In this document: piece by piece, positions 1 through 64,000 of the stretch
Position numbering within the stretch: position 1 is the first letter of the stretch
Layout: the number at the start of each line of letters is the position of its first letter
Origin: a virus
Lineage: Duplodnaviria > Caudoviricetes
DNA length: 64,000 bases
IMG/VR virus record: IMGVR_UViG_3300025936_000020
Location: 1-64,000 of that record
Direction: 5' to 3' (one strand)
Notes under the pieces: model-generated
Seen by the model: only the letters and a program-made list of their open reading frames with translations
Databases searched by the model: none
What the model was told of the DNA's origin: nothing
Position numbers and translations under genes: made by a program

Positions 1-67
1 TATCATTCAACTTGAGCAGGTCAACGGTCAGGCCATGCTTCTCCAAAATATTGATGTCCACAGCCAT
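1..67 (-). CDS. 5' end of a late gene running off the window (MAVDINILEKHGLTVDLLKLND...); could be the portal by gene order
   Basis: ATG at 67-65, 2 nt after the stop of the upstream ORF; open to the window edge. Identity is inferred from position only. Confidence 0.5.
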   Translation of the reverse strand, partial: MAVDINILEKHGLTVDLLKLND

Positions 68-69
68 GA

Positions 70-374
70 TCAGATTTTGCTCTGCTGATCCCAGTCAGGC
101 CGCCCTTTGAGAAGCATCTGATAGCGCCGCCGATCGCGCTGCAGTTCCAGCTCTTTTTGGGAAACTCGTGTGTACACTTTCAAAACAATCTTGAGCTGCT
201 TCTCCACCCCGTCGCAATCGACGACTGCCGGGATGGTTTGGTCCAGATCGCAGAGGCTGTACACCGACGCGTTGGCGATGCTCTTTAGCCTCAGACCTTT
301 TCCGGCGATGAACAGGTGAAAGCAGCCCCTCTGCTTATCCAGCTTGAAAAAAAAACTGGCCCGGGAGATCGCAT
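70..374 (-). CDS. hypothetical protein with apparent -1 frameshift in a 9-nt homopolymer (347-355)
   Basis: ATG at 374 abuts the TAA of the previous gene. One extra T in the T9 run joins MRSPGPVFF to FKLDKQRGCFHLFIAGKG...QQSKI. Confidence 0.55.
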
Positions 375-704
375 TTACGCGTAGGTCATCGCCGGGGTTT
401 TTGAGGATCTGGCTGGAGCCGGAGCCGCTTCCTCCGCTGGTGCTTCCTCATACTCGGACTCGACGTTGTCCAGGCTGAACGTGGTTGACTGCGGCGTGAC
501 GGCGGTGGCTGTGACCTCCAGGGTGTACTTGTCGCCGACCTTGCATTCGTGCCCGAGCATGTCCTTGAACGCGCGGTGCGCATCGCCGGTAAGTTCAAAG
601 CCTCCAGCTCCTCCGGCAGCTTGTTCATCCAATCCTTCGTCCAGCGCGGGAGCTGCCTCTTCAGAAAGTCTGAGCGCGGCGGGCGGTTTATTACCATTTG
701 GCAT
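375..704 (-). CDS. acidic hypothetical protein
   Basis: ORF 375..791; MPNGNKP start at 704 avoids overlap with the endonuclease gene; E/A-rich. Confidence 0.65.
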   Translation of the reverse strand: MPNGNKPPAALRLSEEAAPALDEGLDEQAAGGAGGFELTGDAHRAFKDMLGHECKVGDKYTLEVTATAVTPQSTTFSLDNVESEYEEAPAEEAAPAPARSSKTPAMTYA

Positions 705-736
705 ATTCGCGAACGTCCTCCGATTGTGGACGGGCG

Positions 737-1732
737 TCAAGCGTATTGATTTTTTCGCTTTGCCGCAGTGAACGCTTGATCTGGAGGCCAATTCCCCTTA
801 AGGCGCGATGCCACTGTTGATTTATTGACGTTGAATTTTTTGCAGAGGTCGTCAATGAAACCAGTGATTCCAAGCACGGTGTAAATCCGCTTCCTTTTCT
901 TCGCCTGTGCCGCACGCATATTTGCGAGAGATTCGGCAGAGTGCCGTTTCCCGCGATATCTGCCTTTGGTTGCCGCGCTTATTTTCATCCTGGTTTCCAT
1001 CGACGCTGTTCTTCCGAGCTGCGCCAATCCCATATTCCTTCGCGCTTCCTCAGACATCTTTTTGCCGAGCCAATATCGACTGGGGTTTTTAAGATGCGCT
1101 GCACTTATTTTCGCCCTTGCCTCCAGTGACAGACCGCTGAATGTTCCGCCGCCTCCAAGATAGCCGTTAATGCCCTTGGGAGCTGCAAAAGCCTGCTCAA
1201 CGGACCATCCAAGCTGGGTTATCCGTTGCTTGATCCGGTGCCTCTCCTGCTGGCTCTTTTTGAAATATTCGCACAGCTCGGTCAAAGATCCGACCGCTCC
1301 ATTGACGGTGAAGATCTGTGCTTCCAGTTTCCGCCTTCGCCGCTGCGAGGCCACCAGTTTTATGCGATGCTCAGGGCTCAATCGCTTGCCTCTCTCCACC
1401 CCGTCTCCTCCAGGAGTAGTATTTACCAGAGAACAGCCAATTTCTTTGTGGTACAGGATGTAGGCTGCTTCCGCGGCCTCCCATTCCAACACGGAAACCT
1501 CGTCGATGATTTCCATCTCCGGCTTCAGACCTTGTTTTAGAAGTGATCTAATCCAGTTTGCTTTGCGATTATTCTCCTTGTTGCATTTGCTGTCACAGAC
1601 GTGGTCCCTCAGCCTCTCACGCGGGTAATCGCTTTTCCCGATGTAGCGAATCTCTCTCGTTATCGGATCAAGCAGCGCGTAGATAAAAGTTGTCGCGTTC
1701 GGGCTGAGGGGAGTAGGTTTTGGCCTAGGCAT
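737..1732 (-). CDS. GIY-YIG homing endonuclease with NUMOD3-like repeats
   Basis: FIYALLDP...RYIGKSDYPRERLRDH motif; repeats GKRLSPEHRIKL, GKKMSEEARRNM, GKRHSAESLANM. Confidence 0.9.
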   Translation of the reverse strand: MPRPKPTPLSPNATTFIYALLDPITREIRYIGKSDYPRERLRDHVCDSKCNKENNRKANWIRSLLKQGLKPEMEIIDEVSVLEWEAAEAAYILYHKEIGCSLVNTTPGGDGVERGKRLSPEHRIKLVASQRRRRKLEAQIFTVNGAVGSLTELCEYFKKSQQERHRIKQRITQLGWSVEQAFAAPKGINGYLGGGGTFSGLSLEARAKISAAHLKNPSRYWLGKKMSEEARRNMGLAQLGRTASMETRMKISAATKGRYRGKRHSAESLANMRAAQAKKRKRIYTVLGITGFIDDLCKKFNVNKSTVASRLKGNWPPDQAFTAAKRKNQYA

Positions 1733-1829
1733 AGCACTGGTCGTTCATTGTTATGTTCAGCGGCGGCGTTCGGCGTAACGGTCGAGCGTCGCTGCGATTC
1801 TCTCAATTCACAAAACAGAGGCAAGAAAA

Positions 1830-3334
1830 ATGGCAATCGACGCTGATGGACGATGGGCGCCGGACCTCGCTCCGAAACAGTGCGAGGTCTTCAACACCTA
1901 CAAGAAATACGTGCTCGTTAACGGCCCCGTCCGGTCGGGAAAACAATAGCGTGTCTGCATCGCCTACTCAGACACGCGTTTGAAACTCCACAGGCGCGAA
2001 TCACCATTTTCGCCAAGACTGTGAAATCCGCCTTCGCTGGCGGCGTGTGGTCGGATCTGGTCGAGATTGTTCTCCCGATTTGGCTCAAAGCCAATATGGG
2101 AATGCGGATTGCCAGCGGGCCACGTGTGGACGGCAGCACGAGGCTGCATCTCGTGAAGGTCAGCAACATGTACGGGGGCGAGTCGGAAATTCAGCTTCGA
2201 TCGCTTGACTATGATTTCGACATTACCGCAATCATCAAGTCCGCCCGCATCTCGATGTGCTACTTCAGCGAACTTTCAAATTTTCAAAACCGAATTGTCT
2301 TCACTGACACAGCCGAGCGCCTCCGAATGCCTCATCTCTCTGAGAGCGCGCACCAATGGATTTCGGACTGCAACCCTGCGGACGACGGGACTTCTTCTTG
2401 GATTTATAAACTCTTTTACGAAGAGCGAGTTTCCGAGAACCACCCCTATCCCGATGTGCAGGCGAAATTTCAGACGATCGAGTTCACGCTGGATTCAAAC
2501 CCTTGGCTGACCGAATCCGAGCGCAACGAAATCTTCGCCCGATACGCCCACGACTCCGACAGGCGCGACCGGTACTGCTTCGGCAAATGGACGACGAGCA
2601 CCGAAGCCGGCCTATTCAGCGAGGTGTTCCTGGCCGACACGCACGTCCTGGGAAACACGGGCACCTACGACGAGGATGACTGGGAAGTCATCCTCCCGAG
2701 CGAGACCTGCTCGAAAATGGTTACCGGTTGGGACATCGGCACGTCGAAGAATCACTCGGCGCACATTCTGGAGCGCATCGGCACAGACGGATGGCAGGGC
2801 AGCATCTTTCACGTCCTCGATGAAATTGTATCGGTGGGGACCATGCTGACCGTCGAGGATTTCACAACTCTGGTGGACGAGCGGATTGAATTTTGGGCGA
2901 AGTACATCCGGGAACACTGCCACACGCAGCCGGTGGAATGGCGGCACTGGTCGGACACGTCGGCGTTCGACACGTTCCGGGCCTCGCTGGGATGCTACGA
3001 CCACATGATCGTGGCGGTGGCTTCCGAAGGCCGGATCATGTTGCAAGCGTGCCCTAAGGGGAAAGGCTCGATCTTCAAGCGCGTGGACCTGCTCAGAAAA
3101 CTCCTATTCCAGAACCGTATCTACGTCTCGGCGCGCTGCGTCCAGACCGTGAAGATGCTGGGAAGCTTGAAGAAAGGGAAGACGAAGATGGAACCGGTGC
3201 AGAGTAACGAGATGACCCACGTCTTCGACTCGCTCACCTATGCCCTGGCGCCCGAGCTGATCAACGAGCTGGCCGACTCATGGAACCCGAACGTGGGATC
3301 GGCGACAAGCCGGATGGTGTCGGTGAAGTTGTAG
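1830..3334 (+). CDS. terL: terminase large subunit, -1 frameshift within Walker A
   Basis: ATG 1830 reads LAPKQCEVF...VLVNGPVRSGK then TAG at 1947. The -1 frame continues TIACLHRLL... into the 437-aa ORF with Walker B-like CYFSE, DCNP coupling motif, and nuclease motifs GWDIG and HVFDSLTY. Confidence 0.88.
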
Positions 3335-3354
3335 GGATGTGGTAAGGTTGGTGG

Positions 3355-3573
3355 GTGAAGCTCCCATCCGGATATACGGCCAGACCCGACGGCACGTTCG
3401 CCAAGACGATCACCATTGAATGGGGCATCACGCGCAAGTGTCAGTCGACCGAAACCCTGGTTCGATCGGCGACCGGCAAACTGCTTTCCGTCGAGGGCCG
3501 AGCCAGGCGGAAGCGCACCGCTATGCCGAAGGAACGGCTCCCGTACAAGAAAAGGCCCGCCAAGACTTCCTGA
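3355..3573 (+). CDS. small basic hypothetical protein
   Basis: 72-aa ORF with GTG start directly after terL. Confidence 0.5.
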   Translation: MKLPSGYTARPDGTFAKTITIEWGITRKCQSTETLVRSATGKLLSVEGRARRKRTAMPKERLPYKKRPAKTS

Positions 3574-3602
3574 CGGGCTCTGTGGGGCTGAGGTGGTTGG
3601 GA

Positions 3603-3893
3603 TTAAGGAGTTGGCGCTTCCTCAGTCGCCGCGTCCAGCGAAGCCAATGCTTCTCGCACGCCGTTCATGCGGGCACCGAGCGCGTTGACCGCCGCTTCGG
3701 ATTTGTCCAACAGCGCCTGATCCTCGGGCGTCACCGTGCCCGCGCTGTCCTGTAGCTGTTTGATGAGCGCCTTCAACCTGTCCACGTCGCCGGCCACCCC
3801 GCCGACACTCGTGACGATTGAGTCCACTGTCTGACCGATGGCGGTAAAGGCTTCGTCAACCTTCGCCGCGTATGTTTCAATTGCTGTAGCCAT
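3603..3893 (-). CDS. coiled-coil hypothetical protein
   Basis: MATAIETYAAKVDEAF..., helical Ala-rich 96 aa. Confidence 0.7.
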   Translation of the reverse strand: MATAIETYAAKVDEAFTAIGQTVDSIVTSVGGVAGDVDRLKALIKQLQDSAGTVTPEDQALLDKSEAAVNALGARMNGVREALASLDAATEEAPTP

Positions 3894-3916
3894 GCACTTC
3901 ACTTTCGTTTTGCTGT

Positions 3917-4141
3917 TTATGTTGCGTCGTCCAGGGCCTTGAGCGCCTTCGCAATCTTGCACAGGCGCGACCCTAGCGCGTTGAGCTTGCCCAAGAAGTC
4001 GGGTTTCCCTTGTAGCGCCGCCATCAACTCGATGTGCCGCGCAGCGTTCTCACGCTCAGTATGCAACAGGGCATCCTGAACGCCCTCAACGAGACGCTCA
4101 AGCCGACTGCCGTGTTCTTCGTGTTCGTGATCCTTCGCCAT
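3917..4141 (-). CDS. hypothetical helical protein
   Basis: 74-aa ORF with an upstream sigma70-like promoter. Confidence 0.7.
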   Translation of the reverse strand: MAKDHEHEEHGSRLERLVEGVQDALLHTERENAARHIELMAALQGKPDFLGKLNALGSRLCKIAKALKALDDAT

Positions 4142-4176
4142 CCAAGAAGCCTACGCGATGGCGTGCGGTGCGACAA
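4142..4176 (-). promoter_or_regulatory. sigma70-like leaderless promoter
   Basis: TTGTCG-17-TAGGCT-6 nt-ATG(4141) on the minus strand. Confidence 0.6.
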
Positions 4177-4244
4177 GGTAGGTTAATCCCCCTGCGAACC
4201 CCTAGCCGGTTGGCACGTTGCGGACAGGCGGGTTACGCCGTCAA

Positions 4245-4640
4245 TCATCGCCAAGGACCAATCTGCTGCGACTCAACTTTGCCGCAGATAATGCAGTGAC
4301 GCATTGGCTCGTAATGGATCACGAGGCACCCCGACACGCCGCAGCCGACCTCCCATGCGTGCCCTCGTAAGTCGCACAACAAACGGCTCGCGACAAGTGC
4401 AACGACGAGGTTTGACTTCGCTTCGTCGGTGAACGGCACCTTGAGACCGTTGATATTGGCGAACAGCGTTGAACCTTCAATGGCGATGTTGGTAATGATG
4501 GGGCGGTCGAAGTAGTTCGTGATGAAAAATGCTCCGTTCGTCGCATTGATCGTTAATCTCGTGGAGTCTGCACGCGGTATGAACAGCGTCATCGCCCATG
4601 CAAACAGAACCAAGCAGACGATGGCGATGCTCTTGCTCAC
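4245..4640 (-). CDS. exported or membrane-anchored protein with Cys/His-rich C-terminus
   Basis: Hydrophobic N-terminus; C-terminal CDLRGH...C...C..IH...HCIIC. Confidence 0.65.
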   Translation of the reverse strand: MSKSIAIVCLVLFAWAMTLFIPRADSTRLTINATNGAFFITNYFDRPIITNIAIEGSTLFANINGLKVPFTDEAKSNLVVALVASRLLCDLRGHAWEVGCGVSGCLVIHYEPMRHCIICGKVESQQIGPWR

Positions 4641-4972
4641 TTGGCGCTCGCCGCCGCAATCGCCGCGATGAGTTGCAGAATCTGCACGAGGTTCGTCGAG
4701 GATGAGCTTTCTGATAGGCCGGCGAGACTCATACCTTGCGTCTTGTCCGTCGTCGTGGCCCGCAGCTTGGTTAGGTCGCTTTTCGCGTCAAACAGCGTGG
4801 ATACGTGAATGTGTGTCTCGCGCTTCGTGCCGTCCAACTGCGTCTCGGTCTGCTGCGATGAGAAGCTGGCGCAACCCGTATGTATCACCACAGGCACGAT
4901 GCAGAACAGCGCCACCAGCGCGAACATGGCCAGCGGCGGGACTTTGGCGAACGGGTCGGGGTAGCGGTTCAT
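4637..4972 (-). CDS. putative lipoprotein (possible spanin-like component)
   Basis: Hydrophobic segment then HTGC lipobox-like Cys; lies in the lysis neighbourhood. Confidence 0.6.
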   Translation of the reverse strand: MNRYPDPFAKVPPLAMFALVALFCIVPVVIHTGCASFSSQQTETQLDGTKRETHIHVSTLFDAKSDLTKLRATTTDKTQGMSLAGLSESSSSTNLVQILQLIAAIAAASAK

Positions 4973-5007
4973 GCGGCAGGTTTACGCGCCTCGCGCGGCG
5001 CTGTCAA
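4973..5007 (-). promoter_or_regulatory. sigma70-like leaderless promoter
   Basis: TTGACA-17-TAAACC-6 nt-ATG(4972). Confidence 0.55.
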
Positions 5008-5184
5008 CGCCCAACGCGGGCTTCACCAAGGCCAACCAATCCTTGTAGCGCAACGGCGGTTCCATCTCCTACAGGCGCATGATCGGCATGGCGTTGACGC
5101 AGCACCGCGGGAACGCCGGGTCCATTGTCGGGCGTGCGGCTAGGTGCGGAAACTTGGCGATCCACCGCGTGACGCTGGGCGAGG

Positions 5185-5709
5185 TCATGGCTTATTTCGC
5201 AGCAGCTCAATGAGCGCCACCAGAATCGCCGTGAGCACGCCGATGGTCGCGATGACTTGCCCGAGACCCCACTGCACTGTCTGCCGTGTCTCCTGCTGCT
5301 GGTCGCGCCGTCCGGTGCCTGCCGCGCTGCCCTCCTGCAATCGTCCGATGTCCGCTTTCACTGTCTCCAGCTTGGCGTCGAAGCGCTTTTCATATTCCTC
5401 CAAGCGTTCGCGGTCAACGAACCGCGCGGCCTGCGCCTCCATCTTGCGCGTCAAATCGTTGTGCTGCGCGTTGTAGGCTTTCTGGCCTTCTTCGGTCTTG
5501 AGCACCGATTCCTTGTTCGCGGCAAACGCGGCGTTGGTCTGCTTCTCTACGGCGACCAATGCCGTCGCCGTCGCCTCCTTCATCTCAGCCAGCCGCGCGT
5601 CGTAATGCTTCTCCAGGTTGAGCAGCCATCGCTCGAAGTGCGCGTGCAGGCTATCGACGTTCCAGCGTGTTTTACAGTCGTCCGGTCGGATGCTGTGCCC
5701 TTTTTCCAT
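5185..5709 (-). CDS. coiled-coil protein with C-terminal transmembrane helix (holin/spanin-associated type)
   Basis: Long heptad-rich helix followed by WGLGQVIATIGVLTAILVALIELL. Confidence 0.7.
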   Translation of the reverse strand: MEKGHSIRPDDCKTRWNVDSLHAHFERWLLNLEKHYDARLAEMKEATATALVAVEKQTNAAFAANKESVLKTEEGQKAYNAQHNDLTRKMEAQAARFVDRERLEEYEKRFDAKLETVKADIGRLQEGSAAGTGRRDQQQETRQTVQWGLGQVIATIGVLTAILVALIELLRNKP

Positions 5710-5743
5710 GCGGAAATTTCGCCCATGCCGCCCTGTTTGTCAG
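5710..5743 (-). promoter_or_regulatory. sigma70-like leaderless promoter
   Basis: CTGACA-17-GAAATT-5 nt-ATG(5709). Confidence 0.45.
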
Positions 5744-5750
5744 CCGAAAA

Positions 5751-6671
5751 TTACGGTGCCGCGTATTCGGCAACGTTGCTGTAGGGCCCAGTGCCCAAGC
5801 TGTTGCGCTGCCTTACGCGGTAGGCGTAATTCCGCCTTCTGCGGATGCTGTCGCTCACATTCTGTATCCCCGGCGCGACCGTGGCCACGCGCTTGAAGCT
5901 GGTGTTTTCCTCGTTGCGCTCCACCTCGGTCGAAGCCGTCATCGTGCCCACCCATCGCAGGTCGAGCCGTGTTTGAGTCGCGGGCGTGATCCGCAGATCA
6001 GTTGGCGCAGGCGGCACGCTCGGCGCAGGCGCAAGACTGACAGTGAAATAGCTGTAGGGTGATGCCGTCCACACGCCCGCGCTGCTCTTGACGACCATAT
6101 ACGCCGTGTAGATGCCCGTCGCCACGCCCGTCGAGGCCGTCCATGTCCCGGAGATGGCCGCGCTGCTCTTGGCCGCAACCACCAGCGGCGGCGTCACGAC
6201 GACGACGTGGATATACGGCCCGTCGTCGCGTGTCGCACCGGGCGGCAACAGCGTCAGCGCGCCATCGACAGCGATGAAGTCGCTGTCACCCGTGTTCTGT
6301 ATCAGCGCCGTGATGTTGACGCTCTGCCCAATCGCCACGTTCGTCGTCGAGAGGCCCGGCGCGACCATCGTTATCACCGGACCGCTCGGTGGCACCGGCC
6401 CCGGCTGGTTCGTCACCGTGTTCGATGGACCGCTCTCGCCAACGGTATTCACCGCCGTCACGTAGAAGCGCGTCACCAGCGTGGCATTCACCGGCACCGA
6501 CGCGGTGTTCCCGGTGAGGTTCAGGATGGGCGCAAACGGTGCCGTGCCCACCGACGAGTAAACGGTGTAACTGGCCGCGCCTGCGCTTGTATTCCAGACG
6601 AGGTTGGTGTTTGCCGCGCTCGCAGCCAGCGCCCACAGCGCCAGCGCCAATGTAAGAAGTGTTTTTTTCAT
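5751..6671 (-). CDS. secreted fibronectin type III / Ig-like domain protein
   Basis: Signal peptide MKKTLLTLALALWALAASA. FN3-like segments LVWNTSAGAASYTVY...YVTAVNTVGESGPSN and PPAPTDL...LDLRW...YAYRVRQRNSLGTGPYSN flank an Ig-like domain. Confidence 0.8.
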   Translation of the reverse strand: MKKTLLTLALALWALAASAANTNLVWNTSAGAASYTVYSSVGTAPFAPILNLTGNTASVPVNATLVTRFYVTAVNTVGESGPSNTVTNQPGPVPPSGPVITMVAPGLSTTNVAIGQSVNITALIQNTGDSDFIAVDGALTLLPPGATRDDGPYIHVVVVTPPLVVAAKSSAAISGTWTASTGVATGIYTAYMVVKSSAGVWTASPYSYFTVSLAPAPSVPPAPTDLRITPATQTRLDLRWVGTMTASTEVERNEENTSFKRVATVAPGIQNVSDSIRRRRNYAYRVRQRNSLGTGPYSNVAEYAAP

Positions 6672-7031
6672 GCCGTTTGCTTTCGTGTGCCCGTTGCCGT
6701 TCGCCTCATGGCTGCACCAGCAACCAAGCCCATTGTTGCCGTTCGGGTCAAAGTAAGGCTGCACCGTCTTGCGCCCGTTGATGAACGCGGGCGGTGCTTG
6801 GTCGCGCTCACCGCCTCGCTCCAAGTTAAACTTGCTGCACTGCGACCGCCTGTTGGTGACGCCAAGTTGCACAAAGCGCCCGTTGCGAAGCGCCTTCTCC
6901 AGCGGCACAGCCGTGCAGCATGCCTCCGTGCCCGCCTCGGTGAAGAACCGCACCTTGTTGTTCGGCGCGATGATGGCGATGTAGAGCACGAGTTCGTCAT
7001 TCGGGTAGTAGAAGTAAACCGCGTGACGCAC
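6672..7031 (-). CDS. Cys-containing hypothetical ORF, in frame with and unstopped before the FN3 gene
   Basis: GTG 7031 follows the holin stop; 120 protein-like codons run into the signal peptide at 6671. Confidence 0.45.
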
Positions 7032-7034
7032 GCT

Positions 7035-7217
7035 TTACGGCTTCGACATTGAAGTGTTCGCAGCGTGGTGCCAATAGCTCCACCCAATGCCCACCGCCGC
7101 CGCCACCCCAGCGATGACGATTTCCAGCGTCGAATTGTCGGTGTAACCCTTGGCGACTAGCGCGCCGCCGATGACCTTGAGGACGCTGCGAATGGCTGAA
7201 TTGACTTGTTCGCTCAT
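7035..7217 (-). CDS. putative small two-TM holin
   Basis: MSEQVNSAIRSVLKVIGGALVAKG...IVIAGVAAAVGIGWSYW; 60 aa, two hydrophobic helices. Confidence 0.7.
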   Translation of the reverse strand: MSEQVNSAIRSVLKVIGGALVAKGYTDNSTLEIVIAGVAAAVGIGWSYWHHAANTSMSKP

Positions 7218-7252
7218 CCCGCAAGTGTCCGCCCCGCCTGCGCTGCCGTCAA
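7218..7252 (-). promoter_or_regulatory. sigma70-like leaderless promoter
   Basis: TTGACG-17-GACACT-6 nt-ATG(7217). Confidence 0.55.
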
Positions 7253-7261
7253 CCGCTGGTT

Positions 7262-7384
7262 TTAGCGGACCAACAGGACATGGCGTCGGCAACGCACGCA
7301 AAAGCGCATCCCGTCCGGTCGCTCCACAAAGCGATGGCCGATGAACCAGCAGAGCATCGAGCGCAGGTAATCGAGGAAGGTCAT
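7262..7384 (-). CDS. small Zn-binding protein (C-x3-GH...CxRC)
   Basis: Manual translation MTFLDYLRSMLCWFIGHRFVERPDGMRFCVRCRRHVLLVR; ATGA overlap with the upstream stop. Confidence 0.6.
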   Translation of the reverse strand: MTFLDYLRSMLCWFIGHRFVERPDGMRFCVRCRRHVLLVR

Positions 7385-8070
7385 TGCGTCCGCCATTCAA
7401 GCAACGTGAACGTTGGCACCGCGACACCCGGTTGCAGCGTGACGTTGACGCCGTGCCCGAAGCAACACCCGCCGCCGAACGTAATGCCCACCCACTTCGG
7501 ATTGTTCATCGTCTGCACCCAGTAAGGGTAGTAAATCGGGTCGGTCGCTGGCTGGCCGTCTGTCTCGCTCCAATTCTCCGGCGTAAGCGGAACGTGCAGT
7601 TCTACCGCTCCGCCCGTGTTAACTAGCGTGAACTTCACCGGGTTGCTCCACCAACGCAACTGCGGCGGAACACAAATGCCGAATAACTCCTTGCAATTGT
7701 TCGCGTCGCTGGTCTGAACGTAAACGTGGAAGTTCGCCGGTGGCGGGTTGGTGTTCCATGAATCGCTTGCGTGATTCCAGATTACGCTTGGGTCCGCGGT
7801 GATGGCAAACGTGACGACGATCTCCGAGCCTGTGAGCGCGATGTTTTTGACCGGCGACACGAAGTAGCCGTCCCACGTCGGTCCAGCGTTCGGGTCAGGC
7901 TGCGCCGAAACTTCAAAGTTGAACCCGATGCCGCCACCAGCGACGGCGTGGATGGGCAGACGCCCCACTGCCCGATTCCAGAGTTGCCACTTGTTTGCCG
8001 TGATCGGGACGCTCACCTGAGCTTTCGCCGCAACCGTGAAGAGCACGAGAAGCAAGATTAGGTTTTTCAT
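7381..8070 (-). CDS. secreted beta-rich protein, possibly carbohydrate-binding
   Basis: Signal peptide MKNLILLLVLFTVAAKA; Trp/Tyr-rich with paired Cys. Confidence 0.75.
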   Translation of the reverse strand: MKNLILLLVLFTVAAKAQVSVPITANKWQLWNRAVGRLPIHAVAGGGIGFNFEVSAQPDPNAGPTWDGYFVSPVKNIALTGSEIVVTFAITADPSVIWNHASDSWNTNPPPANFHVYVQTSDANNCKELFGICVPPQLRWWSNPVKFTLVNTGGAVELHVPLTPENWSETDGQPATDPIYYPYWVQTMNNPKWVGITFGGGCCFGHGVNVTLQPGVAVPTFTLLEWRTQ

Positions 8071-8109
8071 GCTGACAGGGTGTGCTCCGACTCCGTGGTC
8101 GTCAAATGC

Positions 8110-8523
8110 TCAAAACGGACCAGCCGTTACGATGAACAGGATGGCGTTGGTGCGCTGCGCTTGCGTGAAGCCGCCCCATAGGTCACCGATCTTGGGCGGG
8201 ATCGCGAGATTAGTCTGCCCCTGAGTCAGTGCAAACGCCGCTGCTGCGTCCAGCCCGCCGCGCCGGTTCCATTCCGCGCTCTTGTCGCCAAGCTCCTGCG
8301 ACACGTAAGCGTTGAACGTCAGCGCCGACAACCCTGCGTTGGTCCTCGTCCGCGAGTTGTCGTTCCATTGTGCGAGCAAGCCCGACACGTAAATCGCGGG
8401 CACGTTGATCGTGTTTGTGGCTTGCAGCGACCCGTCGTTGGTCGTGACACGGACGCTGACACTCTGCGCTTGAACGGTCGCAGCCGCAAGCAACAGAGCC
8501 GATAGAAGAAGGATTCGTTTCAT
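8110..8523 (-). CDS. secreted hypothetical protein
   Basis: Signal peptide MKRILLLSALLLAAATVQA. Confidence 0.75.
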   Translation of the reverse strand: MKRILLLSALLLAAATVQAQSVSVRVTTNDGSLQATNTINVPAIYVSGLLAQWNDNSRTRTNAGLSALTFNAYVSQELGDKSAEWNRRGGLDAAAAFALTQGQTNLAIPPKIGDLWGGFTQAQRTNAILFIVTAGPF

Positions 8524-8528
8524 AAGGT

Positions 8529-8666
8529 TTATGTTGCCATGTTTCCCAAGCCCAACCACTCAGCAAATTTCATCGCGGCGGCAACCACAATCGTAATCAT
8601 TGCCACAACGATCACTATGCCGATGGCTGCGTCTGCCCAATTCCAGTCAGGTTGCTCGTCGTTCAC
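8529..8666 (-). CDS. small single-TM protein
   Basis: GTG overlaps the upstream TGA; ...WADAAIGIVIVVAMITIVVAAAMKFAEWLG... Confidence 0.55.
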   Translation of the reverse strand: MNDEQPDWNWADAAIGIVIVVAMITIVVAAAMKFAEWLGLGNMAT

Positions 8667-9415
8667 GGGATCGAATACTTCGGCTTAAGGTAATTGAGGT
8701 ACATACCGTCCATCTCCGCATCGGTCAACGCCCGGTTGTAGAACATAATCTCCGCGAGGTCGCCAAGGAAGAACGCGGCTGAGTTCTGTGAGCCGAATTG
8801 CGCGATGTCGATGTTCAATCCCAGCGCACCTTGATTGTTCCCGAGCGAGCTGGTCGCCTCACGGAACTGGCACGTCGAGCCGGTGTAAGCGAACGTGCCC
8901 ATGAGCGGGTTTGTGCCCGTGGCCCCTGGCAGGTTGCTGGACGGAAACAGCACGCCGTCGAAGATAAACCGTTGCGCTGCCGACACGTCGATGCGGATAC
9001 CGCCAGCGCCCACTGCCGGTCGCGCAATGAGGTAGCGCGTCCCAGCCCCGCCGTTGTAAGCCCAGCACGCAATCACGCTCCAGCCGGTGTTGGTCCGCAG
9101 CGTGATCGTCGTCGAGAGCAGCATCGTGTCCGAACTGCCGTCGAACCGCGCCACGGGCTTGTTGCCGAAGATGGCCGTCTTATACGTTGGCCGTGCCGTG
9201 GTCGATGCCGCTGCCTCGTTGCGATACAGGCAATCAACCCACACGTCGATGGACTGTGCGTCGATGGCGGGAACCGACTCAGCTTTCCAGAGCGCCACGA
9301 GGCCTGGCACGTTCGCCGGATAACCGCAGGTGAACCGGCGTCGATTGGCCTGCGTCGCCCATTGACCGTGGACCACGAGGGGCAGGAGCAATAGAATAAG
9401 AAGTCGCGTTACCAT
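8663..9415 (-). CDS. secreted LamG/concanavalin A-like lectin domain protein
   Basis: Signal peptide MVTRLLILLLLPLVVHG; GLVALWKAE...ARFDGSSD...FLGDLAEIMFYNRALTDAE pattern. Confidence 0.8.
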   Translation of the reverse strand: MVTRLLILLLLPLVVHGQWATQANRRRFTCGYPANVPGLVALWKAESVPAIDAQSIDVWVDCLYRNEAAASTTARPTYKTAIFGNKPVARFDGSSDTMLLSTTITLRTNTGWSVIACWAYNGGAGTRYLIARPAVGAGGIRIDVSAAQRFIFDGVLFPSSNLPGATGTNPLMGTFAYTGSTCQFREATSSLGNNQGALGLNIDIAQFGSQNSAAFFLGDLAEIMFYNRALTDAEMDGMYLNYLKPKYSIP

Positions 9416-12009
9416 GCGCTGGGTGCCGTCGATGACTCGGTGTATTGAAGCCTGGCCTTGAGCAGCAAAACGGTATTCGTCCACGTATCACTGCCGTTGC
9501 TGCCTTGGCGCGAGATATCGAACCATAGGGAGTCGCCCACCGCAGGACTGCCGCCAACTGTGATAGCCGGTGTCGTGAACACTTGCATCACATTGCCTAC
9601 GGTATCGAGACCGTTCGTCACGAAAACCTGCGTTCCGAAGACCGCATTCGTCAGCGCCTCCAGTGGCGCGAGCGATCCGGCTTTGACGCCCCACACGAGG
9701 TTGGTGGTCGTCGCCACGTTGGTACCGCTGCTGGTGACGTAGAGCTTGAGCTTTACGGTGCCGACATTCCACACATCCGGCAGCGTGATGGCAAAACGTG
9801 TCGCCTGCGTTGCTGCATCGGCGAACACCCACGCATCCGAGAGAGTTTCGTTCACGCTGTTCGTGTACTGCGTCAGCGTCGCCGCCGTTGGAGCCGGAAA
9901 CATTGCGCCCGGCTCAATCGAAAAGTCGCGCAGGATGCCGGTGAACGTGCCAGTCGCCGTGAGATTGGTTCCGCTCATGGCCAGTCCAGTGCCGATGCCG
10001 ACGCCCGCCAGCGTGTTGCTCGACGTAAACCCGGCCAAGCTCGTCGCCGTGCCAGTGATGTTTGAGACCGCCACCGCGCCGTTGGCATCCACGCTGAACC
10101 AGTTCGTGTAAGGATTGACCGTTGATGCCGTCGTGCGAGCCTTCGCCGTGGCGATGTAGACCGTGCCGCCTGCGCCCGTGCCAGTGCCTTGGCCGCCTTC
10201 AAGCGTGAAGTTCGCGCCTGCCTTGTCTGTGCCGGAACCGTCCGCCGCCTTGAGCGCCTGGTTGACGGGCGTTGCAGCGTCCACGCCCATTTGAATCACA
10301 GCAGCAGCATCGCGCACGAGCTGTGTATCGAATCCTGCTCCTGCTGTAATGGCTGAGTTTGCGGTGAAACCAATGGAGCCGTCAGAGGTTAAAGCAATAA
10401 ACGTAGTGTCCATGACGCCGTTGGCCCTTATGCGTATCCGTTCAGTCCCGCTGAGAGTTATCCCTATTGCGTCGAGAGATGGGCGGAAAAATCCAGTACC
10501 AGACCCATCGTCATCGACGAGCCACCCAATGCCCGGCTTGGTCGCCGTCCCCGCCTGCACGAGGAACTGTCCGTTCGAGTTGATCGTGGAATAGTTCGTG
10601 CCCGCGCTCGACCTCCATTGCATCAAATCGTTGGTCTGCCCCGAAGCGCCCACGGCGATGAATGGCACGTTATCAATCGTGCTTGCGGTGTTGGTTAACG
10701 GCCCAGTCATCGCATCACCCGCGAGCCGGACGTGATTGTTCCACGTAGCGCCAGCGTAATACTCGTTTCGCGCAGTCGTCGTGTTGAACCGAGCCATGCC
10801 ATTGGTCGGTGCCGCTGGACGTTGCGCGGTCGTGCCCTGCGGCAGGTTGAATGCGCCTGTGCCGCCGACATACATGTTCGTGCCATCGTCGGTGAGCAAC
10901 GAGTTGCCAAGGTTCGTCGTGCTCGTAAACTTCGCTACGGTATTCGCTGTGCCGCTGGCGGTCGCTGTGCCCGCTGGAATAATCGCCGTCGCCAGAATGT
11001 TGCTGCCGCTAACGGCCAGCGTGACCGTCGCCGTGTTTGTAAAGTTCGGCGTCGTGACGTTGGTGCCGTTGACCGATACGGTTGTGCCACTCGCATTGGT
11101 CAGCACAGGAACCCCGTTCACGGTCGGCGTTGCGGCAAATCTCGCCGATGCGCCGGGGAAGAAGTAGTTGTAGGCGCTGTCGCCGAAGACGTAATCATTG
11201 CTGTTGGTCGCCTGCGCACCACTGCCGAGCATGAAGATGTGGGACTTGCCGCTCAGGCTAAGCGATTGACCAGCACTGGTGCCGAAGGCGTAGATGTCCG
11301 ACACGTTCGTCAGCGTTGATGTTTCCAGCGTTCCATCACCATAAGCGTAAACTTCCGACGAACCGCTCACCTTTGCATGGTCCAAGGCTGAACGGCCATA
11401 CCCGTAAATTTGCGAACTGTTCGTGATCTTACCGGCAAACAGAGGTCCGCGTCCGAATCCGTAAATGTCCTGCGAGTTCGTGATGACCACACTTGAAAGG
11501 GCGAAATGGCCTATCCCGAACAGGTCGGTGCCGGTCTGTATCACCGCCGAGTTGAATACCGAATGGCCTACGCCTATCAGATCGGAACTGTTCGTCACGG
11601 TCGTACTGTCGAATAGCGAGTCGCCAAGCCAAACGATCTGACTGGAGTCTCGAAACAGGCTGTTCCCGCCTCCGCTGATGCCCAAGCCGTAGAATCCAAA
11701 AAGGTTGCTGGCCCCCACATCCGCAAGCGATCCCATGACGAAAATCTGCGAGCTGTTCGTGAAAGCGGAGGTTTGCAGCGCCGTCTCGCCAATCGCCACG
11801 ACATCGGAGCTGCCTGAAAGCGTCGTCCCTGCCAGCGAACCGTTGCCCAAGCCAATGGCGCTGGATGTGTTCGTGATCGTTGAGCTTCCGAGGGTGAATG
11901 ATCCAGTCCATTTGGGAACCAGGTTATTGGTGCCGGCTCCGGACGGATTGGCAGCGCGCGCGAAGACGAGCGAACAGAGAAGGAGCGCAACGGCGATAAA
12001 AAGTTTCAT
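9409..12009 (-). CDS. tail-fibre/adhesin-like protein (866 aa) with N-terminal signal peptide
   Basis: Signal peptide MKLFIAVALLLCSLVFARA; ~22-aa repeats (TNSSQIFVMG, TNSSDLIGVG, TNSQDIYGFG...); fibre-type LPQGTTAQRP...RFNTT motif; G/T/S/A-rich. Confidence 0.8.
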   Translation of the reverse strand: MKLFIAVALLLCSLVFARAANPSGAGTNNLVPKWTGSFTLGSSTITNTSSAIGLGNGSLAGTTLSGSSDVVAIGETALQTSAFTNSSQIFVMGSLADVGASNLFGFYGLGISGGGNSLFRDSSQIVWLGDSLFDSTTVTNSSDLIGVGHSVFNSAVIQTGTDLFGIGHFALSSVVITNSQDIYGFGRGPLFAGKITNSSQIYGYGRSALDHAKVSGSSEVYAYGDGTLETSTLTNVSDIYAFGTSAGQSLSLSGKSHIFMLGSGAQATNSNDYVFGDSAYNYFFPGASARFAATPTVNGVPVLTNASGTTVSVNGTNVTTPNFTNTATVTLAVSGSNILATAIIPAGTATASGTANTVAKFTSTTNLGNSLLTDDGTNMYVGGTGAFNLPQGTTAQRPAAPTNGMARFNTTTARNEYYAGATWNNHVRLAGDAMTGPLTNTASTIDNVPFIAVGASGQTNDLMQWRSSAGTNYSTINSNGQFLVQAGTATKPGIGWLVDDDGSGTGFFRPSLDAIGITLSGTERIRIRANGVMDTTFIALTSDGSIGFTANSAITAGAGFDTQLVRDAAAVIQMGVDAATPVNQALKAADGSGTDKAGANFTLEGGQGTGTGAGGTVYIATAKARTTASTVNPYTNWFSVDANGAVAVSNITGTATSLAGFTSSNTLAGVGIGTGLAMSGTNLTATGTFTGILRDFSIEPGAMFPAPTAATLTQYTNSVNETLSDAWVFADAATQATRFAITLPDVWNVGTVKLKLYVTSSGTNVATTTNLVWGVKAGSLAPLEALTNAVFGTQVFVTNGLDTVGNVMQVFTTPAITVGGSPAVGDSLWFDISRQGSNGSDTWTNTVLLLKARLQYTESSTAPSAW

Positions 12010-12014
12010 AATTT

Positions 12015-12245
12015 TCAGACCCAAGCCGCCGAGCCGGGATCCCACTGGGACAATGGCCCGCCGCCCGTAGGAAAGCTTAGAGCAGGCAGGCTTGGATCAT
12101 CCGGGACCGGATTGTTCAGGAACACCTGCTGAGTTCCTCCGGAGCCGCTGCCGCCTCCGGAGCCGGAACCGGCATCCGGATCGGTTTGGGCCGGGGGACC
12201 CTCCAGATAACAGAACGGTTGGGCTGTGCAAATCACTTCCTGCAT
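12015..12245 (-). CDS. small Gly/Pro-rich hypothetical protein
   Basis: 76-aa ORF overlapping the upstream gene's 3' end. Confidence 0.55.
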   Translation of the reverse strand: MQEVICTAQPFCYLEGPPAQTDPDAGSGSGGGSGSGGTQQVFLNNPVPDDPSLPALSFPTGGGPLSQWDPGSAAWV

Positions 12246-12736
12246 GGTTCCTCCTCTGCGTTCACGGATTTCTCCACGGTGCCGCCGTGGACGTTGATCT
12301 GAATGGGACTGATCTGCGCTCCCGGCAGAAACGGTTTTCCCTGCGGCATGTTCGGGTGGGCGCTCCGCGTCTCGGCTACCTTGTTCAGTTCGAGTTGCAG
12401 GGCGACGTTCTCGTCGATGGCCTTTATGAAGCGCAGTTGAAGCTCCAGGTATCCCTGCCGGACTTCGTCGCTGATGCCGTCCCGGTTAGCCTGGGCGGCG
12501 CACGCAATGGCGGCTTCATAAATCATCTGTGAGGACCCGAGCAGGCGGCCATTTCCGTAACGGAGCAAGCCGACCTGGTCCAAAAACTGCCCGATGGTGG
12601 CGACGTTGTGGAGGCCTCGGGACGAGATGTTGAGAAGATTCAGCTCGCGCGCGGCCCGGTCCAACCTTCCGTCTGAAATCCGTTTCACCTTTCCGCTGGG
12701 TTCTCGGACTTCGATCTCTGTGGTAGCCTCGGGCAT
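12233..12736 (-). CDS. hypothetical protein, candidate terminase small subunit
   Basis: Helical core and C-terminal beta-like PIQINVH segment; size fits TerS. Inference only. Confidence 0.45.
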   Translation of the reverse strand: MPEATTEIEVREPSGKVKRISDGRLDRAARELNLLNISSRGLHNVATIGQFLDQVGLLRYGNGRLLGSSQMIYEAAIACAAQANRDGISDEVRQGYLELQLRFIKAIDENVALQLELNKVAETRSAHPNMPQGKPFLPGAQISPIQINVHGGTVEKSVNAEEEPCRK

Positions 12737-13087
12737 ATGATATTCGGACTTCACCCTCCGCGATTCGCCCAGTGGAGGCAAGTTTTATTGCTGGAGCGAA
12801 AATTGCTGTGGAGCGCCGCGCCGCACATCCTCTGGACGTTGATTACCGGCGTTGTTCATTTCCGTGGGCGCAGGGAGCGTTGGCGCCGGCGGATGCGGAC
12901 CTGTTACCGGTGCCCGATCTTCAACCCGAAACTTCGTCAGTGCCGTCCGGAGCCGCCTCCTGGAGCTGATCCGGAACCGTTTCGGAAGGTTGGCTGTGGA
13001 TGCTACACGCCGGCAATTTCGTTTTTTTATCCTCCTGGAAAACCCTGTTGGGGGCGCGCCCGTTCCCCGGGGGTTGGCTGGGTTTGA
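12737..13087 (+). CDS. Cys-rich Zn-binding phage protein
   Basis: RMRTCYRCPIF...QC...GCGCY...CW pattern. Confidence 0.65.
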   Translation: MIFGLHPPRFAQWRQVLLLERKLLWSAAPHILWTLITGVVHFRGRRERWRRRMRTCYRCPIFNPKLRQCRPEPPPGADPEPFRKVGCGCYTPAISFFYPPGKPCWGRARSPGVGWV

Positions 13088-14198
13088 ACGCGATCATCGC
13101 GTTGTGCCGTATCTGGCGTAGCGGCGTCTGGTAGTACGGTTTTCTCCGGTCCACGTCCGGCGTCCATTCCTTGAACGCGTCGTCCGGCGTGAGCGCGACC
13201 GCGTCGCAGATGCCGCGGCCGGGACGGACCAGCCCCTTCAGCACGGCGGGAACGAGCATCTTCGAACCGGTGACGATACCGTCAACGACGGTGGCCGGCG
13301 GATGGAAGACCCGGACCGCGTACCATTTCATGATCTCCAGAACAGCCGGCAGATGGCTGGCCATCTCGTTAAGAATCCCGGAGGTGTAATTGCTCGCGCA
13401 TAATTTCTGTTTCCTGGCCAGCTCGTGTTCTTCCATCCGCTTCTCCAGCTCCGGCGATGGGATCGTCTCGAGCGTCCAATGAACGAATTGCTTGCGCCGG
13501 TCGAACGCCAGAAGTTTCGGACTGGCCAGCGCGCCGTAGAATCCTGACAGCGTGAAGGCCTCGTGCCGTTCCTCCGGGGCCTTTCCAAACATCGACATCA
13601 GACTGGAGAATCGGACGGCGATCGCTTCTTTCCAGTTTTGACGGTACGGCATCGGGATGATTTTGATGAAGCCCAGGTCCAGGATCTTTCGCTCGGCAAG
13701 CCTTCGCACGGCCGCCGCCCTGACCTGAAGCCAGAACACCTTCAGCGCGTCCCAGCTGATTTCCGGGACCGTGTAGTGCAGATCCTTCAGGAACGCGAGT
13801 TCGATGCTGGAAAATCCCGGCTCCGGCGGAGGGTCAATCTGGTTGATAGTTGAGGGTTGATGGTTGATGACGCCGGGCCAGACGATGTAGTACTCGGGCG
13901 TGATCCCGGGCGCTTTAACGGCGAACCGTCTCAGGTCGGAATCGCGGAACCACCAGCCGCGCTCGTCGGGGCTGTAGTTCCACGCGTCCAGGATCGGCGT
14001 GAGAACTTTGTGCTGCGCCGGTGCGATCGAAAGTTCAGACATTGCCCGGCGCACGAACCAGATTACCGCGCCGTCGGTTTCGCTCTTAAACGGCGCGCAT
14101 TTGATCGGGAGCGTGAAGGCGAAATCGTCCGGGAGCCGGCCGCTGACGGTCCAGAGTTCGAAATCGCCGCAGGGCTTAACGCTGATTGTATTCGACAT
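12921..14198 (-). CDS. hypothetical protein (425 aa)
   Basis: Long protein-like ORF; no family recognised; 3' end overlaps the antisense gene by 167 nt. Confidence 0.7.
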   Translation of the reverse strand: MSNTISVKPCGDFELWTVSGRLPDDFAFTLPIKCAPFKSETDGAVIWFVRRAMSELSIAPAQHKVLTPILDAWNYSPDERGWWFRDSDLRRFAVKAPGITPEYYIVWPGVINHQPSTINQIDPPPEPGFSSIELAFLKDLHYTVPEISWDALKVFWLQVRAAAVRRLAERKILDLGFIKIIPMPYRQNWKEAIAVRFSSLMSMFGKAPEERHEAFTLSGFYGALASPKLLAFDRRKQFVHWTLETIPSPELEKRMEEHELARKQKLCASNYTSGILNEMASHLPAVLEIMKWYAVRVFHPPATVVDGIVTGSKMLVPAVLKGLVRPGRGICDAVALTPDDAFKEWTPDVDRRKPYYQTPLRQIRHNAMIAFKPSQPPGNGRAPNRVFQEDKKTKLPACSIHSQPSETVPDQLQEAAPDGTDEVSG

Positions 14199-14229
14199 CT
14201 CGGAGGTGAAGATACACGATCGCGCGAAA

Positions 14230-15114
14230 ATGAGCCGAGTACTTATTTTGGGAGGAAGCGGATTCGTCGGAAGCGCGTTTGCGCGCGAGCTGGCTGCGCG
14301 AAGCGTGGACTTCAGTTCCTTGTCAAGGAACCAGTGCGACTACACAAACTTCGCCGCGATCTACAGCCTGATGAAGAAAGTCCGGCCGGAGCTGGTCGTC
14401 AACTGCTCCGGGGTGACTGGAACTCCGAACGTCGACTGGTGCGAGTTGCACCGCAAAGAAACCATCGCCGGTAATATCATCGCGGCGGCGGCAATCTCGG
14501 ACGCCTGCTACAACCTCGGGATCATTCTCGGGCACATTTCGACCGGCTGCATCTACAACGGCGAACGGCCGCTGGGCGCGCCGTGGACGGAGGAGGACCC
14601 GCCCAATTTCTGTTTCGGCGAGGAACCGTGCAGCTTTTATTCCGGCACCAAGGCGTTGGCCGAATGGAAGATCGCCGGAAACCCGCTGGCCTACATCTGG
14701 CGGTTGCGGATGCCGTTCTGCGAAGAGGCCGACCCGAAAAATCTGATCACAAAGCTGGTGACTTACCCCGCAATCTTCGATTCGCCGAAAAATTCCCTTT
14801 CCCACCTCGGCGAATGCGTCCGGGCCTGCCTGGACACCTGGGAGCTGGGCGTGAAGCGCGGGATTTACAACGTGGTCAACCCGGGGGCTCTGACAAACCG
14901 GGAGATCGTCGAGCTCATCTGCGAAATTCTGAAACCGAACCGCAGCTACGACGCTTGGGCTGATCAGATCCCGTTTTACAAGGAGCACGCGATGGCGCCG
15001 CGATCAAACTGCGTGCTTTCGTCCAAAAAACTCAGCGCGGCCGGGATAGAGCTGCGCCCGGTGTCGGAGGCGATGGCGGAAACGCTGAAGAACTACAAGC
15101 CGACCCCGCTATGA
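14230..15114 (+). CDS. NDP-4-keto-6-deoxyhexose 3,5-epimerase/4-reductase-like SDR (RmlD / NRS-ER type)
   Basis: GGSGFVG Rossmann motif, GVTGTPNVDWCE, STGCIY, YSGTK catalytic motif, WRLRMP...KNLITK. Confidence 0.85.
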   Translation: MSRVLILGGSGFVGSAFARELAARSVDFSSLSRNQCDYTNFAAIYSLMKKVRPELVVNCSGVTGTPNVDWCELHRKETIAGNIIAAAAISDACYNLGIILGHISTGCIYNGERPLGAPWTEEDPPNFCFGEEPCSFYSGTKALAEWKIAGNPLAYIWRLRMPFCEEADPKNLITKLVTYPAIFDSPKNSLSHLGECVRACLDTWELGVKRGIYNVVNPGALTNREIVELICEILKPNRSYDAWADQIPFYKEHAMAPRSNCVLSSKKLSAAGIELRPVSEAMAETLKNYKPTPL

Positions 15115-15878
15115 CCTTCGCCGCGACGATCGGAGCCTATGAACTCGCCAGTTTTGTGGAGCTGAACATCCGCGCGCTCCGCCGGGTGTTCGGAGATGAC
15201 CTGCCGATCCTTGTTTCAGACGATTTGAACCGGTATTCTGCTGAGATTCGGGACGTTGCCGCCCGTTTTGACGTGTTCCATTACTGTAGCGACACCCACA
15301 GAGGCCATTTTGCTGGCGACGTGAACCAGGCGTGCAACGCTTTGGCCTTCGCCAAGGCGCAAGGAGCTGACATCGCCCTAAAAATCAGCCAGCGCTTCAT
15401 CATGTGTGACCCAATTTGCAGGGAAATCCTCGAACGGTACTTCTCGGACCCTGAGGTATGGCTCGCCTTCCCTGGGAAGATTCACCCCAGCTCAATCAAG
15501 CGGGCCGAGTCTCGATTTTTCTCGAACTTCAGCACCGTGACCGACTTTTTTGCCGTCAGGCCGGACAAATTAAGCGCAGAGACAGTCAAAAACCTGTACG
15601 AGACGCGGGTGAAAGAGCAAAGGAACCGCTTTGACACCCTTGCCGAGCCATTGTGGGGATTCATCGGCGACGTCACCCTGGCCGGGCACACCATCCGGAT
15701 GCCCGAATTCAGCTCGCATTACCCCGGCAGACCGCCGATCTACCTGCGAAAATGCCAGCAGGAACCCGCCGATTACCAGGTATTCGCCCGGGAGAACGGG
15801 ATGGATGATTTCCTACCCCTTCTTGTAGAATGGCGGCAGATGAGCACCGCCTACCGTCCGAGCCCGATTTTCATATGA
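15111..15878 (+). CDS. putative GT-A fold glycosyltransferase
   Basis: LPILVSDD acidic motif, ALKISQRF; ATGA-coupled to the epimerase/reductase gene. Confidence 0.6.
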   Translation: MTFAATIGAYELASFVELNIRALRRVFGDDLPILVSDDLNRYSAEIRDVAARFDVFHYCSDTHRGHFAGDVNQACNALAFAKAQGADIALKISQRFIMCDPICREILERYFSDPEVWLAFPGKIHPSSIKRAESRFFSNFSTVTDFFAVRPDKLSAETVKNLYETRVKEQRNRFDTLAEPLWGFIGDVTLAGHTIRMPEFSSHYPGRPPIYLRKCQQEPADYQVFARENGMDDFLPLLVEWRQMSTAYRPSPIFI

Positions 15879-16066
15879 ACAACCAACTCACTGAAGCCGA
15901 GGTCCGCGCACTTCGCAATCGCGTGTTCGGACATCAAATCACCGACACCGAATGGAAAGTCGCCGGACCGCACTGGATGAGTCCGGAGGGGATCGCGTTC
16001 CTCCGGGCCCACGACTTCCCGATCGGGAAACCAGTCTATAATCCACAGGCTCAGAAAGCTTGCTGA
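15875..16066 (+). CDS. small hypothetical protein
   Basis: 63 aa, ATGA overlap with the upstream stop. Confidence 0.55.
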   Translation: MNNQLTEAEVRALRNRVFGHQITDTEWKVAGPHWMSPEGIAFLRAHDFPIGKPVYNPQAQKAC

Positions 16067-16221
16067 AAGCCAAGGAAGCTGCCGCCTCCGGTCGGAGGTT
16101 CGAAACCGAAATAATTTGTTGACGCCGCGGCCGGGGTTTTGGCAGGATTACAGGTGTTCTGAACGGGCGAGTCACCCTGGTCAGAGCTTGCACTTACGGT
16201 TGCCTTAGCGCATTATCACTT

Positions 16222-16373
16222 TGCGCCCGGTCTGTGGCGTGAGCCACGGCCCTGGCAGCATCCTTCCCGCTCGATGGGCGGACTAGGACCGGGCGCATTT
16301 CCCTTGCTCCAAGATGGTTTGGTCCGGATTCACCGCGTTTTCCGGAAACGGTCAGGTGAGCCACTTGGAGCAA
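16222..16373 (+). ncRNA. structured 5' leader of the replication initiator gene
   Basis: Perfect 11-bp stem 16222-32/16287-97 enclosing gtggc-GTGA-gccac; perfect 10-bp stem 16304-13/16364-73. Confidence 0.5.
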
Positions 16374-16383
16374 CCTCTTTTGC

Positions 16384-17052
16384 ATGAAGCGGGGCACTCC
16401 AGAGCACCCAAAGGTCGGCCATCTCGCTTCACTCTTAAACATCAATCATGCCTGGGCTATGGGAATACTGGAGGCTATGTGGCATTTCACCGCAAGATAC
16501 GCTCCGCAAGGGGACATCGGAAGGCATGCGGACTTGGTCATCGCGAAGGCAGTGTACTGGGAGCGACCGACAGGTGAGAGGGGAGTGAAGCCTGAGTGCA
16601 AGCTAAGTGGAGCCTTAGTGACCGCCAGGTGGCTCGATACGTCGACCATACATCGCCTAATAGTGCACGACTGGTCGGACCATGCAGATGAGGCAGTTAG
16701 GAAATTCTTGTCGAGACACAGTCTCGACTTTGTCCGGACTGAGTCTAGCCTGCCTTTGCCTTTGCCAGTACCAGTGCCTTTGCCAGTACCAGCGACGGAC
16801 GCAGACCCGACTTTCGAGCAGGCGATGGATAGAGTTCCGATCCAACTCCGTGAGCAAGTGAGAATGGATTTTGCCAGGCATGTATTCGATGCCTGGAGCA
16901 GCGTGGACGGCAAGAACGGGGCCGGGGTTTCCTGCCGGTTCGAAAAGTTGCTCCAGAAACGATGGAACGCCGAAGGAGAACAATGGCGGAACGGGTGCCA
17001 TTCAGCTCAGAAAAAACCGCAATCCACTCAGTCGCTAGAAAACCAGATCTGA
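16384..17052 (+). CDS. phage replication initiator / replisome organiser-like protein
   Basis: MKRGTPEHPK...GILEAMWHF...IVHDWSDH N-terminal domain and Pro-rich linker; lies upstream of the primase-helicase. Confidence 0.7.
   Translation: MKRGTPEHPKVGHLASLLNINHAWAMGILEAMWHFTARYAPQGDIGRHADLVIAKAVYWERPTGERGVKPECKLSGALVTARWLDTSTIHRLIVHDWSDHADEAVRKFLSRHSLDFVRTESSLPLPLPVPVPLPVPATDADPTFEQAMDRVPIQLREQVRMDFARHVFDAWSSVDGKNGAGVSCRFEKLLQKRWNAEGEQWRNGCHSAQKKPQSTQSLENQI
16748..16792 (+). repeat. tandem repeats within the initiator gene (LPLPLPVPVPLPVP); possible iteron-like ori
   Basis: tgcctttgccagtaccag twice in tandem (16757-16792), preceded by partial copies. Confidence 0.55.
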
Positions 17053-17057
17053 CTTAC

Positions 17058-17285
17058 ATGGGCCTCGCCAAACTCAGCGATTTGGTCACCAACATCGGGG
17101 AATGCGTTTACAAGCCAGCCGAACAGTGCTTCTACTGCGCCGATCCGCTGGGCGGCGATGTGTGGATTTTCTGGAACGGGACCGACTGTCAGATCTGGAT
17201 GCACCCGGCGTGCGCCAAGAGGCTGGCCGATAATCTGAACAAGGACTGGGAACGGTTCAAAGTAGCCTGCCCAGAGCTTCTATGA
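17058..17285 (+). CDS. small Zn-finger protein
   Basis: CFYC...HPAC. Confidence 0.65.
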   Translation: MGLAKLSDLVTNIGECVYKPAEQCFYCADPLGGDVWIFWNGTDCQIWMHPACAKRLADNLNKDWERFKVACPELL

Positions 17286-18955
17286 CCAAAACATCCGAGC
17301 TGGCCGCTGAAATTAAGCGCCGCCTTAAACTGACCGATCATCTGGCCGGCAAAGGATTCAGAGTCACGGAAAACAAACACCCACGAACCAACCTTTGCCC
17401 GGTCGCCATGCACCGCAAAGGCCACCTGTGCGTGTCAATTGACACCGAGAAGCAGCTTTGGCACTGCAACGATCACGAAATCGGCGGGAGCATTATTGAC
17501 TGGATCATGGCCGAGCGTGGCAAAACGATGGAGCAGGCCGTGATTGAGGTCGGCACTGAATTGGGACTGGTGGAGTCCGAGGAAGAAAAGAGGCCTGTGT
17601 CAGCAAGACCTTCCATCGTTGCCACCTACGATTACACCGATCCGAATGGCAACCTGCTGTTCCAGGTTGTGCGTTACGCCCCGAAGGAATTCCGTCAGAG
17701 ACGCCCTGACCGAGAAGGCGGCTGGATCTGGAACATGGAGGGGATCAACCGCGTGCCGTACCATCTCCCGGAAGTCCTAACCGCTGAAACCGTCGTTATC
17801 ACGGAGGGGGAGAAGGACGCTGACAACATCCGGTCCTGCGGATTCGGGTTCACTGCCACCTGCAACGTCGGCGGGGCCGGTAAATGGCTGGACGCCTACT
17901 CGGAGTTCGTCTCCGGAAAGAACATCGTCGTCATCCCGGACAACGACGATCCCGGCCGAAAACACGCCGAGGCCATCATCAAATCTCTGGATGAGAAGGT
18001 GAACTGGCTGAAGCTCGTCCAGGTGCCGGCGCCTTACAAAGACGCCTCCGACTGGCTGGATAGCATCGAACCTAGCGCCAGGGCATGTTCGCTCCGGGAT
18101 CTGATCGAACGGACCCCGCACACCCTGAAACCACTGCCCGTCTTCACAATGGCCGAGTTGGAGGCGCAATACGTCGAATTCGCGCGATCGGTCGAAACCC
18201 GGACATTTGACCTGGCCCGGTTCATCCCGTCGCTCGGCCGCTCCGTCCGCCGCCTGATGCCCGGTGAACTGGTAGTCGTCATGTCCGATACCGGTGTAGG
18301 CAAAACCGCAATTCAACAATGCCTGGCCCGGTCCGCTGCCCCGCTACCGACCCTGTTCTTCGAACTGGAACTCCCGCAGGAACTCATGTTCGAACGGTTC
18401 GTCCAGATGGAAACCGCCTGGACGTCGGAGCACGTCGAAGCGCATTATCTGACTCAATGCGGTTTGTGGAGAACTTTCGAACACCTGAACCACATCCTCG
18501 TCTGCGCCGAGAGCGGCTTATCGACCGTGCAGATCGAATCTTTCATCGGTCGCAGCGAGCTCAAAACCGGCACCAAACCGGCCGTCGTCATCATCGATTA
18601 CATCGGCCTTATCCGCGGCGAAGCGTCCCGCAGCCGCTACGAAAAGCTCAGTGCTACCGCCGAAGAACTCAAGGTAATCGCCAAACGTACGCGAACGATC
18701 GTCGTTCTCGGAACCCAGGTCGCGCGCCCGGAGAAAACCAAGGATTCACTCGCGCCCAGGCTCCACGACGCCAAAGACTCCGGATCCATCGAAAACTCAG
18801 CCGGCCTGGTTCTGGGCGCCTGGCGGCCCGATCATCAAACCCTAATGATCAAAGTCCTGAAGAACACCAAGGGAAGATCCGGCATCGTCGTCGAGTGCAA
18901 TTTCGACGGCGAAACAATGCAGCTCACCGAACGCGATCAGAGGAGATTCTCGTGA
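17282..18955 (+). CDS. primase-helicase (Zn-binding, TOPRIM and DnaB/RecA-like domains)
   Basis: CPVAMH...WHCND Zn region; VITEGEKD and VIPDNDDPG TOPRIM motifs; SDTGVGKT Walker A, VVIIDYIG Walker B, KNTKG. Confidence 0.9.
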   Translation: MTKTSELAAEIKRRLKLTDHLAGKGFRVTENKHPRTNLCPVAMHRKGHLCVSIDTEKQLWHCNDHEIGGSIIDWIMAERGKTMEQAVIEVGTELGLVESEEEKRPVSARPSIVATYDYTDPNGNLLFQVVRYAPKEFRQRRPDREGGWIWNMEGINRVPYHLPEVLTAETVVITEGEKDADNIRSCGFGFTATCNVGGAGKWLDAYSEFVSGKNIVVIPDNDDPGRKHAEAIIKSLDEKVNWLKLVQVPAPYKDASDWLDSIEPSARACSLRDLIERTPHTLKPLPVFTMAELEAQYVEFARSVETRTFDLARFIPSLGRSVRRLMPGELVVVMSDTGVGKTAIQQCLARSAAPLPTLFFELELPQELMFERFVQMETAWTSEHVEAHYLTQCGLWRTFEHLNHILVCAESGLSTVQIESFIGRSELKTGTKPAVVIIDYIGLIRGEASRSRYEKLSATAEELKVIAKRTRTIVVLGTQVARPEKTKDSLAPRLHDAKDSGSIENSAGLVLGAWRPDHQTLMIKVLKNTKGRSGIVVECNFDGETMQLTERDQRRFS

Positions 18956-19152
18956 CTCATCCATTCCTCAGCCAGAAGGACCAGGAGTTCGTCGACAGGA
19001 CCATCTACGATTGGACCGTCGGCGGAAGCCGTAGCAACAGCGCTATTCGCTTCAATCGCAATTACAGCGCCATCGCCGCCAGATGGTTCCTCGAGGGAAA
19101 CGACGTTCTCCAGATGATCGCCAATGAAGATTACGAGAAAGGGAAAGTATGA
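18952..19152 (+). CDS. hypothetical protein
   Basis: GTGA overlap, 66 aa. Confidence 0.6.
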   Translation: MTHPFLSQKDQEFVDRTIYDWTVGGSRSNSAIRFNRNYSAIAARWFLEGNDVLQMIANEDYEKGKV

Positions 19153-19484
19153 AATACCGCAAGAAACCAGTCATTATCGAAGCCACGCAATGGTTCAAGA
19201 ACGGCGATCACCCGAAGGACGACGTGATGCGCCCGTTCGAGGACACAGGCAAAACCCCAACCGAACCGCGTGAAGGCGCTGTCGTCCGCTATTTCCGGCG
19301 CCCGGATGTCAACGGCCGTCGCCTGTGCGTGCATTGCACTCGAACAATGCATGATCACGGCTGGATCGATACGCTGGAAGGCGGCCACATTGTATGCCCT
19401 GGTGACTGGATCATCACCGGCGTAAAAGCTGAACATTACCCCTGCAAACCGGACATCTTTGCCGCCACCTACGAACCGGTATGA
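19149..19484 (+). CDS. conserved phage protein (PGDYG-like)
   Basis: MKYRKKPVIIEATQW...PGDWIITGVKAEHYPCKPDIFAATYE. Confidence 0.8.
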   Translation: MKYRKKPVIIEATQWFKNGDHPKDDVMRPFEDTGKTPTEPREGAVVRYFRRPDVNGRRLCVHCTRTMHDHGWIDTLEGGHIVCPGDWIITGVKAEHYPCKPDIFAATYEPV

Positions 19485-19771
19485 ATCTCGACCACCAAAC
19501 CCTGCCCGAAGGCCATAAAACCGCCCGACGCCGCGGCTGGCGAATAACGCTCCTCCGGCGCCTCGCCAAATCCAGCCGATCGTTCACCGCTCGAGATCTG
19601 CTGAAGCTTGTTCCGCGTGGAACAATGTCCCTCCACCAGGCCCGCGCCCTCTGCCAAAGCTACCTCCGAAAAGGCGAGCTCAGGAGGCTCAGAAAGGGCA
19701 TCGGTGGGTGCGATTCAGTTGAGGCGGTTTACACCGCTCACCATCCGCTTGACAAATCTCCCCGCCTGTAG
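19481..19771 (+). CDS. basic winged-HTH-like protein
   Basis: FTARDLLKLV...ARALCQSYLRKGELRRL pattern. Confidence 0.5.
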   Translation: MNLDHQTLPEGHKTARRRGWRITLLRRLAKSSRSFTARDLLKLVPRGTMSLHQARALCQSYLRKGELRRLRKGIGGCDSVEAVYTAHHPLDKSPRL

Positions 19772-19871
19772 GATTTGTTACGCGTGAAGACTTTGCCAGC
19801 AGCTTCACGGTCGCCCGCTCCGAAAGGGGCACTACCCGGCAAAGGTTTTCACAGGGCGACCGCCATTTTCC

Positions 19872-20420
19872 ATGCCTGGAACTCGTTCATATAAACGGCT
19901 CTGGCCAAAGCGCAATCGAGGCTTCTGGCACGGCGCTAAACCACTGGACATTCCGTCCGGCGGCCGGTTCCTGCCAAACCAAACACGGCTCCTCCGAGCG
20001 TCGAACGAGTTCTTCACAGCAGGTGCCGTCTGGCAGCGCAAGGACGGCCAATGGTCTTGCATCCAAGCCGCCCCAATTCTTGCGTGGATGTTCAAATTAA
20101 CCCCAACAGCAGCCAAACTCGAACTCGCCAGAAAAGGCTGCTCATGGGAATGGATTTCAGTCGGTCCAACCGGGATTCTTGGCGCCCCTACGGCTCCCGG
20201 CGTGTTAGAGCGGAATAGCCCAGCGAGCAGTACGCCCCACGTTAATCAACCCAACGTCCCACTCAAGGCCCTCAAGGTTCGGCTCCCAGGAGAGCCTACT
20301 GAAAGCGCACGTTTACTCTGCGCTACCCCAGGGGTACAGGTGAAACCCCACGGCGGCAGCTTTACCGGTAATACCCGAGATCTGCCCACCAGAGCGCCCT
20401 CAGACTCAATGCCATCGTAG
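19872..20420 (+). CDS. hypothetical protein
   Basis: Core FFTAGAVWQRKDGQWSCIQAAPILAWM is protein-like; the C-terminus is low complexity. Confidence 0.55.
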   Translation: MPGTRSYKRLWPKRNRGFWHGAKPLDIPSGGRFLPNQTRLLRASNEFFTAGAVWQRKDGQWSCIQAAPILAWMFKLTPTAAKLELARKGCSWEWISVGPTGILGAPTAPGVLERNSPASSTPHVNQPNVPLKALKVRLPGEPTESARLLCATPGVQVKPHGGSFTGNTRDLPTRAPSDSMPS

Positions 20421-20714
20421 TCACGGCCAAACGCCATCTGGCCATCGCGCTTTTTCTGGTGCTGCTATATTTGCAGGGGGGAGAATTGTCTCTCCATCGT
20501 ACGGGCTTCATTGGAACATTGTCCAGAAGATTATGCCACAGAGAGGCTGAGTCGCGCATAGACTCCCCTATCGCGAGGCCACATGATACGGGCACACCCC
20601 GCCCCCCCCGGCCTGGATTGCGCTCATCTAACAGCAACCGTTTAAGCCAAGCCATAACTGCTTGACTTACAACGTTTTACGCAAGGAACTTGGGTCTATT
20701 CCATTCAGATTCAG

Positions 20715-21660
20715 CACCTTGCAAGGGTGTCGAAATGACCGCTCTGTTAGCAAGTTCTATTCCATTCGATGCCGACGAGTTTCCCCGATGTTGGAAGCGA
20801 GTGTTTCCCGCGTGATTGCGATTCCCCATACCATACTCTACTTCGAGTTGAGGTCGTCTAAACTGGGCAAAGCCGACGCGAGACGAAGCCGGATCAAAGT
20901 TGAACGTGTGTGCGGCCAGTCGGCCCCACCATCGTTGCGACTCACCGTCTGAAACCCGATGCTTGACGAGCTAACGCGGCTCAAGCGTAACACGGGATTA
21001 AGCGGTGACAGGGACTGTCAATCTGTCACCGTCAAAGACAGGGAACAATCGCGCAACGCTTCCTCGCAAGGGGAATTAGCAGACAGGGACACACGAACGA
21101 CCGCGAGAGTAGTTCCCGTGAAAACCGATAGTCCACAAAATCGTTATGCGTTTCCGCTTGGGCGGCGATGGAATAACCGACTTCACGGGAAGCAAGCCCC
21201 ATCTCGACTTGGAGGTGGGGAAAGCCGGATTGCCAGTAAGCCTACGGTATTCCCGTAGCAGGAGCACAATCACGGCAAGGTCGAGTCCTTCTTGCTTGAA
21301 GCCTACAAACGGAGAGAACAAGCCCAGCAAATGCCCGTGTTGAGACGGGCAGGGCCGTTAGCGACGGCAGGGCTTGGGATGCTGTCTCAAGTGCTCAATC
21401 AACTTCTTCGGCGGTGACAATAAGGCGGTACGTCCATGCCTTGCGCGTGGCGCGAATCGGCGGAAGGTACTTCTCACCAACTAACGCTCGAACCTACCGG
21501 ACACGAAGTAAAACAAACAGAGTCAATGGTGGCCAGTACGGTGGCCATTACTCAATTCATTCGCTTCTGACTTGGAAGCAATTTCACGCCAGTTGGCGTG
21601 TCTCGCTGGTTTAGTAGCCTCAGGGAGTTTCCAGCGAACAGGGAGCATGTCTCCCAATAA
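20715..21660 (+). ncRNA. candidate large structured non-coding RNA
   Basis: At least 12 hairpins, long-range stems, GNRA loops and G-U pairs favouring the + strand; no convincing ORF. Confidence 0.65.
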
Positions 21661-21679
21661 CGTCCCAAGGTTCCAAGTT

Positions 21680-22363
21680 ATGAAGAAGAACGAACAAAGC
21701 GGTACGTCCACGCCCAAAGCACCTGAACCTGCAAAGGAATCAGCGGTGGTGTACGACTTCCCGAGGGTCCAGGATGTCACGCCGGAATCTCCGGTGGTAT
21801 TCGGGGACAGAAAGGAATCGTTGCAGGTGTCCGATACTGAACGGGTTGAAATTGATGCGTATTTCTTCGCGTCGAAAACCAACCTGAAGTTGAAGAACAT
21901 CAAAACCGCGCTGAACGGTCTCAAAAAGCAGGGGGTGAAACTTCCTGACGGCAAGGAGATCGGGCAGAAGTGGTTCAACGATAATGTCAGGGACCCGTTT
22001 CACAAGGTCCTGAGGTACGCGGCGCGATTCTCCATTAATCACGGCGCGCCAGTGTCGTTGGCATTCACCAAGCGGCTGAACAAGGATACCGGGGTGATTA
22101 CCACCACGGCGAAACACGGGTTCGAGTTCAAGTCGGAACCAACGAAACCGGCGGAAGTCGAGGACAAAGCGGACAAAGCGGCGGACAAAACCGCGAAGAA
22201 GGAAACGTCCAAGTCTAAGACACGGGCGAAACGGCAACAGGGGAAGAAAAACCTGCAACCGTTGGTCAGTCCTGAAGCGGCAAATCGTATCGACGCGCTG
22301 ATCGAAAAGACGGCGGCGGACAAAGCGGCGAACGGTGCACCTGCACCTGAACCCGCGAAGTAG
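21680..22363 (+). CDS. first early gene, Lys/Ala-rich hypothetical protein
   Basis: 227 aa from ATG 21680; followed by a terminator. Confidence 0.75.
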   Translation: MKKNEQSGTSTPKAPEPAKESAVVYDFPRVQDVTPESPVVFGDRKESLQVSDTERVEIDAYFFASKTNLKLKNIKTALNGLKKQGVKLPDGKEIGQKWFNDNVRDPFHKVLRYAARFSINHGAPVSLAFTKRLNKDTGVITTTAKHGFEFKSEPTKPAEVEDKADKAADKTAKKETSKSKTRAKRQQGKKNLQPLVSPEAANRIDALIEKTAADKAANGAPAPEPAK

Positions 22364-22392
22364 TCGGAAGCGAAATTGGTTCGAGGTTCACG

Positions 22393-22429
22393 GCCTCTGC
22401 CCCTGGAAACGGGGGCAGGGGCTTTTTTT
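22393..22429 (+). terminator. rho-independent terminator
   Basis: gcctctgcccct-ggaaac-gggggcaggggc followed by T7. Confidence 0.85.
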
Positions 22430-22514
22430 GTTTGTTCCCTCGGCGGCCTGGCGGATAAACGGGCTGCCGATGGGGCGAAACCTTTGGCGGAAAGGAAAAG
22501 GAGAAAGGAAATCT

Positions 22515-22727
22515 ATGCACCTATTGGAAATCGTGCGCGACAAGGCGCTTATGCAGCCCACGCCACGGCGAACGGAGAACAGCTTTACGCCTGAGGAGGT
22601 GGACCGGGCGGCCAGACTGGAAATCTACGGCTCGGACTTCAGCGAGCCTGGCACGGATTACTGCCTGTTCATCCTGAAGGATGCGGCTGGCAGGGAGATT
22701 GCCCAGCGGAGGATTGCTGGGTATTGA
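22515..22727 (+). CDS. hypothetical protein
   Basis: AGAAAGGA RBS; 70 aa. Confidence 0.7.
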   Translation: MHLLEIVRDKALMQPTPRRTENSFTPEEVDRAARLEIYGSDFSEPGTDYCLFILKDAAGREIAQRRIAGY

Positions 22728-22867
22728 ATCGGCACGTGGAACTTTGCCCCGTCGTGAGTCTGATCGAGCGTGAACCACGGCCCAAGGCTCGTTCTATGGG
22801 CTAACGCCGCTGCGGACGGGGCTGATCTGAACTCGGTCAAACTCGGTTAAACCAAGAAAGGAAAACT

Positions 22868-23080
22868 ATGCTGGAACTCTACACAAGTGGGCTTTGCTAT
22901 TGCTCAGTCTGCACCGATCTGGTCGACCGGTCGGAAGTTGAGGCCGAGACCAATCGGGTGAATCCAACCGGGCTGGATCGTCCGTGGCGGATTGCTGATG
23001 AGCCGTTCGCCACCGGTGAAAACAATCCGTGTCCGTGCAACCATCACAAAGGCAGGCAGCATTTCCTGCTGAGCTGCTGA
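22868..23080 (+). CDS. small Cys-rich protein
   Basis: AGAAAGGA RBS; CYCSVC...CPCNHH...C. Confidence 0.75.
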   Translation: MLELYTSGLCYCSVCTDLVDRSEVEAETNRVNPTGLDRPWRIADEPFATGENNPCPCNHHKGRQHFLLSC

Positions 23081-23090
23081 AAGGAGTCCG

Positions 23091-23306
23091 ATGTTACCTA
23101 AACCCATGAGCCCAAAGGAATGGGCTGCGTACAAGCGGCGCCAGCGTGAGCGGGAGCAGCAGGCCGGGCGCTTGGCTGCCGGGCAGCTCACCCCTGAGGA
23201 GCGCGCGGCCAGGTTGGAAGAGGCGGAAAGGAACAGTCGGCACGGGTTTGCTGTGTCTTACCCGGCTGTCGGAATTGTTTACAACAGAAAGAGCAGGATG
23301 CGATGA
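23091..23306 (+). CDS. hypothetical protein
   Basis: GAAAGGAG RBS; 71 aa. Confidence 0.65.
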   Translation: MLPKPMSPKEWAAYKRRQREREQQAGRLAAGQLTPEERAARLEEAERNSRHGFAVSYPAVGIVYNRKSRMR

Positions 23307-23694
23307 AATACTGGGACGAAATGCAGAGCAAGTGGGGCTTCGAGGACGGCGGCTGCGTGCCTGCCGGAGCCGAAGTCTATCGGGAGGTGTACATCAGGGC
23401 GGTGAATCTCATGGCTAAGAAGCTGGGCAGCGCAATGGAATGCTACCATACGACCGTCCTGGATTCCACAACTGGTGCATCATCGGGTTCAGAAAGATTG
23501 GTGACTTGGAAGCCGATGTCGATGCGAACCCGGACAAATTGTTGGAGCAGGCAATCTCCATCTGCAGGAGTGAACTTGAGGAGGATCTCGACGGGCTTGT
23601 TGACTGCATTGTGCAGCCGCTCCAAGGCTGGGAGGATGAGGTCGAACGGCTGGTCGGCGGATACCCCGGAAAGGAACCCGATGACAAAGCTTGA
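23303..23694 (+). CDS. hypothetical protein with apparent -1 frameshift near 23446
   Basis: MKYWDEMQSKWGFEDG... continues in the -1 frame as PYDRPGFHNWCIIGF... Confidence 0.55.
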
Positions 23695-23875
23695 GGAGGC
23701 GTACGAGCAGGCCAAGGCAGCGCACCGTGCCGCCCAGCGCGCGTTGTTCGTTGCCGATGGTCAGAAACTACCGGCCGCGGATCTGATGCGCCTGCAAAGG
23801 GCCCTGGGAGAGGCGCAGGAGGCAAGGCGCCGGGCATTCGCTGCGTTCATGGATGAGATTCAGGAGGTCAAATGA
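23681..23875 (+). CDS. helical hypothetical protein
   Basis: MTKLEEAYEQAKAAH..., 64 aa. Confidence 0.65.
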   Translation: MTKLEEAYEQAKAAHRAAQRALFVADGQKLPAADLMRLQRALGEAQEARRRAFAAFMDEIQEVK

Positions 23876-23997
23876 AGAAACCAAACAGAGAAGATTTCGA
23901 AGCGATCGCGCTCTTTATCATCGCGTTTTTCGCCCTGCTCGCTGTGGCCTTGTGCTGTTTGAAGATCATCACCGTTCTCCAGCGAATGCTTTGGTGA
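23872..23997 (+). CDS. small single-TM protein
   Basis: GGAGG RBS; MKKPNREDFEAIALFIIAFFALLAVALCCLKII... Confidence 0.65.
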   Translation: MKKPNREDFEAIALFIIAFFALLAVALCCLKIITVLQRMLW

Positions 23998-24011
23998 GAG
24001 GAGACTGACTT

Positions 24012-24146
24012 ATGGACGACGAAGAACTACGCGGCCGACTGAAGGACATCCATCGCAAGCTTGAGAAACAGGACGACAATCACGGCTGTTGCCTCTTATT
24101 CATCGCCGTCCTGTGCTTCATCATCTTCCTGCGAGGATGCCATTGA
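24012..24146 (+). CDS. small single-TM protein
   Basis: GGAG RBS; MDDEELRGRLKDIHRKLE...CCLLFIAVLCFIIFL. Confidence 0.6.
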   Translation: MDDEELRGRLKDIHRKLEKQDDNHGCCLLFIAVLCFIIFLRGCH

Positions 24147-24553
24147 AAACCATTGCCGTCGATCCTGCCCGGATCGAGCATGCCCATTGGGACCAGAAGC
24201 TTCAGCGCCGGGAAGGAGGCGACATCGGCCTGGCCTACAGCGCGGACAAGATACCGGACGGCCAGATCCGAAAGCCGTTTCTCTGGCAGGGCCAGCTCAT
24301 GACCACGGTCGGAGGCGGGCCAGGCGATTCATGGGAAGCCTACCGTCTGGTGGAACTCAGGTTATTTGACGGCACGCCAACGACCTACAACGAGACGGAT
24401 TTCGAAGCCGCGCGCAATAATCCGCTGGGCTTTTATCACGGGATGACGGTCAAGCACGGCGGGGAAACATACGTCATCGTCGGGCCTGAGATCCGGTTCG
24501 TCGGTGATCCGAAGCTTTCGGTTCAGAAAGTGGAGCAACTCAGCCTGCTTTAG
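24137..24553 (+). CDS. hypothetical protein
   Basis: GAGG RBS; 138 aa ending QLSLL, which resembles a QLxLF-type clamp-binding motif. Confidence 0.7.
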   Translation: MPLKTIAVDPARIEHAHWDQKLQRREGGDIGLAYSADKIPDGQIRKPFLWQGQLMTTVGGGPGDSWEAYRLVELRLFDGTPTTYNETDFEAARNNPLGFYHGMTVKHGGETYVIVGPEIRFVGDPKLSVQKVEQLSLL

Positions 24554-24720
24554 GCCTTGACAAACGCCGGCCGATTTGTTTTTGTCACGGCGTTATTGCT
24601 TGATGCCCCTTGGGAGCCGTATCATGGGTTGCGGCCACCCGGTTGGACAGGAACCCTGAGCAGTCTCCCCGACTGCAACAGCCTGCCCCACGACAGCAAT
24701 ACAGGGGCACCCTTAACGCC

Positions 24721-24951
24721 GTGACTCCTTTACAGAAAGCACTACAAGCTTTGCTCGCCTCACCGGTGAGCTGGGAACAATTCCGTTCCGGTCGCGTTCG
24801 CGTCTATCCGGCAAGACCCGTCCAGAAGAAGCGGCTCAAGACACGGCGCACTGGCGGTGATTGTTCTCAGGCAAGCCGGAGTGACGAAGGCCTGACCGGA
24901 GGTTGCGAAAGGCTAGAACCGGAGTCTGGTGGGAAGTCATCTCCCTGGTAG
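24721..24951 (+). CDS. basic hypothetical protein (uncertain)
   Basis: GTG start 11 nt after a structured leader. Confidence 0.4.
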   Translation: MTPLQKALQALLASPVSWEQFRSGRVRVYPARPVQKKRLKTRRTGGDCSQASRSDEGLTGGCERLEPESGGKSSPW

Positions 24952-25167
24952 GCTGGCCAAACCGGGAGCGATGACTGCGCCCCGGTGCGAAAGCGAAGCG
25001 AACGACCGACGGGGCTTCATCTTTCTCTTTCAGCAGCGCGAGTGCCCTGGGGGGTGCTCTGCTCTGCTCGCTCACTCCCTCTGAAGCTTCACCTTTCAGT
25101 TTGTATGCGCGCACCCACTTGAATCACCACTTACCGGAGGAGATTTGTCCTTTAGAACGAAAGGAGA

Positions 25168-25404
25168 ATGAGTATGGCACTGAAACCGAACTATAGGGTG
25201 ATGATGCAGAATGATAAGGCCGTTCTGATCGTTGACCTTGGTCCGTGGGATAAGCACCTCACCATCACAAACGGAGCGGAAGAGGTGGTTGCCGAACTTC
25301 TGCCCATGCTGAACGGCCGGCGCCTGGAGTACATCGACAGCGACGGGTATCTGGCCGAGATCAAGATAAAGGACGGGAAGTTCGACGGATTTTTACCGCT
25401 ATGA
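25168..25404 (+). CDS. hypothetical protein
   Basis: GAAAGGAG RBS; ...LTITNGAEEVV...LEYIDSDG. Confidence 0.75.
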   Translation: MSMALKPNYRVMMQNDKAVLIVDLGPWDKHLTITNGAEEVVAELLPMLNGRRLEYIDSDGYLAEIKIKDGKFDGFLPL

Positions 25405-25595
25405 AAGCCAATGGGAAAACGCAGTGTTGCAGCGCGCCGTGTGTGACCTACGCCGTGGAGTCAAATGGGAGAACTACCTGCGTTTATCTCCGTGACGGAA
25501 CAAAGATAACGGTCGAGCGCGACGGAACTACAAGAGGACCAGCGTGGCTCAAGCTCTCCAAGCAGGCTCGGATAACAACAGCGCAACCATCATGA
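25401..25595 (+). CDS. small Cys-containing protein
   Basis: ATGA overlaps at both ends. Confidence 0.6.
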   Translation: MKANGKTQCCSAPCVTYAVESNGRTTCVYLRDGTKITVERDGTTRGPAWLKLSKQARITTAQPS

Positions 25596-25837
25596 AAGCC
25601 ACGTTCGTTCGCTACTCAATGTGCATCTGCGGGTATCCGGTTCTCAGCGATTCGGTGCCGATTGGCACCGTGTTCACAGTGGATCCGGACAACACGGCGC
25701 CGATGACTGTAATCTGCGGAGGGTGCGGCAAGCACAATCCGGTGACGGGAGTATGGGTCCACGAAAGGAACGGAAGGCACGCCGGTTATCTGCCGCTGGA
25801 AATCTTTGAGTTGGAGAAGGAGAAAGGAACCGAATGA
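25592..25837 (+). CDS. Zn-ribbon protein
   Basis: CICG...CGGC. Confidence 0.7.
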   Translation: MKATFVRYSMCICGYPVLSDSVPIGTVFTVDPDNTAPMTVICGGCGKHNPVTGVWVHERNGRHAGYLPLEIFELEKEKGTE

Positions 25838-26139
25838 TCCGCCGAACCGAATGCCTCAAATGTTTCAAAGTCCCGCGGTTCACCGAGCCTGACGTGTCGG
25901 CCGGCTGGACCTACCGGGTCACGACGGCCAAGGTGAAGAAGCCGGAGAAACACGAGACGAAGATCACTACCACGGACGACGACGGCAAGACCAGCACCGA
26001 GACGATCGTGCACGCGTCCATCCTGTGCGACCAGTGCGGCGAGCCGATCAAGGACGGCAGCCAAGCGAAGCTGGTCACGATGTGGAACAGGAACAGGGAA
26101 GGCGAACCGGGAAGGTGGGAGGAGGAGTTTACGATATGA
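25834..26139 (+). CDS. Zn-ribbon protein
   Basis: CLKC...CDQC. Confidence 0.7.
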   Translation: MIRRTECLKCFKVPRFTEPDVSAGWTYRVTTAKVKKPEKHETKITTTDDDGKTSTETIVHASILCDQCGEPIKDGSQAKLVTMWNRNREGEPGRWEEEFTI

Positions 26140-26411
26140 GCACCACTGATGAGGCGGAGCTGTTGGTCTCTGCGCGTCTAGCGATGGCCCAAGTGATCAA
26201 CACCGATCCAAAGGAGCGACCGGACTTGGAGAAGGAACACGGCCAGGTATGGGATACCGATGAGCTGGGCCGGGACTTCAAGGTGGAAGGATTCGCCATG
26301 CCGCTGGTCGTTGTCAGGCGCAAGTCCGACAACGCGCTGGGCTCCCTCTTCTTTCAGAGTCAACCTCGCTATTACTTCTGGTGGGAAGCGCATGAACCTG
26401 AGAAGAATTAG
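26136..26411 (+). CDS. hypothetical protein
   Basis: GGAGGAG RBS; 91 aa. Confidence 0.7.
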   Translation: MSTTDEAELLVSARLAMAQVINTDPKERPDLEKEHGQVWDTDELGRDFKVEGFAMPLVVVRRKSDNALGSLFFQSQPRYYFWWEAHEPEKN

Positions 26412-26447
26412 TATCCATCAGTTAAACACCAAAGAGAAAGGAACGGT

Positions 26448-26621
26448 ATGCCAGCAGAAACAAAGACGGTGCGGTTCACGAAGAAGAAGGAGACACCGGG
26501 ATGCAAGGTGTTTCAGGAGCAGGAGGTGGACGGCCAGCCGATCGTCATCGGCACGCTCTACGTGAAGAATTGGTTCGCGGGCGCGGCCACCTCGGTCACG
26601 GTCACGATCAGCAAGGAGTAG
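26448..26621 (+). CDS. small beta-rich protein
   Basis: AGAAAGGA RBS; MPAETKTVRFTKKKETPGCKVFQE...GTLYVKNW. Confidence 0.65.
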   Translation: MPAETKTVRFTKKKETPGCKVFQEQEVDGQPIVIGTLYVKNWFAGAATSVTVTISKE

Positions 26622-26623
26622 GT

Positions 26624-26911
26624 ATGGGCAAACACACACCTGGAGATTGGCATTTCGATACCGTCTATTCCCTGATCCTCGGACCAAAAGGCGGCGAACA
26701 ACAAATCGCTGCGATTCACGGCAGCGACCTCGTTCCAAAGCGGGAGGCACAAGCCAACGGTTATCTTATCGCTGCTGCGCCCGTCCTGCTGGCGGCGGCG
26801 AAGGAACAGTTGGCCAGCTATGACGGCATCAACTTGGCCCGCCTGTCCAAGGCAGAGAGGGGTAATTACGAACACTTGCTGGCAGCGATTGAGAAAGCGG
26901 AGAACCGATGA
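26624..26911 (+). CDS. conserved phage protein (HTPGPW / LIAAAP type)
   Basis: MGKHTPGDW...EAQANGYLIAAAPVLL. Confidence 0.75.
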   Translation: MGKHTPGDWHFDTVYSLILGPKGGEQQIAAIHGSDLVPKREAQANGYLIAAAPVLLAAAKEQLASYDGINLARLSKAERGNYEHLLAAIEKAENR

Positions 26912-26950
26912 TTTGCCGGATGACCCGGCAGAAAAGAAAGGAAGAAAGCA

Positions 26951-27853
26951 ATGAGTGATAACATCCAAACAGGCGCAGGCACGCAGGCTCTATTGGTGAG
27001 CCTCAGCTTCGGCCTCTGCCGGCAATCACGCCAGCTTCCACGCGAAGCGGCGAAGGTGGAAGAAAGTAATAACGCGCAGCACGGCGTCGTGCGTGTGTCG
27101 TCTTTCTATTTCCAGCAGGTCAACGGGAAGGAAACGATCGACGCGCTGGCAAACTTGAAGAGCCACATGGGAGAGTGGAGAAAGGAGCACATGCGCCTGA
27201 CTCGTCCGTGGGACCAAGGCAACACCAGGCTGTTGCCGGCCGCTCTCATCCAGCAATACCTCGACATGAAGTCCACCTTCGAACAGGCCATGCCGCCGAA
27301 GGTCGACGAGTTCCTCTCTGTATATCCAGATTGGGCCGTCACTGCACCTATCCGCATGGGCAGCCTCTACCGCGCTGAGGATTTCCCAACCCTCGAGCAG
27401 GTCAGAGAAGACATCAGTTGGAACACGGCCATGATTCCGCTGCCCACGGGAGAGCAGTGGCAAAGGATCTCGCTCATCTCTGCGGACCTTGCGGCAGACA
27501 TGCAGCGGTCCACGAACGAACAGATCGCGCGCGCCGTGGAAGAGGCAAGGCGGCAGACATGGACCGACGTGCTCGCCCCGATCCAGCACATCGTTGACAC
27601 GCTCTCCAAAGACAAGCCGCGGATATTCTCCAGCCTCATCGGCAACCTCACTTCGGTCTTGGACCTTGTTCCCGCATTCAACCTGTCCGGCGATGCCGAA
27701 CTGAACCAGCTCGCAGCTGAAGCGCGGACGACTCTGGCCGGGATCGATCCGGAAGATTTGCGGGAAGACCCGGATGTCCGCAGACAGACGCTACAGAATG
27801 CGCAGGAAATTTTGCATCGCTTTGGCGCGCTCGGATCGCGCAGAATTGCTTGA
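26951..27853 (+). CDS. DUF3150-like helical phage protein
   Basis: LLVSLSF...TRPWDQGNTRLLP...YRAEDFPT pattern; 300 aa. Confidence 0.6.
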   Translation: MSDNIQTGAGTQALLVSLSFGLCRQSRQLPREAAKVEESNNAQHGVVRVSSFYFQQVNGKETIDALANLKSHMGEWRKEHMRLTRPWDQGNTRLLPAALIQQYLDMKSTFEQAMPPKVDEFLSVYPDWAVTAPIRMGSLYRAEDFPTLEQVREDISWNTAMIPLPTGEQWQRISLISADLAADMQRSTNEQIARAVEEARRQTWTDVLAPIQHIVDTLSKDKPRIFSSLIGNLTSVLDLVPAFNLSGDAELNQLAAEARTTLAGIDPEDLREDPDVRRQTLQNAQEILHRFGALGSRRIA

Positions 27854-27977
27854 CTCCGGTAACAGGTTTCGTATCGTTCATCCGCTGACCTGAGAACTCA
27901 GTGCGATTTCGCTTGCGATGGGCTTCGGCCTGGCTCGTGCGTTCCCCAATGCACCGGTTCTCAGTCGCAAGCGAACT

Positions 27978-28574
27978 ATGACTTGGTCATTCTATCTCGA
28001 AGGAGTGGAGTTCAAACCGATACCGCAGGCACCGGGGTATCTTGCATCGCAGGACGGAAGGATTCTGTCAGTCCGCAGCCGCAACTATCAAAACGAGCCG
28101 CCGCACTTGCTGGCGCTGATGCCCAATCTCGGATACAGGCTCGTTACCCCAATGGTAAACGGTGTTGTCACGCGGCTACACGTCCACGTAGCGGTGCTCT
28201 CAGCCTGGCGCAGATTGCCAAGGCCCGGCGAACAAGGGCGGCATTTGAATGGAGTCAGGCACGATAACCGGCTTATCAACTTGGCTTGGGGGACTCCGTT
28301 GGACAACGGGAGCGACACACGCAGGCACGGATCATTAAAAGGCAGGAGGAATCCAGCAGTTAAGCTGACTGAGGATGATGTCATTCGTTTGCGGACTGAG
28401 CGCCGATACAAGAGCCTCAAGCAACTCAGGATGGAGAATCCACAATGGAGCAAGGCCACAATCTGGGCGGCTGTCACTGGTTTTACATGGCCCCACTTGC
28501 CCGGCGCAGTGCCAGGTGGACGGCGCTGCGTGAAGGAGTGGTACAAACAACCGAAGACACAACTCACGATATGA
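27978..28574 (+). CDS. NUMOD4-HNH homing endonuclease
   Basis: FKPIPQAPGYLASQDGRI...HVHVAVLSAW...RHLNGVRHDNRLINLAWGT...KLTEDDV. Confidence 0.85.
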   Translation: MTWSFYLEGVEFKPIPQAPGYLASQDGRILSVRSRNYQNEPPHLLALMPNLGYRLVTPMVNGVVTRLHVHVAVLSAWRRLPRPGEQGRHLNGVRHDNRLINLAWGTPLDNGSDTRRHGSLKGRRNPAVKLTEDDVIRLRTERRYKSLKQLRMENPQWSKATIWAAVTGFTWPHLPGAVPGGRRCVKEWYKQPKTQLTI

Positions 28575-28810
28575 GCACCAAAAACGGCAGTAAAGAATTC
28601 CTCTTTGTCGTACGCCACATGCGCTGGATGCGAGTCGGCGATCCGCTCACCCGCCGGATCAAAGGGGAATACATCGTCCGCTCGGATCACGAGCCTACTC
28701 CAAGTGAACTGGCCGATCTTCTCGGGTTGAACTACGACCCGAACAAGGACGACCTGGACATGCAGCGGTATGATCCGGACGCGCTGCCGGTTTTGCCGAA
28801 GAAAAAGTAA
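28571..28810 (+). CDS. hypothetical protein
   Basis: 79 aa, ATGA overlap. Confidence 0.65.
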   Translation: MSTKNGSKEFLFVVRHMRWMRVGDPLTRRIKGEYIVRSDHEPTPSELADLLGLNYDPNKDDLDMQRYDPDALPVLPKKK

Positions 28811-28836
28811 ACCAACAAAAACAGAAAGGAATAGCA

Positions 28837-29244
28837 ATGTCCCACTTATTAACCGCACCGCTCCGGATCAAGAGCATCCCCGATCTCAGGCGCGCCGCTC
28901 AAGCACTGGGCGGAGAGCTGGAGGAGTCGGCGGTGTTCACGTCTTACGAAGGGGAATACAACAAGTGCAACTATAGGATTAAGCTGCCGGGCGTCCGATA
29001 CCAAATCGGAATCCAGTTGCAGAAGCATGGCACGTATGCGATGGCGCATGACCCGTTCGGTTATCAGAATTCCATTCACGACGGGCATAAACTCGTCGAG
29101 AAATTCGGAGAGGGACTGCGCAAACTCTCCGAGGAATACACCGCCCAGGTCGTGACCACGCAGGCCAGAAAGAAGATCGGGTGGACCGTGGTTCGGAAGC
29201 GGTTGAAGAACGGCCGGCTGCAGCTTCGCATGGTCCACGCTTAG
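28837..29244 (+). CDS. DUF1257 / Ycf35-like protein
   Basis: MSHLLTAPLRIKSIPDLRRAAQALG...YQIG...YAMAHDP...YTAQVV...GWTV...NGRLQL. Confidence 0.7.
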   Translation: MSHLLTAPLRIKSIPDLRRAAQALGGELEESAVFTSYEGEYNKCNYRIKLPGVRYQIGIQLQKHGTYAMAHDPFGYQNSIHDGHKLVEKFGEGLRKLSEEYTAQVVTTQARKKIGWTVVRKRLKNGRLQLRMVHA

Positions 29245-29275
29245 GGAAAAACAAAGGCAAAAGAAAGGCATAGTT

Positions 29276-29467
29276 ATGGCAAAAGAAATCATCATCGAGA
29301 TCGGGGAGAACGGTGAGATCGAGCTGCGCGCCGAGGGTTACAAGGGGAAACAGTGCAAGGCGGATAGCAAGGATATCGAAGAAGCGCTCGGGATCAGCGA
29401 CGGCAAGCGGAAGACATTACCCGAGTACCACCTGACCGAGGTCGTCAAACAGAAACAGAAAGCCTAG
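29276..29467 (+). CDS. DUF2997-like protein
   Basis: KEIIIEIGENGEIELRAEGYKGKQC...IEEALG...LPEY. Confidence 0.75.
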   Translation: MAKEIIIEIGENGEIELRAEGYKGKQCKADSKDIEEALGISDGKRKTLPEYHLTEVVKQKQKA

Positions 29468-29469
29468 CC

Positions 29470-29799
29470 GTGAAACCCAAAACCGAAGTCATCACCATCA
29501 GCGAGGATGGAAAGTCCGTCGAGTTCATCGAGGGGTCCTCCCTTGATCTTCCGCTCGGCAACGGTAAGCGGATCAGGCTCTCGCACATCAGGCCGGATAA
29601 GTTCTGGAAGAAGGCGGCGTTCATCATTCTCCGGAAAATGTTCGGGGACACGGGCAATATCGCCTTCTGGACTCGGAAGTGGCGTGGGCCTTGGAGGGCA
29701 ACCATCATCTCCACCGGACAGACCGCAGTGTTCGAGACCAGGGAAGAAGCCATCCAATTTGAGTTGGAGATTCTTAACGGAGCGTTGTTCGATCTATGA
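29470..29799 (+). CDS. hypothetical protein of the AAA module
   Basis: VITISEDGKSVEFI...RLSHIRP...FETREEAIQFE. Confidence 0.7.
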   Translation: MKPKTEVITISEDGKSVEFIEGSSLDLPLGNGKRIRLSHIRPDKFWKKAAFIILRKMFGDTGNIAFWTRKWRGPWRATIISTGQTAVFETREEAIQFELEILNGALFDL

Positions 29800-30041
29800 A
29801 CGTCATCACTCCAACCCCGACCGGGATCACGGTGGCGAACCTCAAGCAGTGGCTTGAGAGATTGCCTCCTGAATTCCAGAACGCGCCGGTCGAGGCTTTG
29901 GTTCACGGCTGTCCGTGCAACCTTAAGCGGATCGTGGCCTACAGCACCGAGGACGGTAGACGTGCGGTCGTTGCAAATCCGATGGGCACGCATCTGCCGT
30001 TCGATGATTCCTTGAAGTGGTACTTCTCACTGCAAGGATAG
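29796..30041 (+). CDS. hypothetical protein
   Basis: ITVANLKQWLERLPPE; 81 aa. Confidence 0.65.
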   Translation: MNVITPTPTGITVANLKQWLERLPPEFQNAPVEALVHGCPCNLKRIVAYSTEDGRRAVVANPMGTHLPFDDSLKWYFSLQG

Positions 30042-30054
30042 AAAGGATTTTGCA

Positions 30055-30378
30055 ATGCCAAGATCACTAACCAAAGTTTGGGTGTTCGCTTCGAACAGTG
30101 ATCCAAACCGGCGCTATCAGACGCTGCAATTCTCTGACGGAGCAATTTCTTGTGAGTGCCCGGGGTGGACGAGACGGGCAGTACGCTCCTGCCGCCACAC
30201 TCGCTCCGTTGAATTGGGCACGGCGGATTCCGAGTGCGTCACGTTCAGGGAATATCCTGAAGCAAAAGCTTTCCCAGCAGTACCGCAACACCAACCAAGA
30301 AAGGACGACAGCAATGCCAAAACAAAAGACGGAACGACCGACACCAACGTCGGAAAGTTCAAACGGCGAATCGTGTAA
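30055..30378 (+). CDS. SWIM-type zinc-finger protein
   Basis: SCECPGW...CRH. Confidence 0.75.
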   Translation: MPRSLTKVWVFASNSDPNRRYQTLQFSDGAISCECPGWTRRAVRSCRHTRSVELGTADSECVTFREYPEAKAFPAVPQHQPRKDDSNAKTKDGTTDTNVGKFKRRIV

Positions 30379-31924
30379 CGAGCAGCTCACCGCCTACATC
30401 CGGAGCGGGAAATCGGGCATATATCTCACCACGTTCGAGGAGGTCCGGGCCGAAGCGGAGATGCTCAAGATCATCCCGTTCCTCAACTCGGTGAAGAAGA
30501 ATCCCAAGGACAAGGACTGGGATTTCTATATCTGGTCGGCGTGCAAAGGGATAACCAAGCTGACCATGCCCGGAGGCGGCAAGCCCGGCAAGATCGAGGA
30601 GACGGAGAACCCGATGGAGATGCTGGAGAACTGGATGACCAAGTGCCCGGAGAGATCGCTGATGTTGGCTCAGGACTTCCACGGATTCCTGGCCGGCGAT
30701 CCTGATCCAATCCTCGTGCGAAATCTCAAGGAAGCGCTGATGGCTGGCAAGCAGCTCAACAAGGTGTTCATCATCTGCGGTGCCAAGTTCAATCTGCCGA
30801 TCGAGCTGCACAAGGAGATGGCCCAGGTGGACTTCAAGTTGCCAGGCAAGGAGCAGCTCGGAGTTGTGCTGGATGCAATCGCCAGCGGATCGGGCATTCA
30901 CCTGGACGAAGAGGAAAGAGACGCGGTGTTGGATGCAGCTTCCGGACTGACAACATCGGAAGCCGAGGACGCATTCGCCATGAGCATCGTGAAGCGGGAG
31001 AACATCCTGCCTGCGATCATCGCCAAGGAGAAGGCGAACACGGTGAAGAAGAACGGGATCTTGGAGATCGTCGAGAGTCCTCTGAAACGGGACGACATCG
31101 CAGGTTCGGAGAACTTCATCGAATGGCTGGGCAAGAGGGCCAGCGCATTCACCAGGGAAGCGAAGGAATACGGACTGCCGACGCCGAAGGGAGTCTTGGT
31201 TTGCGGGGTTCCAGGGACCGGCAAAACTTTAGCCGGGTTCATCGCGGCCAACATCCTTGGCGTCCCGATGCTAAAGCTGGATGTCGGCAGGGTGTTCGCC
31301 GGTCACGTCGGCGAGTCGGAAGCCAACATGCGGATCGTCATTGACACGGCTGAAGCGGTTGCGCCCTGCGTCCTCTTCCTTGACGAAATTGAGAAAGCGT
31401 TCTCCGGCACAAAGTCCAGCGGACAGACGGACGGCGGAACAACGAGCAGGGTGTTCGGCACGTTCCTGTCGTGGTTGCAGGACAAGACGGCCCCGGTCTT
31501 CGTCTTCGCCACAGCGAACAGTATCACATCGCTGCCGCCTGAGTTCCTGAGGAAGGGAAGGTTTGATGATTTGTGGTACGTCGACTTGCCCAATGCGGAG
31601 GAGAGGGAAGCGATCTGGCGGTTGCACATAGCCAAGCGAGGACGCAAGCCCGACAAGTTCGACCTGGCAGCGCTGGCCGCGCAGACCGAGGGTTACACTG
31701 GTGCCGAGATCGAGGCGATGGTGGCCGAGTCGTTGTATGCCAGCTTCGATGACGGCAAGAGGGAGTTGAAGGAGAGCGACCTGATCGCTTCGATCCACAA
31801 CACCGTTCCGCTATCCCGGACGATGGCGGGTGAGATCGATGCGCTGCGGGCATGGGCGAACGGAAGGGCGCGGCGTGCGTCGGCAGTCAAGGAAACCACG
31901 GCAAGAGGGAGGAAGTTAGCATGA
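30314..31924 (+). CDS. Ycf46-like AAA+ ATPase
   Basis: AAGGA RBS; GVPGTGKT, LFLDEIEK, TANS, LPPEFLRKGRFD; degenerate N-terminal AAA domain; C-terminal VPLSRTM...LRAWA. Confidence 0.88.
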   Translation: MPKQKTERPTPTSESSNGESCNEQLTAYIRSGKSGIYLTTFEEVRAEAEMLKIIPFLNSVKKNPKDKDWDFYIWSACKGITKLTMPGGGKPGKIEETENPMEMLENWMTKCPERSLMLAQDFHGFLAGDPDPILVRNLKEALMAGKQLNKVFIICGAKFNLPIELHKEMAQVDFKLPGKEQLGVVLDAIASGSGIHLDEEERDAVLDAASGLTTSEAEDAFAMSIVKRENILPAIIAKEKANTVKKNGILEIVESPLKRDDIAGSENFIEWLGKRASAFTREAKEYGLPTPKGVLVCGVPGTGKTLAGFIAANILGVPMLKLDVGRVFAGHVGESEANMRIVIDTAEAVAPCVLFLDEIEKAFSGTKSSGQTDGGTTSRVFGTFLSWLQDKTAPVFVFATANSITSLPPEFLRKGRFDDLWYVDLPNAEEREAIWRLHIAKRGRKPDKFDLAALAAQTEGYTGAEIEAMVAESLYASFDDGKRELKESDLIASIHNTVPLSRTMAGEIDALRAWANGRARRASAVKETTARGRKLA

Positions 31925-32106
31925 AGAAGGTGAAGCGTTCCGAGCTGGCAACGATAAGGATGGTCGGCCACAACGAGAAGAAGTTCAGCGTCGTGCTCAT
32001 GCCTGAAACCAAACTCTACCGGAAACGATGGGTCGGTTTCGGCTGGGTGGATGAGGGTGAAGCCTCTGCCGATGACATCAAGAAGTATCCAGTCGTCGTC
32101 GATTAA
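31921..32106 (+). CDS. small hypothetical protein
   Basis: ...RWVGFGWVDEG; 61 aa. Confidence 0.7.
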   Translation: MKKVKRSELATIRMVGHNEKKFSVVLMPETKLYRKRWVGFGWVDEGEASADDIKKYPVVVD

Positions 32107-32182
32107 ACAATTTCGGCAGTGCGGAATAGCGAAAGAGGATGCGCGTCGGGCTCGGTTGATTCGACTGGAGGAAGGAGATTTC

Positions 32183-32440
32183 ATGAGTGATTCCCGCGAA
32201 TTGGTATTTCAATACGTTGGACGCTGTCCACAGTGCAATGCCAGGCATGTCGCATTATTAGTCAACCGCAGCAGTTTCATCCCCTATCCTTCTTTAGAGG
32301 CTGCATGCCAGTGCCAGCTTCCAGCCATTGCGCTAAAAATGGTTTTTGATGGGCCGGCAGAGGAGAAGGTTTTGCAGTCCATCACCTACGTCGCCGCCGA
32401 CACCTACGTCCACGCGACGTTCATCAGGAGGATAGTATGA
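32183..32440 (+). CDS. Zn-ribbon hypothetical protein
   Basis: AAGGAG RBS; CPQC...CQC. Confidence 0.6.
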   Translation: MSDSRELVFQYVGRCPQCNARHVALLVNRSSFIPYPSLEAACQCQLPAIALKMVFDGPAEEKVLQSITYVAADTYVHATFIRRIV

Positions 32441-32835
32441 AGAGAGAGATCATTGAAGACGACGAGCGTGCCAAGGCCATCGCGGATAGTCACGGAGCGA
32501 GCGAAGGGATGATTGCTGCGGCAGAGAAGCAACTACCAGAATCAACGGCCGCCGGTATTGGCATCGTGATCGTAGCCAAGCGAGCCATGCCCATCGAAGC
32601 GACAGGCCTGGGCGGTCCATTCGAGTTCGTGTCCATCTTCTACTTCGCCGGGTTCATCGAAGGCGAGAACGGGTGGTCGGTGATCCGCTGGTACGACGTG
32701 GGCTGGGAGGACATGCCGCAGCTCGTCGAAGAGATGACCCGCGCCGAGAAAGAGCTGTTGCCGCAGGCCGTTGGAACGGAGTCGGCAACGAAGAAGATCG
32801 AGGAATACAGGAAGTTTGGAGGGAACCCATCATGA
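32437..32835 (+). CDS. hypothetical protein
   Basis: 132 aa, coupled overlaps. Confidence 0.65.
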   Translation: MKREIIEDDERAKAIADSHGASEGMIAAAEKQLPESTAAGIGIVIVAKRAMPIEATGLGGPFEFVSIFYFAGFIEGENGWSVIRWYDVGWEDMPQLVEEMTRAEKELLPQAVGTESATKKIEEYRKFGGNPS

Positions 32836-33263
32836 AATTCGAGAGAACAACCTGCGCCTGCGCCGAGTGCGTGGCTTGTTGCAAGAGACAGGCCGGGCCG
32901 CTGGTCCCAGGCGACTTCGAAAGGATCTCCGCGTTCCTTGGCGAACCAGTGGAGCCTTACCTGGTGGCTTCACGCGGATCATTAACCCTGGACACGCGGA
33001 CCGGTGAGCTGCGATGGATCGGATCGATCACGCCGAAGATGGAGCATGGGCGCTGTGTATTCCTCGATGAGAACGACCGGTGCAAAATCCATCCTGTGTC
33101 TCCTGCCGGCTGCGCTTTGCTCGACACTCACATGGGCATGGTGGACGGTCAGAAGCGCGCCGTGTGGGTGACGATGCAGATGGAGAGCGAGGACTACCAG
33201 AGGCTCAGGTCAACCCTTCCGTCCAACCAAAACCCAGGATACCACCCAAAGGACCGCGCATGA
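32832..33263 (+). CDS. YkgJ-like CxxCxxCC cysteine-cluster protein
   Basis: CACAECVACCK...CVFLDENDRCKIHPVSPAGC. Confidence 0.8.
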   Translation: MKFERTTCACAECVACCKRQAGPLVPGDFERISAFLGEPVEPYLVASRGSLTLDTRTGELRWIGSITPKMEHGRCVFLDENDRCKIHPVSPAGCALLDTHMGMVDGQKRAVWVTMQMESEDYQRLRSTLPSNQNPGYHPKDRA

Positions 33264-33727
33264 GCGAGATCGCCACCATAAAGCAGTTCCTCGAAACCCA
33301 CATCGAACGCCTGAGATCCCACGGGGTCAACCATTGCGGGATCAACGGCTACTTCTGCATCATGGATTTCATCCTGCAGCACGGACGGGTATGGAATCCG
33401 GGCACCATTTGCTGGGGCAAAGGCAAGATGAACTGCTTCCGGCATGCGAGCAAGGCAGCGCTCAGGAACCGCGATTACACATACGTGGAAGGCTATGCCT
33501 CCCTGCTTATCCCGGTGCACCACGCCTGGCTCCTGGACAGGAACGGTGCCGTTATCGAAACGACTTGGCCGCACATGGGCAGCGCGTATTACGGGATACC
33601 GTTCCGGGCAGATTGGGTCAGGATGCAGCAGCGCGAGTCCGATCATCTCTCCATCATCGACCAGTGGACCACTGACTGGAAGACGATGCGAACACCGAAA
33701 GAACAGTGGCTGCGGTCCAAGTTATGA
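33260..33727 (+). CDS. papain/transglutaminase-like fold protein
   Basis: NCFRHA...YVEGYA...HHAW...IETTW, a candidate Cys-His-acid triad. Confidence 0.6.
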   Translation: MSEIATIKQFLETHIERLRSHGVNHCGINGYFCIMDFILQHGRVWNPGTICWGKGKMNCFRHASKAALRNRDYTYVEGYASLLIPVHHAWLLDRNGAVIETTWPHMGSAYYGIPFRADWVRMQQRESDHLSIIDQWTTDWKTMRTPKEQWLRSKL

Positions 33728-34017
33728 AAAACAAAAAAGAACCACAACAACCCACGCGCTTCACCAAGGCGCTCAACCAGATCTTCTATGATCGCGGCTG
33801 GAATTTGCCCGCGCCTTACGTTATCGAAGTGTATGAATCCCACATCCGACGGCTCGAGGCCAGGATCGACGAGTTGAACGGATCAACCGCAACGCGCCGC
33901 ATCGATCCGATAAAACAGGAAGGGAAATCAAATGCCAGATCAACCAAACTTCGAAGCAATGGAAAAACAACTCCTGCTCGAAGACGAGAAGTTCAAGGAG
34001 TTCGTCCGGGGCCATAA
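33724..34017 (+). CDS. hypothetical protein
   Basis: ATGA overlap; 3' end overlaps the next gene. Confidence 0.5.
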   Translation: MKNKKEPQQPTRFTKALNQIFYDRGWNLPAPYVIEVYESHIRRLEARIDELNGSTATRRIDPIKQEGKSNARSTKLRSNGKTTPARRREVQGVRPGP

Positions 34018-34513
34018 CAAGTTCACGATCGACCGGCTGAAGGAAGAATCCACTGAAGGACTGCACCCAGAGCTGGTCGTAATGACCAAGGACATGGATC
34101 TCAAGGAGGAGATCACCCTGCTGCTCATCGCCAGCGGCTTCAACGAGTCCGAAGAGAAGCACAAGATCCTGTTCGGCGTCGGCCGTAAGTTCTATGAAGA
34201 TCAGAAGATTCCGGTGGCCATCATCTTGGCGTCTGAAGCGTGGTGCTCGAAGCGCGCGGAGAACGAGGACTGGAAGGACTGCCAACCGCGGCACGACCCG
34301 ATGAGGACTGAGGGGATCATCGTTGCCGGGCAAAGCATGGACCAGAAGCAGTGCATGACGATCATGACTCCTGTAAAGCGGGATGAGAAGAACCGCATCG
34401 TCATCGACGGGGACTCAGATGAATCCGACGGGGCGGCGTTCTTTCTGATCTCGCACTTCTGGAGGGGCTACTTCTCGGTGGTGGCGGAAAAGGAGGCGAA
34501 GAAAAAGAAATGA
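33932..34513 (+). CDS. hypothetical protein
   Basis: 193 aa; IILASEAW...RTEGIIVAG. Confidence 0.75.
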   Translation: MPDQPNFEAMEKQLLLEDEKFKEFVRGHNKFTIDRLKEESTEGLHPELVVMTKDMDLKEEITLLLIASGFNESEEKHKILFGVGRKFYEDQKIPVAIILASEAWCSKRAENEDWKDCQPRHDPMRTEGIIVAGQSMDQKQCMTIMTPVKRDEKNRIVIDGDSDESDGAAFFLISHFWRGYFSVVAEKEAKKKK

Positions 34514-35136
34514 ACATCGGACCTGCCGACTACCGGCCGCGCTCGTTCAAGGATCTCATCGGCGTCTCGCGGAGAATCGGGGAGATGCTTCACAAGAAAT
34601 GCGAGAGGGCATCGGGCCCGTTAAAGATCCTGCTATACGGCTGTCCCGGCACCGGCAAGACGGAGTTGATCAAGATGTCGGCGGTCCAGCTCACCGGCCT
34701 GCCGCTGGATAAGTCTGGCAATTCCTTTGCCACCGAGAGCGTCAATGGCAAGAACGTCAACTCGGAGATGATCCGCCGGTGGATGGAAGGGCTGAGCTAC
34801 CGGCCGATGCACAGGTTCGAAGTAAAGTGCGTCAATGAAATTGACCGGATGCATCCCGATTCGCAGGTGCTCATCCTGGATTATCTCGACGCGATGGGCG
34901 AAGGCAGGGCGTTCTTCGCCACGTCAAACCTGGAACTCAACCAGCTCACCGAACGGTTCGAGACGCGGCTCCAGCAATTCAAGGTAGCCTCGCCAACCAC
35001 GGCGGAGATCGCCGCGTTCCTCGTCAGCCATTGGCGGATCAGAAAGGCGCGCGCGATGGAGATTGCGGTTGGTGCTCGCGGGAACGTGAGGTGTGCATTG
35101 ATGGATCTTCAGTCGGTGCTCGATGCGGAGAGATAA
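34510..35136 (+). CDS. clamp-loader/RarA-type AAA+ ATPase (short, 208 aa)
   Basis: YRPRSFKDLIG, GCPGTGKT, NEIDRM, ATSN, GNVRCAL. Confidence 0.75.
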   Translation: MNIGPADYRPRSFKDLIGVSRRIGEMLHKKCERASGPLKILLYGCPGTGKTELIKMSAVQLTGLPLDKSGNSFATESVNGKNVNSEMIRRWMEGLSYRPMHRFEVKCVNEIDRMHPDSQVLILDYLDAMGEGRAFFATSNLELNQLTERFETRLQQFKVASPTTAEIAAFLVSHWRIRKARAMEIAVGARGNVRCALMDLQSVLDAER

Positions 35137-35164
35137 AAAATCCCCCGGCAGCGGAGCCGGGGGA
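35133..35164 (-). terminator. rho-independent terminator (U-tail on the minus strand)
   Basis: tcccccggc-agcgga-gccggggga stem preceded by ataaaaaa on the + strand. Confidence 0.65.
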
Positions 35165-35236
35165 ATCTGTCCAGTTATTAACCACTAACCAATACTCGTT
35201 GCCTTTCGGCGGCACCAAGATACCGTAAGCGGCATC

Positions 35237-36229
35237 TTGAGCAAGAGTATTCTCATTTCCGGCGGCTGCGGTTTCATCTCTTCCCACCTCGTTGACCATC
35301 TTCTTGAGAACACGGACTGGACGATCACCGTACTGGACGGGCTAACCTACGCGGGCGATCCAGCCAGGCTATACGAGTCGGCAAAGTTCGACCGGGCCAG
35401 GGTCCGCATCCTGTGGCACGACCTTAACGCGCCCATCATGGACACGCTCATCCGGCGCATCGGTGGCGTGGATGCCGTGGTCAACATGGCCAGCAATTCA
35501 CACATCGACAAGAGCATCGCCGACCCGGTGCCGTTCGTGAAAAACAATGTCAACATCGCGCTGCACATGCTCGAGTACGCTCGCGCCGTGAGCCCGGACG
35601 TCTTCGTTCAAGTGGGAACTGATGAGGAGTACGGATCCATCGAACCGGACGGCGTGCCATATAAGGAGTGGGCGCCGATCAATCCGAGCAATCCATACAG
35701 CGCGTCGAAAGCCGCGATGGTCGCCGTCGCCATCGCCTACTGGCGCACCTACGGCGTCCCCGCCATCATCGTCGAACCGATGAATAACTTCGGGGAAAGG
35801 CAGGACCGAGAAAAATTTATTCCCAAGTGCGTCCGCACAGTCTTGGCCGGTGAAGAAATGGTTCTGCACGGCACGCCTGATAACATCGGCAGCCGCTATT
35901 ACCTGCACGCACGCAACACAGCCGACGCCATCCTGTTCCTGCTGCGCCGGCCTGTGTCGGCTTATCCGAAGACCGACCGCCCCGACCGCTACAACATCGT
36001 TGGCGACCGGCGCGTTGATAATCTTGAAATGGCGCAGCGCATCGCCAAGATTCTGGATCGCCCGCTGCGCTACCGATTTGATCATAGCCCACGCAGCCGG
36101 CCGGGCCACGATCTGCATTACGGATTGGACGGCGCAAAGCTCGCCGCGCTCGGCTGGCAGCCGCCCGTGGACTTCGATACCAGCTTGGAAAGGACCGTGA
36201 AATGGATGCAAAGCAATCAACATTGGTGA
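35237..36229 (+). CDS. rmlB: NDP-glucose 4,6-dehydratase (RmlB-like)
   Basis: GGCGFISS, DGLTYAG, MASNSHID, GTDEEYG, NPYSASKA, NNFGERQ..EKFIP, RPGHDLHY. Confidence 0.9.
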   Translation: MSKSILISGGCGFISSHLVDHLLENTDWTITVLDGLTYAGDPARLYESAKFDRARVRILWHDLNAPIMDTLIRRIGGVDAVVNMASNSHIDKSIADPVPFVKNNVNIALHMLEYARAVSPDVFVQVGTDEEYGSIEPDGVPYKEWAPINPSNPYSASKAAMVAVAIAYWRTYGVPAIIVEPMNNFGERQDREKFIPKCVRTVLAGEEMVLHGTPDNIGSRYYLHARNTADAILFLLRRPVSAYPKTDRPDRYNIVGDRRVDNLEMAQRIAKILDRPLRYRFDHSPRSRPGHDLHYGLDGAKLAALGWQPPVDFDTSLERTVKWMQSNQHW

Positions 36230-37464
36230 CCGCGATCACCGCCTGCCGCGCCTGCGGGGAGGAGAACCTTGAGTCCTTGATGAACTTCGGCCATCTGCCG
36301 CTGGCCAACCGGTATCTGGTCAGCCCGGATGAGAAGGATTTCTACGCCCCGCTTGAACTCGTTCTCTGCAAGAATTGCTGCTGCGTGCAGCTCCGGCACA
36401 CCGTCGATCCAAAGATCTTATTTGGCGAATATCTCTACGCCTCATCCACGTCCGGATCGCTGGCTGAACACTTCAAGGATTACGCCCAGGAAACCACGGA
36501 TAAGCTCGGGTTCAAGCCGGGCGATGAACCGTTCATTATCGGCATCGGTGGCAACGACGGCTGCCTGGAGCGGGAGTATCAGCGGCTCGGGTTCAAAGTT
36601 CTCGACGTTCTGAACGTGGAACCTGCCAGCAATCTAGCGGCGCTGGCGCGTGCTAACGGTGTGCCAACCCTCAACGAATGGTTCAACGAAAACACCGCTC
36701 AGCGCATCGTCGCGCAGCATGGCCGCCAAGCCGATCTCGTCACCTGCAACCATTGCTTCGCCCACATGCCGGATGTCAACGGCGTGGTGCGCGGGGTAAA
36801 GGCTCTGCTCAAACCGGGCGGCACATTCATCTTCGAAGAGGCGTACTGGCCAGACACGGTGGCCGGTTCCCACTTCGACCAGATCTACCACGAGCACGTA
36901 TTCTATTGGACGGTCGAAGCGCTGGATGAATTGTTCGCCAAGCATGACATGAAGATCGAGGACATGCAGTTCAGACCGGAGCAGGGAGGATCGATCAGGG
37001 TCTTTGTGCGGAATGAGTCGTACAAGCAGAAGCTGGAGCTGCGCAATGTCCTGATGAAGGAGTTCAGGAACGGGCTGTACGATCCCAGCACCTACATGAA
37101 ATGGTGGGAGAAGATTATGGCATGGAGGACAAAGTGCCGTGATTTCCTGCGGCCGCTGGACTCCATCTCCTGCTACGGTGCGCCGGCCAAGTTCACGATG
37201 ATCTCCGAACAGCTTGGATTCTCGCACAGATGGATCGCCTATGCCGTGGAAGACTCGCCGATCAAGGTGGGAAGGTTCACGCCAGGCTCGCACATCCAGA
37301 TCGTTGCCAGGTCGCACTTCATCGATCATCCGACCGAGCACTGTATCATCACCGCGGCGAACTACGCCGATCTCATCGCCAAGTCCAACCCGCAGTACAA
37401 GGGGAAGTGGATCATCCTGAATCCGGAACCGAAGTTTTATGAGCGGTCTTCAGAAACACACTGA
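36202..37464 (+). CDS. NDP-hexose C-methyltransferase (3-C-methyltransferase family)
   Basis: CRACG...CKNC Zn site, PLANRY, YLYASSTS, IGGNDG, HCFAH, FDQIYHEH, YGAPAK. Confidence 0.88.
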   Translation: MDAKQSTLVTAITACRACGEENLESLMNFGHLPLANRYLVSPDEKDFYAPLELVLCKNCCCVQLRHTVDPKILFGEYLYASSTSGSLAEHFKDYAQETTDKLGFKPGDEPFIIGIGGNDGCLEREYQRLGFKVLDVLNVEPASNLAALARANGVPTLNEWFNENTAQRIVAQHGRQADLVTCNHCFAHMPDVNGVVRGVKALLKPGGTFIFEEAYWPDTVAGSHFDQIYHEHVFYWTVEALDELFAKHDMKIEDMQFRPEQGGSIRVFVRNESYKQKLELRNVLMKEFRNGLYDPSTYMKWWEKIMAWRTKCRDFLRPLDSISCYGAPAKFTMISEQLGFSHRWIAYAVEDSPIKVGRFTPGSHIQIVARSHFIDHPTEHCIITAANYADLIAKSNPQYKGKWIILNPEPKFYERSSETH

Positions 37465-37846
37465 CATAGTTCTCCAATGTGAGTTGTGCCCGAGAGAGAC
37501 GGGCGTCGTTCTCAAGCTGGGGGACCTTGCCAAGAAGATACCCGGCCTGAAGCTGGAGGGGAAGGGGAACCGCTTTCAGCACGGCGTCTGCGAAGTATGC
37601 AAGAAGGAGCTGGAGGGGGGTTGCACGTTCTTCATCGACGACATCGGCCGGTGTATGAAGGTGGGGCTGGAGGCGACGAAGGAACATATCTTACCGGAGT
37701 ACTGGGGCAAGGTCGTCAAGATCCCCCGGGCGGCCATGAGCGAGCTCGTTCGAAGCTGGGCAAAAGAGAACCTGAAGCTCGCGCCTATGGAGGAGGATCC
37801 AACTCAATCTCCACCAGCACTCCCGGGGCCTGAACAGGGCCGCTGA
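37439..37846 (+). CDS. Cys-containing hypothetical protein
   Basis: CELC...CEVC. Confidence 0.65.
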   Translation: MSGLQKHTDIVLQCELCPRETGVVLKLGDLAKKIPGLKLEGKGNRFQHGVCEVCKKELEGGCTFFIDDIGRCMKVGLEATKEHILPEYWGKVVKIPRAAMSELVRSWAKENLKLAPMEEDPTQSPPALPGPEQGR

Positions 37847-38234
37847 CGTATCGCTTCCTCAAAACCTCCGTCACGATCTGCGAGTCATCTGCATACACCA
37901 AGCCGCTCAAGGCATCTTCGACAGCTCTGGCGAGCTTGAGCAAGTCAGGCCTTGCGGTCGGATAGGCAGGCGCCAAGATCGAAAGTCCGCTCTTTCTGAA
38001 ATGCCCTTTCGGTCTGGCGAGGTAGAACGTAAACGTAGCTTTGAGCGGACCATCGAGCAACGGGCCTTTGTATTCCTCGTCAGCGAATCGTTTCACGTCG
38101 CCCTTCCAATCCTTCGAGCCCTTCGAAGCATCAACCACGGCGACTCGTCCTGTCAGGACTCCGGCCTTGCGTAAGGCAAATGCACGCTTACTGCCAGAGG
38201 GCTTAGGGGTTCCAGGTACGAAAAACGAGATCAT
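37785..38234 (-). CDS. rusA: RusA-like Holliday junction resolvase
   Basis: FFVPGTPKPSGSKR...RPDLLKLARAVEDALSG..YADDSQIV. Confidence 0.85.
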   Translation of the reverse strand: MISFFVPGTPKPSGSKRAFALRKAGVLTGRVAVVDASKGSKDWKGDVKRFADEEYKGPLLDGPLKATFTFYLARPKGHFRKSGLSILAPAYPTARPDLLKLARAVEDALSGLVYADDSQIVTEVLRKRYVSGPVQAPGVLVEIELDPPP

Positions 38235-38440
38235 TGCGGTGGCGGCGGAAGTTCCATCCAGTATTTGATACTCCATTCTGCCGGGTTATCCCATCCAAGC
38301 GGGAGCCAATTTCCTTTGATCATCCGCGCGATTATCCAAACGCAACGCGCCCCGCGACCTCTTGTTTTACCCCTTCTCGCCCAAACGAGGACAGTGCGGT
38401 AGGTGCTCGGCAGGGCATCCTTTACGCTGATTGCGTTCAC
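38231..38440 (-). CDS. DUF551-like phage protein
   Basis: ISVKDALP...IKYWMELPPPP; GTGA overlap. Confidence 0.7.
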   Translation of the reverse strand: MNAISVKDALPSTYRTVLVWARRGKTRGRGARCVWIIARMIKGNWLPLGWDNPAEWSIKYWMELPPPPQ

Positions 38441-38898
38441 GTCTTCTCCGGCAGTAGCGCCTTGTAGCCGCCGTCCTTCACGTGTTGGTAGAACGTGCGT
38501 TTCCCATCCCAAACGTAAGGCATGAAGACCTCCAGAGTATCAGCCTGCTTCATCTGAATCAGCGACATCTGGACGCCGACCCAGTCCTGCATGAGTTTCC
38601 AAGCGGTGCGTTCGGCTTGTTGCGCGAAGTCTTTGCGACTCTTTCTGCGCTTCCAATCATGCGGATGCCTCTCGCAATAATCCGCCCAAAACGCGTTGAG
38701 TGCGTCATCACGGTTGGCCGGCAATCGAACGGCAATCTTCGATTCGCCCTGATCGATATGGAACGTCAACGCAACCGTTTCACCCTGCGGCCCATACTCC
38801 TTGGTGATTCCCCGGACACCGCACTGGATCAGGATTGATTCAATTCGGCCGATGGTGACAGCCACCGGAACTGTGCTTGTGTAATTGCGCAGGAACAT
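38437..38898 (-). CDS. conserved phage hypothetical protein
   Basis: MFLRNYTSTVPVAVTIGRIESIL...AERTAWKLMQDWV...FMPYVWDG. Confidence 0.75.
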   Translation of the reverse strand: MFLRNYTSTVPVAVTIGRIESILIQCGVRGITKEYGPQGETVALTFHIDQGESKIAVRLPANRDDALNAFWADYCERHPHDWKRRKSRKDFAQQAERTAWKLMQDWVGVQMSLIQMKQADTLEVFMPYVWDGKRTFYQHVKDGGYKALLPEKT

Positions 38899-38992
38899 GC
38901 AACCGGACTCTGACAGGATTCGGGCTGGCGGCAAGGAAATTAAATGAAAATATGTATTGCCTGTAAACTGAAGCTCTGTATTCTGCTCGGGC
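38899..38992. promoter_or_regulatory. divergent pair of near-leaderless sigma70-like promoters
   Basis: Plus strand: TTGCCT-16-TATTCT-8-ATG(38993). Minus strand: TTGCCG-16-CAGAGT-8-ATG(38898). Confidence 0.6.
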
Positions 38993-39163
38993 ATGAGCAA
39001 ACAAGTTGAGCGAACCACCGTGGTAAGAATGTCGAAGTCACTCCACGAGCGCATCAAAGCCCTGGCCGCAAGTCGCGGGATGAAGCTCCATGCGCTCGCC
39101 GATACAATGGCCAGAGTCTGGCTGTCGCTTCCCGAACATAAAGCGTTTCCGAAGAACAAGTGA
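38993..39163 (+). CDS. ribbon-helix-helix DNA-binding protein
   Basis: Manual translation MSKQVERTTVVRMSKSLHERIKALAASRGMKLHALADTMARVWL... Confidence 0.7.
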   Translation: MSKQVERTTVVRMSKSLHERIKALAASRGMKLHALADTMARVWLSLPEHKAFPKNK

Positions 39164-39708
39164 GACAGCCTGGATTGTTTCAATGCGAGATCTGGAGGCC
39201 CGTTCCAGGGTTCGAAGGATATTATGAAATTTCCTGTCACGGCAGGATACGGTCGTTTGTTCCGCCAAATGGCAAAGGGCAGTGCCGACAGCCTAAGATT
39301 CTTGGTCCCGGCAAGCCGCGCTGTTACAGGAACTTTGTGTTTCGACGGCCAGGTGCCAGATGGAGGATTGGAGTGCATATCCTCGTTGCCAGATTGTTCA
39401 TCGGTGTTCCGATGGGGTGCGGCCAGGATGCGGAGCCAAACCACCTTGACGGAGATAAGTCCAATAATCATGCGGACAACTTGGAGTGGACAAACAGATC
39501 CGGAAATATTCAGCACGCCTACGACATGGGCCTTTCGAAAAGCGGCGAACAACATCCCTACGCCAAATTAACTGAGGAGGAGGTCAGGCAAATCCGGTCG
39601 CTAAGAATGCAGGGCATCAGTCAGTCTCAACTGGCGTCCAGGTTCGGCGTCTCTCAGAGTCGAATCAGTTTCATCGAGCACAGAAAATCATGGAGAAAAG
39701 TATTATGA
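39160..39708 (+). CDS. NUMOD4-HNH endonuclease with C-terminal HTH
   Basis: EIWRPVPGFEGYYEISCHGRIRS...VHILVA...NHLDGDKSNNHADNLEW...KLTEEEV. Confidence 0.88.
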   Translation: MRQPGLFQCEIWRPVPGFEGYYEISCHGRIRSFVPPNGKGQCRQPKILGPGKPRCYRNFVFRRPGARWRIGVHILVARLFIGVPMGCGQDAEPNHLDGDKSNNHADNLEWTNRSGNIQHAYDMGLSKSGEQHPYAKLTEEEVRQIRSLRMQGISQSQLASRFGVSQSRISFIEHRKSWRKVL

Positions 39709-40934
39709 ACGACTCAAACAACCCATTCGCCATTGCCGCCCTTCAGAGCGGCAGCGTATCAATCGCCCAAAGCCGCGCTGCTCAGGAAGTGCAGGCAGCA
39801 ATGGTCATCGCCAAGAAGTTCCCCCGAAACGAAGAAGAGTGCATCGAGCGCATCCGCCGTTCGTGCAGTCGGCATTCTTTGGCAGAGGTCGCCACGTATG
39901 CTTACCCGCGCGGCGGGGCAACCGTCACCGGAGCCAGCATCCGACTGGCTGAATGCCTCGCGCAGAACTGGCAGAATATCGACTTCGGAATTGTCGAACT
40001 TGAGCAGCGCGATGGAGAGTCCACCGTGATGGCTTTCGCCCACGACTTGGAAACAAATTCAAGGCAGACCAAGATCTTTCAGGTCCGACACGAACGCCGA
40101 GTTGGGCGCGGCGATGACTTCCGAATCGACAAGCTGACGGACCCTCGGGACATTTACGAATTGGTAGCGAATCAAGGTGCTCGCCGCCTGCGGGCCTGCA
40201 TCCTCGGAATCATCCCTGGCGACGTGACAGACATAGCTTTGGATCAATGCGAGAAGGCACTGGCCAGCGGCAACAAAGAACCTTTGATTGATCGCGTCAG
40301 AAAGATGGCTGCTGCCTTCGGCGAGTTCGGTGTGGTGGTGGCAATGTTGGAACAGCGGCTCGGTCATAAACTGGAAGCAACCATCGAGCAGGAACTTGTC
40401 GGACTCCGCAAAATCTTCGTCAGCCTAAAGGATGGAATGAGCAAGCGCGAAGACTGGTTCGACGTTAACGCCGTCCCGATCACTCGCCCCAAGTTCGACC
40501 GCGACGAGAAAGAGGAATCCGCCGCCGGACTGGCACCAGCGCAACCCCAATCTCCGCCAGCCGAACAACCGAGGCGCGGGCGAAAGAAAGCGGCAGAGGC
40601 CCAAAGCAACGAGTCCCAGGCCGCAGCGCCCGCGCCTGTTCAGCAGGCGGCTGCTCCAGTAACACCAACGCCCGCCCAAGCGCCGGTTCCTGCACCTACT
40701 CCAGCTCCAGCCGCATCCCTGTTCCAAAGCCCGGCCTACACCCAGCTAAGGACCTGCATGACATCGAGCGGCGTCACGGATGCCGAACTGATCCAGCTCT
40801 GCCGGCATCGCGGCGTGATGACACCGCAGCAGGAGGAACTGATGCAGCTCTCCGATGCCACACTGACTGATCTCACGAACAACTGGACTATTATCGCCGG
40901 GCAAGTTCGGCAGGATCGGAGAAGGACGCAATGA
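39705..40934 (+). CDS. putative single-strand annealing/recombination protein
   Basis: AKKFPRNE...YAYPRGG...GASIRLAE conserved-looking domain and Pro/Ala linker; adjacent to the exonuclease. Confidence 0.6.
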   Translation: MNDSNNPFAIAALQSGSVSIAQSRAAQEVQAAMVIAKKFPRNEEECIERIRRSCSRHSLAEVATYAYPRGGATVTGASIRLAECLAQNWQNIDFGIVELEQRDGESTVMAFAHDLETNSRQTKIFQVRHERRVGRGDDFRIDKLTDPRDIYELVANQGARRLRACILGIIPGDVTDIALDQCEKALASGNKEPLIDRVRKMAAAFGEFGVVVAMLEQRLGHKLEATIEQELVGLRKIFVSLKDGMSKREDWFDVNAVPITRPKFDRDEKEESAAGLAPAQPQSPPAEQPRRGRKKAAEAQSNESQAAAPAPVQQAAAPVTPTPAQAPVPAPTPAPAASLFQSPAYTQLRTCMTSSGVTDAELIQLCRHRGVMTPQQEELMQLSDATLTDLTNNWTIIAGQVRQDRRRTQ

Positions 40935-41104
40935 GACAAAAGCATAAAGCAAAGCAGCCAAGAGTGAAGCGACGATGCTTCCGATGCGACGGCACTGGTC
41001 AAGTCTGCAACGTGTGCGGCGAAACCGAATCGCAATGCAGGTGCGAGGGAGCGGATGCGGGAAACTTGGGCGATTGCCCTGACTGCAAAGGAACAGGAAA
41101 ATGA
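40931..41104 (+). CDS. DnaJ-type CxxCxGxG zinc-finger protein
   Basis: CFRCDGTG...CNVCG...CPDCKGTG. Confidence 0.7.
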   Translation: MRQKHKAKQPRVKRRCFRCDGTGQVCNVCGETESQCRCEGADAGNLGDCPDCKGTGK

Positions 41105-41286
41105 ACGAAACACCACCCGAAGTACAGAACGCGGTCCTGATAGCTGGGGAATTAGCGGGACTGAGTTTCAAGTTAAACGCCGATGCACTCGAAAAGTGGC
41201 TCGACACGAAGCCCGAAGGATTCAATTACGAATCGTGGTGCCGTGCGGCCATTGCCTTCAAGCGGGCAGTCCATACCATCCTATGA
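41101..41286 (+). CDS. hypothetical protein
   Basis: 61 aa, ATGA overlaps. Confidence 0.6.
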   Translation: MNETPPEVQNAVLIAGELAGLSFKLNADALEKWLDTKPEGFNYESWCRAAIAFKRAVHTIL

Positions 41287-41531
41287 ACCCCGCCCTGTTC
41301 CGCCCATCGTCCATGCTCCGAAGATCGAAGTGTCCGGGGTCGATGGCTCTTGAATCAACGATCACGCAGATCGACGACGAAGACGAGTACCAAGCGGAAG
41401 GGAACTTATTGCATGCCCTGACAGCGGACCCGTTACAATCCAGGGCCGGGCTGGAACCCGCCCAGCTTGATCTTGTCGAGACCGTGGAGAAGGCGGAAGC
41501 TGAGTTTATCGAGAAGATCCTGAAACTTTGA
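41283..41531 (+). CDS. N-terminal part of a Cas4-like/DUF2800 PD-(D/E)XK exonuclease
   Basis: RPSSMLRRSKCPGS...AEGNLLH; ends CTT TGA C. Confidence 0.75.
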   Translation: MNPALFRPSSMLRRSKCPGSMALESTITQIDDEDEYQAEGNLLHALTADPLQSRAGLEPAQLDLVETVEKAEAEFIEKILKL

Positions 41532-41644
41532 CGCGAGGCGTCTGCTGGGCAGAAAGGGTTGGCGGTGGAGAAGTAGCCCTTCTCTCGCGCACCTGTCCAC
41601 CAGCCTGAAAGGTGAAAGGCGCACGAGAAACCGTCATAAAATCT

Positions 41645-41914
41645 ATGCACAAAGAACAACTGCTGGCCGCAGTGAATCTCGAACAAGAGGAACTGCCAAA
41701 AGACTGGGAGCTTCCAGTACACTGGGATATGACCTGCCTGATAGCAGTCATCGGAACGCTTCAACTCGCCATGCGCCATCCCCAGTTCAAGAAGCGGCCC
41801 ACGCATGCGATGATCCGGCAGGTCATCGATCAACTCATCGGCGGTATTCCGGAAAACATGCCAGCCACGCGCGAGCTGGCCCGGCTGGGAGACAATCCGA
41901 AGTACGATCTCTGA
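41645..41914 (+). CDS. hypothetical protein inside the exonuclease interruption
   Basis: MHKEQLL...IAVIGTLQLAMRHPQF; protein-like composition. Confidence 0.7.
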   Translation: MHKEQLLAAVNLEQEELPKDWELPVHWDMTCLIAVIGTLQLAMRHPQFKKRPTHAMIRQVIDQLIGGIPENMPATRELARLGDNPKYDL

Positions 41915-41916
41915 CC

Positions 41917-42768
41917 GTGCTGGACTACTTGGAAATCACCGAGCAGGAGTTCTCGCTGAAGCGTGGCGACAAGACCATTCTCAAGGGAACCCCGGACTCG
42001 GTGCGGGTGTATCACAGCCGGAACCGGGTGGCCGTCTTCGAGCGGAAGTTTGGATTCAAGGAGGTCCAGCCCGCCGATGCAAACTTGCAGCTGCGCACAT
42101 ACTTGGTGATGGTAGCCAGAACTTATCCAGCCGCCAATTACTATGGGTGCCTTACCCAGCCTAGAATCTCCTCCAAACCGCAGATCGTTCAGTACACCGA
42201 GGCTGAAATCTTCCAAGCCGAGGATGAGATCTTCCGGATTCACGACGCCTGCTACGGTGAAGATCCGCCGCGCCATGCGTCCAACGAAGCGTGCGAACAC
42301 TGTAGCGCCAAGGCCCTGTGCCCTGAGTTCGCCCAGTGGACATCGGCGGTGGTGAAGGCTCAGCATCTTCCGGTAGGACAATGGACCGACGCTCAGATGG
42401 AGACTTTCCTTTTGCGCCAAGGCATCCTGGTAAAGTTCATCAAGGATACTCTCGATCAGATCAAGCTCATCAAGCAGGCTAATCCAGAACGACTCCCCGG
42501 CTGGTCGTTCAAACCTGGGAACGAAGTCCGCACGGTGACGGACCTTGTTAAAGCCTGGAGCGCCCTCCAATCTCACATGAGCGCCCTGGAGTTCAGCGGT
42601 GAGTGCGACGTGAGCATCGGCGGTCTAGAGAAGGTGATCTGGCAGAAGCGCCAGGACGACCCATCGCTGGGCAAGCTGACGCAGAAGGGCGTGAAGGCGC
42701 TGGTGAACGATTTGTTGAAGGATGTGTTGGTCAAAAAAAAGAATCGGCCAAGTCTGGAGAAGGAATGA
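41917..42768 (+). CDS. C-terminal part of the Cas4-like PD-(D/E)XK exonuclease
   Basis: TEQEF, GTPD, ERKFG, QLRTY, CEHC..KALC. Confidence 0.8.
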   Translation: MLDYLEITEQEFSLKRGDKTILKGTPDSVRVYHSRNRVAVFERKFGFKEVQPADANLQLRTYLVMVARTYPAANYYGCLTQPRISSKPQIVQYTEAEIFQAEDEIFRIHDACYGEDPPRHASNEACEHCSAKALCPEFAQWTSAVVKAQHLPVGQWTDAQMETFLLRQGILVKFIKDTLDQIKLIKQANPERLPGWSFKPGNEVRTVTDLVKAWSALQSHMSALEFSGECDVSIGGLEKVIWQKRQDDPSLGKLTQKGVKALVNDLLKDVLVKKKNRPSLEKE

Positions 42769-42959
42769 AAAGCGAACTCAATCCGGCCAAGCATAATATT
42801 TTGACCGGATCAACTGTAGTCGAAATCTGGTACGACGGACAATATATTGGCGCAGTCTATGGAGCTGACGGACCTGGCATCCGCGTAATCAGCAAGCACG
42901 AGATCCATGTCGAGACTCTTGTGGATGGGCTCAACGTGGCCGAAATCCGTCTGAAGTAA
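42765..42959 (+). CDS. hypothetical protein
   Basis: 64 aa, ATGA overlap. Confidence 0.65.
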   Translation: MKSELNPAKHNILTGSTVVEIWYDGQYIGAVYGADGPGIRVISKHEIHVETLVDGLNVAEIRLK

Positions 42960-42964
42960 TCGTT

Positions 42965-43348
42965 ATGCTTGACGAAGAACGTATCCCGCCGGCCGCACCT
43001 CCAGGCCTGGTCGAAACCTTGGACCGCCTCCCGCCCTGCATCGTGCGGCTGGTCGCGCGCAAGCCCGGCCACCACGGCCAGCGCATGTCCCTGCACGAGA
43101 TCGCCAGGGCTTCTGGCCTGTCCTATGGAACGGTGCTCCGGTTGTCCATGAAAAAGACCTGGGCCAACGTGCCGCCGAACCGGATCGATCCGTTCTGCAA
43201 GGCCTGCGGTGTGAACCTGCTGCACCCGAGCAAGACGCGTCGGTATTTGAAGCGCGTGCTCAACCTGCCGAATGGGTATAAACTGCTGTCTGCGAAACGC
43301 GGGCTTGGATGCCCTGCGAATGTAATGAAACTGCTTATATCTCTATGA
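42965..43348 (+). CDS. Cro/XRE-like HTH protein
   Basis: MSLHEIARASGLSYGTVLRL...FCKACG. Confidence 0.7.
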   Translation: MLDEERIPPAAPPGLVETLDRLPPCIVRLVARKPGHHGQRMSLHEIARASGLSYGTVLRLSMKKTWANVPPNRIDPFCKACGVNLLHPSKTRRYLKRVLNLPNGYKLLSAKRGLGCPANVMKLLISL

Positions 43349-43545
43349 GCACTAAATCTGTGAGGTTTGAATTGGAAGGGCAACACGTTCACGGCTCACA
43401 GTGGTCGGTTATCGAGATTCACACGACAGAAGGCGCAGCTCGAAAAGGTGAACGAGAGTATAGGAAGTTCAACTCCGCGCAAAAAGTCAAAGGGTGGCGT
43501 GGCTTTCGAGTGATGCAGGTAACAACAGTTCGGAAAGTATTATGA
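43345..43545 (+). CDS. hypothetical protein
   Basis: 66 aa, ATGA overlaps. Confidence 0.55.
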   Translation: MSTKSVRFELEGQHVHGSQWSVIEIHTTEGAARKGEREYRKFNSAQKVKGWRGFRVMQVTTVRKVL

Positions 43546-44519
43546 GCGAAGAACAACCCATCTCCCCACTGGGACCGAACAAGGCCCCGACCGTCGCCAA
43601 CTGGGTGGAGCAATACAAGGAACTGAACAAACATCGCTGGTCGTGGGGCCATCTTCAGATCGTCGATCTGGAGATGCGACGACTGGCGCTGTTCTTCGGC
43701 CCCAGGGAGTTCACGCCGCAGGTGCTCGCCGAGTTTTGGGCGGAGACCCATGCCAGGAAAGCGAAGCCGTGGACGATCCATAAGACGCTCAGGGAGGTCA
43801 GGACTTTCGTTCTGTGGCTCGACGCAATGGAGTTCGTGGATTACAAGAGATTCGCGAGCATCATCCGCGTGCCGCCCCCGCCTAAAGTAGCTGCGAAGAT
43901 CTTCACTGAGACCCAGTACGAGAGACTGAAGGCGGCGGCCAAGGGGACGTATTGGTACTACGCGGTGATCATGGCCTACAGGACCGGAGCGAGGTACTCG
44001 GACGTCGCGCTGCTGAAGTGGGAGAACGTGCATCTGGACGAATGCTACGTGCGCTATCTCCCGTTCAAAACCCGGAAGACGGGAAAGGAAGCCGTGTGCC
44101 CGTTCGATGTGGGCGGGGATCTGCACCAGGTCCTTCAGGAGATGAGCCTGTGCAAAGGCGCGAACCTGAATGGATGGGGGGCCTACGTCTGCCCGGACAT
44201 GGCCATGACCTATCCGGTCAACGGCGGAGCCTGCGGTGCCGGACCGCAGAAACGGCTTGCGTTCAAAACGCTTTGCGAGAAGAACGGATGCGCCGGCCTT
44301 TCATTCCACAAACTCAGAAACTCCTTCATGTCCCGGCTGGTCGGCAGCGGTGCGTCATATCCGCAAGCCACTCAGATCACCGGGTTGGCCACTACAGCGG
44401 TGTTCAACGCGTACGCCAAGCCGGACGTCGAAGCGCTCAGGAAGGTGGTGGAGAAGGCGGACAAAAAGGATGATCCGCCCACCGAGGGAACGATCATCAA
44501 ACTACCGGGGGCTGCATGA
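43542..44519 (+). CDS. tyrosine recombinase/integrase
   Basis: TGARYSD (R), KTRKT (K), FHKLR (HxxR), TGL, NAY (Y). Confidence 0.85.
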   Translation: MSEEQPISPLGPNKAPTVANWVEQYKELNKHRWSWGHLQIVDLEMRRLALFFGPREFTPQVLAEFWAETHARKAKPWTIHKTLREVRTFVLWLDAMEFVDYKRFASIIRVPPPPKVAAKIFTETQYERLKAAAKGTYWYYAVIMAYRTGARYSDVALLKWENVHLDECYVRYLPFKTRKTGKEAVCPFDVGGDLHQVLQEMSLCKGANLNGWGAYVCPDMAMTYPVNGGACGAGPQKRLAFKTLCEKNGCAGLSFHKLRNSFMSRLVGSGASYPQATQITGLATTAVFNAYAKPDVEALRKVVEKADKKDDPPTEGTIIKLPGAA

Positions 44520-44520
44520 C

Positions 44521-45177
44521 TCATCTCCAACGCCTAATAATCAACGGCGCGAAGAATGCAGTTTCGGTTTCCCATCCTCTTCGGATTCGAGCACGGACAC
44601 GATTATAACTAACTCCGAAATGCGAGCAGACATCCTTAAGGCAGCCGCTAACGCCGCGCACCGTAACTGTTATGATCTTGCGACCATTCCTGCGCTGCTC
44701 CGGTGTTGTCTCCCAGCGGCAATTCGCTGGCGAATATGGGCCATCGTTGTCTCGGCGATCCAGCGTGAGTCCGGCGGGTGCTTCTCCCATATCGTAAAGA
44801 AAGTTAACGAACGACGACCGCCAGCGTTCGCAGACTTGGATTCCACGACCGCCGTAATCACAGTAGCTATGGTTATTCGGGTTCTCGCACCTTTGAATCA
44901 TGTTGGCCCAGGCATGGTAGGTTTTGGTCATTCCGGTCCTGCTAGAGTGCCCGTGAGTTGTGCATCTCTGAGTTGTGACTTGAGGCAGAAGGCATCCGCA
45001 AGACCGAGTACTGCCCATTCTCAAACAGTAGTTCCGAACAATAACCTCTCTTCCGCAATCACATCGGCAAAGGCTCGCGCTTTGACATTTCCCGTTTCCG
45101 CCGCGAATAGAGGCGGCGATTGCAATCACGGTAAGTCTTCCAAACTGCGAACCGACAGGCAATCTTATGGCAGGCAT
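44521..45177 (-). CDS. HNH homing endonuclease (CDCG/SCGC type)
   Basis: FGRLTV...CRCDCG...SCGC...YGGRGIQVC...LDRRDNDGPYSPANCRW. Confidence 0.9.
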   Translation of the reverse strand: MPAIRLPVGSQFGRLTVIAIAASIRGGNGKCQSASLCRCDCGREVIVRNYCLRMGSTRSCGCLLPQVTTQRCTTHGHSSRTGMTKTYHAWANMIQRCENPNNHSYCDYGGRGIQVCERWRSSFVNFLYDMGEAPAGLTLDRRDNDGPYSPANCRWETTPEQRRNGRKIITVTVRGVSGCLKDVCSHFGVSYNRVRARIRRGWETETAFFAPLIIRRWR

Positions 45178-45262
45178 AACAGCGACCCTTTCGTTGTTGT
45201 GTTTAGTTGCGGAGGTCAGCATCAACTGGCCTCCGCAACGATCATGTGCGGTTCTTAATTCT

Positions 45263-45850
45263 ATGCAAGTCCAATTCAGAGACATACTGCAAGCCGTCTC
45301 GGGGAAGCACAAAGGAGTATTGTGCCAAGTATTATCAGTCTCCGACGACGGGGCCGATGTGTTGAGCCTGTCATTCGATGGCTCACAGTATTTAATCAAG
45401 ATCCCATCATCGGAGTTTGATTCGTGGCGGAAGACCGGAGGCCTCGCGGTGCTTGGTCCGAAACCAGATTCCATCGTGGGCACGGCAGCGCTTGGGCCTG
45501 GAACCGGGGCTTCGCCTGCTCCGGTTTTACAGCCTGCCGTGCCCCCTCCGCTTAATCCAGAGGAACTGCTTGCACCGTTGCCTCCAGAGGTAAAAGCGCA
45601 ACCGATGAATCAGCCGGCGAATGAACCTAAGAAACCGAAAGAGAAGAAGCCGAAACCCGAGCCGTTCTCCGGAGCCTTGGTGCCCTACATCTTCACGGTG
45701 ACCAATGGCGCAGGGGACACGGCCGAAGTCCCTCTAAAGGTGCGCGCGGACAAGAAGACTTCTCGGTACAAAGGAGCCGCCATCATCCAGGCGCTAAAGG
45801 TGCTCGCACCGACAAAGCCCTACAAGGTGGAGTGCAGGAGGATCGATTGA
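45263..45850 (+). CDS. Pro-rich two-domain hypothetical protein
   Basis: 195 aa from ATG 45263. Confidence 0.65.
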   Translation: MQVQFRDILQAVSGKHKGVLCQVLSVSDDGADVLSLSFDGSQYLIKIPSSEFDSWRKTGGLAVLGPKPDSIVGTAALGPGTGASPAPVLQPAVPPPLNPEELLAPLPPEVKAQPMNQPANEPKKPKEKKPKPEPFSGALVPYIFTVTNGAGDTAEVPLKVRADKKTSRYKGAAIIQALKVLAPTKPYKVECRRID

Positions 45851-46620
45851 ACTTGGGCGTTGTTGCGTACTGCCCCCCGAAGGGCGTTCTGAACAGCGAT
45901 GCCTTCTACGACAACATTACGAAAACGAAGGCGCACCATCCCCTGTTCCTGTTCAGCGACGATTCCAGGTGGAACCCGTCACAGTTAATCAAGTGGCCGG
46001 AGTTCTCAGGGAAGCGGCCGGGGTGGACGATCAATAATTTCGTGTTCTTCAAGGCGCTGGAGATCGCCAGGGCGGCAAAGCTCGATTACTACCTGTACGT
46101 CGAGTCGGACTCCAGGGTATGTGGGGACGGCTTCGACCAGTGGATCTTCGACGATTTCTTCGCTCGCTATCCGAATGGGATCTGTGCGGCCGGATCGCCC
46201 GTATGTTGGGACGTGTGCGCCGGCGGCCGCGAGTTCGCCAAGCGCGTGATCTCGGAGGCGTGGAAGTTCCAAGAGGCGACTGGTATCCCAATGTCGTTCT
46301 ACTCCGGAAAGAACCCCATGGATTGTTCCGGGTCGGCCTATTATCCCAACGGATCGTTGGCAGTGTATCAGACCGAGGCCCTGCTCAAGATTTTCGCTGG
46401 ATTCGATCTGGACATCGTGAGTTATTCGCGGCGTATCACGGCATTCGACCTTGCCCTGGGCAGGGCTCTTTGGAACTACCACGGGCCAAAAGCCGTCGAG
46501 CATGTGGGCTGGCTTTCGGCCTGCTACTCGGCCTACGGCAATTGCGTTACCACGGAGAAGGAGAGGCTTGAGTTTCTTGCTGCTGGAAAGTTCGCGGCAG
46601 TGCACCAGGTGAAAGGATAA
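45847..46620 (+). CDS. putative GT-A glycosyltransferase
   Basis: LFLFSDD and DYYLYVESDSRV (DxD-like) motifs, YPNGSLAVY, FDLALG. Confidence 0.6.
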   Translation: MNLGVVAYCPPKGVLNSDAFYDNITKTKAHHPLFLFSDDSRWNPSQLIKWPEFSGKRPGWTINNFVFFKALEIARAAKLDYYLYVESDSRVCGDGFDQWIFDDFFARYPNGICAAGSPVCWDVCAGGREFAKRVISEAWKFQEATGIPMSFYSGKNPMDCSGSAYYPNGSLAVYQTEALLKIFAGFDLDIVSYSRRITAFDLALGRALWNYHGPKAVEHVGWLSACYSAYGNCVTTEKERLEFLAAGKFAAVHQVKG

Positions 46621-46971
46621 ATGAACTTCGATTTCACTGACCCCGACAAGATCGCGATTGAATGCGGCATGTTCATTCTTGACGGGCGTCAAGTCATCCC
46701 GACGGAGAGTATATTGGAGTGGGGGAAGTGTTTCCAGGATTCCGAAAAGCGGATAGTCGCCCGCACCGAGATCGGGAATATCACAGTGTCCACTGTGTTC
46801 CTGGGTGTTGATCACGGATGGGGACCTCGCAGCGAAGGCCTGGTATTCGAGACGATGGTGTTCGGGTACGATGGCAACGAGCATATGACGACGCGCTACC
46901 GGACCTGGGAGGAAGCGGAGAACGGGCACAACAAGATAGTAGGGGAGATCGAACGAACGGAGCAGCCATGA
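46621..46971 (+). CDS. conserved phage hypothetical protein
   Basis: VSTVFLGVDH...FETMVF...RYRTWEEAENGH. Confidence 0.75.
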   Translation: MNFDFTDPDKIAIECGMFILDGRQVIPTESILEWGKCFQDSEKRIVARTEIGNITVSTVFLGVDHGWGPRSEGLVFETMVFGYDGNEHMTTRYRTWEEAENGHNKIVGEIERTEQP

Positions 46972-47699
46972 CCAACGACCTCTTCATCAAAAGCTGCGCC
47001 AAGGACGTGGAGTGGCTGAAGTACAGCCTCCGGTCCATCCAGAAATTCTGCACCGGATTCAGGGATGTTGTTCTCCTGTTCCCCGAGGAGGAGAAGGATG
47101 CGCTGGTTCCGTTGAACCTGAAGGCCGAGAAGGTCCACTTCACCCGGGAAAGCGGGGACCGCTACCTCTGGCAACAGGTGGAGAAACTGCGGGCCTACTG
47201 CTACTCAGACGCGCAATTCTTTACCTACGTGGATTCCGACGTGGTGTTCACCAGGCCGGTGCGCCCGGAGGATCTATTCTTTGAAGGGAAGCCGACCATT
47301 CTGTATACGCCCTACTCGGTGCTGGTGAAGAAGGATGGAACTCCCGATACGCCGTGGCAGCGGATTACCGAGGCCGCGCTGAAGCATCCGGTGGAGCATG
47401 AGTTCATGAGGCGCCATCCGATGACGGCCTCGCGTTGGCTGCTCCAGGAATTTAAGGTGTTCATGATGGGCGCACACGGGAAGCCCTTGGAGGATTACAT
47501 CATGGCGCAGAAGGACCGGGCATTCAGCGAATTCAATGCCCTCTTCGCATTCGATTATTACGACGCGTCGGAAGGAAGGAACAGTCACTTCGTCAACACT
47601 GAGCCTGCGCCGATCCCTGCGCCTGTGGCCCGCCAATTTTGGAGCTGGTCCGGAGTCGGAGATGACGAGCGCAGGCAGATGGAGGAGATATTGAAATGA
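46968..47699 (+). CDS. putative glycosyltransferase (DUF6492-like)
   Basis: WLKYSLRSIQKF...QQVEKL...YVDSDVVF (DxD)...FSEFNALFAF. Confidence 0.7.
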   Translation: MTNDLFIKSCAKDVEWLKYSLRSIQKFCTGFRDVVLLFPEEEKDALVPLNLKAEKVHFTRESGDRYLWQQVEKLRAYCYSDAQFFTYVDSDVVFTRPVRPEDLFFEGKPTILYTPYSVLVKKDGTPDTPWQRITEAALKHPVEHEFMRRHPMTASRWLLQEFKVFMMGAHGKPLEDYIMAQKDRAFSEFNALFAFDYYDASEGRNSHFVNTEPAPIPAPVARQFWSWSGVGDDERRQMEEILK

Positions 47700-47899
47700 C
47701 GCAGAAGCACGCCATAGTCGAAGTGTCCGGCTACGAGATCCCGCTCATCGGCATCCCGGTGGGCGAAACACTTGAGACATGCGATCTGTGCGGGGACGTG
47801 TTCTCGATTTGGCAGGTGGAACTGACTCGAAACGGCAAGCAGTTCCTGTGCAAGCGTTGTCGATCAACCGAGAAGGAGATACTCAATCGACGTGGTTAA
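47696..47899 (+). CDS. Zn-finger protein
   Basis: CDLC...CKRC. Confidence 0.7.
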   Translation: MTQKHAIVEVSGYEIPLIGIPVGETLETCDLCGDVFSIWQVELTRNGKQFLCKRCRSTEKEILNRRG

Positions 47900-48302
47900 A
47901 GACCCTGAAAAACTTCGGCGCAGAAAAGAGATGACCCGAATCAGGGTCGCTATTTGGAGATCAAAAAACCGTGACCGCGCTTTGCAGATGGCTCGCGAGT
48001 GGCGCGATCGCAACCCGGAACGTCAGCGGAAAAACCATCAGCTTTGGCTGGCTCGAAACCGAGAGCATTGGCTTCAACAGCAGCGCGAATATCGGCAGCG
48101 CAATCCGGATGCCAGGCGCGAGTACGCGCGATCATGGCGCCGCAGGTTGCCCGACAAATATCTGATCAGCCTGATTTTCCATCCGCGCCAGCGCAACTAC
48201 AAGCCGGTCCCGAGACGGCGATTCAGCTGTGCTCCGGCTCTATTGACTTTGAAGCGGGCCCAAGTTCAGCTAAAGCGGGCCATCCGAAACGCTCATGGAT
48301 AA
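47892..48302 (+). CDS. Arg-rich helical-repeat protein
   Basis: Repeated WRxxNPE / YRxxNP units. Confidence 0.65.
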   Translation: MVKDPEKLRRRKEMTRIRVAIWRSKNRDRALQMAREWRDRNPERQRKNHQLWLARNREHWLQQQREYRQRNPDARREYARSWRRRLPDKYLISLIFHPRQRNYKPVPRRRFSCAPALLTLKRAQVQLKRAIRNAHG

Positions 48303-48543
48303 AAGAATAAAAGCTATGGACGAGGTGCTGGCAATTCTCAGCGAGCATCTTGAGAAGTTGCGCCCGGTGAACAAGCCTCAATACAACGACATCTCAGCCG
48401 CTTGCACCGCCGCTAAGGTAGTGGACGCTTACCTGAACACCGTGATGACCTGCATGGAATACTACAAGATGAGCGACCAAGAATTGGACTTTGACTTCAT
48501 GCAGCTCGGTATCGAAGACAAAACCAAACCGCCTAAGAAATGA
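48295..48543 (+). CDS. hypothetical protein
   Basis: 82 aa. Confidence 0.65.
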   Translation: MDKRIKAMDEVLAILSEHLEKLRPVNKPQYNDISAACTAAKVVDAYLNTVMTCMEYYKMSDQELDFDFMQLGIEDKTKPPKK

Positions 48544-48842
48544 ACACCTCAGAAAAAACCGCAGTCACACTTATCGCATTCGGGGCAGCAATGGTGGTTG
48601 CCGGGTTCCATGACTTAATGCTTCAAAAGAAGATCGCCGTCATCGAACGACGCGTTGAAAACCTAGACATCGGCATGGCAGACCTGGCCACGCGACAGAC
48701 GATGACAGAATTGAAAGCTACCGAAGCGCTGGCGGACCTTGCAGCATTGCGCCAAGCGATTTTGGCGGCGGGTCGGAATCTGCCGCGCTGGACGACGACC
48801 AACACAATCGACACCAACCTAAACGCCCCAACCAAACCATGA
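48540..48842 (+). CDS. membrane-anchored coiled-coil protein
   Basis: N-terminal TM then heptads; tail TTTNTIDTN. Confidence 0.65.
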   Translation: MNTSEKTAVTLIAFGAAMVVAGFHDLMLQKKIAVIERRVENLDIGMADLATRQTMTELKATEALADLAALRQAILAAGRNLPRWTTTNTIDTNLNAPTKP

Positions 48843-49051
48843 ACACTTGGAAACAATACCGACGAAAAGGACTGAGCGAACTGCGACCGTACTTGCCCGG
48901 CGAGGACATGACTGGCATTAGCATCAGCGAGCCGGACAAACAAGCAGGATCTCCAAAGGAAGGCGACATGATCGCCAGAAATCCCAAGAACCATGCCGAC
49001 CAATGGCTCGTGGCCAAGAGATACTTCGAGGACAATCTGGAGGCGGTGTAG
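48839..49051 (+). CDS. conserved phage hypothetical protein
   Basis: WKQYRRKGLSELRPY...GDMIARNPKNHADQWLV. Confidence 0.75.
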   Translation: MNTWKQYRRKGLSELRPYLPGEDMTGISISEPDKQAGSPKEGDMIARNPKNHADQWLVAKRYFEDNLEAV

Positions 49052-49052
49052 T

Positions 49053-49664
49053 TCACGCCTTCTTCCGAACCACGCACAGCCCCTTCCGGAACGTGATCGT
49101 GTCGATGTCCGACCACAGATCGGACGGTTCCGGCTTTCCAATCGCCTTGGCTCCCCTCCCCTGCATCTCCGTGGCGATCCGAGTCATGGAGTCCATGATG
49201 TTCTCGGCGGCATCGCACAGTTCCGGAGCGGCGTGGCTATGCAGATCCTCGATGCAGTAGAATCCTCCGGGAACAATCCTAGGCCAGAGAGCGTTGAAGG
49301 ATTTGATCTGAGCCGAGGCGAAGTGACCCCCGTCATCGACACAGATATTGAACACGGTCAATCCAAGCAGTGTATTCAGCTTCTCCGTATCCTCCTGGCG
49401 GCAGTTCAACAGGTGGACCCTTGCGTCCTCGATCGGCTGGCAGAATTCTGGATGCGGGTCCAGCCCATAGATTCTGGCCGACGGATGGGCGAAGTATCTC
49501 GCCCAGGTGCGTATCCCAGCCCCGCCGAGCACGCCTATTTCCAAGAGCGCAACCGGATCGTACCGGATCTGATGGAACAGATCTCCGTAGGTCCGCATGT
49601 AATCATGCAGCCCGTTCGATGCCCGGTCGGTTCCCTCCTGGCAGGCGATAAAGTCCAGGGTCAT
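49053..49664 (-). CDS. sugar O-methyltransferase (MycE/OleY/ElmM-like)
   Basis: GTDR...HDYMRTY, LLEIGVLGG, YGLD, VDDGGH, PGGFYCIEDL. Confidence 0.8.
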   Translation of the reverse strand: MTLDFIACQEGTDRASNGLHDYMRTYGDLFHQIRYDPVALLEIGVLGGAGIRTWARYFAHPSARIYGLDPHPEFCQPIEDARVHLLNCRQEDTEKLNTLLGLTVFNICVDDGGHFASAQIKSFNALWPRIVPGGFYCIEDLHSHAAPELCDAAENIMDSMTRIATEMQGRGAKAIGKPEPSDLWSDIDTITFRKGLCVVRKKA

Positions 49665-50491
49665 ACCTTCAACGGCTCAATCGGATCCGACCAGCTCAAG
49701 CCGTATCCGTCAACGTCCAACTGGGTGACCGCGGTGCACGGCCTTGCGAAGATGTCGAGCGAATCAATCGACTGCCAGTAAGCGTCATCAAACGGGAGCA
49801 GCAGGTACTTCTCGTTCAGCCGGCGGAACAGGTAAAGGGTGAAGTGCCTGGACACATGGTTGCCGGTCCAGAAGAACCGCTTCTTCGTCCACCATTCCTT
49901 GAAGTGATCGGCCATCTCCGGAAAGCTGGACAGGGTGCAGATATTGTAGAACTTCTCCAGGGCAGCAAGGCCGCGGTCAACCATCTGCTTCGAAATCTCC
50001 GGCGTCATGCCCGATGCGTGGATGATGTCGCGCAGTGCCTGATCGAACTGAACCTGGTCGTTGAACAGCAGAAATCTGTCATGCCAGTTCGGAAGGCAAA
50101 CATCGATCTTCGGGTTCAGGCCGAACTGATAAATATTTTTCGCCCATTCCTTCGACGAGTTGAACATCCCGTACCAGGCGTAGTATTCGTGGACGTAAAT
50201 CTCGGCCGACTGCAACACTCCCAGGATCCTCGGGTCCTTCTCGCAGGCTTTGATCCGCGCTTCGAAATCAACCGTTTTTCCGCTCTCGTCCCAGTGCCAG
50301 TCGGTTGGATCGATCCGGTAAATGGTCAGTTGATTGCCAGACCTGAGGTTCCAGATGACCAAATAGTTCAACAACTGTAGGGTTCTGCAGCTCCCTAAAA
50401 TCAGAATCTTTTTAGGCCCTGAACCAGACCGGTAGTATCCATTCTGGAGCTGCTCCTTCTGTGTTTGGACTGTGCTGATAAATGAATTCAT
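49661..50491 (-). CDS. WcbI-like polysaccharide-modification protein
   Basis: ILILGSCR and FFWTGNHVS resemble WcbI motifs. Confidence 0.5.
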   Translation of the reverse strand: MNSFISTVQTQKEQLQNGYYRSGSGPKKILILGSCRTLQLLNYLVIWNLRSGNQLTIYRIDPTDWHWDESGKTVDFEARIKACEKDPRILGVLQSAEIYVHEYYAWYGMFNSSKEWAKNIYQFGLNPKIDVCLPNWHDRFLLFNDQVQFDQALRDIIHASGMTPEISKQMVDRGLAALEKFYNICTLSSFPEMADHFKEWWTKKRFFWTGNHVSRHFTLYLFRRLNEKYLLLPFDDAYWQSIDSLDIFARPCTAVTQLDVDGYGLSWSDPIEPLKV

Positions 50492-50964
50492 ACCGGATTC
50501 AGCCCCGCCCATTCACCGCGTCTTTCGAGAGCCGCCCTATTATAGGCGCGAGCCGCATCTTCTTCCACGGGGAATGTCCCGAGGTGTGTGCTTATGCCGT
50601 CCTGTTTGATAGCAGCCGCGTATCCCCACCGAGTTCTGTAAACCCCAAGAAACCTGGATGACGACCCTCTGGCAGAACTTTTGTTCCACTGGTTCTGCGT
50701 ATGCGTGCAGGCGACGATGTTTGCCCGCCAGTTGTGCAGGCCGTTATGATCTCGGTGGTGAACCTGTATTCGAGGGTCAGTCACGTTCAGCAAAAACCGA
50801 TGCATCCCTTGAATCTTCTGGTTGCCTTTGCCGTGACCGGTCTGCCGCGCTGCGTAAAAAGTCCACGGGTTTCTCATTGCGAACCAATTGTACTGTGCCA
50901 GCACCTCGAAGTCCTCGTCATCGACGATGGCGACTTGTCCTTGCGAAAGTTGTATTTCTCTCAT
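50488..50964 (-). CDS. HNH-AP2 homing endonuclease
   Basis: AIVDDEDF...HHRDHNGLHNWRANI...RFLGV...HLGTF..EEDAARAYN. Confidence 0.88.
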   Translation of the reverse strand: MREIQLSQGQVAIVDDEDFEVLAQYNWFAMRNPWTFYAARQTGHGKGNQKIQGMHRFLLNVTDPRIQVHHRDHNGLHNWRANIVACTHTQNQWNKSSARGSSSRFLGVYRTRWGYAAAIKQDGISTHLGTFPVEEDAARAYNRAALERRGEWAGLNPV

Positions 50965-51683
50965 GGCGGTAGGTGCTGTTTTAACAAACGCATCACCAGC
51001 GCGTCAACGCTTCTGTCCGGATCGTGTTTACACCGGAAGAAATATTGGTCGTCGGCTTTGGCGACGTCACCCCAGTCCACGAAGTCGAATCCCGGTTTTC
51101 CGCCGTAGGACAGGACGTTCCATCCGGTGTCCGTCTTGTTGATCGAACACATCTTTCCGTTGGACAGGACGTGGCCGCAGTCCTGGGCCAGCTCCGACAT
51201 CGCGACGTCCTCCATCAGGGTGTGGCGCCATTTGGCCTGCTGGCCGACGAGGTCTTCAACTACGTCGTGCGACATGATGTATTGCCCGCCGCCCCACATG
51301 AATGGGCGAAGCACCTGGCAATGGTAGGTCGGCAGGGCGACGATACCCTGCATGACACCGCGCTCTGGAAGGGACTGGCAATGATCCAGCAGGAGTCTCT
51401 TCCGGACATAGCAGCTTATGTTCGGGCGGGCCAGGTAATCGAACTGCCAGGTCTTTAACGCGTGGGCGAATGCAGCCAGGGTGATGCGCCCGACGAAGTT
51501 CAACTCGTCCGGAACCGAGAAGGAAAGGATCCGATCGGTGTCCCCGCCGGTTGGTCTGCCGGTGTAATACACGGTCCGGGTCCCTTCCAACGGTTCGGCG
51601 TCCCATGTTTCCATCGCCGTATCGATCATCTTCCGGTATGGTTCCTTCTTGGACGACAGGACGTAGATGAGGACAGTTTTCAT
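50961..51683 (-). CDS. putative glycosyltransferase
   Basis: TWDA...FDYLARPNISCYV...MWGGGQYIMS...MEDVAMS, similar to GT31/fringe-like patterns. Confidence 0.65.
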   Translation of the reverse strand: MKTVLIYVLSSKKEPYRKMIDTAMETWDAEPLEGTRTVYYTGRPTGGDTDRILSFSVPDELNFVGRITLAAFAHALKTWQFDYLARPNISCYVRKRLLLDHCQSLPERGVMQGIVALPTYHCQVLRPFMWGGGQYIMSHDVVEDLVGQQAKWRHTLMEDVAMSELAQDCGHVLSNGKMCSINKTDTGWNVLSYGGKPGFDFVDWGDVAKADDQYFFRCKHDPDRSVDALVMRLLKQHLPP

Positions 51684-51686
51684 TTT

Positions 51687-51944
51687 ATGAATCGAAAGCA
51701 AATCGCCGAGACACTCAAGAAGCACAACATCAAAGTCCTCTCAGTCGAGGAGTGCGCCAAGTGCGACTGGCATCTCTGCGTCGATCATCGGATGGCCGAG
51801 ACCGATGCGGAAGGCAAATGCTTCGTGTGCGGCAAGCCGGTCTTCTTCAAAGACAAGTTTCCCGAAGGCGGTCCTCAGCCCAAGAAGATCTGCATTCAAT
51901 GCGCTGTGGATTATTCGAGAGGCGAGAAGGCGTTCGGGGCATGA
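51687..51944 (+). CDS. Zn-finger protein (antisense island)
   Basis: CFVC...CIQC; promoter-like TTGGAC-17-GACAGT lies within the neighbouring gene. Confidence 0.7.
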   Translation: MNRKQIAETLKKHNIKVLSVEECAKCDWHLCVDHRMAETDAEGKCFVCGKPVFFKDKFPEGGPQPKKICIQCAVDYSRGEKAFGA

Positions 51945-51954
51945 TGGTCTATTT

Positions 51955-52170
51955 ATGAAAAACTACACCCTTCGAGAAACGCTTATTGTGATCTCACAGC
52001 TGATCGGATTCGTTTGGTTGCTGCACATCGACATGCGGCTGTGTTTGATCATGTATTTGATCAATCCGGAAGTAATTCTAAAGCGCCAGCCTCCGGAGCC
52101 TCCGACCCACCCGCGGCCTTGCCAGAACAGGCCTGAGCAGGTTCCTGGTTCGCCGCCCTCTGGCCAATGA
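51955..52170 (+). CDS. small membrane protein (uncertain)
   Basis: Hydrophobic segment; overlaps the end of the giant gene. Confidence 0.4.
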   Translation: MKNYTLRETLIVISQLIGFVWLLHIDMRLCLIMYLINPEVILKRQPPEPPTHPRPCQNRPEQVPGSPPSGQ

Positions 52171-55100
52171 CCGGCTCCTGAACGATGACCGAACCGGCCT
52201 CGGTGCCAGCGACAGCGTTCCTTGGCCGCCCAGTCCAACCACGCCAGGTCCCGCTATAAACCCTCCCAGCGCTGCCGACCGTGGCAGACCCGCACGTAAC
52301 CCTCCAGCACCGGCAATCGCCGCTCTGGCACCCCCTGCCGCCCCGCCTCCACCCCCACCGTAACGACTCGCAAGTTCTTCGAAAGCCGAATTGGCCTTGT
52401 CCACTGCTTCCCTGCCGGCCGGTTTCAGCCGGGAATACACCAGATCCCGTTCTTCATCGGTCAGCCTGCGCGAAAACACTGCAGATTCCGGAGCTCGGGT
52501 CCGGATGGCGGATACGATCGCTTGTTCCGGATTCGGGATTCCGAGCGCCGTTGCCTGGGCCACAGCCCTTTGAAAGACTTCGTCAGCCGTGCCCCAATCA
52601 CCGGCCATCGCCGCATTCAGGATGGCGTTGTAAAGCGGGGTCATCGGCGTGGCCCTGATATCGCTTCCGGACGCTGGCTGCCTGCGCCGCGCTTCCAGGC
52701 TATCCGGCGTGGCTGCCCTGAGCGCATTGCTGGCGTTCCTAAGATCAACCAGACCTTCGCGGCCCGGCAACCGGTTGATGACGGCGCGCAGAGCCGGGTT
52801 GTAGCGCGCGAGCAGATCCAGCGTCGGGCCCGTGTAATCCCCGCTCTGCCACATCTTCGCAGCCGCTCCGGCCAGGTCGGTCGCAAGATTGTAGAGGAAG
52901 ACCGGGTTCCGGTATCCGAGCTTCCCGGGCGTATCGGTAAACATCTTGATCGCGCTGCCGATCATTCCCCAATAATTCGCAGATATGGAGGTCAGGATCT
53001 TCAGCCGTTCTTCGTCCGTTTCCGCATCCCAAAACCCGGGCGTGTTGGCCAGCGTATTGTAGAGCGCCTGGTTCACCTTCTGGCCTGCCGTCGTTCCAAA
53101 GAGGGAGGCTACTGCGGTAGCCGTCAGGAACCCGAACACGGCGGGCAGGTAACGGGCGGCGTAGGTCTTCTGGCCGCGAACCTTGGAATACAAATCCCGC
53201 ATCCTATCCGTGTTCCAGAGCCACCATTGGCTCAAGACTCCAAGCATCTGCCGCTCCCTGCTGCCCATGAAAAACGTTGGCCGGGTGTTCGGCGTGGCCA
53301 TGTTCGCGTCTTCGGCCAATGTGAACTGGAGCGCCCACCGTTGGCCGGGTGTCATGAAAGCCGCGTTGCGGTCCCCGTTCGCGTTCCTCTGGTTCCACCA
53401 ATACTTCAGCATCACCAGATCCACCGGATCATTGTTTCGCGTGAACATCCGCCGGATCATCACCGCGGCCTTCCGCACGTTGAGCGGGTTGTACCGGCCA
53501 GTCAGCTCGGCCGGGGTAAGCATGATCCCGAGATGATGCTCGCCCAGCAGGTGCAGGGAGAACTGTTTGAAGTTGTTCCCGTATTGTTCGTAGAGTTGCC
53601 GAAACTTTGGATCGGATTCCAGGCGCGCGTCGAAGGATCGGATGGCCCTCTTGCGCAGCATGTCGGCGATGGAGTTGCTGATGGCGATTGCCTGGACGTT
53701 GATCGAATTATCCACCTGCCGCATTCCAACCTTGCGCCACAGCGCGGCCCATCCCCTTGGCAGCATTCCCAGCCGGCCAAAGATTTCGGAGCGCAGGCTC
53801 AGGTTCGGCTCGGCGCGGATGTCCCGCAGCGCATCCAGCGATCCGCGAAGGTTCTGGAGCAACGGCCGTTCCCTGTCCCAACCAAGCGCGTCCTTGTAAT
53901 CGTAGGCGTCGATGACCCCTGATCTTCGCATCTGTTCCCAGTCCTGAATGTCCGCAAGCAGACCGGTGAACTGTTCGGCCACAGGCTCCATCGCGTCGGT
54001 CATCAGGCTTTTCATGATCCGTTCGCGGTCGGTCTTCGGAACAAACTGCCGCTGCACGGCGCGCATGAACGTCTTAACGTGATTCTTCAGGAGCGTGGGG
54101 CCTGCCCTCAGCCAGCCTCCGCGCATGACTTCGGCCAGCTTCATCGCCCAGGTCACTTCGCCGGATGCCCGGTTAACAATCCATGTCGTTGGCGAAAGCA
54201 GCACCGTTCCGACTGAGGCGTCGAACATGGGCTTGGCCAACTGGCTGATAAGATCGTCTCCGTAGAATTCCTCGCGCCTGCGGATGATGTCGTTGAAATT
54301 ACCGAGAAGTTTTCCAACCCGATCAATGTTGGCATTGAGTTCCTCGAGCGTCATTTGGTGGCGTTGGAGCAACGACGGGCCTTCTTCACCGATTCCTTCT
54401 GTGACCACCTTCGCGGCTTTCATCCGCGTTCCCACCGATTCGTTTCCGTAGACTTCGTTCAGCGTTCCCAGCAGCTTCCTTTTCTCCTCCAGCAAAGCGT
54501 TCTCCACCAGCTTCAGGTAATCACGAACCCGCACCACATACGGTTCCAGCGCGTTGTTCCCCTTTCGGATCACATCGATCGGGTCGGTTATCCCGTAGCG
54601 ATACAGGGATCCAGGCGCCACCTTGCCTCCGCGCGCCTGGGTGTATTCGTTCTCGTAGGAGACGATCCCGACCCTGGCCGAGGTCTCCTTCTTTTCGTTA
54701 TCCTCCTGCATCTTTCGCATGTAGCCTGAGACTTCCTCGATCAGGGCCCTCCGGACATCCCCGGCGGTGGCCGGCATCTCCATTTCCCCCAGGTGCATGT
54801 TGTGGAGATCGGCGACGAACTGCGACAGGTCCTGGATGTTGGTCGGCATTTGGTTGTTTGCCATCAACTCCTGCTCATCCTGCCGGATCCGTTTGTAATC
54901 GCTGGCGAACCGTCCCTTGCCGAGCATCACGTAGTCGCGATCGTCTTCAAGGACATGGCCCAGGACCAACTTGATGAAGTTGTCGTTCTGGTTCAGGAAC
55001 GTGTCCACGTTGTTCCGCTCGACAGCCAGCTTCCACTGGGCCGGCAGCGCCCTGGATTCGTCGGTGAGGTAGCGGGTTGTTGTTCCCGGGCCCCTGGACA

Positions 55101-58100
55101 GCGCGAGCCTCAGGACATCCATGCTGCGCTCCTTGCGCCCGGGCACGGCAGGCTCCTTGACCATCGTCTGGAACTCGCGCACAGCCGGGATCTTCTCAGC
55201 CCCGCCGCTCAGTTTGATCAGGCGCTGGTCGTAGCCGTACTGGCTCTTTACGGCCTTCATGTCCTCGGCCGTGATGACGTGGCCCCATCCGCCGATTCGG
55301 TCGCCTTCCCGATAAACGATCTGCCCGAAGTGCTGCATCGAATCGATGATCGGCCCGGCCACTTCATCGCGCCATTGCCGCAGCGTCTTGACGTCGTCCT
55401 TCAATCCGTTAGTGTGCGAGCGCAGGGCGATCAGGTTGTCGTTGAGCATCCGGTTCCTGAACACGCGCGCGATCTCGTATTCGGTTTTGACCGCGGAGGC
55501 AAAAGCCCCAAGGGCGCGGGTGGTTTGCGCCGGAAGGATTCCCGGGATCTTGGACAGGTTGCTTTCCACCAGCAGGAAGTATTTCAGCTTGGTGATTTCC
55601 TTGATCGGATCGAAAATCGGGTCCTTCAGGATGTCGAAGTTCGGGTTCAACGCCATCAGCGGGTGATACAAGTTCTCCTCAAAATGCCGCCACCATGCCG
55701 CCTTGAGCGGATCTGCGTCTGGACGATTACCGTACTCCAGACCTGCCTCGGCCAACTGTGCCATCATCTTCAGCGTTTCCTGGCTTTCACCCTTTTCAAA
55801 TCCGAGATTCAACCTGACTTCGTTCCCGGTCAGCGGATGCTTCAGCTTCACGATCCATCCGTCATCGGTTCGCTCCATGCCAGATATCGCGCCAGTCGTC
55901 TCCTGCATGGCCTTCTCGAAATCCTTGAGGGTTGGGTCGGTGGCATGCTGGTTGATGAACTCCACGCCTTGTTGCAGGTTATTTCGGCGCTCCTCGAGAT
56001 TGATTATCTTTCGGTTCAGACGATTGGAGGCGGAACGTAGCGCGTCGGCCTCGACCTGTGCCGTGGCATATTGCCTCAGGATGGAGTCAAAACCCCTCGG
56101 AACCCGGGCCCGAAGGTCGTTCAGGTATTCCGCGTTGAACCGGCGCAGCGTACCGTCGTCGGCCATGCGCGCTTCCAGGAGTTCTTGTTTCCAATCGCCG
56201 CACTGCCGAAGCATCCAGAGCGTTGCTTCGATGACGTCCTCGCTCGCCGCTATGACGTTGTCCCCGTCGGGATCGCGCATGCGGTCCAAGTGCCGAGCGA
56301 GCGCCCTCACCCATTCGGCCGGCGTCGCGAACACGCCGCCCTCGAATCCGCTGCGCGCGGATATGAGTTCTAGGACTTCTTCGCCGGGCCGTTCCTCGGT
56401 CAGGGCCCTTCTGCCGACAAGATCACTGATGTCGCGCAATGCGTGCGACATGCCCACGGGCGATCTCAGTAGATCATTGAGCGCATCCAGATGGTCAATC
56501 CCTTCACGTATGCGCTCATTGACCTGAGCGCCTTCTGCTGTCTTCTCACGCTCTTCCTTGATTTTATCCAAGACCTGTCCGAGGGAATTCGTAGCGCGCA
56601 CCTCCGCCTCGTTCGTTTCCGGGATGGCTTCGATGGCGTCCAGAGTTAACTGCTCCAGCTTCCTGTTCGCCGTTGCCAGCCGGTTCTTTATCTTCTCCTC
56701 GTCGGCCTTGAAGCCCTGCCACTCCATGAGGGCATAGCGGGAATAATCGGATTTCTCCTCCGGTGTAAGGTCCGGGTTCCGCATGACTTCGCGGAACGAT
56801 GGCCCGGCCTCTTCCTGGTGCGTGGCGATGCGGCCGCCGTAGAGATCCTTCAGTTCTTCGCGGACGCCCTCAGGCAAAGCTGCGAACCGACCAGCCGCCT
56901 CCGGGTTGATCAGGCCCTTGTTGAGCACGGACGCAATCTCATGGAACTTCTCCGGCGTCTCGGTTTCCTCAAGCGGCTCCAGGAACTTTTCGATCTTCTC
57001 CGGCGACTCAAGCATCGCCTGTGGATCCCGGAGTTTTCCGTCGGGCGGCAGCACGTCGTAATTGCCCGACAAGATCTGCTTTCGCAAAGCGTCAGCCTGG
57101 GTGCGAAGACCCGGAACACTGCGCTTGATCGCTTCAATGATGACGCGGATCAGCTCCTTCACCTTCGCAACGAAACCGTCCTGAGCTGCCATCGCATCCT
57201 TGGCCTGGCCCCAAACCCCGATGCGTTCCTGGTTCCAGCGCTCGGTCAGCATGTGCGCGAAATACTCTTCCACGCTGGAGTACCGATACAGCTCGCGGTT
57301 GATGCCTGCGTCAATGAACTGGCGAACGCTATATTCGGATGCGGCCAGTTTCTTCAGATCCTCAAGATCCTTTCCGGTGGCCGTCTTCATCTCGCTGGCA
57401 ATGGCCTCGTCGCGCCAACGCTTCAGGTTGTTCAGATCCTCCTGCTTCAGCATTTCGAATAACGGATGGAAGAACTCATGCGCGCCGCTCAAGGGATCGC
57501 CGGTGCGGGTCATCTCGATGAGCTGCCGGGCCGTATCGTAGCGCGCGTCAAGGTTTCGCAGATAATCCACCAGCCTGAACCGGATCGGGCGCGCTGTGAA
57601 ATACTGCATGACCGGCGAGTCCAGCATGGCCCTGAGCACGGCCTTGGATTCATCGGGAAGGCCGTTTCTTGGATCATCGACCAACCTTCTGGCATCTTGG
57701 AGGTTCGCCTCTTGCGGTCCGCGAGTCACAGAATCTTCAAAAAATTCACGCTGTAATGCGAGGTCTCCGAGCGCTTTTATTACCTCCTGTTCGTTCAGAC
57801 CTTTGGCCTTTAACCAGGCCATGTAACGTTCCGGATTATCGACACGATCAAATCCTGCGATTGGCACGTTGCCGCGCCCTTGAATTTTCACGGTCGGAAT
57901 TAATGCGCCGCGCTCGCTCACTCCCCGCTGCAACTCATCCATCACTGCCCTCGCGCCTGCAATGTTGTCTCTGGCATAGTCCTTAAGCGGATGGCGCGTC
58001 AAAAACCACGCTATGTCCTCGGGCTTATAACCGAGGATCGCGCCGTGCAGATATCCCCACGCTGGCATCAATTCCCGCGTGTATCTGGCGACGTTCAACA

Positions 58101-61100
58101 GGGCCATTCTACGCTTCGCTTCAGCGGCGTTCTCCGGCTTATAGAAATAGACGTTGCCTTTACCGAATCTGTCCGTTCCTTTTTCAAGGACCAATCCCAA
58201 CTCCTGCGCGAGTCTCAGCCCTTCTCGGGCGCCTACCTCTGTTCCCAATTCCACGTACCCGAAAATGCGTTCTCCATTGGCCACAGATTCAACGGCGGCT
58301 TCTGCGTGCGAAAGACCTTCAGGCGGTTCCGGGCCAAATGTTCCTTTCTTACCCAAAGCCTTTAGCTCGGCATCGGATAACTTCAGCAGATCGAAGAACG
58401 GAAGAAGTTCTCGCGCCAATTCTGGAGTCACGCCTCTGCCGATCATTCCCTGCTCCCCAAACCCTCCCGGCGTCTCCTTCCTTACCCGAAGTTCATTGAG
58501 CATGAGATCGATCGCCTGGGCCTGTTTTTCAGGCGTTGTGATGTTGCTTTTGGGATCGATCTGGAATTCTTTCTGGGCGGCGATCGCTGCTCGGACTCTG
58601 CCCCAAAATTCTTCGCTCAACTGTTCCGCCGGTTTGTCCAGAAGATCGTTGAACAGCTCCGGATGATCCTTCAGGAGGTTGTCAAAGGTCCGTTTGACGA
58701 TGCCGGACATCCGGCTGATATAGCGCGGTTCGGCGGTTACGATGTTGCCGACCGTTCCTTCTTCTCCAGCCGGCTGATCAAGGCTTACATTTCCGGTTAC
58801 AGTCGTGCGCGGTCTCCCTGGCTGAGGCACGGTCCCGGCCGGTGTCTTGGTAGTAACGCCCCTGATCGTGTCGATGTCCCGGCTGGTGAAGTATTCGTTT
58901 TCACCGGAAGCGTTCCGGTTAGCAAACCTGCGCTCGTTGTTGGAGAGAAAGGCGAGGATTGCCCGCTTGTCGAACCACGCGCCCCCAGGAAGTTTGCCCC
59001 ACGATCCAGTTGGAAGTTCTGATAACGGAATCCGGTACGAGTAATGTTTCCCGCGCAGGAAATTCAGGAACCCGGCGGACGCACCAGACGGATTGTAGAG
59101 CATCCGCGCGGGCTTGATGTCGCCACTGTGCGGTTGAGGAGCCGGATGACGCCGCATCCGTTCCAGAGGAAACTCAGGAAGATCGATGGCCTGGTTGTTT
59201 TTGACTTCCATCCTGGCCGCCTTGTTCTCGGCGAGTTCCCTGGCGAGACCGGTGTTGAAGATGAACTCGTCAACCGGCGTGTCCACGTTCTCGATCTCTC
59301 CCGGCAGAGCAGCATCGGCCGTTGTTTCCTTCTCGGTGAGTCGAGGAACTTTAGACGGCTTGGCCAGAGGCTTTGGCGGATACAGCGCGTTCAGCCGGGT
59401 GACGATGTAATCTGACGACGGGCCAATGAAGTATGTCACCCCTCCGGATCCATCCACCCTCCGGATCTTCAGCCTCCCGGTGGCCTGGTTGTAGGCGTTG
59501 CGCCACGGTTTGCCTCCGCCAACAGCGGGTTCGTAAACGTTTCCTTTCCAGATGATCTTCCCGTCCTGCGTCACGGTCAGGCGCAACTTGACGGGTTCGT
59601 TGGCCTCAACGATCCGGCCGTCACTCAGTTGAATGATCGGACGCCCATTCTCGTCCTTGGTGTATTGCCCGACGTAACCGTAGAGCTCTACGATGTCGCC
59701 TTCCTTCGCTTCCGGGAGCGGGACCTGGACGACTTCTTCACGGGCAACCCCGCCGCCTCGTGCGCCAGCTTCCGCGCCACCGACATCGGCGGGCACTTTC
59801 CCCGCGCCTTCCGTCGTCCCTCCGGGCTGCTGCACAGTCCGAACAGGCCTTTCTGTTTCGATGTGTACGGCACTTGGAACCTCCGTTGTTGTTGGTGTCG
59901 GTTGCGTAATTCCAACCGGCGTTCGAACTTCCTCTTGAGCGAATTGGGCGGCAAGTCGGCGCAGTGGTGAAGCCGCTGGAATATCCCGCCTCAGCGCGCG
60001 CCTGAAGTCCCGTTCCAGAACTTCTCTTTGCGGTTCAGGAATGGCGGGCGGGCCTGCTGGCCGAATCGGGATTACTCCAGCCCGCATAGCAGCCGCAGTG
60101 CGCTCCTCGGGAACCTCCAATGTCTGCAATGTTTCCCGAAGGTTCCTGAAATTGACCTTCTGCAGCTCCCGCTTCAGCCGATCTGTCTCGATCAGGATGT
60201 CGCGCTCGTACTCGGCCGGGTGCCCGCGCGCATAGCCGATCACCCTGGGCACAGCGAACAGGAGGATGTTGCCGACGTTCTCCGCTATGGCATCGGCGAT
60301 CTGGTCGTCCTTTCCCTGCCTGACCATCTCTGCGTACTCGGGCAGGCTAATGACTTGGGTGGCGGCCTGCATGAGCGCCTGGTCGACGACCGTCTCGATG
60401 GCTTTCTGCGCGACTGGGCTTCCGGAAGCGCCAAGCTTATTGATCAAAGTCGCGGCCGTCGGCTTCACCCAGGTCCCGACCAGCGGGTACAGCGCGCCGA
60501 TGGTCGCCGCCTTGAGAGCTTCATATTCGGACCCGGTGCGTTCGTAGGCTTCCGCTCCGAACAGGCCGGAATAAACGGCGGCAGGCGGCAGCTTCGTGAC
60601 GCCGGAGATCACAGCTCCGGCTGCGAGCGTTGGGGCGGTTTTGACGGCCGAGATGCCTCCCCTGGTCAGGGCCGCGGAAACACCGGGAACCTGTTGAAGA
60701 TCCCGCTCCAGAGGTGTCGGTTCGTATGTCGTGAGAGCGCTCCGGACGTTCTCGAGAGTCGGGGGCTGACCTGTTTCCGGATAGGCTGCTCCAAGGCCGA
60801 TGTCCTCCACTGCGCCAGCGGCTACGTTGCCAAGACCGCGAAGCCCCCGGAAGAACGTGCCCAATGGATCAAACCGCATAACCAGGTCAGGAACGGCGGT
60901 TTGGGTGGCTAGGAGATTTTTCTGCTGCCAAAGATCCTGCCTGCGCTGATCCCTGGCTAAGGCCTCGTCGAAGTTGGCGCTGCGCCCGATCGCGTCAAGA
61001 TCGATTGGGGCGGGAGGAGGCGGAGGTTCAGGAACACCGGTGAGCGAGGGTTCCTGGTCAGATCCAATCGCGGTCCCCTCGACGGTTCCAGCTAATCGCC

Positions 61101-61131
61101 CGATCCTCTCCAGGTCCAGGGTGTCTGGCAT
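52078..61131 (-). CDS. giant (3017 aa) ejection/internal virion polyvalent protein with zincin-like metallopeptidase motif
   Basis: HEFFH (57466-57480) and downstream EEYFA; mostly helical; third of three abutting internal-protein-like genes. Confidence 0.8.
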   Translation of the reverse strand: MPDTLDLERIGRLAGTVEGTAIGSDQEPSLTGVPEPPPPPAPIDLDAIGRSANFDEALARDQRRQDLWQQKNLLATQTAVPDLVMRFDPLGTFFRGLRGLGNVAAGAVEDIGLGAAYPETGQPPTLENVRSALTTYEPTPLERDLQQVPGVSAALTRGGISAVKTAPTLAAGAVISGVTKLPPAAVYSGLFGAEAYERTGSEYEALKAATIGALYPLVGTWVKPTAATLINKLGASGSPVAQKAIETVVDQALMQAATQVISLPEYAEMVRQGKDDQIADAIAENVGNILLFAVPRVIGYARGHPAEYERDILIETDRLKRELQKVNFRNLRETLQTLEVPEERTAAAMRAGVIPIRPAGPPAIPEPQREVLERDFRRALRRDIPAASPLRRLAAQFAQEEVRTPVGITQPTPTTTEVPSAVHIETERPVRTVQQPGGTTEGAGKVPADVGGAEAGARGGGVAREEVVQVPLPEAKEGDIVELYGYVGQYTKDENGRPIIQLSDGRIVEANEPVKLRLTVTQDGKIIWKGNVYEPAVGGGKPWRNAYNQATGRLKIRRVDGSGGVTYFIGPSSDYIVTRLNALYPPKPLAKPSKVPRLTEKETTADAALPGEIENVDTPVDEFIFNTGLARELAENKAARMEVKNNQAIDLPEFPLERMRRHPAPQPHSGDIKPARMLYNPSGASAGFLNFLRGKHYSYRIPLSELPTGSWGKLPGGAWFDKRAILAFLSNNERRFANRNASGENEYFTSRDIDTIRGVTTKTPAGTVPQPGRPRTTVTGNVSLDQPAGEEGTVGNIVTAEPRYISRMSGIVKRTFDNLLKDHPELFNDLLDKPAEQLSEEFWGRVRAAIAAQKEFQIDPKSNITTPEKQAQAIDLMLNELRVRKETPGGFGEQGMIGRGVTPELARELLPFFDLLKLSDAELKALGKKGTFGPEPPEGLSHAEAAVESVANGERIFGYVELGTEVGAREGLRLAQELGLVLEKGTDRFGKGNVYFYKPENAAEAKRRMALLNVARYTRELMPAWGYLHGAILGYKPEDIAWFLTRHPLKDYARDNIAGARAVMDELQRGVSERGALIPTVKIQGRGNVPIAGFDRVDNPERYMAWLKAKGLNEQEVIKALGDLALQREFFEDSVTRGPQEANLQDARRLVDDPRNGLPDESKAVLRAMLDSPVMQYFTARPIRFRLVDYLRNLDARYDTARQLIEMTRTGDPLSGAHEFFHPLFEMLKQEDLNNLKRWRDEAIASEMKTATGKDLEDLKKLAASEYSVRQFIDAGINRELYRYSSVEEYFAHMLTERWNQERIGVWGQAKDAMAAQDGFVAKVKELIRVIIEAIKRSVPGLRTQADALRKQILSGNYDVLPPDGKLRDPQAMLESPEKIEKFLEPLEETETPEKFHEIASVLNKGLINPEAAGRFAALPEGVREELKDLYGGRIATHQEEAGPSFREVMRNPDLTPEEKSDYSRYALMEWQGFKADEEKIKNRLATANRKLEQLTLDAIEAIPETNEAEVRATNSLGQVLDKIKEEREKTAEGAQVNERIREGIDHLDALNDLLRSPVGMSHALRDISDLVGRRALTEERPGEEVLELISARSGFEGGVFATPAEWVRALARHLDRMRDPDGDNVIAASEDVIEATLWMLRQCGDWKQELLEARMADDGTLRRFNAEYLNDLRARVPRGFDSILRQYATAQVEADALRSASNRLNRKIINLEERRNNLQQGVEFINQHATDPTLKDFEKAMQETTGAISGMERTDDGWIVKLKHPLTGNEVRLNLGFEKGESQETLKMMAQLAEAGLEYGNRPDADPLKAAWWRHFEENLYHPLMALNPNFDILKDPIFDPIKEITKLKYFLLVESNLSKIPGILPAQTTRALGAFASAVKTEYEIARVFRNRMLNDNLIALRSHTNGLKDDVKTLRQWRDEVAGPIIDSMQHFGQIVYREGDRIGGWGHVITAEDMKAVKSQYGYDQRLIKLSGGAEKIPAVREFQTMVKEPAVPGRKERSMDVLRLALSRGPGTTTRYLTDESRALPAQWKLAVERNNVDTFLNQNDNFIKLVLGHVLEDDRDYVMLGKGRFASDYKRIRQDEQELMANNQMPTNIQDLSQFVADLHNMHLGEMEMPATAGDVRRALIEEVSGYMRKMQEDNEKKETSARVGIVSYENEYTQARGGKVAPGSLYRYGITDPIDVIRKGNNALEPYVVRVRDYLKLVENALLEEKRKLLGTLNEVYGNESVGTRMKAAKVVTEGIGEEGPSLLQRHQMTLEELNANIDRVGKLLGNFNDIIRRREEFYGDDLISQLAKPMFDASVGTVLLSPTTWIVNRASGEVTWAMKLAEVMRGGWLRAGPTLLKNHVKTFMRAVQRQFVPKTDRERIMKSLMTDAMEPVAEQFTGLLADIQDWEQMRRSGVIDAYDYKDALGWDRERPLLQNLRGSLDALRDIRAEPNLSLRSEIFGRLGMLPRGWAALWRKVGMRQVDNSINVQAIAISNSIADMLRKRAIRSFDARLESDPKFRQLYEQYGNNFKQFSLHLLGEHHLGIMLTPAELTGRYNPLNVRKAAVMIRRMFTRNNDPVDLVMLKYWWNQRNANGDRNAAFMTPGQRWALQFTLAEDANMATPNTRPTFFMGSRERQMLGVLSQWWLWNTDRMRDLYSKVRGQKTYAARYLPAVFGFLTATAVASLFGTTAGQKVNQALYNTLANTPGFWDAETDEERLKILTSISANYWGMIGSAIKMFTDTPGKLGYRNPVFLYNLATDLAGAAAKMWQSGDYTGPTLDLLARYNPALRAVINRLPGREGLVDLRNASNALRAATPDSLEARRRQPASGSDIRATPMTPLYNAILNAAMAGDWGTADEVFQRAVAQATALGIPNPEQAIVSAIRTRAPESAVFSRRLTDEERDLVYSRLKPAGREAVDKANSAFEELASRYGGGGGGAAGGARAAIAGAGGLRAGLPRSAALGGFIAGPGVVGLGGQGTLSLAPRPVRSSFRSRSLARGRRTRNLLRPVLARPRVGRRLRRLAL

Positions 61132-61135
61132 TCAA

Positions 61136-62260
61136 TCAGGGAATTGTTAATGGGCTGGTTGCAGCGCCGACCCTTGGAACATATCTTCCCCTGCCGGCTT
61201 TGACGAATTGATCGACCATCACCTGGTACGCGATTGCCTTCTGCCTGTCACCTCCCTGGACCATCGGAAGCTCGCGGACGATGATCGCTGAATCTTCTGG
61301 AAGGAGGAGCACGTCGCGGTTTGGACCGGCTGCATGACGGACAGCGCGAACTCCGGGACTCAGATATTCGACCGAAGGCGTGGCAGGTGCGGCAGGTGCA
61401 CCGGTCGTTGTTGTCGTCGGCGTGGCGGTTGCGCCGAACACCGTCGGCATCGCACCGACCATAACGGCTTTGAACATATCTCCAACGCCGCTGCTTGAAG
61501 TCGTTGGAGCCGGAAGATCCCGGACAGTGATCGATTGGTCCTCCGGAAGAACACCAACCGGAGTGGGCACAGCATTTGTGGTCACGCCAAGAGCAGCCGG
61601 GTTGTTGGTCGGTATGACGAGATTACCAGATGCGTCCAGTTGGGCCGGTCTGAACGTCTTGGTCTTTGGGTCGGGAATGACGAGCTGAAGATCTTTGTCT
61701 TTGTCAGTAATCAACTTTCTGAGCACGCTGTTGTAGGTGTCCGTCTCTACCTTGAGCCGCTTCGGATTGTTCGGATCAGCCCATGTATCCTCGAGTTCCT
61801 TCATCGAGCCGGGCCAGAGGCCGTTGAACCACATTGATTTTCTGTCGGCCTCCTTTTGTGCGGCAAGATTAGTCTCCAAGGCAGAGTCGTACGCGGCCTT
61901 GTACCTGGCTGCGGCGGCTTGTGCCGCGGCGTTGACTGAGGAAATCCTGATTTTCTCCGGATCAGCTTCGTAAAGCTTGAGCTGCCGGTCGATCTGGCTC
62001 TGCCGGACTTTCTCGGCATCCTGTCTGGCCTCAAACTCCCGTTCCCTGAACAACCGGTTGTAGTCCTGATTCGCCCTGGCTTCTTCCAACTGCTCCTGGG
62101 CAAGCTGCGACTGAGCGCCGATCTGCGCCCGTGCTATGGAGCCTGCAGCAGCCCTGGCCGCCGCTTCACGATCCGCCTGGCGCTGCGCGAATTCGCGCGT
62201 GAACAGGGCGTCGATCGCCGGATGCGTGCTGGCGAAGGGTTGAATGTCGTAGGCTGCCAT
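61136..62260 (-). CDS. putative ejection/internal virion protein
   Basis: Ala/Gln-rich coiled N-terminus and Thr/Pro-rich C-terminus; upstream of the giant gene. Confidence 0.65.
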   Translation of the reverse strand: MAAYDIQPFASTHPAIDALFTREFAQRQADREAAARAAAGSIARAQIGAQSQLAQEQLEEARANQDYNRLFREREFEARQDAEKVRQSQIDRQLKLYEADPEKIRISSVNAAAQAAAARYKAAYDSALETNLAAQKEADRKSMWFNGLWPGSMKELEDTWADPNNPKRLKVETDTYNSVLRKLITDKDKDLQLVIPDPKTKTFRPAQLDASGNLVIPTNNPAALGVTTNAVPTPVGVLPEDQSITVRDLPAPTTSSSGVGDMFKAVMVGAMPTVFGATATPTTTTTGAPAAPATPSVEYLSPGVRAVRHAAGPNRDVLLLPEDSAIIVRELPMVQGGDRQKAIAYQVMVDQFVKAGRGRYVPRVGAATSPLTIP

Positions 62261-62263
62261 AGA

Positions 62264-63334
62264 TCAATTCCGCGCTGTTGGCGTCGGCGATGTCCACGGA
62301 TTTTGGATTGTGTATGGGCTTCGGGTGCCGTACATCCTCGCAAAATAAGCGAGCATGTCTCCGTATCCCCCACCCCCACCTCCACCACCGACGTACGGCC
62401 TGCTGTCGTACTCGTAGCCTGGAATGCTCAAATCTTCAGCGTTGGCCCTGTCTGCCGCAGCAGACGACATCCACTTGCCGGCGCCCTTTGTTCCGGCAGG
62501 ACCGCCTCCGGCAACGCCCATACCGCCCAGCATGCCGCTGCCGTACGCGCGCTCGTAGAGATCCAGGACGTCAGAGACTTCGTTGTAGATGCCGGACTGG
62601 ACTTCGTTGAACCCGCGCGCGATGCGTTCCGCGCGGCCCGGCTGCCGGTAATACGCACGGTTGAGGTCCTCCTGGCCGGCCACGTCCTTGAGCAGGCCGA
62701 GATTCGCCGCGACATCCGATCGGGCCAGGCGGGTAGGTTCGAGATAACGCAAGGCCGGAATGTCCAACTGCCGGTACTGTTCGCCGCTGCCGATGATTCC
62801 GAGCCGGTTCAGGAGGTTCTGTTGTTCCAGATTCCCGGCCGTTCCGTAGGCGGCTGTCGAATATCCGAGAAGGTTCGGGACGGCCTGGGATGCCAATGCT
62901 TGGAGAGTACGGTCCTGGAGGAGTTGATCGTAAGTTCCGGTCCCCTGGTTGCCGTATCCGGCGCGCGCCTGAGCCGCCTTGCGTTGCCGAACCAATTCGT
63001 TCAGGGCAGGATTGATCAGAAAGTTTCCCAGCGCGTCCTGGTTCAGATGCAGAATGTCGGCGTAGGACTTGGTTGGGTCGTAAGCGCCGGTCGCGTACTG
63101 GTTCAGAAAGTTCAGGTTGCCGGAAGCGATCCGCCGGGCTTCAGGAGTATTCGCTGCGTAGGCGGCCAGGTAATCCGATTTGCCGGCAGGTGAAGCGCCG
63201 ACATCGTACTCGTTCCAGATGTTGTTGAGCCTGGCCTGTCGCGACGGATCGACGGTCGTGTAGCGAATGTCCGGACGATCCGATCTGAAGGCGCCAGCGA
63301 TTGCACCAGGGATGCTATTACCAGGCATGATCAA
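62264..63334 (-). CDS. putative ejection/internal virion (pilot-type) protein
   Basis: GAIAGAF N-terminus, RQRKAAQARAGYG segment, Gly-rich C-terminus. Confidence 0.65.
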   Translation of the reverse strand: MIMPGNSIPGAIAGAFRSDRPDIRYTTVDPSRQARLNNIWNEYDVGASPAGKSDYLAAYAANTPEARRIASGNLNFLNQYATGAYDPTKSYADILHLNQDALGNFLINPALNELVRQRKAAQARAGYGNQGTGTYDQLLQDRTLQALASQAVPNLLGYSTAAYGTAGNLEQQNLLNRLGIIGSGEQYRQLDIPALRYLEPTRLARSDVAANLGLLKDVAGQEDLNRAYYRQPGRAERIARGFNEVQSGIYNEVSDVLDLYERAYGSGMLGGMGVAGGGPAGTKGAGKWMSSAAADRANAEDLSIPGYEYDSRPYVGGGGGGGGYGDMLAYFARMYGTRSPYTIQNPWTSPTPTARN

Positions 63335-63337
63335 TCC

Positions 63338-63907
63338 TTACGCTTTAAGTTGCGGTGCCGCAATGGGTTTTTTCACGAACCAAGACAGGCACTCGCAGAG
63401 GACCGGCTTCAAACTCTCCTTCTCGCAGAACTTCGTCACCGCAGTTTGGACCCCGCATTTGAAGTGCGGATCATCCCTGTCGTAATAATCGTGCCCTCCA
63501 AAGATCGCGCCTGGCTTCACTTTCGGCCACCAAAGGCGGATGTCCCGGGTGATGTTTTCAAGGTTGTGATTGGCGTCCAGATACACGAAATCCAGCGATT
63601 CGGCGGCGAACATCCTGGAGGCCTGCTCGGAGGTTTCGCTTATGAAGAACTTGTTCTGGTAGGGCTGGAGTCTTGCCACAGCCAGACGCCTGGCCTCCTC
63701 GTAATCGACCATGTTGGTGCAGTCGGTATAGACATCATCGGGCCACCGGACGTATGGATCGACCAGGAACAATCGGGCGCACTGCCATCGCTGAAGGATC
63801 TTTTCAGCGTTCTCCCCATAGAGCACCCCAATCTCTGCTCCGTCGCCATGCAGTTCCATTGAATTGAGCAGGTCACCGATCTGGTCCCGGTGCGTTATGT
63901 CCATCAT
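63338..63907 (-). CDS. class I SAM methyltransferase (Methyltransf_24-like)
   Basis: GAEIGVLYG, FLVDPY, LDFVYLDANH, GGHDY. Confidence 0.85.
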   Translation of the reverse strand: MMDITHRDQIGDLLNSMELHGDGAEIGVLYGENAEKILQRWQCARLFLVDPYVRWPDDVYTDCTNMVDYEEARRLAVARLQPYQNKFFISETSEQASRMFAAESLDFVYLDANHNLENITRDIRLWWPKVKPGAIFGGHDYYDRDDPHFKCGVQTAVTKFCEKESLKPVLCECLSWFVKKPIAAPQLKA

Positions 63908-64000
63908 GGCGGAACGTCTCTGGCGGCCAGCAAAGCCTCGGCCAGAAGATTCTTCAGCCGGTCGTAGGACAGCTTCTGCCGCTCGTTGAAATCCAGCACG
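63904..64000 (-). CDS. 3' end of an upstream gene
   Basis: ...VLDFNERQKLSYDRLKNLLAEALLAARDVPP, with an ATGA overlap. Confidence 0.55.
   Translation of the reverse strand, partial: VLDFNERQKLSYDRLKNLLAEALLAARDVPP

Follow-up and report, generated by a model that had tools for sequence, protein, structure and literature searches.

The 64-kb window analyzed here, the first part of a 74-kb viral contig from an uncultured soil phage, carries seven minus-strand genes with starts at 12009, 9415, 8523, 8070, 6671, 4972, and 4640, each encoding a positively charged n-region and an uncharged hydrophobic core of 10 to 18 residues. Signals were screened with a strict n/h/c-region heuristic of our own: the n-region had to be net positive, the h-region had to span 10 residues or more at a mean Kyte-Doolittle hydrophobicity no lower than 2.2, and positions −3/−1 had to hold small residues. 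It flags 8 of the 96 ORFs in the 74-kb genome: these seven, all within ten consecutive genes, plus one that is an internal start of an ORF with low GC3. Among shuffled proteins, 0.5% pass, and the clustering of signal genes recurs in four related contigs. A preliminary description had assigned Sec-type or lipoprotein signal peptides to all seven genes and treated them as one set of fibre- and lectin-like proteins. The starts, charged n-regions, and hydrophobic cores are all present, but only five proteins (866, 250, 137, 229, and 306 aa) have cleavable SPI-type signals, the other two being a lipoprotein-like protein with an atypical lipobox and a signal anchor. The single set also proved too broad, as the last three genes, and probably the FN3 gene, group with a holin. 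Judged by their sequence, the seven are genuine Sec and lipoprotein export signals, and export itself is what we infer from them.

The largest product, p866 (9409 to 12009, minus strand), is an exported fibre-like protein with a signal at aa 1 to 21 and a predicted cleavage site at about ARA/ANP. It continues through a beta-helix (aa 41 to 287; 11149 to 11889), a fibre-motif region (aa 378 to 471), a Gly-rich conserved region (aa 560 to 690), and a swappable tip (aa 689 to 866; 9412 to 9945). AlphaFold2 models aa 41 to 270 with pLDDT values of 76 to 95, and the helix comprises about thirteen 19-residue repeats with the consensus ..TNSSxIYxxGxxAL... Its best VIA-align match is 3p4g_A, a Ca2+-dependent beta-helical antifreeze protein (Z 18.3, rmsd 3.3, 251 aligned), followed by TibA (4q1q, Z 17.7) and Ag43 (7koh, Z 17.6); phage tailspikes score Z 13 to 17. 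In these alignments, the domain resembles the secreted adhesins TibA, Ag43, EtpA, and HMW1. Like the autotransporter passengers TibA and Ag43 and region IV of MpAFP, p866 has a signal followed by a predicted single-chain beta-helix, and AIDA-I/TibA-type passengers and MpAFP are likewise built of 19-residue repeats. However, the repeat consensus differs, the rest of p866 is phage-fibre-like, and we found no C-terminal autotransporter barrel or RTX-type secretion signal in it. The tail-fibre-type GTTAQRP motif noted in the preliminary description was located at aa 392 to 398 (10816 to 10836), within a stretch of about 90 residues (aa 374 to 471) for which tblastn returns annotated tail-fibre or fibre-like proteins from cyanophages and from a Sinorhizobium phage; the fibre-motif region also matches phrog_25721 and phrog_2803 (E of about 1e-7). 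The tip is akin to the C terminus of EBPR siphovirus 2 gp74 (34% identity, E 6e-7), a tail-module protein without a signal. We found no sequence match between p866 and solved structures, including the tips of the mosaic adhesive trimer (MAT) fibres of Bdellovibrio bacteriovorus. The MAT fibres are phage-fibre-like proteins of about 1,000 aa that carry a signal peptide and act outside the cytoplasm, with exchangeable C-terminal tips that include beta-sandwich and lectin folds (PMC10769870). They share with p866 the fibre-like character, the signal peptide, and the swappable C-terminal tips, but are owned by the cell and all have a conserved domain of about 130 aa right after the signal (PMC10769870), whereas p866 is phage-borne and its post-signal modules vary.

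Three smaller exported proteins follow. The start of p250 (8663 to 9415, minus strand) overlaps the p866 stop by 7 nt; its predicted cleavage site is VHG/Q, and its C-terminal part has a LamG/ConA-like motif (Pfam Laminin_G_3, E 9.7e-4, under the curated cut-off). Next is p137 (8110 to 8523, minus strand; predicted cleavage VQA/Q); in relatives without p229, the holin gene immediately follows it. We found no family, PDB, or Atlas match for p137. The third, p229 (7381 to 8070, minus strand; predicted cleavage AKA/Q), is modeled as a carbohydrate-binding-module-like jelly roll (AlphaFold2 pLDDT 78.7, pTM 0.79), with VIA-align Z scores of 10 to 12 to a laminin-IV-like domain and to CBM15, CBM11, and CBM27; its BFVD matches include tail-fibre proteins.

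A survey of relatives, as the preliminary description had proposed, found the signals kept in every p866 and p229 homologue inspected. This was observed directly in 17 of 17 database and 6 of 6 viral-contig homologues of p866, in which the post-signal sequence is mosaic, and in all six p229 homologues read (26 to 70% identical); among the 140 best profile relatives, 56 have a signal as well. Because the signal is retained even though the sequence behind it is mosaic, export is, in our view, the only reading of these sequences that explains the retention. The hydrophobic N termini could instead serve as transient membrane tethers or cytoplasmic assembly handles, which would remove the topological problem that export raises. 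We consider this very unlikely, because a full n/h/c architecture, small −3/−1 residues, and Gln at +1 are kept across highly diverged homologues, and such conservation makes sense only if signal peptidase acts. With such signals, the tail-fibre-like protein and its sugar-binding companions should fold outside the cytoplasm, the compartment in which phage particles are built. The earlier suggestion that they are glycosylated in the periplasm found no support: N-x-S/T sequons show no enrichment over composition (17 in p866 against 13.8 ± 3.1 expected, and 0 to 6 in the other exported proteins), the sugar genes of the phage are of cytoplasmic nucleotide-sugar types, and Pfam scans of the genome detected no oligosaccharyltransferase or O-antigen-ligase family.

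Comparison of related phages directly reveals an exchange of modules. The backbones of G001 and G002 are 99% identical and differ in the tip and in the next exported gene. G001 keeps the tip together with a 97% identical copy of p250, whereas G002 diverges from p866 after aa 688, lacks p250, and encodes a 287-aa exported protein in its place. The p866 tip is thus exchanged between phages together with the downstream exported gene. Across the whole block, G000 shares 78 to 99% identity with G002, a phage to which it is otherwise unrelated. Such sharing is what adsorption and lysis functions tied to a particular host should produce, and we read the block that bears the signals as a host-specific gene module that is swapped among phages of one host. 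In G002/G001, G004, and L009, the p866-type gene comes after the virion-gene block and ahead of the lysis genes, a gene order that places it where tail fibres sit. Genes of the minus-strand unit overlap or abut, no sigma-70-like promoter turned up on that strand from 3400 to 14400, and a single strong terminator-like hairpin (10 pairs, 7 G-C, with a T-run; 3555 to 3578, minus strand) ends the unit, so arranged that the block looks like one late transcription unit. This organization bears on whether the block is a lysogenic-conversion island, from which the prophage would express adhesins and lectins of use to the lysogen, in the manner of Lom and Bor in lambda. The genome encodes a phage integrase, the exported morons of lambda adjoin its tail-fibre and lysis genes, and the beta-helix is adhesin-like. 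We nevertheless judge this reading quite unlikely: the overlapping genes form one long unit without promoter-like sites or terminators framing single genes, a holin lies mid-block, and two scans of 185,579 species-representative bacterial genomes returned no relatives.

The composition of the block is mixed: it includes a holin and a tail-anchored coiled-coil protein that the earlier reading had missed. The 60-aa holin (7035 to 7217, minus strand) belongs to the Pam3 gp28 family (Pfam PF23987, E 2.2e-12, 47 bits versus a cut-off of 27), and L009 has a 60-aa gene 62% identical to it. Beyond it lies an FN3/Ig-like/FN3 protein (5751 to 7031, minus strand) of 306 aa from ATG 6671 or 426 aa from GTG 7031, the latter 3 nt past the holin stop and in the holin frame. 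The signal features at 6671 described previously are present, but 120 conserved in-frame codons precede them (GC3 0.80; 30 synonymous versus 12 non-synonymous differences to L005). Their composition and substitution pattern mark the extension as coding, so that the "signal" is perhaps an internal signal-anchor within the 426-aa protein, the alternative being a cleavable signal of the 306-aa form; the L003 relative begins at the signal, without the extension. The fn3 profile matches at E 0.014 in the window protein and at 1.1e-5 in the L009 homologue, a PDB FN3 domain matches at E 5e-4, and the Ig-like middle domain was read by eye only. The 174-aa coiled-coil protein (5185 to 5709, minus strand) has a C-terminal membrane anchor, no N-terminal signal, and a homologue in L008; L009 encodes C-terminal-TM proteins of 113 and 70 aa at the corresponding position. 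In the 111-aa probable lipoprotein (4637 to 4972, minus strand), the lipobox IHTGC is atypical in having His at −3, whereas the 66% identical L009 homologue has the canonical LLASGC; the protein also has a hydrophobic C-terminal helix. We found no family match for it and regard it as a candidate unimolecular spanin. A 131-aa protein (4245 to 4640, minus strand), whose gene overlaps the preceding one by 4 nt, has an N terminus that looks like an uncleaved anchor and a Cys/His-rich C-terminal part; its copy in G002 is 99% identical. The products of the last three genes, which sit with the holin, and probably also the FN3 protein, have the look of membrane proteins of a lysis cassette; export signals on such proteins are nothing unusual.

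The embedded holin, and the lipoprotein with a C-terminal hydrophobic helix and its anchored neighbor after it, raise the question of whether the whole block is an enlarged lysis or release system, with the exported sugar-binding proteins directed at peptidoglycan or outer layers and the missing wall-degrading enzyme among them. No Pfam-recognizable endolysin was found anywhere in the genome, and Sec-exported endolysins exist, as in Oenococcus phage fOg44. This reading is improbable, since searches of the block's exported proteins found neither a catalytic family nor a catalytic motif, p229 has a binding-module fold, and tip swapping and fibre motifs are atypical of lysis proteins.

The only experimental pointer to signal-bearing virion parts comes, by analogy, from Cellulophaga phages phi10:1 (gp091 to gp094, NC_021802) and phi18:3 (gp085 to gp087, NC_021794), whose tail-end proteins are annotated in GenBank "based on experimental MS/MS proteomics analysis." We verified on the sequences that all seven start with classical signals of the host type. 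Like the window's proteins, these fibre, lyase, and unknown proteins end the tail or virion block; in the Cellulophaga phages, membrane proteins and the endolysin come next. In contrast, they lack sequence similarity to the window's proteins, the host is a marine bacteroidotan, and the clusters have no internal holin. The proteins are not homologues of those in the window, and envelope-bound proteins that co-purify with particles can turn up in such proteomics, both of which weaken the case for virions. Our literature search found no discussion of signals on Cellulophaga phage proteins and no paper explaining export signals on phage fibre or lectin proteins.

These particle annotations are why we lean to the virion, rather than the host envelope, as the destination. 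We count in its favor the clustering of signals beyond chance and their retention despite mosaic mature N termini; the fibre-type modularity seen in the central tail-fibre match, the gp74-like tip, and tip swapping; and the tail-fibre gene position, the block traveling as a unit, and the single late unit. Several observations count against it. We know of no mechanism that adds periplasmic parts to a tailed phage, and the known exported phage proteins (T4 Spackle and RI, P1 Sim, T5 Llp, Cor, Rz/Rz1, Bor, and Lom) are all directed at the host. In mature p866, about 20 residues separate the cleavage site from the beta-helix, which leaves no obvious virion-docking domain, that predicted single-chain helix is like those of secreted bacterial adhesins, and the core virion module already encodes a signal-less Collar-domain tail fibre.

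The exported proteins, fibre and lectins alike, may instead stay off particles and work on the envelope of the infected cell itself. There they would bind or mask glycans of the surface or periplasm, either the receptor or precursors of it, to block superinfection or to keep progeny off debris, as an analogue of T5 Llp or Cor aimed at glycans. The strong support for export, the host-directed precedents, the separate Collar fibre, the interleaving with lysis genes, and the adhesin-like helix all fit this reading. So does L020, where exported p229-like proteins come after a collagen-like fibre that has no signal. Moreover, T5 llp and cor adjoin receptor-binding genes and co-vary with them, much as p250 tracks the fibre tip. 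Llp, Cor, Spackle, and Sim are likewise signal-bearing phage proteins that act in the envelope, but they are small single-domain proteins or lipoproteins, unlike a fibre-sized mosaic with several lectin-like companions, which would be a costly receptor mask. We found no outer-membrane export device or sorting signal in these proteins (autotransporter barrel, TpsB, NPNL/NPNGI motifs, or T9SS C-terminal domain), and they would therefore stay periplasmic; the Cellulophaga particle-proteomics annotations also point the other way. We regard action on the envelope as a serious possibility that is probably not the correct one.

We tentatively favor, at less than even confidence, the explanation that the exported proteins of the proximal half are host-recognition gear that joins particles at lysis. 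The distal half (7031 to 4245) would, with the holin, comprise ordinary lysis-cassette membrane proteins, and the proximal half, consisting of p866, its tip partner p250, p137, and the sugar-binding p229, would form the outer host-recognition gear. Proximal-half proteins would be produced late in infection, moved over the inner membrane by the host Sec system, and trimmed by signal peptidase I, which would leave Gln as the first residue in three of the five with cleavable signals. Cleavage, and above all attachment to particles, are steps that we infer. The trimmed proteins would fold in the periplasm and meet the cytoplasm-built tails only once the holin opens the inner membrane, such that released particles would carry the exported proteins.

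The preliminary description of this phage placed Sec-type or lipoprotein signal peptides on seven genes of a minus-strand block (4245-12009). The starts given for these genes hold, and each product opens with an n-region and an h-region. We called signals with a strict heuristic written for this analysis, not SignalP; its false-positive rate on shuffled versions of the genome's proteins is 0.5%. A cleavable Sec/SPI signal has a positively charged n-region, an h-region of 7 to 15 or more hydrophobic residues, and small amino acids at -3/-1. The heuristic flagged 8 of the 96 ORFs in the genome, seven of which are the named genes, all within ten consecutive genes, and four related contigs display the same clustering. 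The original assignment of signal types stands only in part. The 866-, 250-, 137-, 229-, and 306-aa proteins carry heuristic Sec/SPI signals with small -3/-1 residues, but the 131-aa protein resembles an uncleaved anchor, the 111-aa protein has an atypical lipobox, and the signal of the FN3 gene is possibly internal.

Every homologue inspected of the 866- and 229-aa proteins keeps its signal. For the 866-aa protein, this comprises all 6 sequences from viral contigs and 17 from databases, among which the post-signal sequence differs; for the 229-aa protein, it comprises all six homologues read (26 to 70% identical). This conservation is the strongest argument that the signals are real, export itself being predicted. 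That the signals are not used for export is the least probable of the readings we weighed. A profile search with the fibre family returned 5,077 proteins at E <= 1e-3, and the heuristic detects a signal in 56 of the best 140 representatives at 50% identity. Signal-bearing fibres therefore form a sizeable subfamily inside a larger family of ordinary-looking fibres, the giant members of which (1,000 to 4,000 aa, with many ~50-residue units) lack a heuristic signal. The giant proteins P0033-P0036, P0056, and P0115 (2,500 to 4,150 aa) contain 20 to 50 copies of a ~50-residue unit corresponding to profile positions 457-510; the heuristic flags none of them, not even P0056 with its hydrophobic N-terminal stretch.

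The 866-aa protein (9409-12009, minus strand) continues after its signal with about thirteen 19-residue repeats in perfect register, a predicted beta-helix modelled at pLDDT 76 to 95. The full-length monomer model is confident only for aa 41 to about 280-290. The top structural match of the helix is 3p4g, a Ca2+-dependent beta-helical antifreeze protein (Z 18.3, rmsd 3.3, 251 residues aligned). Autotransporter passengers (TibA, Ag43) and adhesins of two-partner secretion (EtpA, HMW1) are also among the best fold matches, as are numerous phage tailspikes (Z 13 to 17); as modelled, the helix is a generic fold common to secreted adhesins and phage spikes. A sequence search of solved structures gave no match to the protein. 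The GTTAQRP motif, previously described as tail-fibre type, lies at aa 392-398. The surrounding stretch of ~90 residues (aa 374-471) is similar, at E 1e-3 to 7e-7, to proteins annotated as fibres or fibre-like in a Sinorhizobium phage and in T4-like cyanophages. No Pfam fibre family matches the protein, and the PHROG families that match are of unknown function. Beyond the motif region, a conserved Gly-rich region leads to a 178-aa tip, which is similar to the C-terminus of EBPR siphovirus 2 gp74, a tail-module protein that adjoins a tail gene and has no signal.

We found little sign of a dedicated secretion route for this protein. Neither Pfam nor NCBIfam matches an autotransporter barrel in it; its C-terminal fold is modelled only at low confidence, and its C-terminal 180 residues resemble a phage tip instead. 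A TpsA exoprotein was considered and rejected: the NPN[LGI] motif of the TPS domain is absent from the protein, the genome's Pfam scans contain no POTRA/ShlB-type family as a TpsB partner, and the likeness to the TPS domains of HMW1 and EtpA is that of a generic beta-helix. No type IX C-terminal sorting domain was matched in any of the seven proteins by NCBIfam or Pfam. A 76-aa Gly/Ser/Pro-rich protein without a signal (12015-12245, minus strand) abuts the 866-aa gene, and its C-terminal ~30 residues are kept upstream of signal-bearing fibres in three backbones (viral contigs L004, L006, and L009).

The 229-aa protein (7381-8070, minus strand) is predicted as a jelly roll of CBM or laminin-IV type (pLDDT 78.7), with fold scores of Z 12.0 to 9i5a, Z 10.7 to the CBM of 1wky, and Z 10.1 to CBM15 and CBM11. 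The model is a beta-sandwich of the carbohydrate-binding-module type, with putative sugar binding, and similar domains are present in phage tail-fibre models. The 250-aa protein (8663-9415, minus strand) scores 19.7 bits against Laminin_G_3, below the cut-off of 27.6, the match being limited to its last 35 residues, and a sequence search of solved structures returned chance-level matches only. Neither protein has a tblastn match among 50,697 cultured or deposited phage records. Relatives of the 137-aa protein (8110-8523, minus strand) were found only within this phage group, with the solved-structure sequence search and the ESM Atlas empty, and NCBIfam searches with ten of the block's proteins yielded no usable match.

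The view of the block as one of exported fibre-, lectin-, and FN3-like proteins survives in the clustering of signals, but the block also includes a 60-aa holin of the Pam3 gp28 family (7035-7217, minus strand; PF23987, 47.2 bits versus a cut-off of 27, E 2.2e-12) and a coiled-coil protein with a C-terminal anchor (5185-5709, minus strand). In the FN3 gene (5751-7031, minus strand), 120 conserved in-frame codons (6672-7031) stand ahead of the signal at 6671; they open with GTG three bases past the holin stop (stop, AGC, GTG), in frame with both the holin and the FN3 gene. This extension has a GC3 of 0.80, as in coding sequence, and differs from a relative at 30 synonymous and 12 non-synonymous codons; the gene may therefore encode 426 aa, with the signal as an internal signal-anchor. 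Fusion of the extension is seen in the window's phage and in viral contigs G002 and G004, whereas L009 has it in a separate frame and L003 lacks it, the FN3 gene there beginning at the signal. So close a link between extension and holin suggests that the extension takes part in regulating lysis. The domain has several Cys residues, with no family match and only chance-level matches to solved structures. In L003 (IMGVR_UViG_3300005617_000468, 13760-14712), the holin frame appears interrupted, and the extension has given way to an ORF that combines a J-domain-like motif with an HTH-like tail and may be a mobile insertion. The 306-aa part of the gene ends in an FN3 domain, and the solved-structure search matched FN3 only.

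Two further genes extend the lysis-type set. The lipobox of the 111-aa protein (4637-4972, minus strand) reads IHTGC in the window and in G002, His not being an allowed residue at -3, whereas the L009 homologue has the canonical LLASGC. The C-terminal stretch LVQILQLIAAIAAASA is hydrophobic but short; the gene lies close to that of the holin, and no family matches the protein. Because the L009 lipobox is canonical and both proteins end in a hydrophobic helix, the 111-aa protein is suggested as a candidate unimolecular spanin of the T1 gp11 type. The 131-aa protein (4245-4640, minus strand) looks like an uncleaved anchor, and export signals on these two proteins and the FN3 gene are ordinary for a lysis cassette. 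Despite the holin and the spanin-like lipoprotein, no Pfam-recognisable endolysin is among the families listed across the 74-kb genome, where the alignment-mode scan lists 25 families at most and may have passed one over. Unless it is novel, the muralytic enzyme would be encoded by one of the unassigned genes close to the block (425, 182, 131, and 137 aa). That the whole exported set is an enlarged lysis system is very unlikely in our estimation.

The source record spans 74,141 bp and is rated 95% complete. It encodes a large terminase (phrog_2), a homing-type endonuclease (GIY-YIG/NUMOD3), an integrase, a replication module, and a nucleotide-sugar pathway. The core virion block, which occupies the minus strand between ~74 and 52 kb, lies on the opposite side of the terminase from the signal-bearing block; among its products are a protein of 3,017 aa and a Collar-domain tail fibre without a signal (PF07484, E 9e-21). 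The latter belongs to a minus-strand gene run from 14198 down to 3603, closed by a strong terminator-like hairpin at 3555-3578. No sigma-70-like promoter was found on the minus strand of the run, the scan consensus being E. coli-type only. Because that scan found no internal promoters or terminators, a moron architecture was rejected. Lysogenic conversion as the role of the exported proteins is marginally less likely than an enlarged lysis system.

Glycosylation of the fibres in the periplasm, as first proposed, is not borne out, since sequons are not enriched beyond composition and the genome's Pfam scans contain no oligosaccharyltransferase-type family. The phage's sugar genes (a dehydratase, a C-methyltransferase, an RmlD-like reductase, and glycosyltransferase-like proteins) are all of cytoplasmic types. 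A phage-like contig (L020, logan SRR21686421_27588, 5964-14898) encodes a 1,074-aa collagen-like fibre without a signal and then two exported proteins, one of them resembling the 229-aa protein, followed by a GT2, a UDP-glucose dehydrogenase-family gene, and a three-domain C-methyltransferase as at window positions 36202-37464. Exported lectin-like proteins co-occur there again with a phage sugar pathway.

The block is also found in phages of another lineage. The backbones of G002 (59.7 kb, rated complete) and G001 are ~99% identical to each other and unrelated to that of the window's phage, and these contigs share with the window the fibre (78 to 83% identical), the 137-aa protein (93 to 96%), and the FN3 gene (90 to 97%). 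In G002, the copy of the 131-aa protein is 99% identical to the window's, and the gene of the 111-aa type has a near-identical N-terminus. Differences between G001 and G002 are almost confined to the block: G001 has the window's tip followed by the 250-aa protein (97% identical), whereas in G002 the tip is short and the next gene encodes a different exported protein, of 287 aa. By this comparison of sequences, the fibre tip therefore travels with the next exported gene, the pattern of a receptor-binding tip with a partner or chaperone, their interaction being putative. In G002/G001, G004, and L009, the signal-bearing fibre directly follows the virion genes and precedes the lysis genes, the classical position of a fibre gene, and L009 encodes two such fibres and three more exported proteins.

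Gln is exposed at three of five predicted cleavage sites (VHG/Q, VQA/Q, and AKA/Q in the 250-, 137-, and 229-aa proteins), and Gln after the signal-peptidase site is the Q-rule of Bacteroidota (PMC5837995). Starts show no enrichment of Shine-Dalgarno cores in their upstream sequence (10 of 49 versus 7.7 +/- 2.4). Together, these features hint at a high-GC Bacteroidota host; a protein atlas hints at Acidobacteriota instead. Scans with the fibre alignment and with the 229-aa protein found no relatives of the 866- or 229-aa proteins in 185,579 species-representative genomes.

Where the exported proteins end up can be answered only tentatively. We lean toward the fibre and its partners reaching the virion, as suggested by the fibre-slot position of the gene, the swapping of tips, and a tip common to a tail protein without a signal, EBPR siphovirus 2 gp74. 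The only experimental pointer comes by analogy from Cellulophaga phages phi10:1 (gp091-094) and phi18:3 (gp085-087), whose tail-end proteins are annotated in GenBank from particle MS/MS. As in the window's fibre block, classical signals are present on these proteins, in 7 of 7, and phi10:1 gp091-094 lie downstream of annotated tail genes and include the sole product that the record names a tail fibre. Action on the host instead is a real possibility to which we give somewhat less weight. Exported phage proteins are not known to act anywhere but on the host; no docking domain is evident in the mature 866-aa protein, the modelled helix of which resembles a secreted adhesin, and the window's phage has a separate fibre without a signal. 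Receptor-blocking genes such as llp, moreover, lie next to receptor-binding genes and co-vary with them.

Among systems already described, the closest is that of the Bdellovibrio MAT fibres, cell-owned, surface-located fibres with a signal peptide and mosaic tips (PMC10769870). MAT fibres have a conserved ~130-aa beta-rich domain directly after the signal, which is absent from the 866-aa protein; the mature form of the latter reaches its 19-residue-repeat helix after ~20 residues, and its relatives have at least four different post-signal modules. A full-text literature search found no paper addressing or explaining signal peptides on tailed-phage fibres. What is added here is the exchange of the cassette between unrelated backbones, the co-variation of tip and exported neighbour, the embedded holin, and the size of the signal-bearing subfamily.

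In the textbook account, tailed phages are assembled entirely in the cytoplasm. As a speculative proposal, which we regard as rather unlikely in its entirety, a widespread group of tailed phages would complete its particles outside the cytoplasm by means of a mobile kit. Distal fibres and lectin partners would be Sec-exported, trimmed, and folded in the periplasm, a possible reason being that the beta-helix of 19-residue repeats depends on conditions found there, such as Ca2+. Docking on cytoplasm-built tails would follow only once the co-encoded holin breaches the inner membrane, so that the holin would control both lysis and the final step of assembly. The kit would move as one cassette between unrelated phages because it works with components of the host envelope.

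If the fibres mature in the periplasm, assembly would include a compartmental step not described before, the holin would serve a second function, and rules for receptor-binding-protein prediction and host-range engineering would have to admit signal peptides. Were they instead to coat or mask the host's envelope, the proteins would make up a large new class of glycan-directed factors for exclusion or release. In both cases, the window offers a compact test case, with a swappable cassette in two unrelated backbones and a fibre tip with a recognisable partner.

Follow-up and report, generated by a model that had tools for sequence, protein, structure and literature searches.

An uncultured soil phage with a dispersed gene set predicted to make and attach a carbon-branched, methylated deoxysugar

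In a 74-kb uncultured phage from soil we find intact genes that are predicted to convert a host sugar nucleotide into a carbon-branched, methylated 6-deoxy sugar, a rare kind of sugar that four transferases would attach, most likely to the phage's own particle. The branching enzyme, an NDP-hexose 3-C-methyltransferase (C-MT), is almost unknown in phages. Ten ORFs had been singled out by a sequence-only reading of the window (the 64,000-nucleotide stretch analysed here, from a 95%-complete genome), and all ten are confirmed there as open frames with coding-type GC3 bias, each falling into the class named for it on Pfam, PDB, structural and profile evidence. The dispersal described by that reading also stands, but the genes form three loci and an outlying methyltransferase gene (MT2) instead of five loci, and its interpretation as a whole is partly supported:

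Locus 1 (RED-GT1), 14230-15878, + strand
14230..15114, +, RED: NRS/ER-type (UDP/dTDP-L-rhamnose-synthase-like) 3,5-epimerase/4-reductase, 294 aa
15111..15878, +, GT1: GT-A-fold transferase, 255 aa
Locus 2 (DH-CMT), 35237-37464, + strand
35237..36229, +, DH: NDP-glucose 4,6-dehydratase (RmlB-like), 330 aa
36202..37464, +, C-MT: NDP-hexose 3-C-methyltransferase (TylC3/MtmC/TcaB9 type), 420 aa
Locus 3 (6-kb convergent island), 45832-51725, GT2 and GT3 on +, the others on -
45832..46620, +, GT2: GT-A-fold transferase, 262 aa
46968..47699, +, GT3: DUF6492/Stealth-like transferase, 243 aa
49053..49664, -, OMT: MycE/TylE-like sugar O-methyltransferase, catalytic domain only, 203 aa
49661..50512, -, WcbI-like protein: putative glycan O-acyltransferase, 283 aa
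50488..50964, -, HNH/AP2-type homing-endonuclease-like gene (AP2 domain, E 0.016)
50961..51683, -, GT4: GT31/Fringe-like GT-A transferase, 240 aa from Met15, the probable start (51683)
Outlier
63338..63907, -, MT2: Methyltransf_24 methyltransferase, 189 aa

Half of the pathway genes lie in the early-strand block, apart from the structural genes, and RED is the first gene of the + strand block. The GT4, HNH, WcbI and OMT genes overlap on the late strand immediately downstream of a gene for a 3017-aa virion-type protein. The HNH/AP2 gene, whose homologues occupy other positions in relatives, is an insertion in this operon and lies outside the pathway.

Enzymes for a predicted branched sugar nucleotide

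The sequence-only reading had combined a dehydratase with a bifunctional epimerase/reductase, and the matches of both enzymes bear this out. DH matches the Pfam Epimerase family (3e-45), its best PDB matches are all dTDP-glucose 4,6-dehydratases (6e-47) and its sequence displays the GxxGxxG, T-D-E and YxxxK motifs; its TIGR01181 score of 240.6 bits lies under the cut-off of 365. RED is best matched in the PDB by Arabidopsis NRS/ER (4qqr, 4.5e-39) and then by mimivirus L780 (7jid, 3e-21), compared to merely 3.5e-12 for the best RmlD match, and no RmlC gene is present in the phage genome. The S/T-G-C, YxxxK and (I/L/F)-x-K motifs of RED are kept in all six phage homologues, and its stop codon overlaps the GT1 start by 4 nt (ATGA). 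Similarly, the DH and C-MT frames overlap by 28 nt. C-MT is composed of Methyltransf_13, a SAM domain (Methyltransf_23) and Methyltransf_14 and matches MtmC (4e-61) as well as TcaB9 and KijD1 in the PDB; its alignment with MtmC preserves the CxxC...CxxC and IYHEH elements.

The enzyme families also fit the order of events claimed earlier, from dehydration through C-3 methylation and epimerisation/reduction to GT-A transfer and O-methylation. DH would yield NDP-4-keto-6-deoxy-glucose from host NDP-glucose (the phage has no nucleotidyltransferase gene of its own), the overlapping C-MT would add a methyl group at C-3, and RED would epimerise at least C-5 and reduce C-4, the predicted product being NDP-6-deoxy-3-C-methyl-L-hexose or, without methylation, plain L-rhamnose. 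Epimerisation of C-3 by RED cannot occur once C-3 is methylated. We infer all proposed steps, along with substrate, step order, sugar stereochemistry and acceptor, from family membership. The substrates of C-3 methyltransferases known so far are mostly 2,6-dideoxy or 3-amino sugars; the use of a 2-hydroxy substrate here is therefore an assumption. As neither a 2,3-dehydratase (in a search without a working control) nor an aminotransferase was seen in the phage, the sugar presumably keeps its 2-OH.

Transferases and tailoring enzymes

GT-A folds had been expected of all four GT-like proteins, and this expectation withstood scrutiny, with GT-A-type evidence found for each: GT1, GT2 and GT4 are GT-A enzymes, and GT3 is Stealth/DUF6492-like. 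The AlphaFold (AF2) models of GT1 (pLDDT 94.1) and GT2 (pLDDT 93.5) both predict a GT-A fold. In Foldseek the GT1 model matches SpsA, GnT-I and GpgS, and its top row VIA-wide is domain 1 of PBCV-1 A064R, a capsid rhamnosyltransferase (2p6w, Z 14.7), tied with GT8 enzymes; GT1 lacks a canonical DXD motif (K-I-S-Q-R). GT2 matches the GT6 family in Foldseek and Manic Fringe (Z 12.6), B3GalT6 (12.3) and A064R (12.0) in VIA, and residues E91-S-D93 are invariant in its homologue alignment. GT4 resembles phage Galactosyl_T clusters (ESM feature score 0.98), its profile A6 detects B3GalT5 (5.5e-13) and C1GalT1 (4.4e-11), and 31 of 44 relatives carry PF01762; R-x-N-x-S stands at the position of the GT31 DDD. 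GT3 scores 23.3 bits against PF20102 (cut-off 22.9), a domain carried by many of its homologues, and 4.7e-5 against Stealth_CR2; its profile finds GNPTAB (1.5e-4) and CpsY (0.047), and residues D89-S-D91 are invariant. GT3 may be a sugar-1-phosphate transferase instead of a sugar transferase.

OMT matches MycE (3ssm, 2e-12) and TylE (8ia9, 9e-11) in the PDB and Methyltransf_24 in Pfam. The WcbI-like protein was assigned through its predicted structure (ESM Atlas), which matches WcbI clusters with TM values of 0.67 and 0.63 and a feature score of 0.94; its score against Pfam WcbI is merely 12.5 bits (E 0.12). MT2 is a methyltransferase as proposed, with Methyltransf_24 (PF13578, 4.4e-11) as its sole domain assignment and zero matches in the PDB, but its link to the glycan and its place in the pathway are putative, and its homologues are inconsistently annotated as O-methyltransferase or DNA methyltransferase. 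According to the proposed scheme, GT1, GT2 and GT4 together with GT3 would build a short glycan that OMT would O-methylate and the WcbI-like protein would probably O-acylate.

Modular distribution and the likely acceptor

Among relatives the genes behave as a mosaic. GT1, which every one of the 16 related IMG/VR contigs carries, is a core gene of the phage group, RED occurs in 6 of the 13 contigs compared in full, and GT2, GT3 and WcbI travel together. Co-occurrence of the enzymes in relatives was thus only partly borne out: G004, the nearest of the near-complete relatives, possesses RED, GT1, GT2, GT3 and WcbI, the last paired with a non-homologous FkbM methyltransferase, but lacks DH, C-MT, the MycE-like OMT, GT4 and MT2, and the set is therefore a mosaic of modules instead of a single conserved pathway. 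Neighbourhoods vary as well. RED adjoins GT1 in G003 and G004 but not in the closest fragment (G002), which has GT1; DH adjoins RED in G013 and G016; and G006 holds a GT1-GT3-GT2-WcbI cluster. The overlapping DH/C-MT pair is a mobile unit, conserved across two phage lineages. It forms a clean insertion between a pair of genes that adjoin each other in G004, and about nine closer soil contigs carry it at that position. The G001 lineage, which is unrelated, always has it within a GT9/GT2-DH-CMT-GT-MT cluster, with no accompanying RED. Natural fusions join GT3-like to GT4-like domains (P0179) and GT4-like domains to Methyltransf_24 (P0186) or a dehydratase (P0319).

We consider it somewhat better than an even chance that these genes form a modular glycan-tailoring system, predicted to run on host NDP-glucose, with the phage's own virion proteins as the favoured acceptor, by analogy with mycobacteriophages and chloroviruses. 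Enzyme identities and motifs, GT-A folds, overlapping genes, recurrent adjacencies in relatives and the fusions favour such a system, and the structural match of GT1 to a chlorovirus capsid rhamnosyltransferase domain and the OMT homologues beside mycobacteriophage glycosyltransferases argue for virion glycans. Counting against the proposal as a whole are the mosaic set, the usual substrates of C-3 methyltransferases, the block to C-3 epimerisation by RED, GT1 without DXD, GT4 without DDD and the early-strand genes. The late proteins, moreover, show no enrichment of any sequon-like tripeptide and have just short Ser/Thr/Pro patches.

Virion glycosylation is favoured over remodelling of the host surface, a distinctly less probable reading in which the methylated deoxysugar would be fed into O-antigen, capsule or S-layer glycan assembly at the cytoplasmic face, changing the receptor and blocking superinfection or altering the infected-cell surface. 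The phage does carry an integrase-family gene, relatives of WcbI and Stealth are capsule enzymes, and the DH-CMT unit and the fibre/lectin block (76-93% identity) are all that the otherwise unrelated phages G000 and G001 have in common, in keeping with a specificity of both modules for one host's surface; in cyanophages, moreover, clusters built on this logic have long been discussed as host-metabolism genes and not as virion genes (PMC10611076). On the other hand, no prophage copy was found among 185,579 species (one genome per species), and a Pfam scan of about 30 ORFs of the genome detected no flippase, GT-C or Gtr/Oac-type membrane acyltransferase. GT1 is kept in every relative, resembling a core phage function, and OMT relatives adjoin glycosyltransferases in mycobacteriophages, sets of this type being reported to modify virions (PMC11600133).

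That the loci are independent accessory modules is unlikely. RED and GT1 would then perform simple rhamnosylation, the mobile DH-CMT pair might separately drain or divert the host dTDP-sugar pool, and DNA or protein would be the substrate of MT2. Such independence would accommodate the separate presence and absence of modules across relatives, the clean DH-CMT insertion, the RED-less G001 lineage and the inconsistent annotation of MT2 homologues, but not readily the fusions, the end-to-end chemical fit of DH, C-MT and RED, or the finding that, in every neighbourhood examined beyond the G000-like lineage, DH-CMT adjoins glycosyltransferases and a methyltransferase.

Glycosylation of a modified base to evade restriction is very improbable, even though hydroxymethylcytosine glucosylation is the classic phage glycosyltransferase activity (PMC9614988) and the MT2 family carries the label 'DNA methyltransferase' in PHROGs: the enzymes look like those of protein or polysaccharide glycans, and the absence of modified-base synthesis genes, noted earlier from the window, holds for the 95%-complete genome, in which no thymidylate-synthase-type hydroxymethylase, TET/JBP or C5-cytosine methylase was found. 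Controls worked for the first and last of these searches; the TET/JBP control gave a signal in 3 genomes without exceeding the cut-off in any, which weakens that negative.

Comparison with known systems

Actinomycetes make C-3-methylated deoxysugars with MtmC (for D-mycarose), TcaB9 and KijD1, and nogalose-type sugars are 3-C-methyl-rhamnoses. C-MT is a full-length homologue of such enzymes with the zinc site and YHEH motif, and the succession of dehydratase, C-methylation, ketoreduction and O-methylation by MycE/TylE-type enzymes is common to both, but here the carrier is a virus and the acceptor no polyketide.

In mycobacteriophages, glycosyltransferase/O-methyltransferase sets reportedly modify the capsid and the tail tube, as outlined in PMC11600133 (citing Freeman 2023) and PMC4351075, which describe the Corndog gp35-38 O-methyltransferase and glycosyltransferases as well as sets in Che8 and Myrna. 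Our phage likewise encodes soluble glycosyltransferases and an O-methyltransferase, part of them on the late strand, and OMT is 27-36% identical (~30% for the best full-length matches) to methyltransferases adjoining glycosyltransferases in McProf, Wildcat, Omega and others. By contrast, the mycobacteriophage sets seen lack the dehydratase, C-methyltransferase and epimerase/reductase and so do not produce their own sugar nucleotide, whereas the phage here has all three, spreads its genes across three loci and has glycosyltransferases without a sequence match across 50,697 GenBank phage records.

The same logic is found in one operon (GMD, C-MT, GDP-fucose synthase, glycosyltransferases, FkbM methyltransferase) of the Synechococcus phage DSL-LC02 (ORF140-142 region, OR032571; PMC10611076), whose Methyltransf_13/14 C-methyltransferase, unmentioned in that paper, is 27% identical to C-MT. 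DSL-LC02, a 168-kb myovirus, uses GDP-mannose chemistry (GMD, GDP-fucose synthase) from a single contiguous operon, compared to RmlB and NRS/ER types at separate loci here.

Giant viruses also offer a parallel, with the UDP-L-rhamnose route of mimivirus R141/L780 and chlorovirus PBCV-1 A064R, which unites rhamnosyltransferases and a 2-O-methyltransferase (PMC9614988). Common features are a rhamnose route of two enzymes, one being a bifunctional NRS/ER-type protein, and the O-methylation of rhamnose-type sugars, both predicted from genes in our phage; GT1 also finds its best structural match in A064R domain 1. Unlike giant viruses, the carrier is a 74-kb bacteriophage, RED has low sequence identity to L780, the dehydratase is of bacterial RmlB type, and a C-3 methyltransferase is added, so that a branched sugar is predicted.

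Layout of the sugar genes

The full virus record has 74,141 bp (57.6% GC; 95% complete by CheckV estimate), with the window covering its first 64 kb, and encodes a large terminase, a primase-helicase, an integrase-family gene and tail-fibre-type proteins. No tRNA genes were found in this genome. The late, structural block consists of minus-strand genes (49053-74141 and 1-14198), the early block of plus-strand genes (14230-49051). No GenBank phage is similar to this phage at the DNA level (query 35000-38000), and its relatives are all metagenomic; the contigs come from rhizosphere samples. The sequence-only reading had placed the sugar genes at five loci; they lie instead at three, plus the gene for a second methyltransferase:

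14230-15114 (+), RED, NRS/ER-type epimerase/reductase
15111-15878 (+), GT1, glycosyltransferase-like protein
35237-36229 (+), DH, 4,6-dehydratase
36202-37464 (+), C-MT, sugar C-methyltransferase
45832-51725 (+ and - halves), convergent glycan island of 6 kb with GT2, GT3, five small ORFs, OMT (O-methyltransferase), the WcbI-like gene, an HNH/AP2 endonuclease gene and GT4
63338-63907 (-), MT2, second methyltransferase

RED and GT1, which overlap (ATGA), open the plus-strand block, the DH and C-MT genes overlap by 28 nt, and the minus-strand half of the island comes after a late gene for a 3017-aa protein. The GC content of the sugar genes (0.53-0.59) in each case matches that of the genome (0.576), so a compositional sign of recent import is absent.

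Several neighbouring genes were recorded alongside. The 3017-aa late protein (52078-61131, -) gave zero tblastn matches in 50,697 GenBank phage records and has a counterpart of 3669 aa (48% identity) in G004, the closest near-complete relative. Three genes resemble those of HNH-type homing endonucleases (50488-50964, -; 737-1732, -; 27918-28574, +), and the first of them has an AP2 domain and is wedged, overlapping its neighbours, into the GT4-WcbI-OMT operon; homologues of the HNH-type gene occupy differing sites in relatives. The five small ORFs between GT3 and OMT (47696-49051, +; 67-136 aa) have no assigned function, and ten ORFs of the early region had hardly any match in Pfam. A Cas4/PD-(D/E)XK nuclease homologue (DUF2800) lies at 41917-42768, within the region 41258-42768, and its upstream part may be split in this phage, since the G004 version is uninterrupted (295 aa).

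A predicted route to a branched sugar nucleotide

From sequence, DH had been named an NDP-glucose 4,6-dehydratase, C-MT a 3-C-methyltransferase-type enzyme and RED an NRS/ER-type 3,5-epimerase/4-reductase, and all three assignments stand. Among solved structures DH matches solely dTDP-glucose 4,6-dehydratases (best 6e-47), aligning full-length to ten of them, and its motifs are intact in translation: GGCGFISSH (GxxGxxG), GTDEEYG (T-D-E) and YSASK (YxxxK). Its score against the NCBIfam equivalog TIGR01181 (240.6 bits) is below the cut-off of 365.1; judged by its sequence, DH is a divergent member of the RmlB family whose substrate would be dTDP- or UDP-linked.

C-MT has a three-domain architecture, with a zinc domain (PF08421, 1.7e-15), a SAM domain (PF13489, 1.8e-15) and a C-terminal sugar domain (PF08484, 4.1e-22). 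Its CRACG...CKNCC aligns to CRMCG...CRSC of MtmC, matching both CxxC pairs, and IYHEH is identical; the roles of a four-Cys zinc site and of the Y-H-E-H active site are known from TcaB9. The enzyme may be NovU-like and methylate C-5 rather than C-3 of an NDP-4-keto-6-deoxyhexose. The 3-C-methyltransferase-type assignment is backed by alignment of C-MT end to end with MtmC (4e-61), TcaB9 and KijD1, and we retain methylation at C-3 as the preferred reading.

RED matches Arabidopsis NRS/ER (4qqr, 4.5e-39, residues 4-284) and mimivirus L780 (7jid, 2.9e-21), its best RmlD match being only 3.5e-12 and confined to the N-terminal half. TGC (107), YSGTK and ITK of RED align with both 4qqr and 7jid, and the Cys, the Lys and YxxxK are retained in all six homologues from related phages; Cys and Lys are the proposed acid/base pair of epimerisation in NRS/ER. 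RmlC (PF00908) had no match in this genome at E <= 1, while the control search gave matches in 11 of 14 genomes, so epimerisation must come from RED. RmlA and sugar aminotransferase were likewise not found in this genome, and a search for 2,3-dehydratase returned matches in no genome, controls included. With RmlC, RmlA and sugar aminotransferase missing, the pathway must start from NDP-glucose of the host.

The chemistry of DH, C-MT and RED fits end to end, which makes NDP-6-deoxy-3-C-methyl-L-hexose the simplest product. Host NDP-glucose would be taken over by DH, passed to C-MT and then converted by RED to this sugar nucleotide; the O-methylated product predicted from it would presumably be vinelose- or nogalose-like. 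In relatives that lack C-MT, the ancestral product was likely plain rhamnose.

Glycosyltransferases and tailoring enzymes

A GT-A fold of the glycosyltransferase-like proteins had been set beforehand as a test, and the fold was found by models for GT1 and GT2 and by profile for GT4, with evidence at the family level only for GT3. GT1, GT2 and GT4 have no Pfam, PHROGs or NCBIfam match at the usual thresholds, and GT1 had zero matches in GenBank phages. A GT1 model built from an alignment of 44 homologues (pLDDT 94.1) retrieved SpsA, GnT-I and GpgS with Foldseek. In an independent all-against-all search all 18 top rows were glycosyltransferases, and the first was domain 1 of PBCV-1 A064R (2p6w; Z 14.7, rmsd 3.4, 190 residues), a match that is statistically tied with GT8 enzymes. 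For the capsid glycan of chloroviruses, domain 1 of A064R serves as a β-L-rhamnosyltransferase (PMC9614988). The GT2 model (pLDDT 93.5) is also GT-A, nearest to GT6, Fringe and GT31 (Z 12.6 to Manic Fringe). At the place of the DXD metal-binding motif, after strand 4, E-S-D is invariant in GT2 and D-S-D in GT3; GT1 (K-I-S-Q-R) and GT4 (R-x-N-x-S) are without a canonical DXD and may work without a metal or with a different arrangement.

GT3 is narrowly above the cut-off for DUF6492, and many of its homologues carry DUF6492 or Stealth_CR2. Its own Stealth_CR2 score (24 bits) is below the cut-off of 39.4, and Stealth CR1, CR3 and CR4 were not detected in it; profile matches were to the Stealth catalytic domain of GNPTAB (1.5e-4) and to CpsY (0.047). 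Because of this kinship with Stealth/GNPTAB, GT3 may transfer sugar-1-phosphate. GT4 has 389 relatives; in IMG/VR no close ones were found. A single-sequence PDB search with GT4 found no match; a profile from 44 relatives matched B3GalT5 (5.5e-13), C1GalT1 and B3GalT6, PF01762 is present in 31 of these 44, and a language-model search agrees with the profile result.

Natural fusions among GT4 relatives appear to provide independent links between parts of the pathway: in P0179, homologues of GT3 (33% identity) and of GT4 (43%) form one protein, while a GT4-type domain is fused to Methyltransf_24 in P0186 and P0246 and to a 4,6-dehydratase in P0319 and P0244.

As for the tailoring enzymes, the MycE/OleY-like O-methyltransferase proposed from sequence was borne out for its catalytic half: OMT matches those of MycE (residues 199-328, 2e-12) and TylE (8.9e-11), and at 203 aa it corresponds to the C-terminal half of MycE only, missing the N-terminal auxiliary domain of these ~400-aa enzymes. 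No close relatives of OMT were found in IMG/VR. The second methyltransferase, MT2, is a Methyltransf_24 protein and bears that assignment only. The WcbI-like label survives in part: the predicted structure reaches TM 0.63-0.67 to WcbI clusters, but PF18588 scores 12.5 bits against a cut-off of 29.2, so the model supports a shared fold with WcbI only. Single-sequence PDB searches with the WcbI-like protein and with MT2 gave no match.

Gene modules, acceptor and known systems

Sixteen IMG/VR contigs carry a GT1 homologue, several of them being 55-80 kb long, and 13 of the 16 were compared in full with every protein of this phage as query. The expected co-occurrence in related phage genomes was seen for GT1 (13/13), for RED (6/13) and for GT2, GT3 and WcbI together (G004 and the contig G006, in the latter as one cluster with GT1), but not for C-MT, OMT or GT4 (0/13). 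RED adjoins GT1 in G003 and G004; in two other contigs (G013, G016) it adjoins a dehydratase, beside terminase. In G004 the gene for an FkbM-family methyltransferase (PF05050, 1.9e-20; stretch L041:425-1093, +) precedes the WcbI-like gene and overlaps its start; this is a non-orthologous replacement of the MycE-like OMT, with the methyltransferase/WcbI pairing kept.

The DH-CMT pair is an insertion, because its two flanking genes are adjacent in G004. In a metagenome scan with C-MT, about nine more closely related soil contigs had it at this site too (C-MT identity 62-84%). It was also found in a second, unrelated lineage, the complete 59.8-kb phage G001 and three relatives, where it always lies within a cluster of p307, a GT9/GT2 fusion, DH, C-MT, a glycosyltransferase and a methyltransferase. 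Otherwise this phage and G001 share only a fibre/lectin block at 76-93% protein identity, which suggests a common host and exchange of host-specific modules. This fibre/lectin-like block lies at 3355-8070 (-) in the window and at 28820-33986 in G001 (L018).

We favour the virion as the probable acceptor, because homologues of OMT adjoin glycosyltransferases in mycobacteriophages, because GT1 is a core gene of this phage group and because some of the sugar genes run in the same direction as late genes. Capsid and tail tube are reported as targets of mycobacteriophage-type sets of glycosyltransferases and O-methyltransferases (PMC11600133, PMC4351075). Remodelling of the host surface is a serious rival, to which the integrase-family gene, the capsule-type relatives of the WcbI-like and Stealth proteins and the co-transfer with receptor-binding genes all point; a prophage search over genome contigs with the GT1 alignment and C-MT found no related prophage. 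Consistent with the initial remark that modified-base synthesis genes are missing, PF00303, PF12851 and PF00145 are all absent from this genome, so known routes of DNA-base glycosylation lack their prerequisites here.

With respect to virion glycosylation, no Ser/Thr tripeptide was clearly enriched in late proteins as a sequon-like signal, and only short Ser/Thr/Pro patches were found. Thr/Ser/Pro-rich patches (ATATPTTTTTGAP; SKTTTTTASPE) in the late proteins at 61136-62260 (-) and at L001:11214-12038 (-; genome 73214-74038) could be candidate O-glycosylation sites. The GT2 start is overlapped by the gene for a 227-aa protein (45167-45850, +) whose N-terminus is weakly KOW-like and whose low-complexity tail is rich in Pro, Ala and Lys. 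The protein has the same position in G004 and in L138, a contig where it is 94% identical, and could be a candidate acceptor or adaptor.

To our knowledge, proof of virus-made glycans is limited to chloroviruses, mimiviruses and some mycobacteriophages, and C-branched, O-methylated deoxysugars are known for the most part from antibiotics and from a small number of surface glycans of bacteria. The boldest form of our reading, to which we give a rather low probability, is that this would be the first demonstrated case of a virus making a C-branched sugar. The predicted sugar, a 6-deoxy-3-C-methyl-L-hexose then O-methylated, would be made by way of a bifunctional rhamnose synthase of the plant/giant-virus type and carried on the virion of a soil phage, with DH-CMT as a mobile 'glycan-editing' cassette among unrelated phages sharing a host. 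If true, this would be a new sugar class for viruses and would extend the NRS/ER-type two-enzyme rhamnose route to bacteriophages. The mobile pair offers a testable picture of phage glycan diversification through module swapping, and the compact soluble enzymes are usable for glyco-engineering.

Among 50,697 GenBank phage records C-MT matches seven, mostly huge uncultured phages, and a full-length NRS/ER-type match occurs in none; in the literature library searched, no paper ties sugar C-methyltransferases to phages. The metagenome-assembled cyanophage DSL-LC02 carries in one operon GMD, a C-MT homologue, GDP-fucose synthase, several glycosyltransferases and an FkbM methyltransferase, the C-methyltransferase being unmentioned in the paper describing the phage (PMC10611076). 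Phage glycan cassettes are already a known kind, and what is new here is the C-3 methyltransferase, the NRS/ER-type enzyme and the mobile DH-CMT unit.

Follow-up and report, generated by a model that had tools for sequence, protein, structure and literature searches.

A large structured RNA joined to a protein gene in metagenomic phages: a likely new class of ornate RNA

Results and Discussion

The window (the whole 64,000-nt stretch of phage DNA that was analysed) carries, at positions 20549-21715 of its + strand, a non-coding structured element of about 1.13 kb which, judging from the comparison of homologous sequences, is likely to represent a previously undescribed class of large ornate phage RNA. 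The element fills a gene-free stretch of approximately 1.1 kb located 5′ of a gene encoding a 227-aa protein (21680-22363). We favour, with moderate confidence, the view that it is the large structured 5′ leader of a single-gene unit, which gates translation of this gene, forms a complex with its protein product, or does both.

An initial annotation of the window had placed a functional RNA in this region, and its observation has been partly confirmed. The core inference (a large functional structured RNA of the + strand, outside the described classes) is supported by 14 loci showing compensatory covariation far above that of shuffled and slid controls. The RNA is indeed large, but the size of 650-950 nt and the limits 20715-21660 that had been proposed for it do not hold, since the conserved sequence begins with a block at 20549.

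Occurrence and identity of the element

All 14 homologous loci originate from metagenomic phages, and each contains a gene-free gap of 1.1-2.1 kb upstream of the same gene. The homologs are 66-77% identical and retain length and block order across 1.1 kb. The element is present in one copy in the phage genome. Its orientation relative to the partner gene is constant, even where the upstream genes lie on the opposite strand, and among the homologs collected there was no case of the element without this gene. Replication genes, encoding a primase/helicase, an initiator or, in L038, a Phg_2220_C protein, are always located next to it; the neighbouring primase/helicase has only distant matches, in Arthrobacter phages.

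A cmscan search with Rfam 15 (4227 families) gave zero matches at the gathering score in the 64-kb window and nothing at E≤0.1 in seven homolog loci, while within 20300-21900 the only entry at E≤10 was NiCo (E=6.6), which was taken as noise. This blank, obtained even at permissive thresholds, is in line with the suggestion of a new class; the models for OLE, HEARO, raiA, group I and group II introns, RNase P and tmRNA were among those without a match. A blastn comparison of the element with 50,697 phage records gave no match, and pattern and protein scans of IMG/VR led to one other viral contig only. Genome collections yielded chance pattern matches and no homolog by nhmmer that would point to a host. 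The literature searched nowhere describes this RNA.

No coding signal was detected in the element, as substitutions are spread evenly over codon positions and the open reading frames are not conserved. The ORFs 20662-20952, 20959-21258 and others were rejected as proteins on these grounds, in agreement with the initial annotation, which had called them spurious.

Comparative evidence for a conserved fold

The main alignment was built from sequence only and comprised nine homologs, for which a consensus fold was calculated by RNAalifold. The resulting consensus consists of about 25 helices arranged in eight domains, with 227 predicted pairs. Compensatory changes were present in 103 of these pairs, compared with 33.6±5.9 in column-shuffled alignments, and the consensus folding energy (−330.8) was about 15 standard deviations better than that of shuffled alignments (−199±8.8). 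Controls in which the alignment was slid or its letters were shuffled also scored far lower than the real alignment.

These results were reproduced with a covariance model of one domain (R1), which recovered all 14 homologs. With the R1 structure applied to alignment A8, 94.1% of the cells were paired (71.3% in the control) and 85 cells carried double changes, compared with 26.7±4.5 after shuffling and at most 16 after sliding; none of 500 shuffles reached the observed values.

Folding of the single sequence gave a z of −3.3 on the + strand (20 shuffles) and −2.6 on the − strand. The expectation that the region folds better than shuffled controls is therefore borne out modestly by the single sequence and strongly by the consensus. 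The decisive evidence for a conserved structured RNA is comparative, with compensatory substitutions significantly in excess of the controls.

The modest single-sequence z would also be compatible with an ordinary intergenic region, composed of promoters and operators or of an unannotated small-protein region with chance hairpins, in which the repeated 22-nt motif described below could be an operator. This reading is effectively refuted by the number of compensatory pairs, about three times that expected, by the consensus folding z of about −15, by formal pair counts far over the controls in a region lacking a codon signal, and by the maintenance of length and block order at the observed level of sequence divergence.

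Strand of the RNA

The functional strand is likely to be the + strand. Tetraloops of the GNRA/UNCG type account for 10/68 loops on this strand and 2/72 on the other, and the variable pairs of A8, a model-fitted alignment, include 24 G-U and only five A-C combinations. The + strand fold is the more stable one in 9/12 homologs, the distant ones especially. The initial annotation had also named GNRA loops and G-U pairs as favouring this strand; the tetraloops and the A8 pairs agree with this, whereas a strand-symmetric count of G-U versus A-C inside helices of the sequence-only alignment is balanced (58 versus 52) and lends weak support at most; in counts on this alignment the fold program favours the G-U pairs of whichever strand is folded.

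If the minus strand carried the functional RNA (as a divergent or antisense transcript running from near the 5′ end of the gene to the G-rich complement of the conserved 5′ block), this would fit the balanced count, and two invariant positions of helix 20817-28/20864-75 would then be G·U pairs. Moreover, the minus strand folds slightly better in the window and two homologs, and its RNAalifold score is equally good, although a similar score is to be expected of helices. We consider such a transcript very improbable in view of the tetraloops, the A8 pairs and the stability of the + strand folds, and because its would-be 3′ end lacks a terminator, the unit being bordered on both sides by conserved terminators of the + strand.

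The 5′ part of the element

The following features were distinguished in the 5′ part (the helices of Domain I were predicted by RNAalifold from the sequence-only alignment):

20549-20616, + strand: Block A, the 5′ block with the strongest conservation, GAGUCGCGCA..CCnUAU..CACCCCGCYCCCC..GG
20617-20779, + strand: variable linker or insert, with a long version in the window, L044 and L052 and a short version in the other homologs
20780-20916, + strand: Domain I, with hairpin 20794-98/20803-07, helices 20808-13/20876-82 and 20817-28/20864-75, and hairpin 20888-99/20906-16
20919-21084, + strand: Domain II, with closing helix 20919-25/21078-84
21108-21189, + strand: Domain III, with helix 21115-22/21182-89 around conserved AACCGAUAGUCC and hairpin 21152-57/21162-67
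21190-21297, + strand: Domain IV, with helix 21190-96/21291-97 enclosing hairpins 21197-203/21214-20 and 21278-81/21287-90 and helix 21224-30/21271-77

Block A forms the 5′ edge of conservation, no conservation being observed upstream of it, and probably represents the 5′-terminal region of the RNA. In each of the 12 full-length homologs, among them the distant L038, L039 and L052, AGTCGCGCA is found 1034-1322 nt 5′ of the gene start. The linker that follows is shared by L052, as revealed by nhmmer.

The junction sequences of Domain I are conserved, and its four helices, in the order listed, contain 5, 3, 5 and 4 double-change pairs; the two invariant positions of helix 20817-28/20864-75 mentioned above are A·C juxtapositions on the + strand, and are unexplained. 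Double changes were found in five of the seven pairs closing Domain II, whose interior occurs in two alternative forms among the homologs. The perfect 10-bp stem noticed at 21113-22/21182-91 corresponds to the main helix of Domain III, in which 7/8 pairs show double changes, and the enclosed hairpin combines an invariant UUGG loop with double changes in 5/6 pairs.

In Domain IV the double-change pairs number 6/7 (21190-96), 5/7 (21197-203), 6/7 (21224-30) and 3/4 (21278-81). Two hairpins of the initial annotation are thereby confirmed by covariation, namely 21197-220, which carries GNRA loops in several homologs, and 21276-96, as 21278-81/21287-90; the interior of helix 21224-30/21271-77 is variable. 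All of the hairpins listed there are present in the window, but those at 20715 (within the variable linker), 20961-86, 21003-31 and 21242-58 belong to inserts that vary between lineages and, as such, are not conserved.

A long-range helix predicted by RNAalifold (20780-93/21303-17) was discarded, as it showed no compensatory changes, one side being variable and the other invariant.

The central junction and the pseudoknot

Domain IV is followed by a junction region and further domains, as listed below:

21298-21318, + strand: near-invariant single-stranded junction, CUUGAMGCCUACNAACGGAGAGAAC, invariant columns
21319-21376, + strand: three-way junction, with P1 21319-24/21371-76, P2 21333-37/21346-50 and P3 21354-58/21364-68
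21340-21405, + strand: pseudoknot or kissing interaction of the P2 loop UUGAGA (21340-45) with UCUCAA (21385-90) or with a CUCAA loop (21394-98)
21406-21508, + strand: Domain VI (model R1, alignment A8), with closing helices 21406-11/21503-08 and 21412-15/21496-99, conserved ACAAUAAGG, helix 21424-27/21485-89, and hairpins 21434-39/21443-49 and 21459-67/21472-78
21509-21553, + strand: A-rich linker with conserved UAAAACAAAC, and hairpin VII (21520-34/21540-53)

The multi-way junction that had been proposed at 21321-74 is a true three-way junction supported by covariation (double-change pairs 6/6 and 5/8), and it appears in the minimum-energy fold of most homologs. The P2 loop is UGUUGAGA, and the P3 loop, UAGCG, is invariant. 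The suggested pairing of UUGAGA with UCUCAA gained clear support, as both sides change together in six forms across the homologs (UUGAGAC/GUCUCAA, GUUGAGC/GCUCAAC, UUUGAG/CUCAAA, UUGGU/ACCAG, UUGAA/UUCAA and UGCG/CGCA). The alternative partner, the CUCAA loop, belongs to hairpin 21389-92/21402-05, the stem of which also co-varies.

By contrast, the long-range stem 20771-81/21401-12 of the initial annotation is imperfect in the window and lacks covariation; nucleotides 21406-15 pair instead with 21496-21508, with compensatory changes, to close Domain VI. This domain is kept in the distant homologs L038, L039, L051 and L052. Hairpin VII (helix 6 of R1) contains four double-change pairs.

Connection of the element with the 227-aa gene

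The 3′ part of the element extends into the gene, and the unit comprises the following features:

21565-21685, + strand: Domain VIII, in which the anti-start strand CUUCUGACUUGGAA (21565-79) pairs with the translation start region UUCCAAGUUAUGAAG (21669-85)
21419-21440 and 21693-21714, + strand: copies 1 and 2 of a 22-nt repeat, AAUAAGGCGGUACGUCCAUGCC; copy 2 lies inside codons 5-12 of the gene
21680-22363, + strand: partner gene, encoding a basic, soluble protein of 227 aa to which no family was assigned
22392-22433, + strand: intrinsic terminator, with a 14-bp G+C stem, a GAAA loop and U7, which closes the unit

The main helix of Domain VIII is 13 bp long, and in it the start codon and the 12 nt preceding it are paired with the conserved upstream strand. 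Since both sides are invariant among the close homologs, covariation support for this helix comes from three distant ones, in which compensatory forms occur (CUGGAAU/AUUCCAG in L038, CUGAAUCC/GGAUUCAG in L051, and L052). The inner hairpins 21585-88/21597-600, 21604-09/21631-36 and 21641-45/21651-55 contain 4, 3 and 5 double-change pairs, respectively. The start codon and the ribosome-binding region are thus predicted to be sequestered in a conserved helix, as in a leader or operator.

Both copies of the 22-nt repeat are kept in position in most of the close homologs, and in four homologs the motif occurs a third time, some 105-115 nt 5′ of the start codon. All 13 scorable homologs have a strong terminator after the gene, at most about 60 nt from its stop codon. 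The picture of a free-standing RNA between two modules therefore has to be abandoned, as the element is structurally joined to the gene through its last domain and the unit ends with a conserved terminator.

The 227-aa protein gave no match in Pfam or PHROG, and tblastn against phage records returned nothing; its relatives (17 and 29) are metagenomic without exception. In the model of the protein, the N-terminus is disordered, the alpha/beta core is compact and the C-terminus forms a long helix rich in Lys, Arg and Ala. The core was modelled with a pLDDT of 93.8 and has no fold match in the PDB (Foldseek E>0.1, best Z 3.7). Fold searches with the whole model gave no informative match, the protein atlas yielded none that was usable, and neither the whole model nor the core showed a recognisable RNA-binding fold.

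A different reading is that a free-standing, trans-acting RNA similar to GOLLD or ROOL is released by termination or processing near hairpin VII, the gene being merely co-located; such an RNA would act alone, possibly as a multimer formed via the co-varying loop-loop contact. A U-rich run comes after hairpin VII in L041, L046, L045 and L050, and the covarying 'tertiary' kissing loops of ROOL proved to be intermolecular (10.1101/2024.12.08.627333). The size and ornateness of the element, too, exceed the needs of a translational operator. In the window, however, the U-rich run is absent and the terminator scan called none at hairpin VII; conservation and covarying helices carry on across 21565-21715, where they involve the start codon, and in all homologs collected the element accompanies the gene in a fixed orientation. 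We regard a free RNA as unlikely, and retain the leader as the preferred reading.

Possible mode of action

In the proposed mechanism, the leader, the 227-aa gene and the conserved terminator would form one transcription unit. With the start codon and the nucleotides before it paired in the last domain, the default fold would hide the translation start, and the upstream fold may set the timing of translation, either in response to a sensed factor or through binding of the basic protein product. The 22-nt motif, with copies in the leader as well as inside codons 5-12, is a candidate binding or switch site. RNA and protein would then probably constitute one module, and possibly a ribonucleoprotein.

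Structured 5′ leaders that hide a translation start are found among autoregulatory systems (leaders of ribosomal-protein genes and those of T4 gene 32, regA and gene 43) and riboswitch platforms, and the possible recognition motif repeated in leader and early coding region is a further point of similarity with autoregulatory leaders. Ribosomal-protein leaders, T4 operators and riboswitch platforms span tens to about 250 nt, and known cis-regulatory leaders are in general several-fold smaller than the element described here, with its approximately 1,130 nt and about 25 helices, for which no cis-regulatory match was found in Rfam. The size of the leader is not explained by a simple translational gate.

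A bolder, rather doubtful interpretation is that of a giant RNA machine, in which the approximately 1.1-kb RNA is a sensor or ribonucleoprotein core, possibly catalytic or self-assembling, that controls a novel-fold protein and cooperates with it, possibly at the onset of phage DNA replication. The last part of this interpretation derives from the minimum of GC skew and the neighbourhood of the replication module. If true, no phage would be known to have a larger structured non-ribosomal RNA.

The same two features would suit a replication origin element, whose structured transcript or single-stranded DNA opens or primes the origin in the manner of the ColE1 RNA II pre-primer. Over the whole window, cumulative GC skew reaches its minimum at 20-22 kb, and the skew changes sign there although the genes to either side lie on the + strand; the element always adjoins replication genes, and Block A contains a conserved C-run. 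Like RNA II, the element would be a long folded transcript near replication functions, but it runs into a translated gene, and there is no evidence of an origin, an RNase H site or an antisense regulator. GC skew in phages often tracks gene content rather than replication. Neither iteron arrays (there are three two-copy repeats only) nor an A+T-rich unwinding stretch (the G+C minimum is 0.52) were found, while pseudoknot covariation, stable RNA tetraloops and tolerance of G-U pairs indicate RNA over duplex DNA. The tight structural tie to the start codon and terminator of a single gene would not be expected of an origin either, and we consider this explanation improbable.

Comparison with other large RNAs

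Large ornate RNAs are rare, and GOLLD, ROOL and OLE each showed unexpected RNA architecture. OLE, which is found in bacteria (Firmicutes), is about 600 nt long and has as its partner a membrane protein, the gene for which adjoins that of the RNA. The element resembles it in being a large RNA located beside a protein gene, an arrangement which by analogy suggests a ribonucleoprotein; it differs in lacking an Rfam match and in its partner, a soluble basic protein that is a putative binder. OLE is known to work with dedicated protein partners, OapA and others, and RNA-only nanocages have also been reported among the large ornate architectures (10.1101/2024.12.08.627333).

With GOLLD and ROOL the element shares its origin in phages, very large size, multiple domains, pseudoknots or kissing loops supported by covariation, and the absence of an assigned function. 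In GOLLD the 3′ part is conserved and the 5′ part variable (10.1101/2024.12.08.627333), a pattern also seen here. The present element is larger than GOLLD, a class with 'many members exceeding 800' nt, and whereas GOLLD usually adjoins tRNA genes in phages and prophages (10.1101/2024.12.08.627333), ARAGORN found neither tRNA nor tmRNA in the window. It matches neither of the two Rfam covariance models, is fused to a protein gene with whose start codon it pairs, and was seen only in about 14 metagenomic contigs.

The element would therefore add a class longer than GOLLD, with strong covariation despite the small number of sequences. Unlike GOLLD, ROOL and OLE, it is wired to one protein gene through the paired start codon and the motif shared by leader and coding region, which provides a concrete, testable handle on function (translation control, RNA-protein binding) that is lacking for GOLLD and ROOL. 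It also flags a protein family without a known fold as a probable RNA partner, and indicates that soil phage metagenomes still conceal kilobase-scale structured RNAs.

Sequences upstream of the unit

Block A was considered as a repeated phage promoter and rejected, as it occurs only once in the window. A scan of the window found no sigma-70 promoter for the unit, and Block A is not recognisable as one. In several homologs the terminator of the preceding unit is located 5′ of Block A. The sequence TTGACA-N17-CATAGA is present 100-130 nt 5′ of Block A in three homologs only (L041, L044 and L043).

Genomic context and homologous loci

The window comprises the initial 64 kb of an IMG/VR virus record, which has a length of 74 kb and is approx. 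95% complete. Its relevant features are as follows:

16384–17052, + strand: initiator-like gene (replication module, upstream of the element)
17282–18955, + strand: primase/helicase gene (replication module, upstream of the element)
to 20420: small ORFs downstream of the primase/helicase gene
between the small ORFs and the 227-aa gene, ~1.25 kb: stretch without a credible ORF
21680 (ATG)–22363, + strand: gene for a 227-aa protein (partner gene), downstream of the ORF-free stretch
22392–22433, + strand: strong intrinsic terminator, 3′ of the partner gene

The initial annotation had proposed a large non-coding RNA at 20715–21660 and dismissed the ORFs of this region as spurious. The latter view was borne out: in every ORF, substitutions relative to five homologs were spread evenly across the three codon positions, and the ORFs were not preserved in the homologs. 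The proposed extent proved too short, as the element spans 20549 to ~21715.

The element had no blastn match among 50,697 phage records. The 227-aa protein has 17 relatives in a collection of 5.8 billion proteins and 29 cluster representatives in a library of 1.8 billion, all of them metagenomic and none with a Pfam domain. DNA retrieved around these relatives, and around a conserved 17-mer, yielded 14 distinct homologous loci, each with a gene-free gap (1.1–2.1 kb) immediately 5′ of the partner gene. In three loci (L038, L045 and L052) the genes beyond the gap are oppositely oriented, which indicates that the gap is associated with the downstream gene rather than the replication module. All gaps align collinearly with the window, as blocks of 66–85% identity with indels of all sizes between them. 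On the 5′ side, conservation stops at a sharply conserved segment, Block A (AGTCGCGCA..., 20549–20616), and every one of the 12 full-length loci, the most distant ones among them, has it 1034–1322 nt 5′ of the start codon. An nhmmer profile detected exactly one copy of the element per locus; of 41 pattern-matched loci taken from viral contigs and bacterial genomes, none gave a match.

A strong terminator lies within ~60 nt of the partner-gene stop codon in 13 of the 13 homologs with a scorable terminator, and the unit therefore consists of the leader plus one gene. Three loci (L041, L044 and L043) share, ~95–130 nt upstream of Block A, the motif TTGACA (GTGACA in L044)-17 nt-CATAGA or CATAAG, a candidate promoter for the unit; the motif does not appear in the window. 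Two loci contain a second gene-free gap of ~800 nt, 3′ of the partner gene (L037, 5723–6510; L038, 5633–6436).

Conserved secondary structure

The single-sequence fold was moderately better than 20 shuffled controls (z = −3.3 on the + strand, −2.6 on the − strand), by itself a weak basis for claiming structure. We therefore used an unbiased test, in which nine full-length homologs were aligned by sequence only (MAFFT E-INS-i) and then analyzed with RNAalifold. The consensus contained 227 pairs, grouped into ~45 helical segments, and 86% of the cells were paired; at 103 of the 227 pairs at least one sequence had changed on both sides with pairing kept (double-change pairs). When the 3′ partners were slid by 1–3 columns, 36–45 such pairs remained (pairing ~40%), and shuffling of the 3′ letters among sequences left 57.7±4.4. 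The fair null, a rerun of the whole prediction on 22 alignments with columns shuffled within conservation and gap classes, gave 33.6±5.9 such pairs, never more than 46; the consensus energy was −199±8.8, versus the observed −330.8.

Best-supported helices, with double-change pairs out of all pairs (all + strand)
20919–25/21078–84: 5 of 7
21115–22/21182–89: 7 of 8
21152–57/21162–67: 5 of 6
21190–96/21291–97: 6 of 7
21224–30/21271–77: 6 of 7
21319–24/21371–76: 6 of 6
21412–15/21496–99: 4 of 4
21641–45/21651–55: 5 of 5

A covariance model of 21402–21559 (R1) detected 14/14 homologs (E 1e-12 to 1e-37), had no match in three loci sharing only the helicase, and gave a single hit in the entire 74-kb genome. 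In its alignment, 94.1% of cells were paired (71.3±1.6% when shuffled), with 85 double-change cells (26.7±4.5 shuffled, at most 16 with slid partners) and a covariation score of 0.614 versus 0.203; none of 500 shuffles reached the observed values. This alignment is model-fitted and leans to the model, a bias from which the sequence-only alignment is free.

The hairpins named in the initial annotation all fold in the window sequence, although those at 20715, 20961–86, 21003–31 and 21242–58 lie in lineage-specific inserts and are not conserved features. A proposed long-range stem, 20771–81/21401–12, was ruled out: it is not conserved, and 21406–15 instead pairs with 21496–21508, with compensation even in distant homologs (CUUCG/CGAAG to GCGUG/CACGU).

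Domain II (20919–21084) has two unrelated versions of its interior (20930–21075): the window, L044, L015 and L045 carry the first, and L005, L041, L046 and L037 the second. That both are enclosed by one and the same co-varying closing helix suggests sub-domain swapping. The window (20515–20780) and the distant homolog L052 (2785–3057) share a long 5′ insert while the rest of the L052 RNA is far more diverged, which suggests recombination within the element.

Three-way junction and tertiary contact

The predicted junction at 21319–21376 is real, and consists of stems P1, P2 (loop UGUUGAGA) and P3 (invariant loop UAGCG). The suggested loop pseudoknot also held: the P2 loop changes together with a downstream segment just 5′ of a conserved CUUCGG, in six forms.

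P2 loop and its partner
UUGAGAC/GUCUCAA: window
GUUGAGC/GCUCAAC: L005
UUUGAG/CUCAAA: L044
UUGGU/ACCAG: L046, L037
UUGAA/UUCAA: L045
UGCG/CGCA: L050

In several homologs the partner segment itself forms the loop of a short, co-varying hairpin (21389–21405 in the window), and the contact may thus be a kissing loop. Comparable kissing contacts in ROOL were intermolecular (10.1101/2024.12.08.627333).

Strand of the RNA

Helices look alike on either strand, RNAalifold scored the − strand as well as the +, and G-U versus A-C counts on the program's own structures were skewed to whichever strand was folded. The earlier argument that G-U pairs favour the + strand stands only in part: a symmetric hairpin aligner gave 58 G-U versus 52 A-C, including two invariant A·C positions of helix 20817–20828/20864–20875, whereas in the domain with the best alignment the variable pairs numbered 24 G-U versus 5 A-C. 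Other indications in favour of the + strand were (i) GNRA/UNCG tetraloops, 10/68 on the + strand versus 2/72 on the −, (ii) better folding of the + strand in 9/12 homologs, by 37–57 kcal/mol in distant ones, (iii) a fixed orientation relative to the partner gene, and (iv) conserved + strand terminators flanking the unit on both sides. The functional RNA is thus very probably on the + strand, and a − strand RNA appears highly improbable.

In 9/9 homologs these two A·C positions do not vary, in a helix where the adjacent pairs co-vary; they could be A+·C pairs formed by protonation, an internal loop under conservation, or an indication in favour of the − strand.

Link to the partner gene

The start codon and the preceding 12 nt pair with a highly conserved strand ~105 nt upstream (21565–79 with 21669–85). 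Both sides are invariant among close homologs, and both are changed with pairing kept in L038, L051 and L052, whose versions include CUGGAAU/AUUCCAG and CUGAAUCC/GGAUUCAG. Moreover, a 22-nt leader motif (21419–40) is repeated in codons 5–12 of the partner gene (21693–714). Both copies hold position in most close homologs, and a third, ~105–115 nt 5′ of the start codon, is present in four. The coding copy (GGUACGUCCACGCC, 21693–21714) is nearly invariant, synonymous positions included, though the proteins are only ~50% identical, which looks like RNA-level constraint within the coding region. Three observations, the terminator, the start-codon pairing and the shared motif, thus connect the RNA with the partner gene.

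The protein model combines a disordered N-terminus with a compact core (21785–22138; pLDDT 93.8, pTM 0.79) and a long basic helix. No related fold was found with Foldseek or in a full structural scan of PDB representatives (best Z 3.7), and the core may be a new fold.

We propose that the leader would form the first 1.13 kb of a ~1.9-kb transcript and hold the translation start closed in its conserved fold. Opening would require an altered upstream fold, triggered by a bound factor or by recognition of the repeated motif by the basic protein that the gene encodes, so that RNA and protein would work as a single module.

Relation to known RNAs and possible link to replication

No Rfam 15 family matched the window at gathering thresholds; at E≤10 the only rows in 20300–21900 were a plant miRNA (E=2) and NiCo (E=6.6), both noise. 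The element thus has no Rfam family; there is no cultured-phage relative, and we found no published description of this RNA. In kind it is comparable to the large ornate RNAs already described from phages, but it differs from them in size, sequence and structure, lacks tRNA neighbours and is joined to a protein-coding gene; it is in effect a new RNA class. A released, trans-acting RNA of the GOLLD/ROOL type is an unlikely reading.

An origin-linked RNA is less probable still: neither iterons nor an A+T-rich element were found, even though the cumulative GC skew of the whole window has its global minimum at the element, in the non-coding region (profile segment 20000–22000), with flanking genes on one strand. 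The skew is negative across the + strand genes at 17–21 kb and positive beyond 21 kb; gene orientation therefore does not explain the switch, which may mark either an origin of replication or a boundary between mosaic segments.
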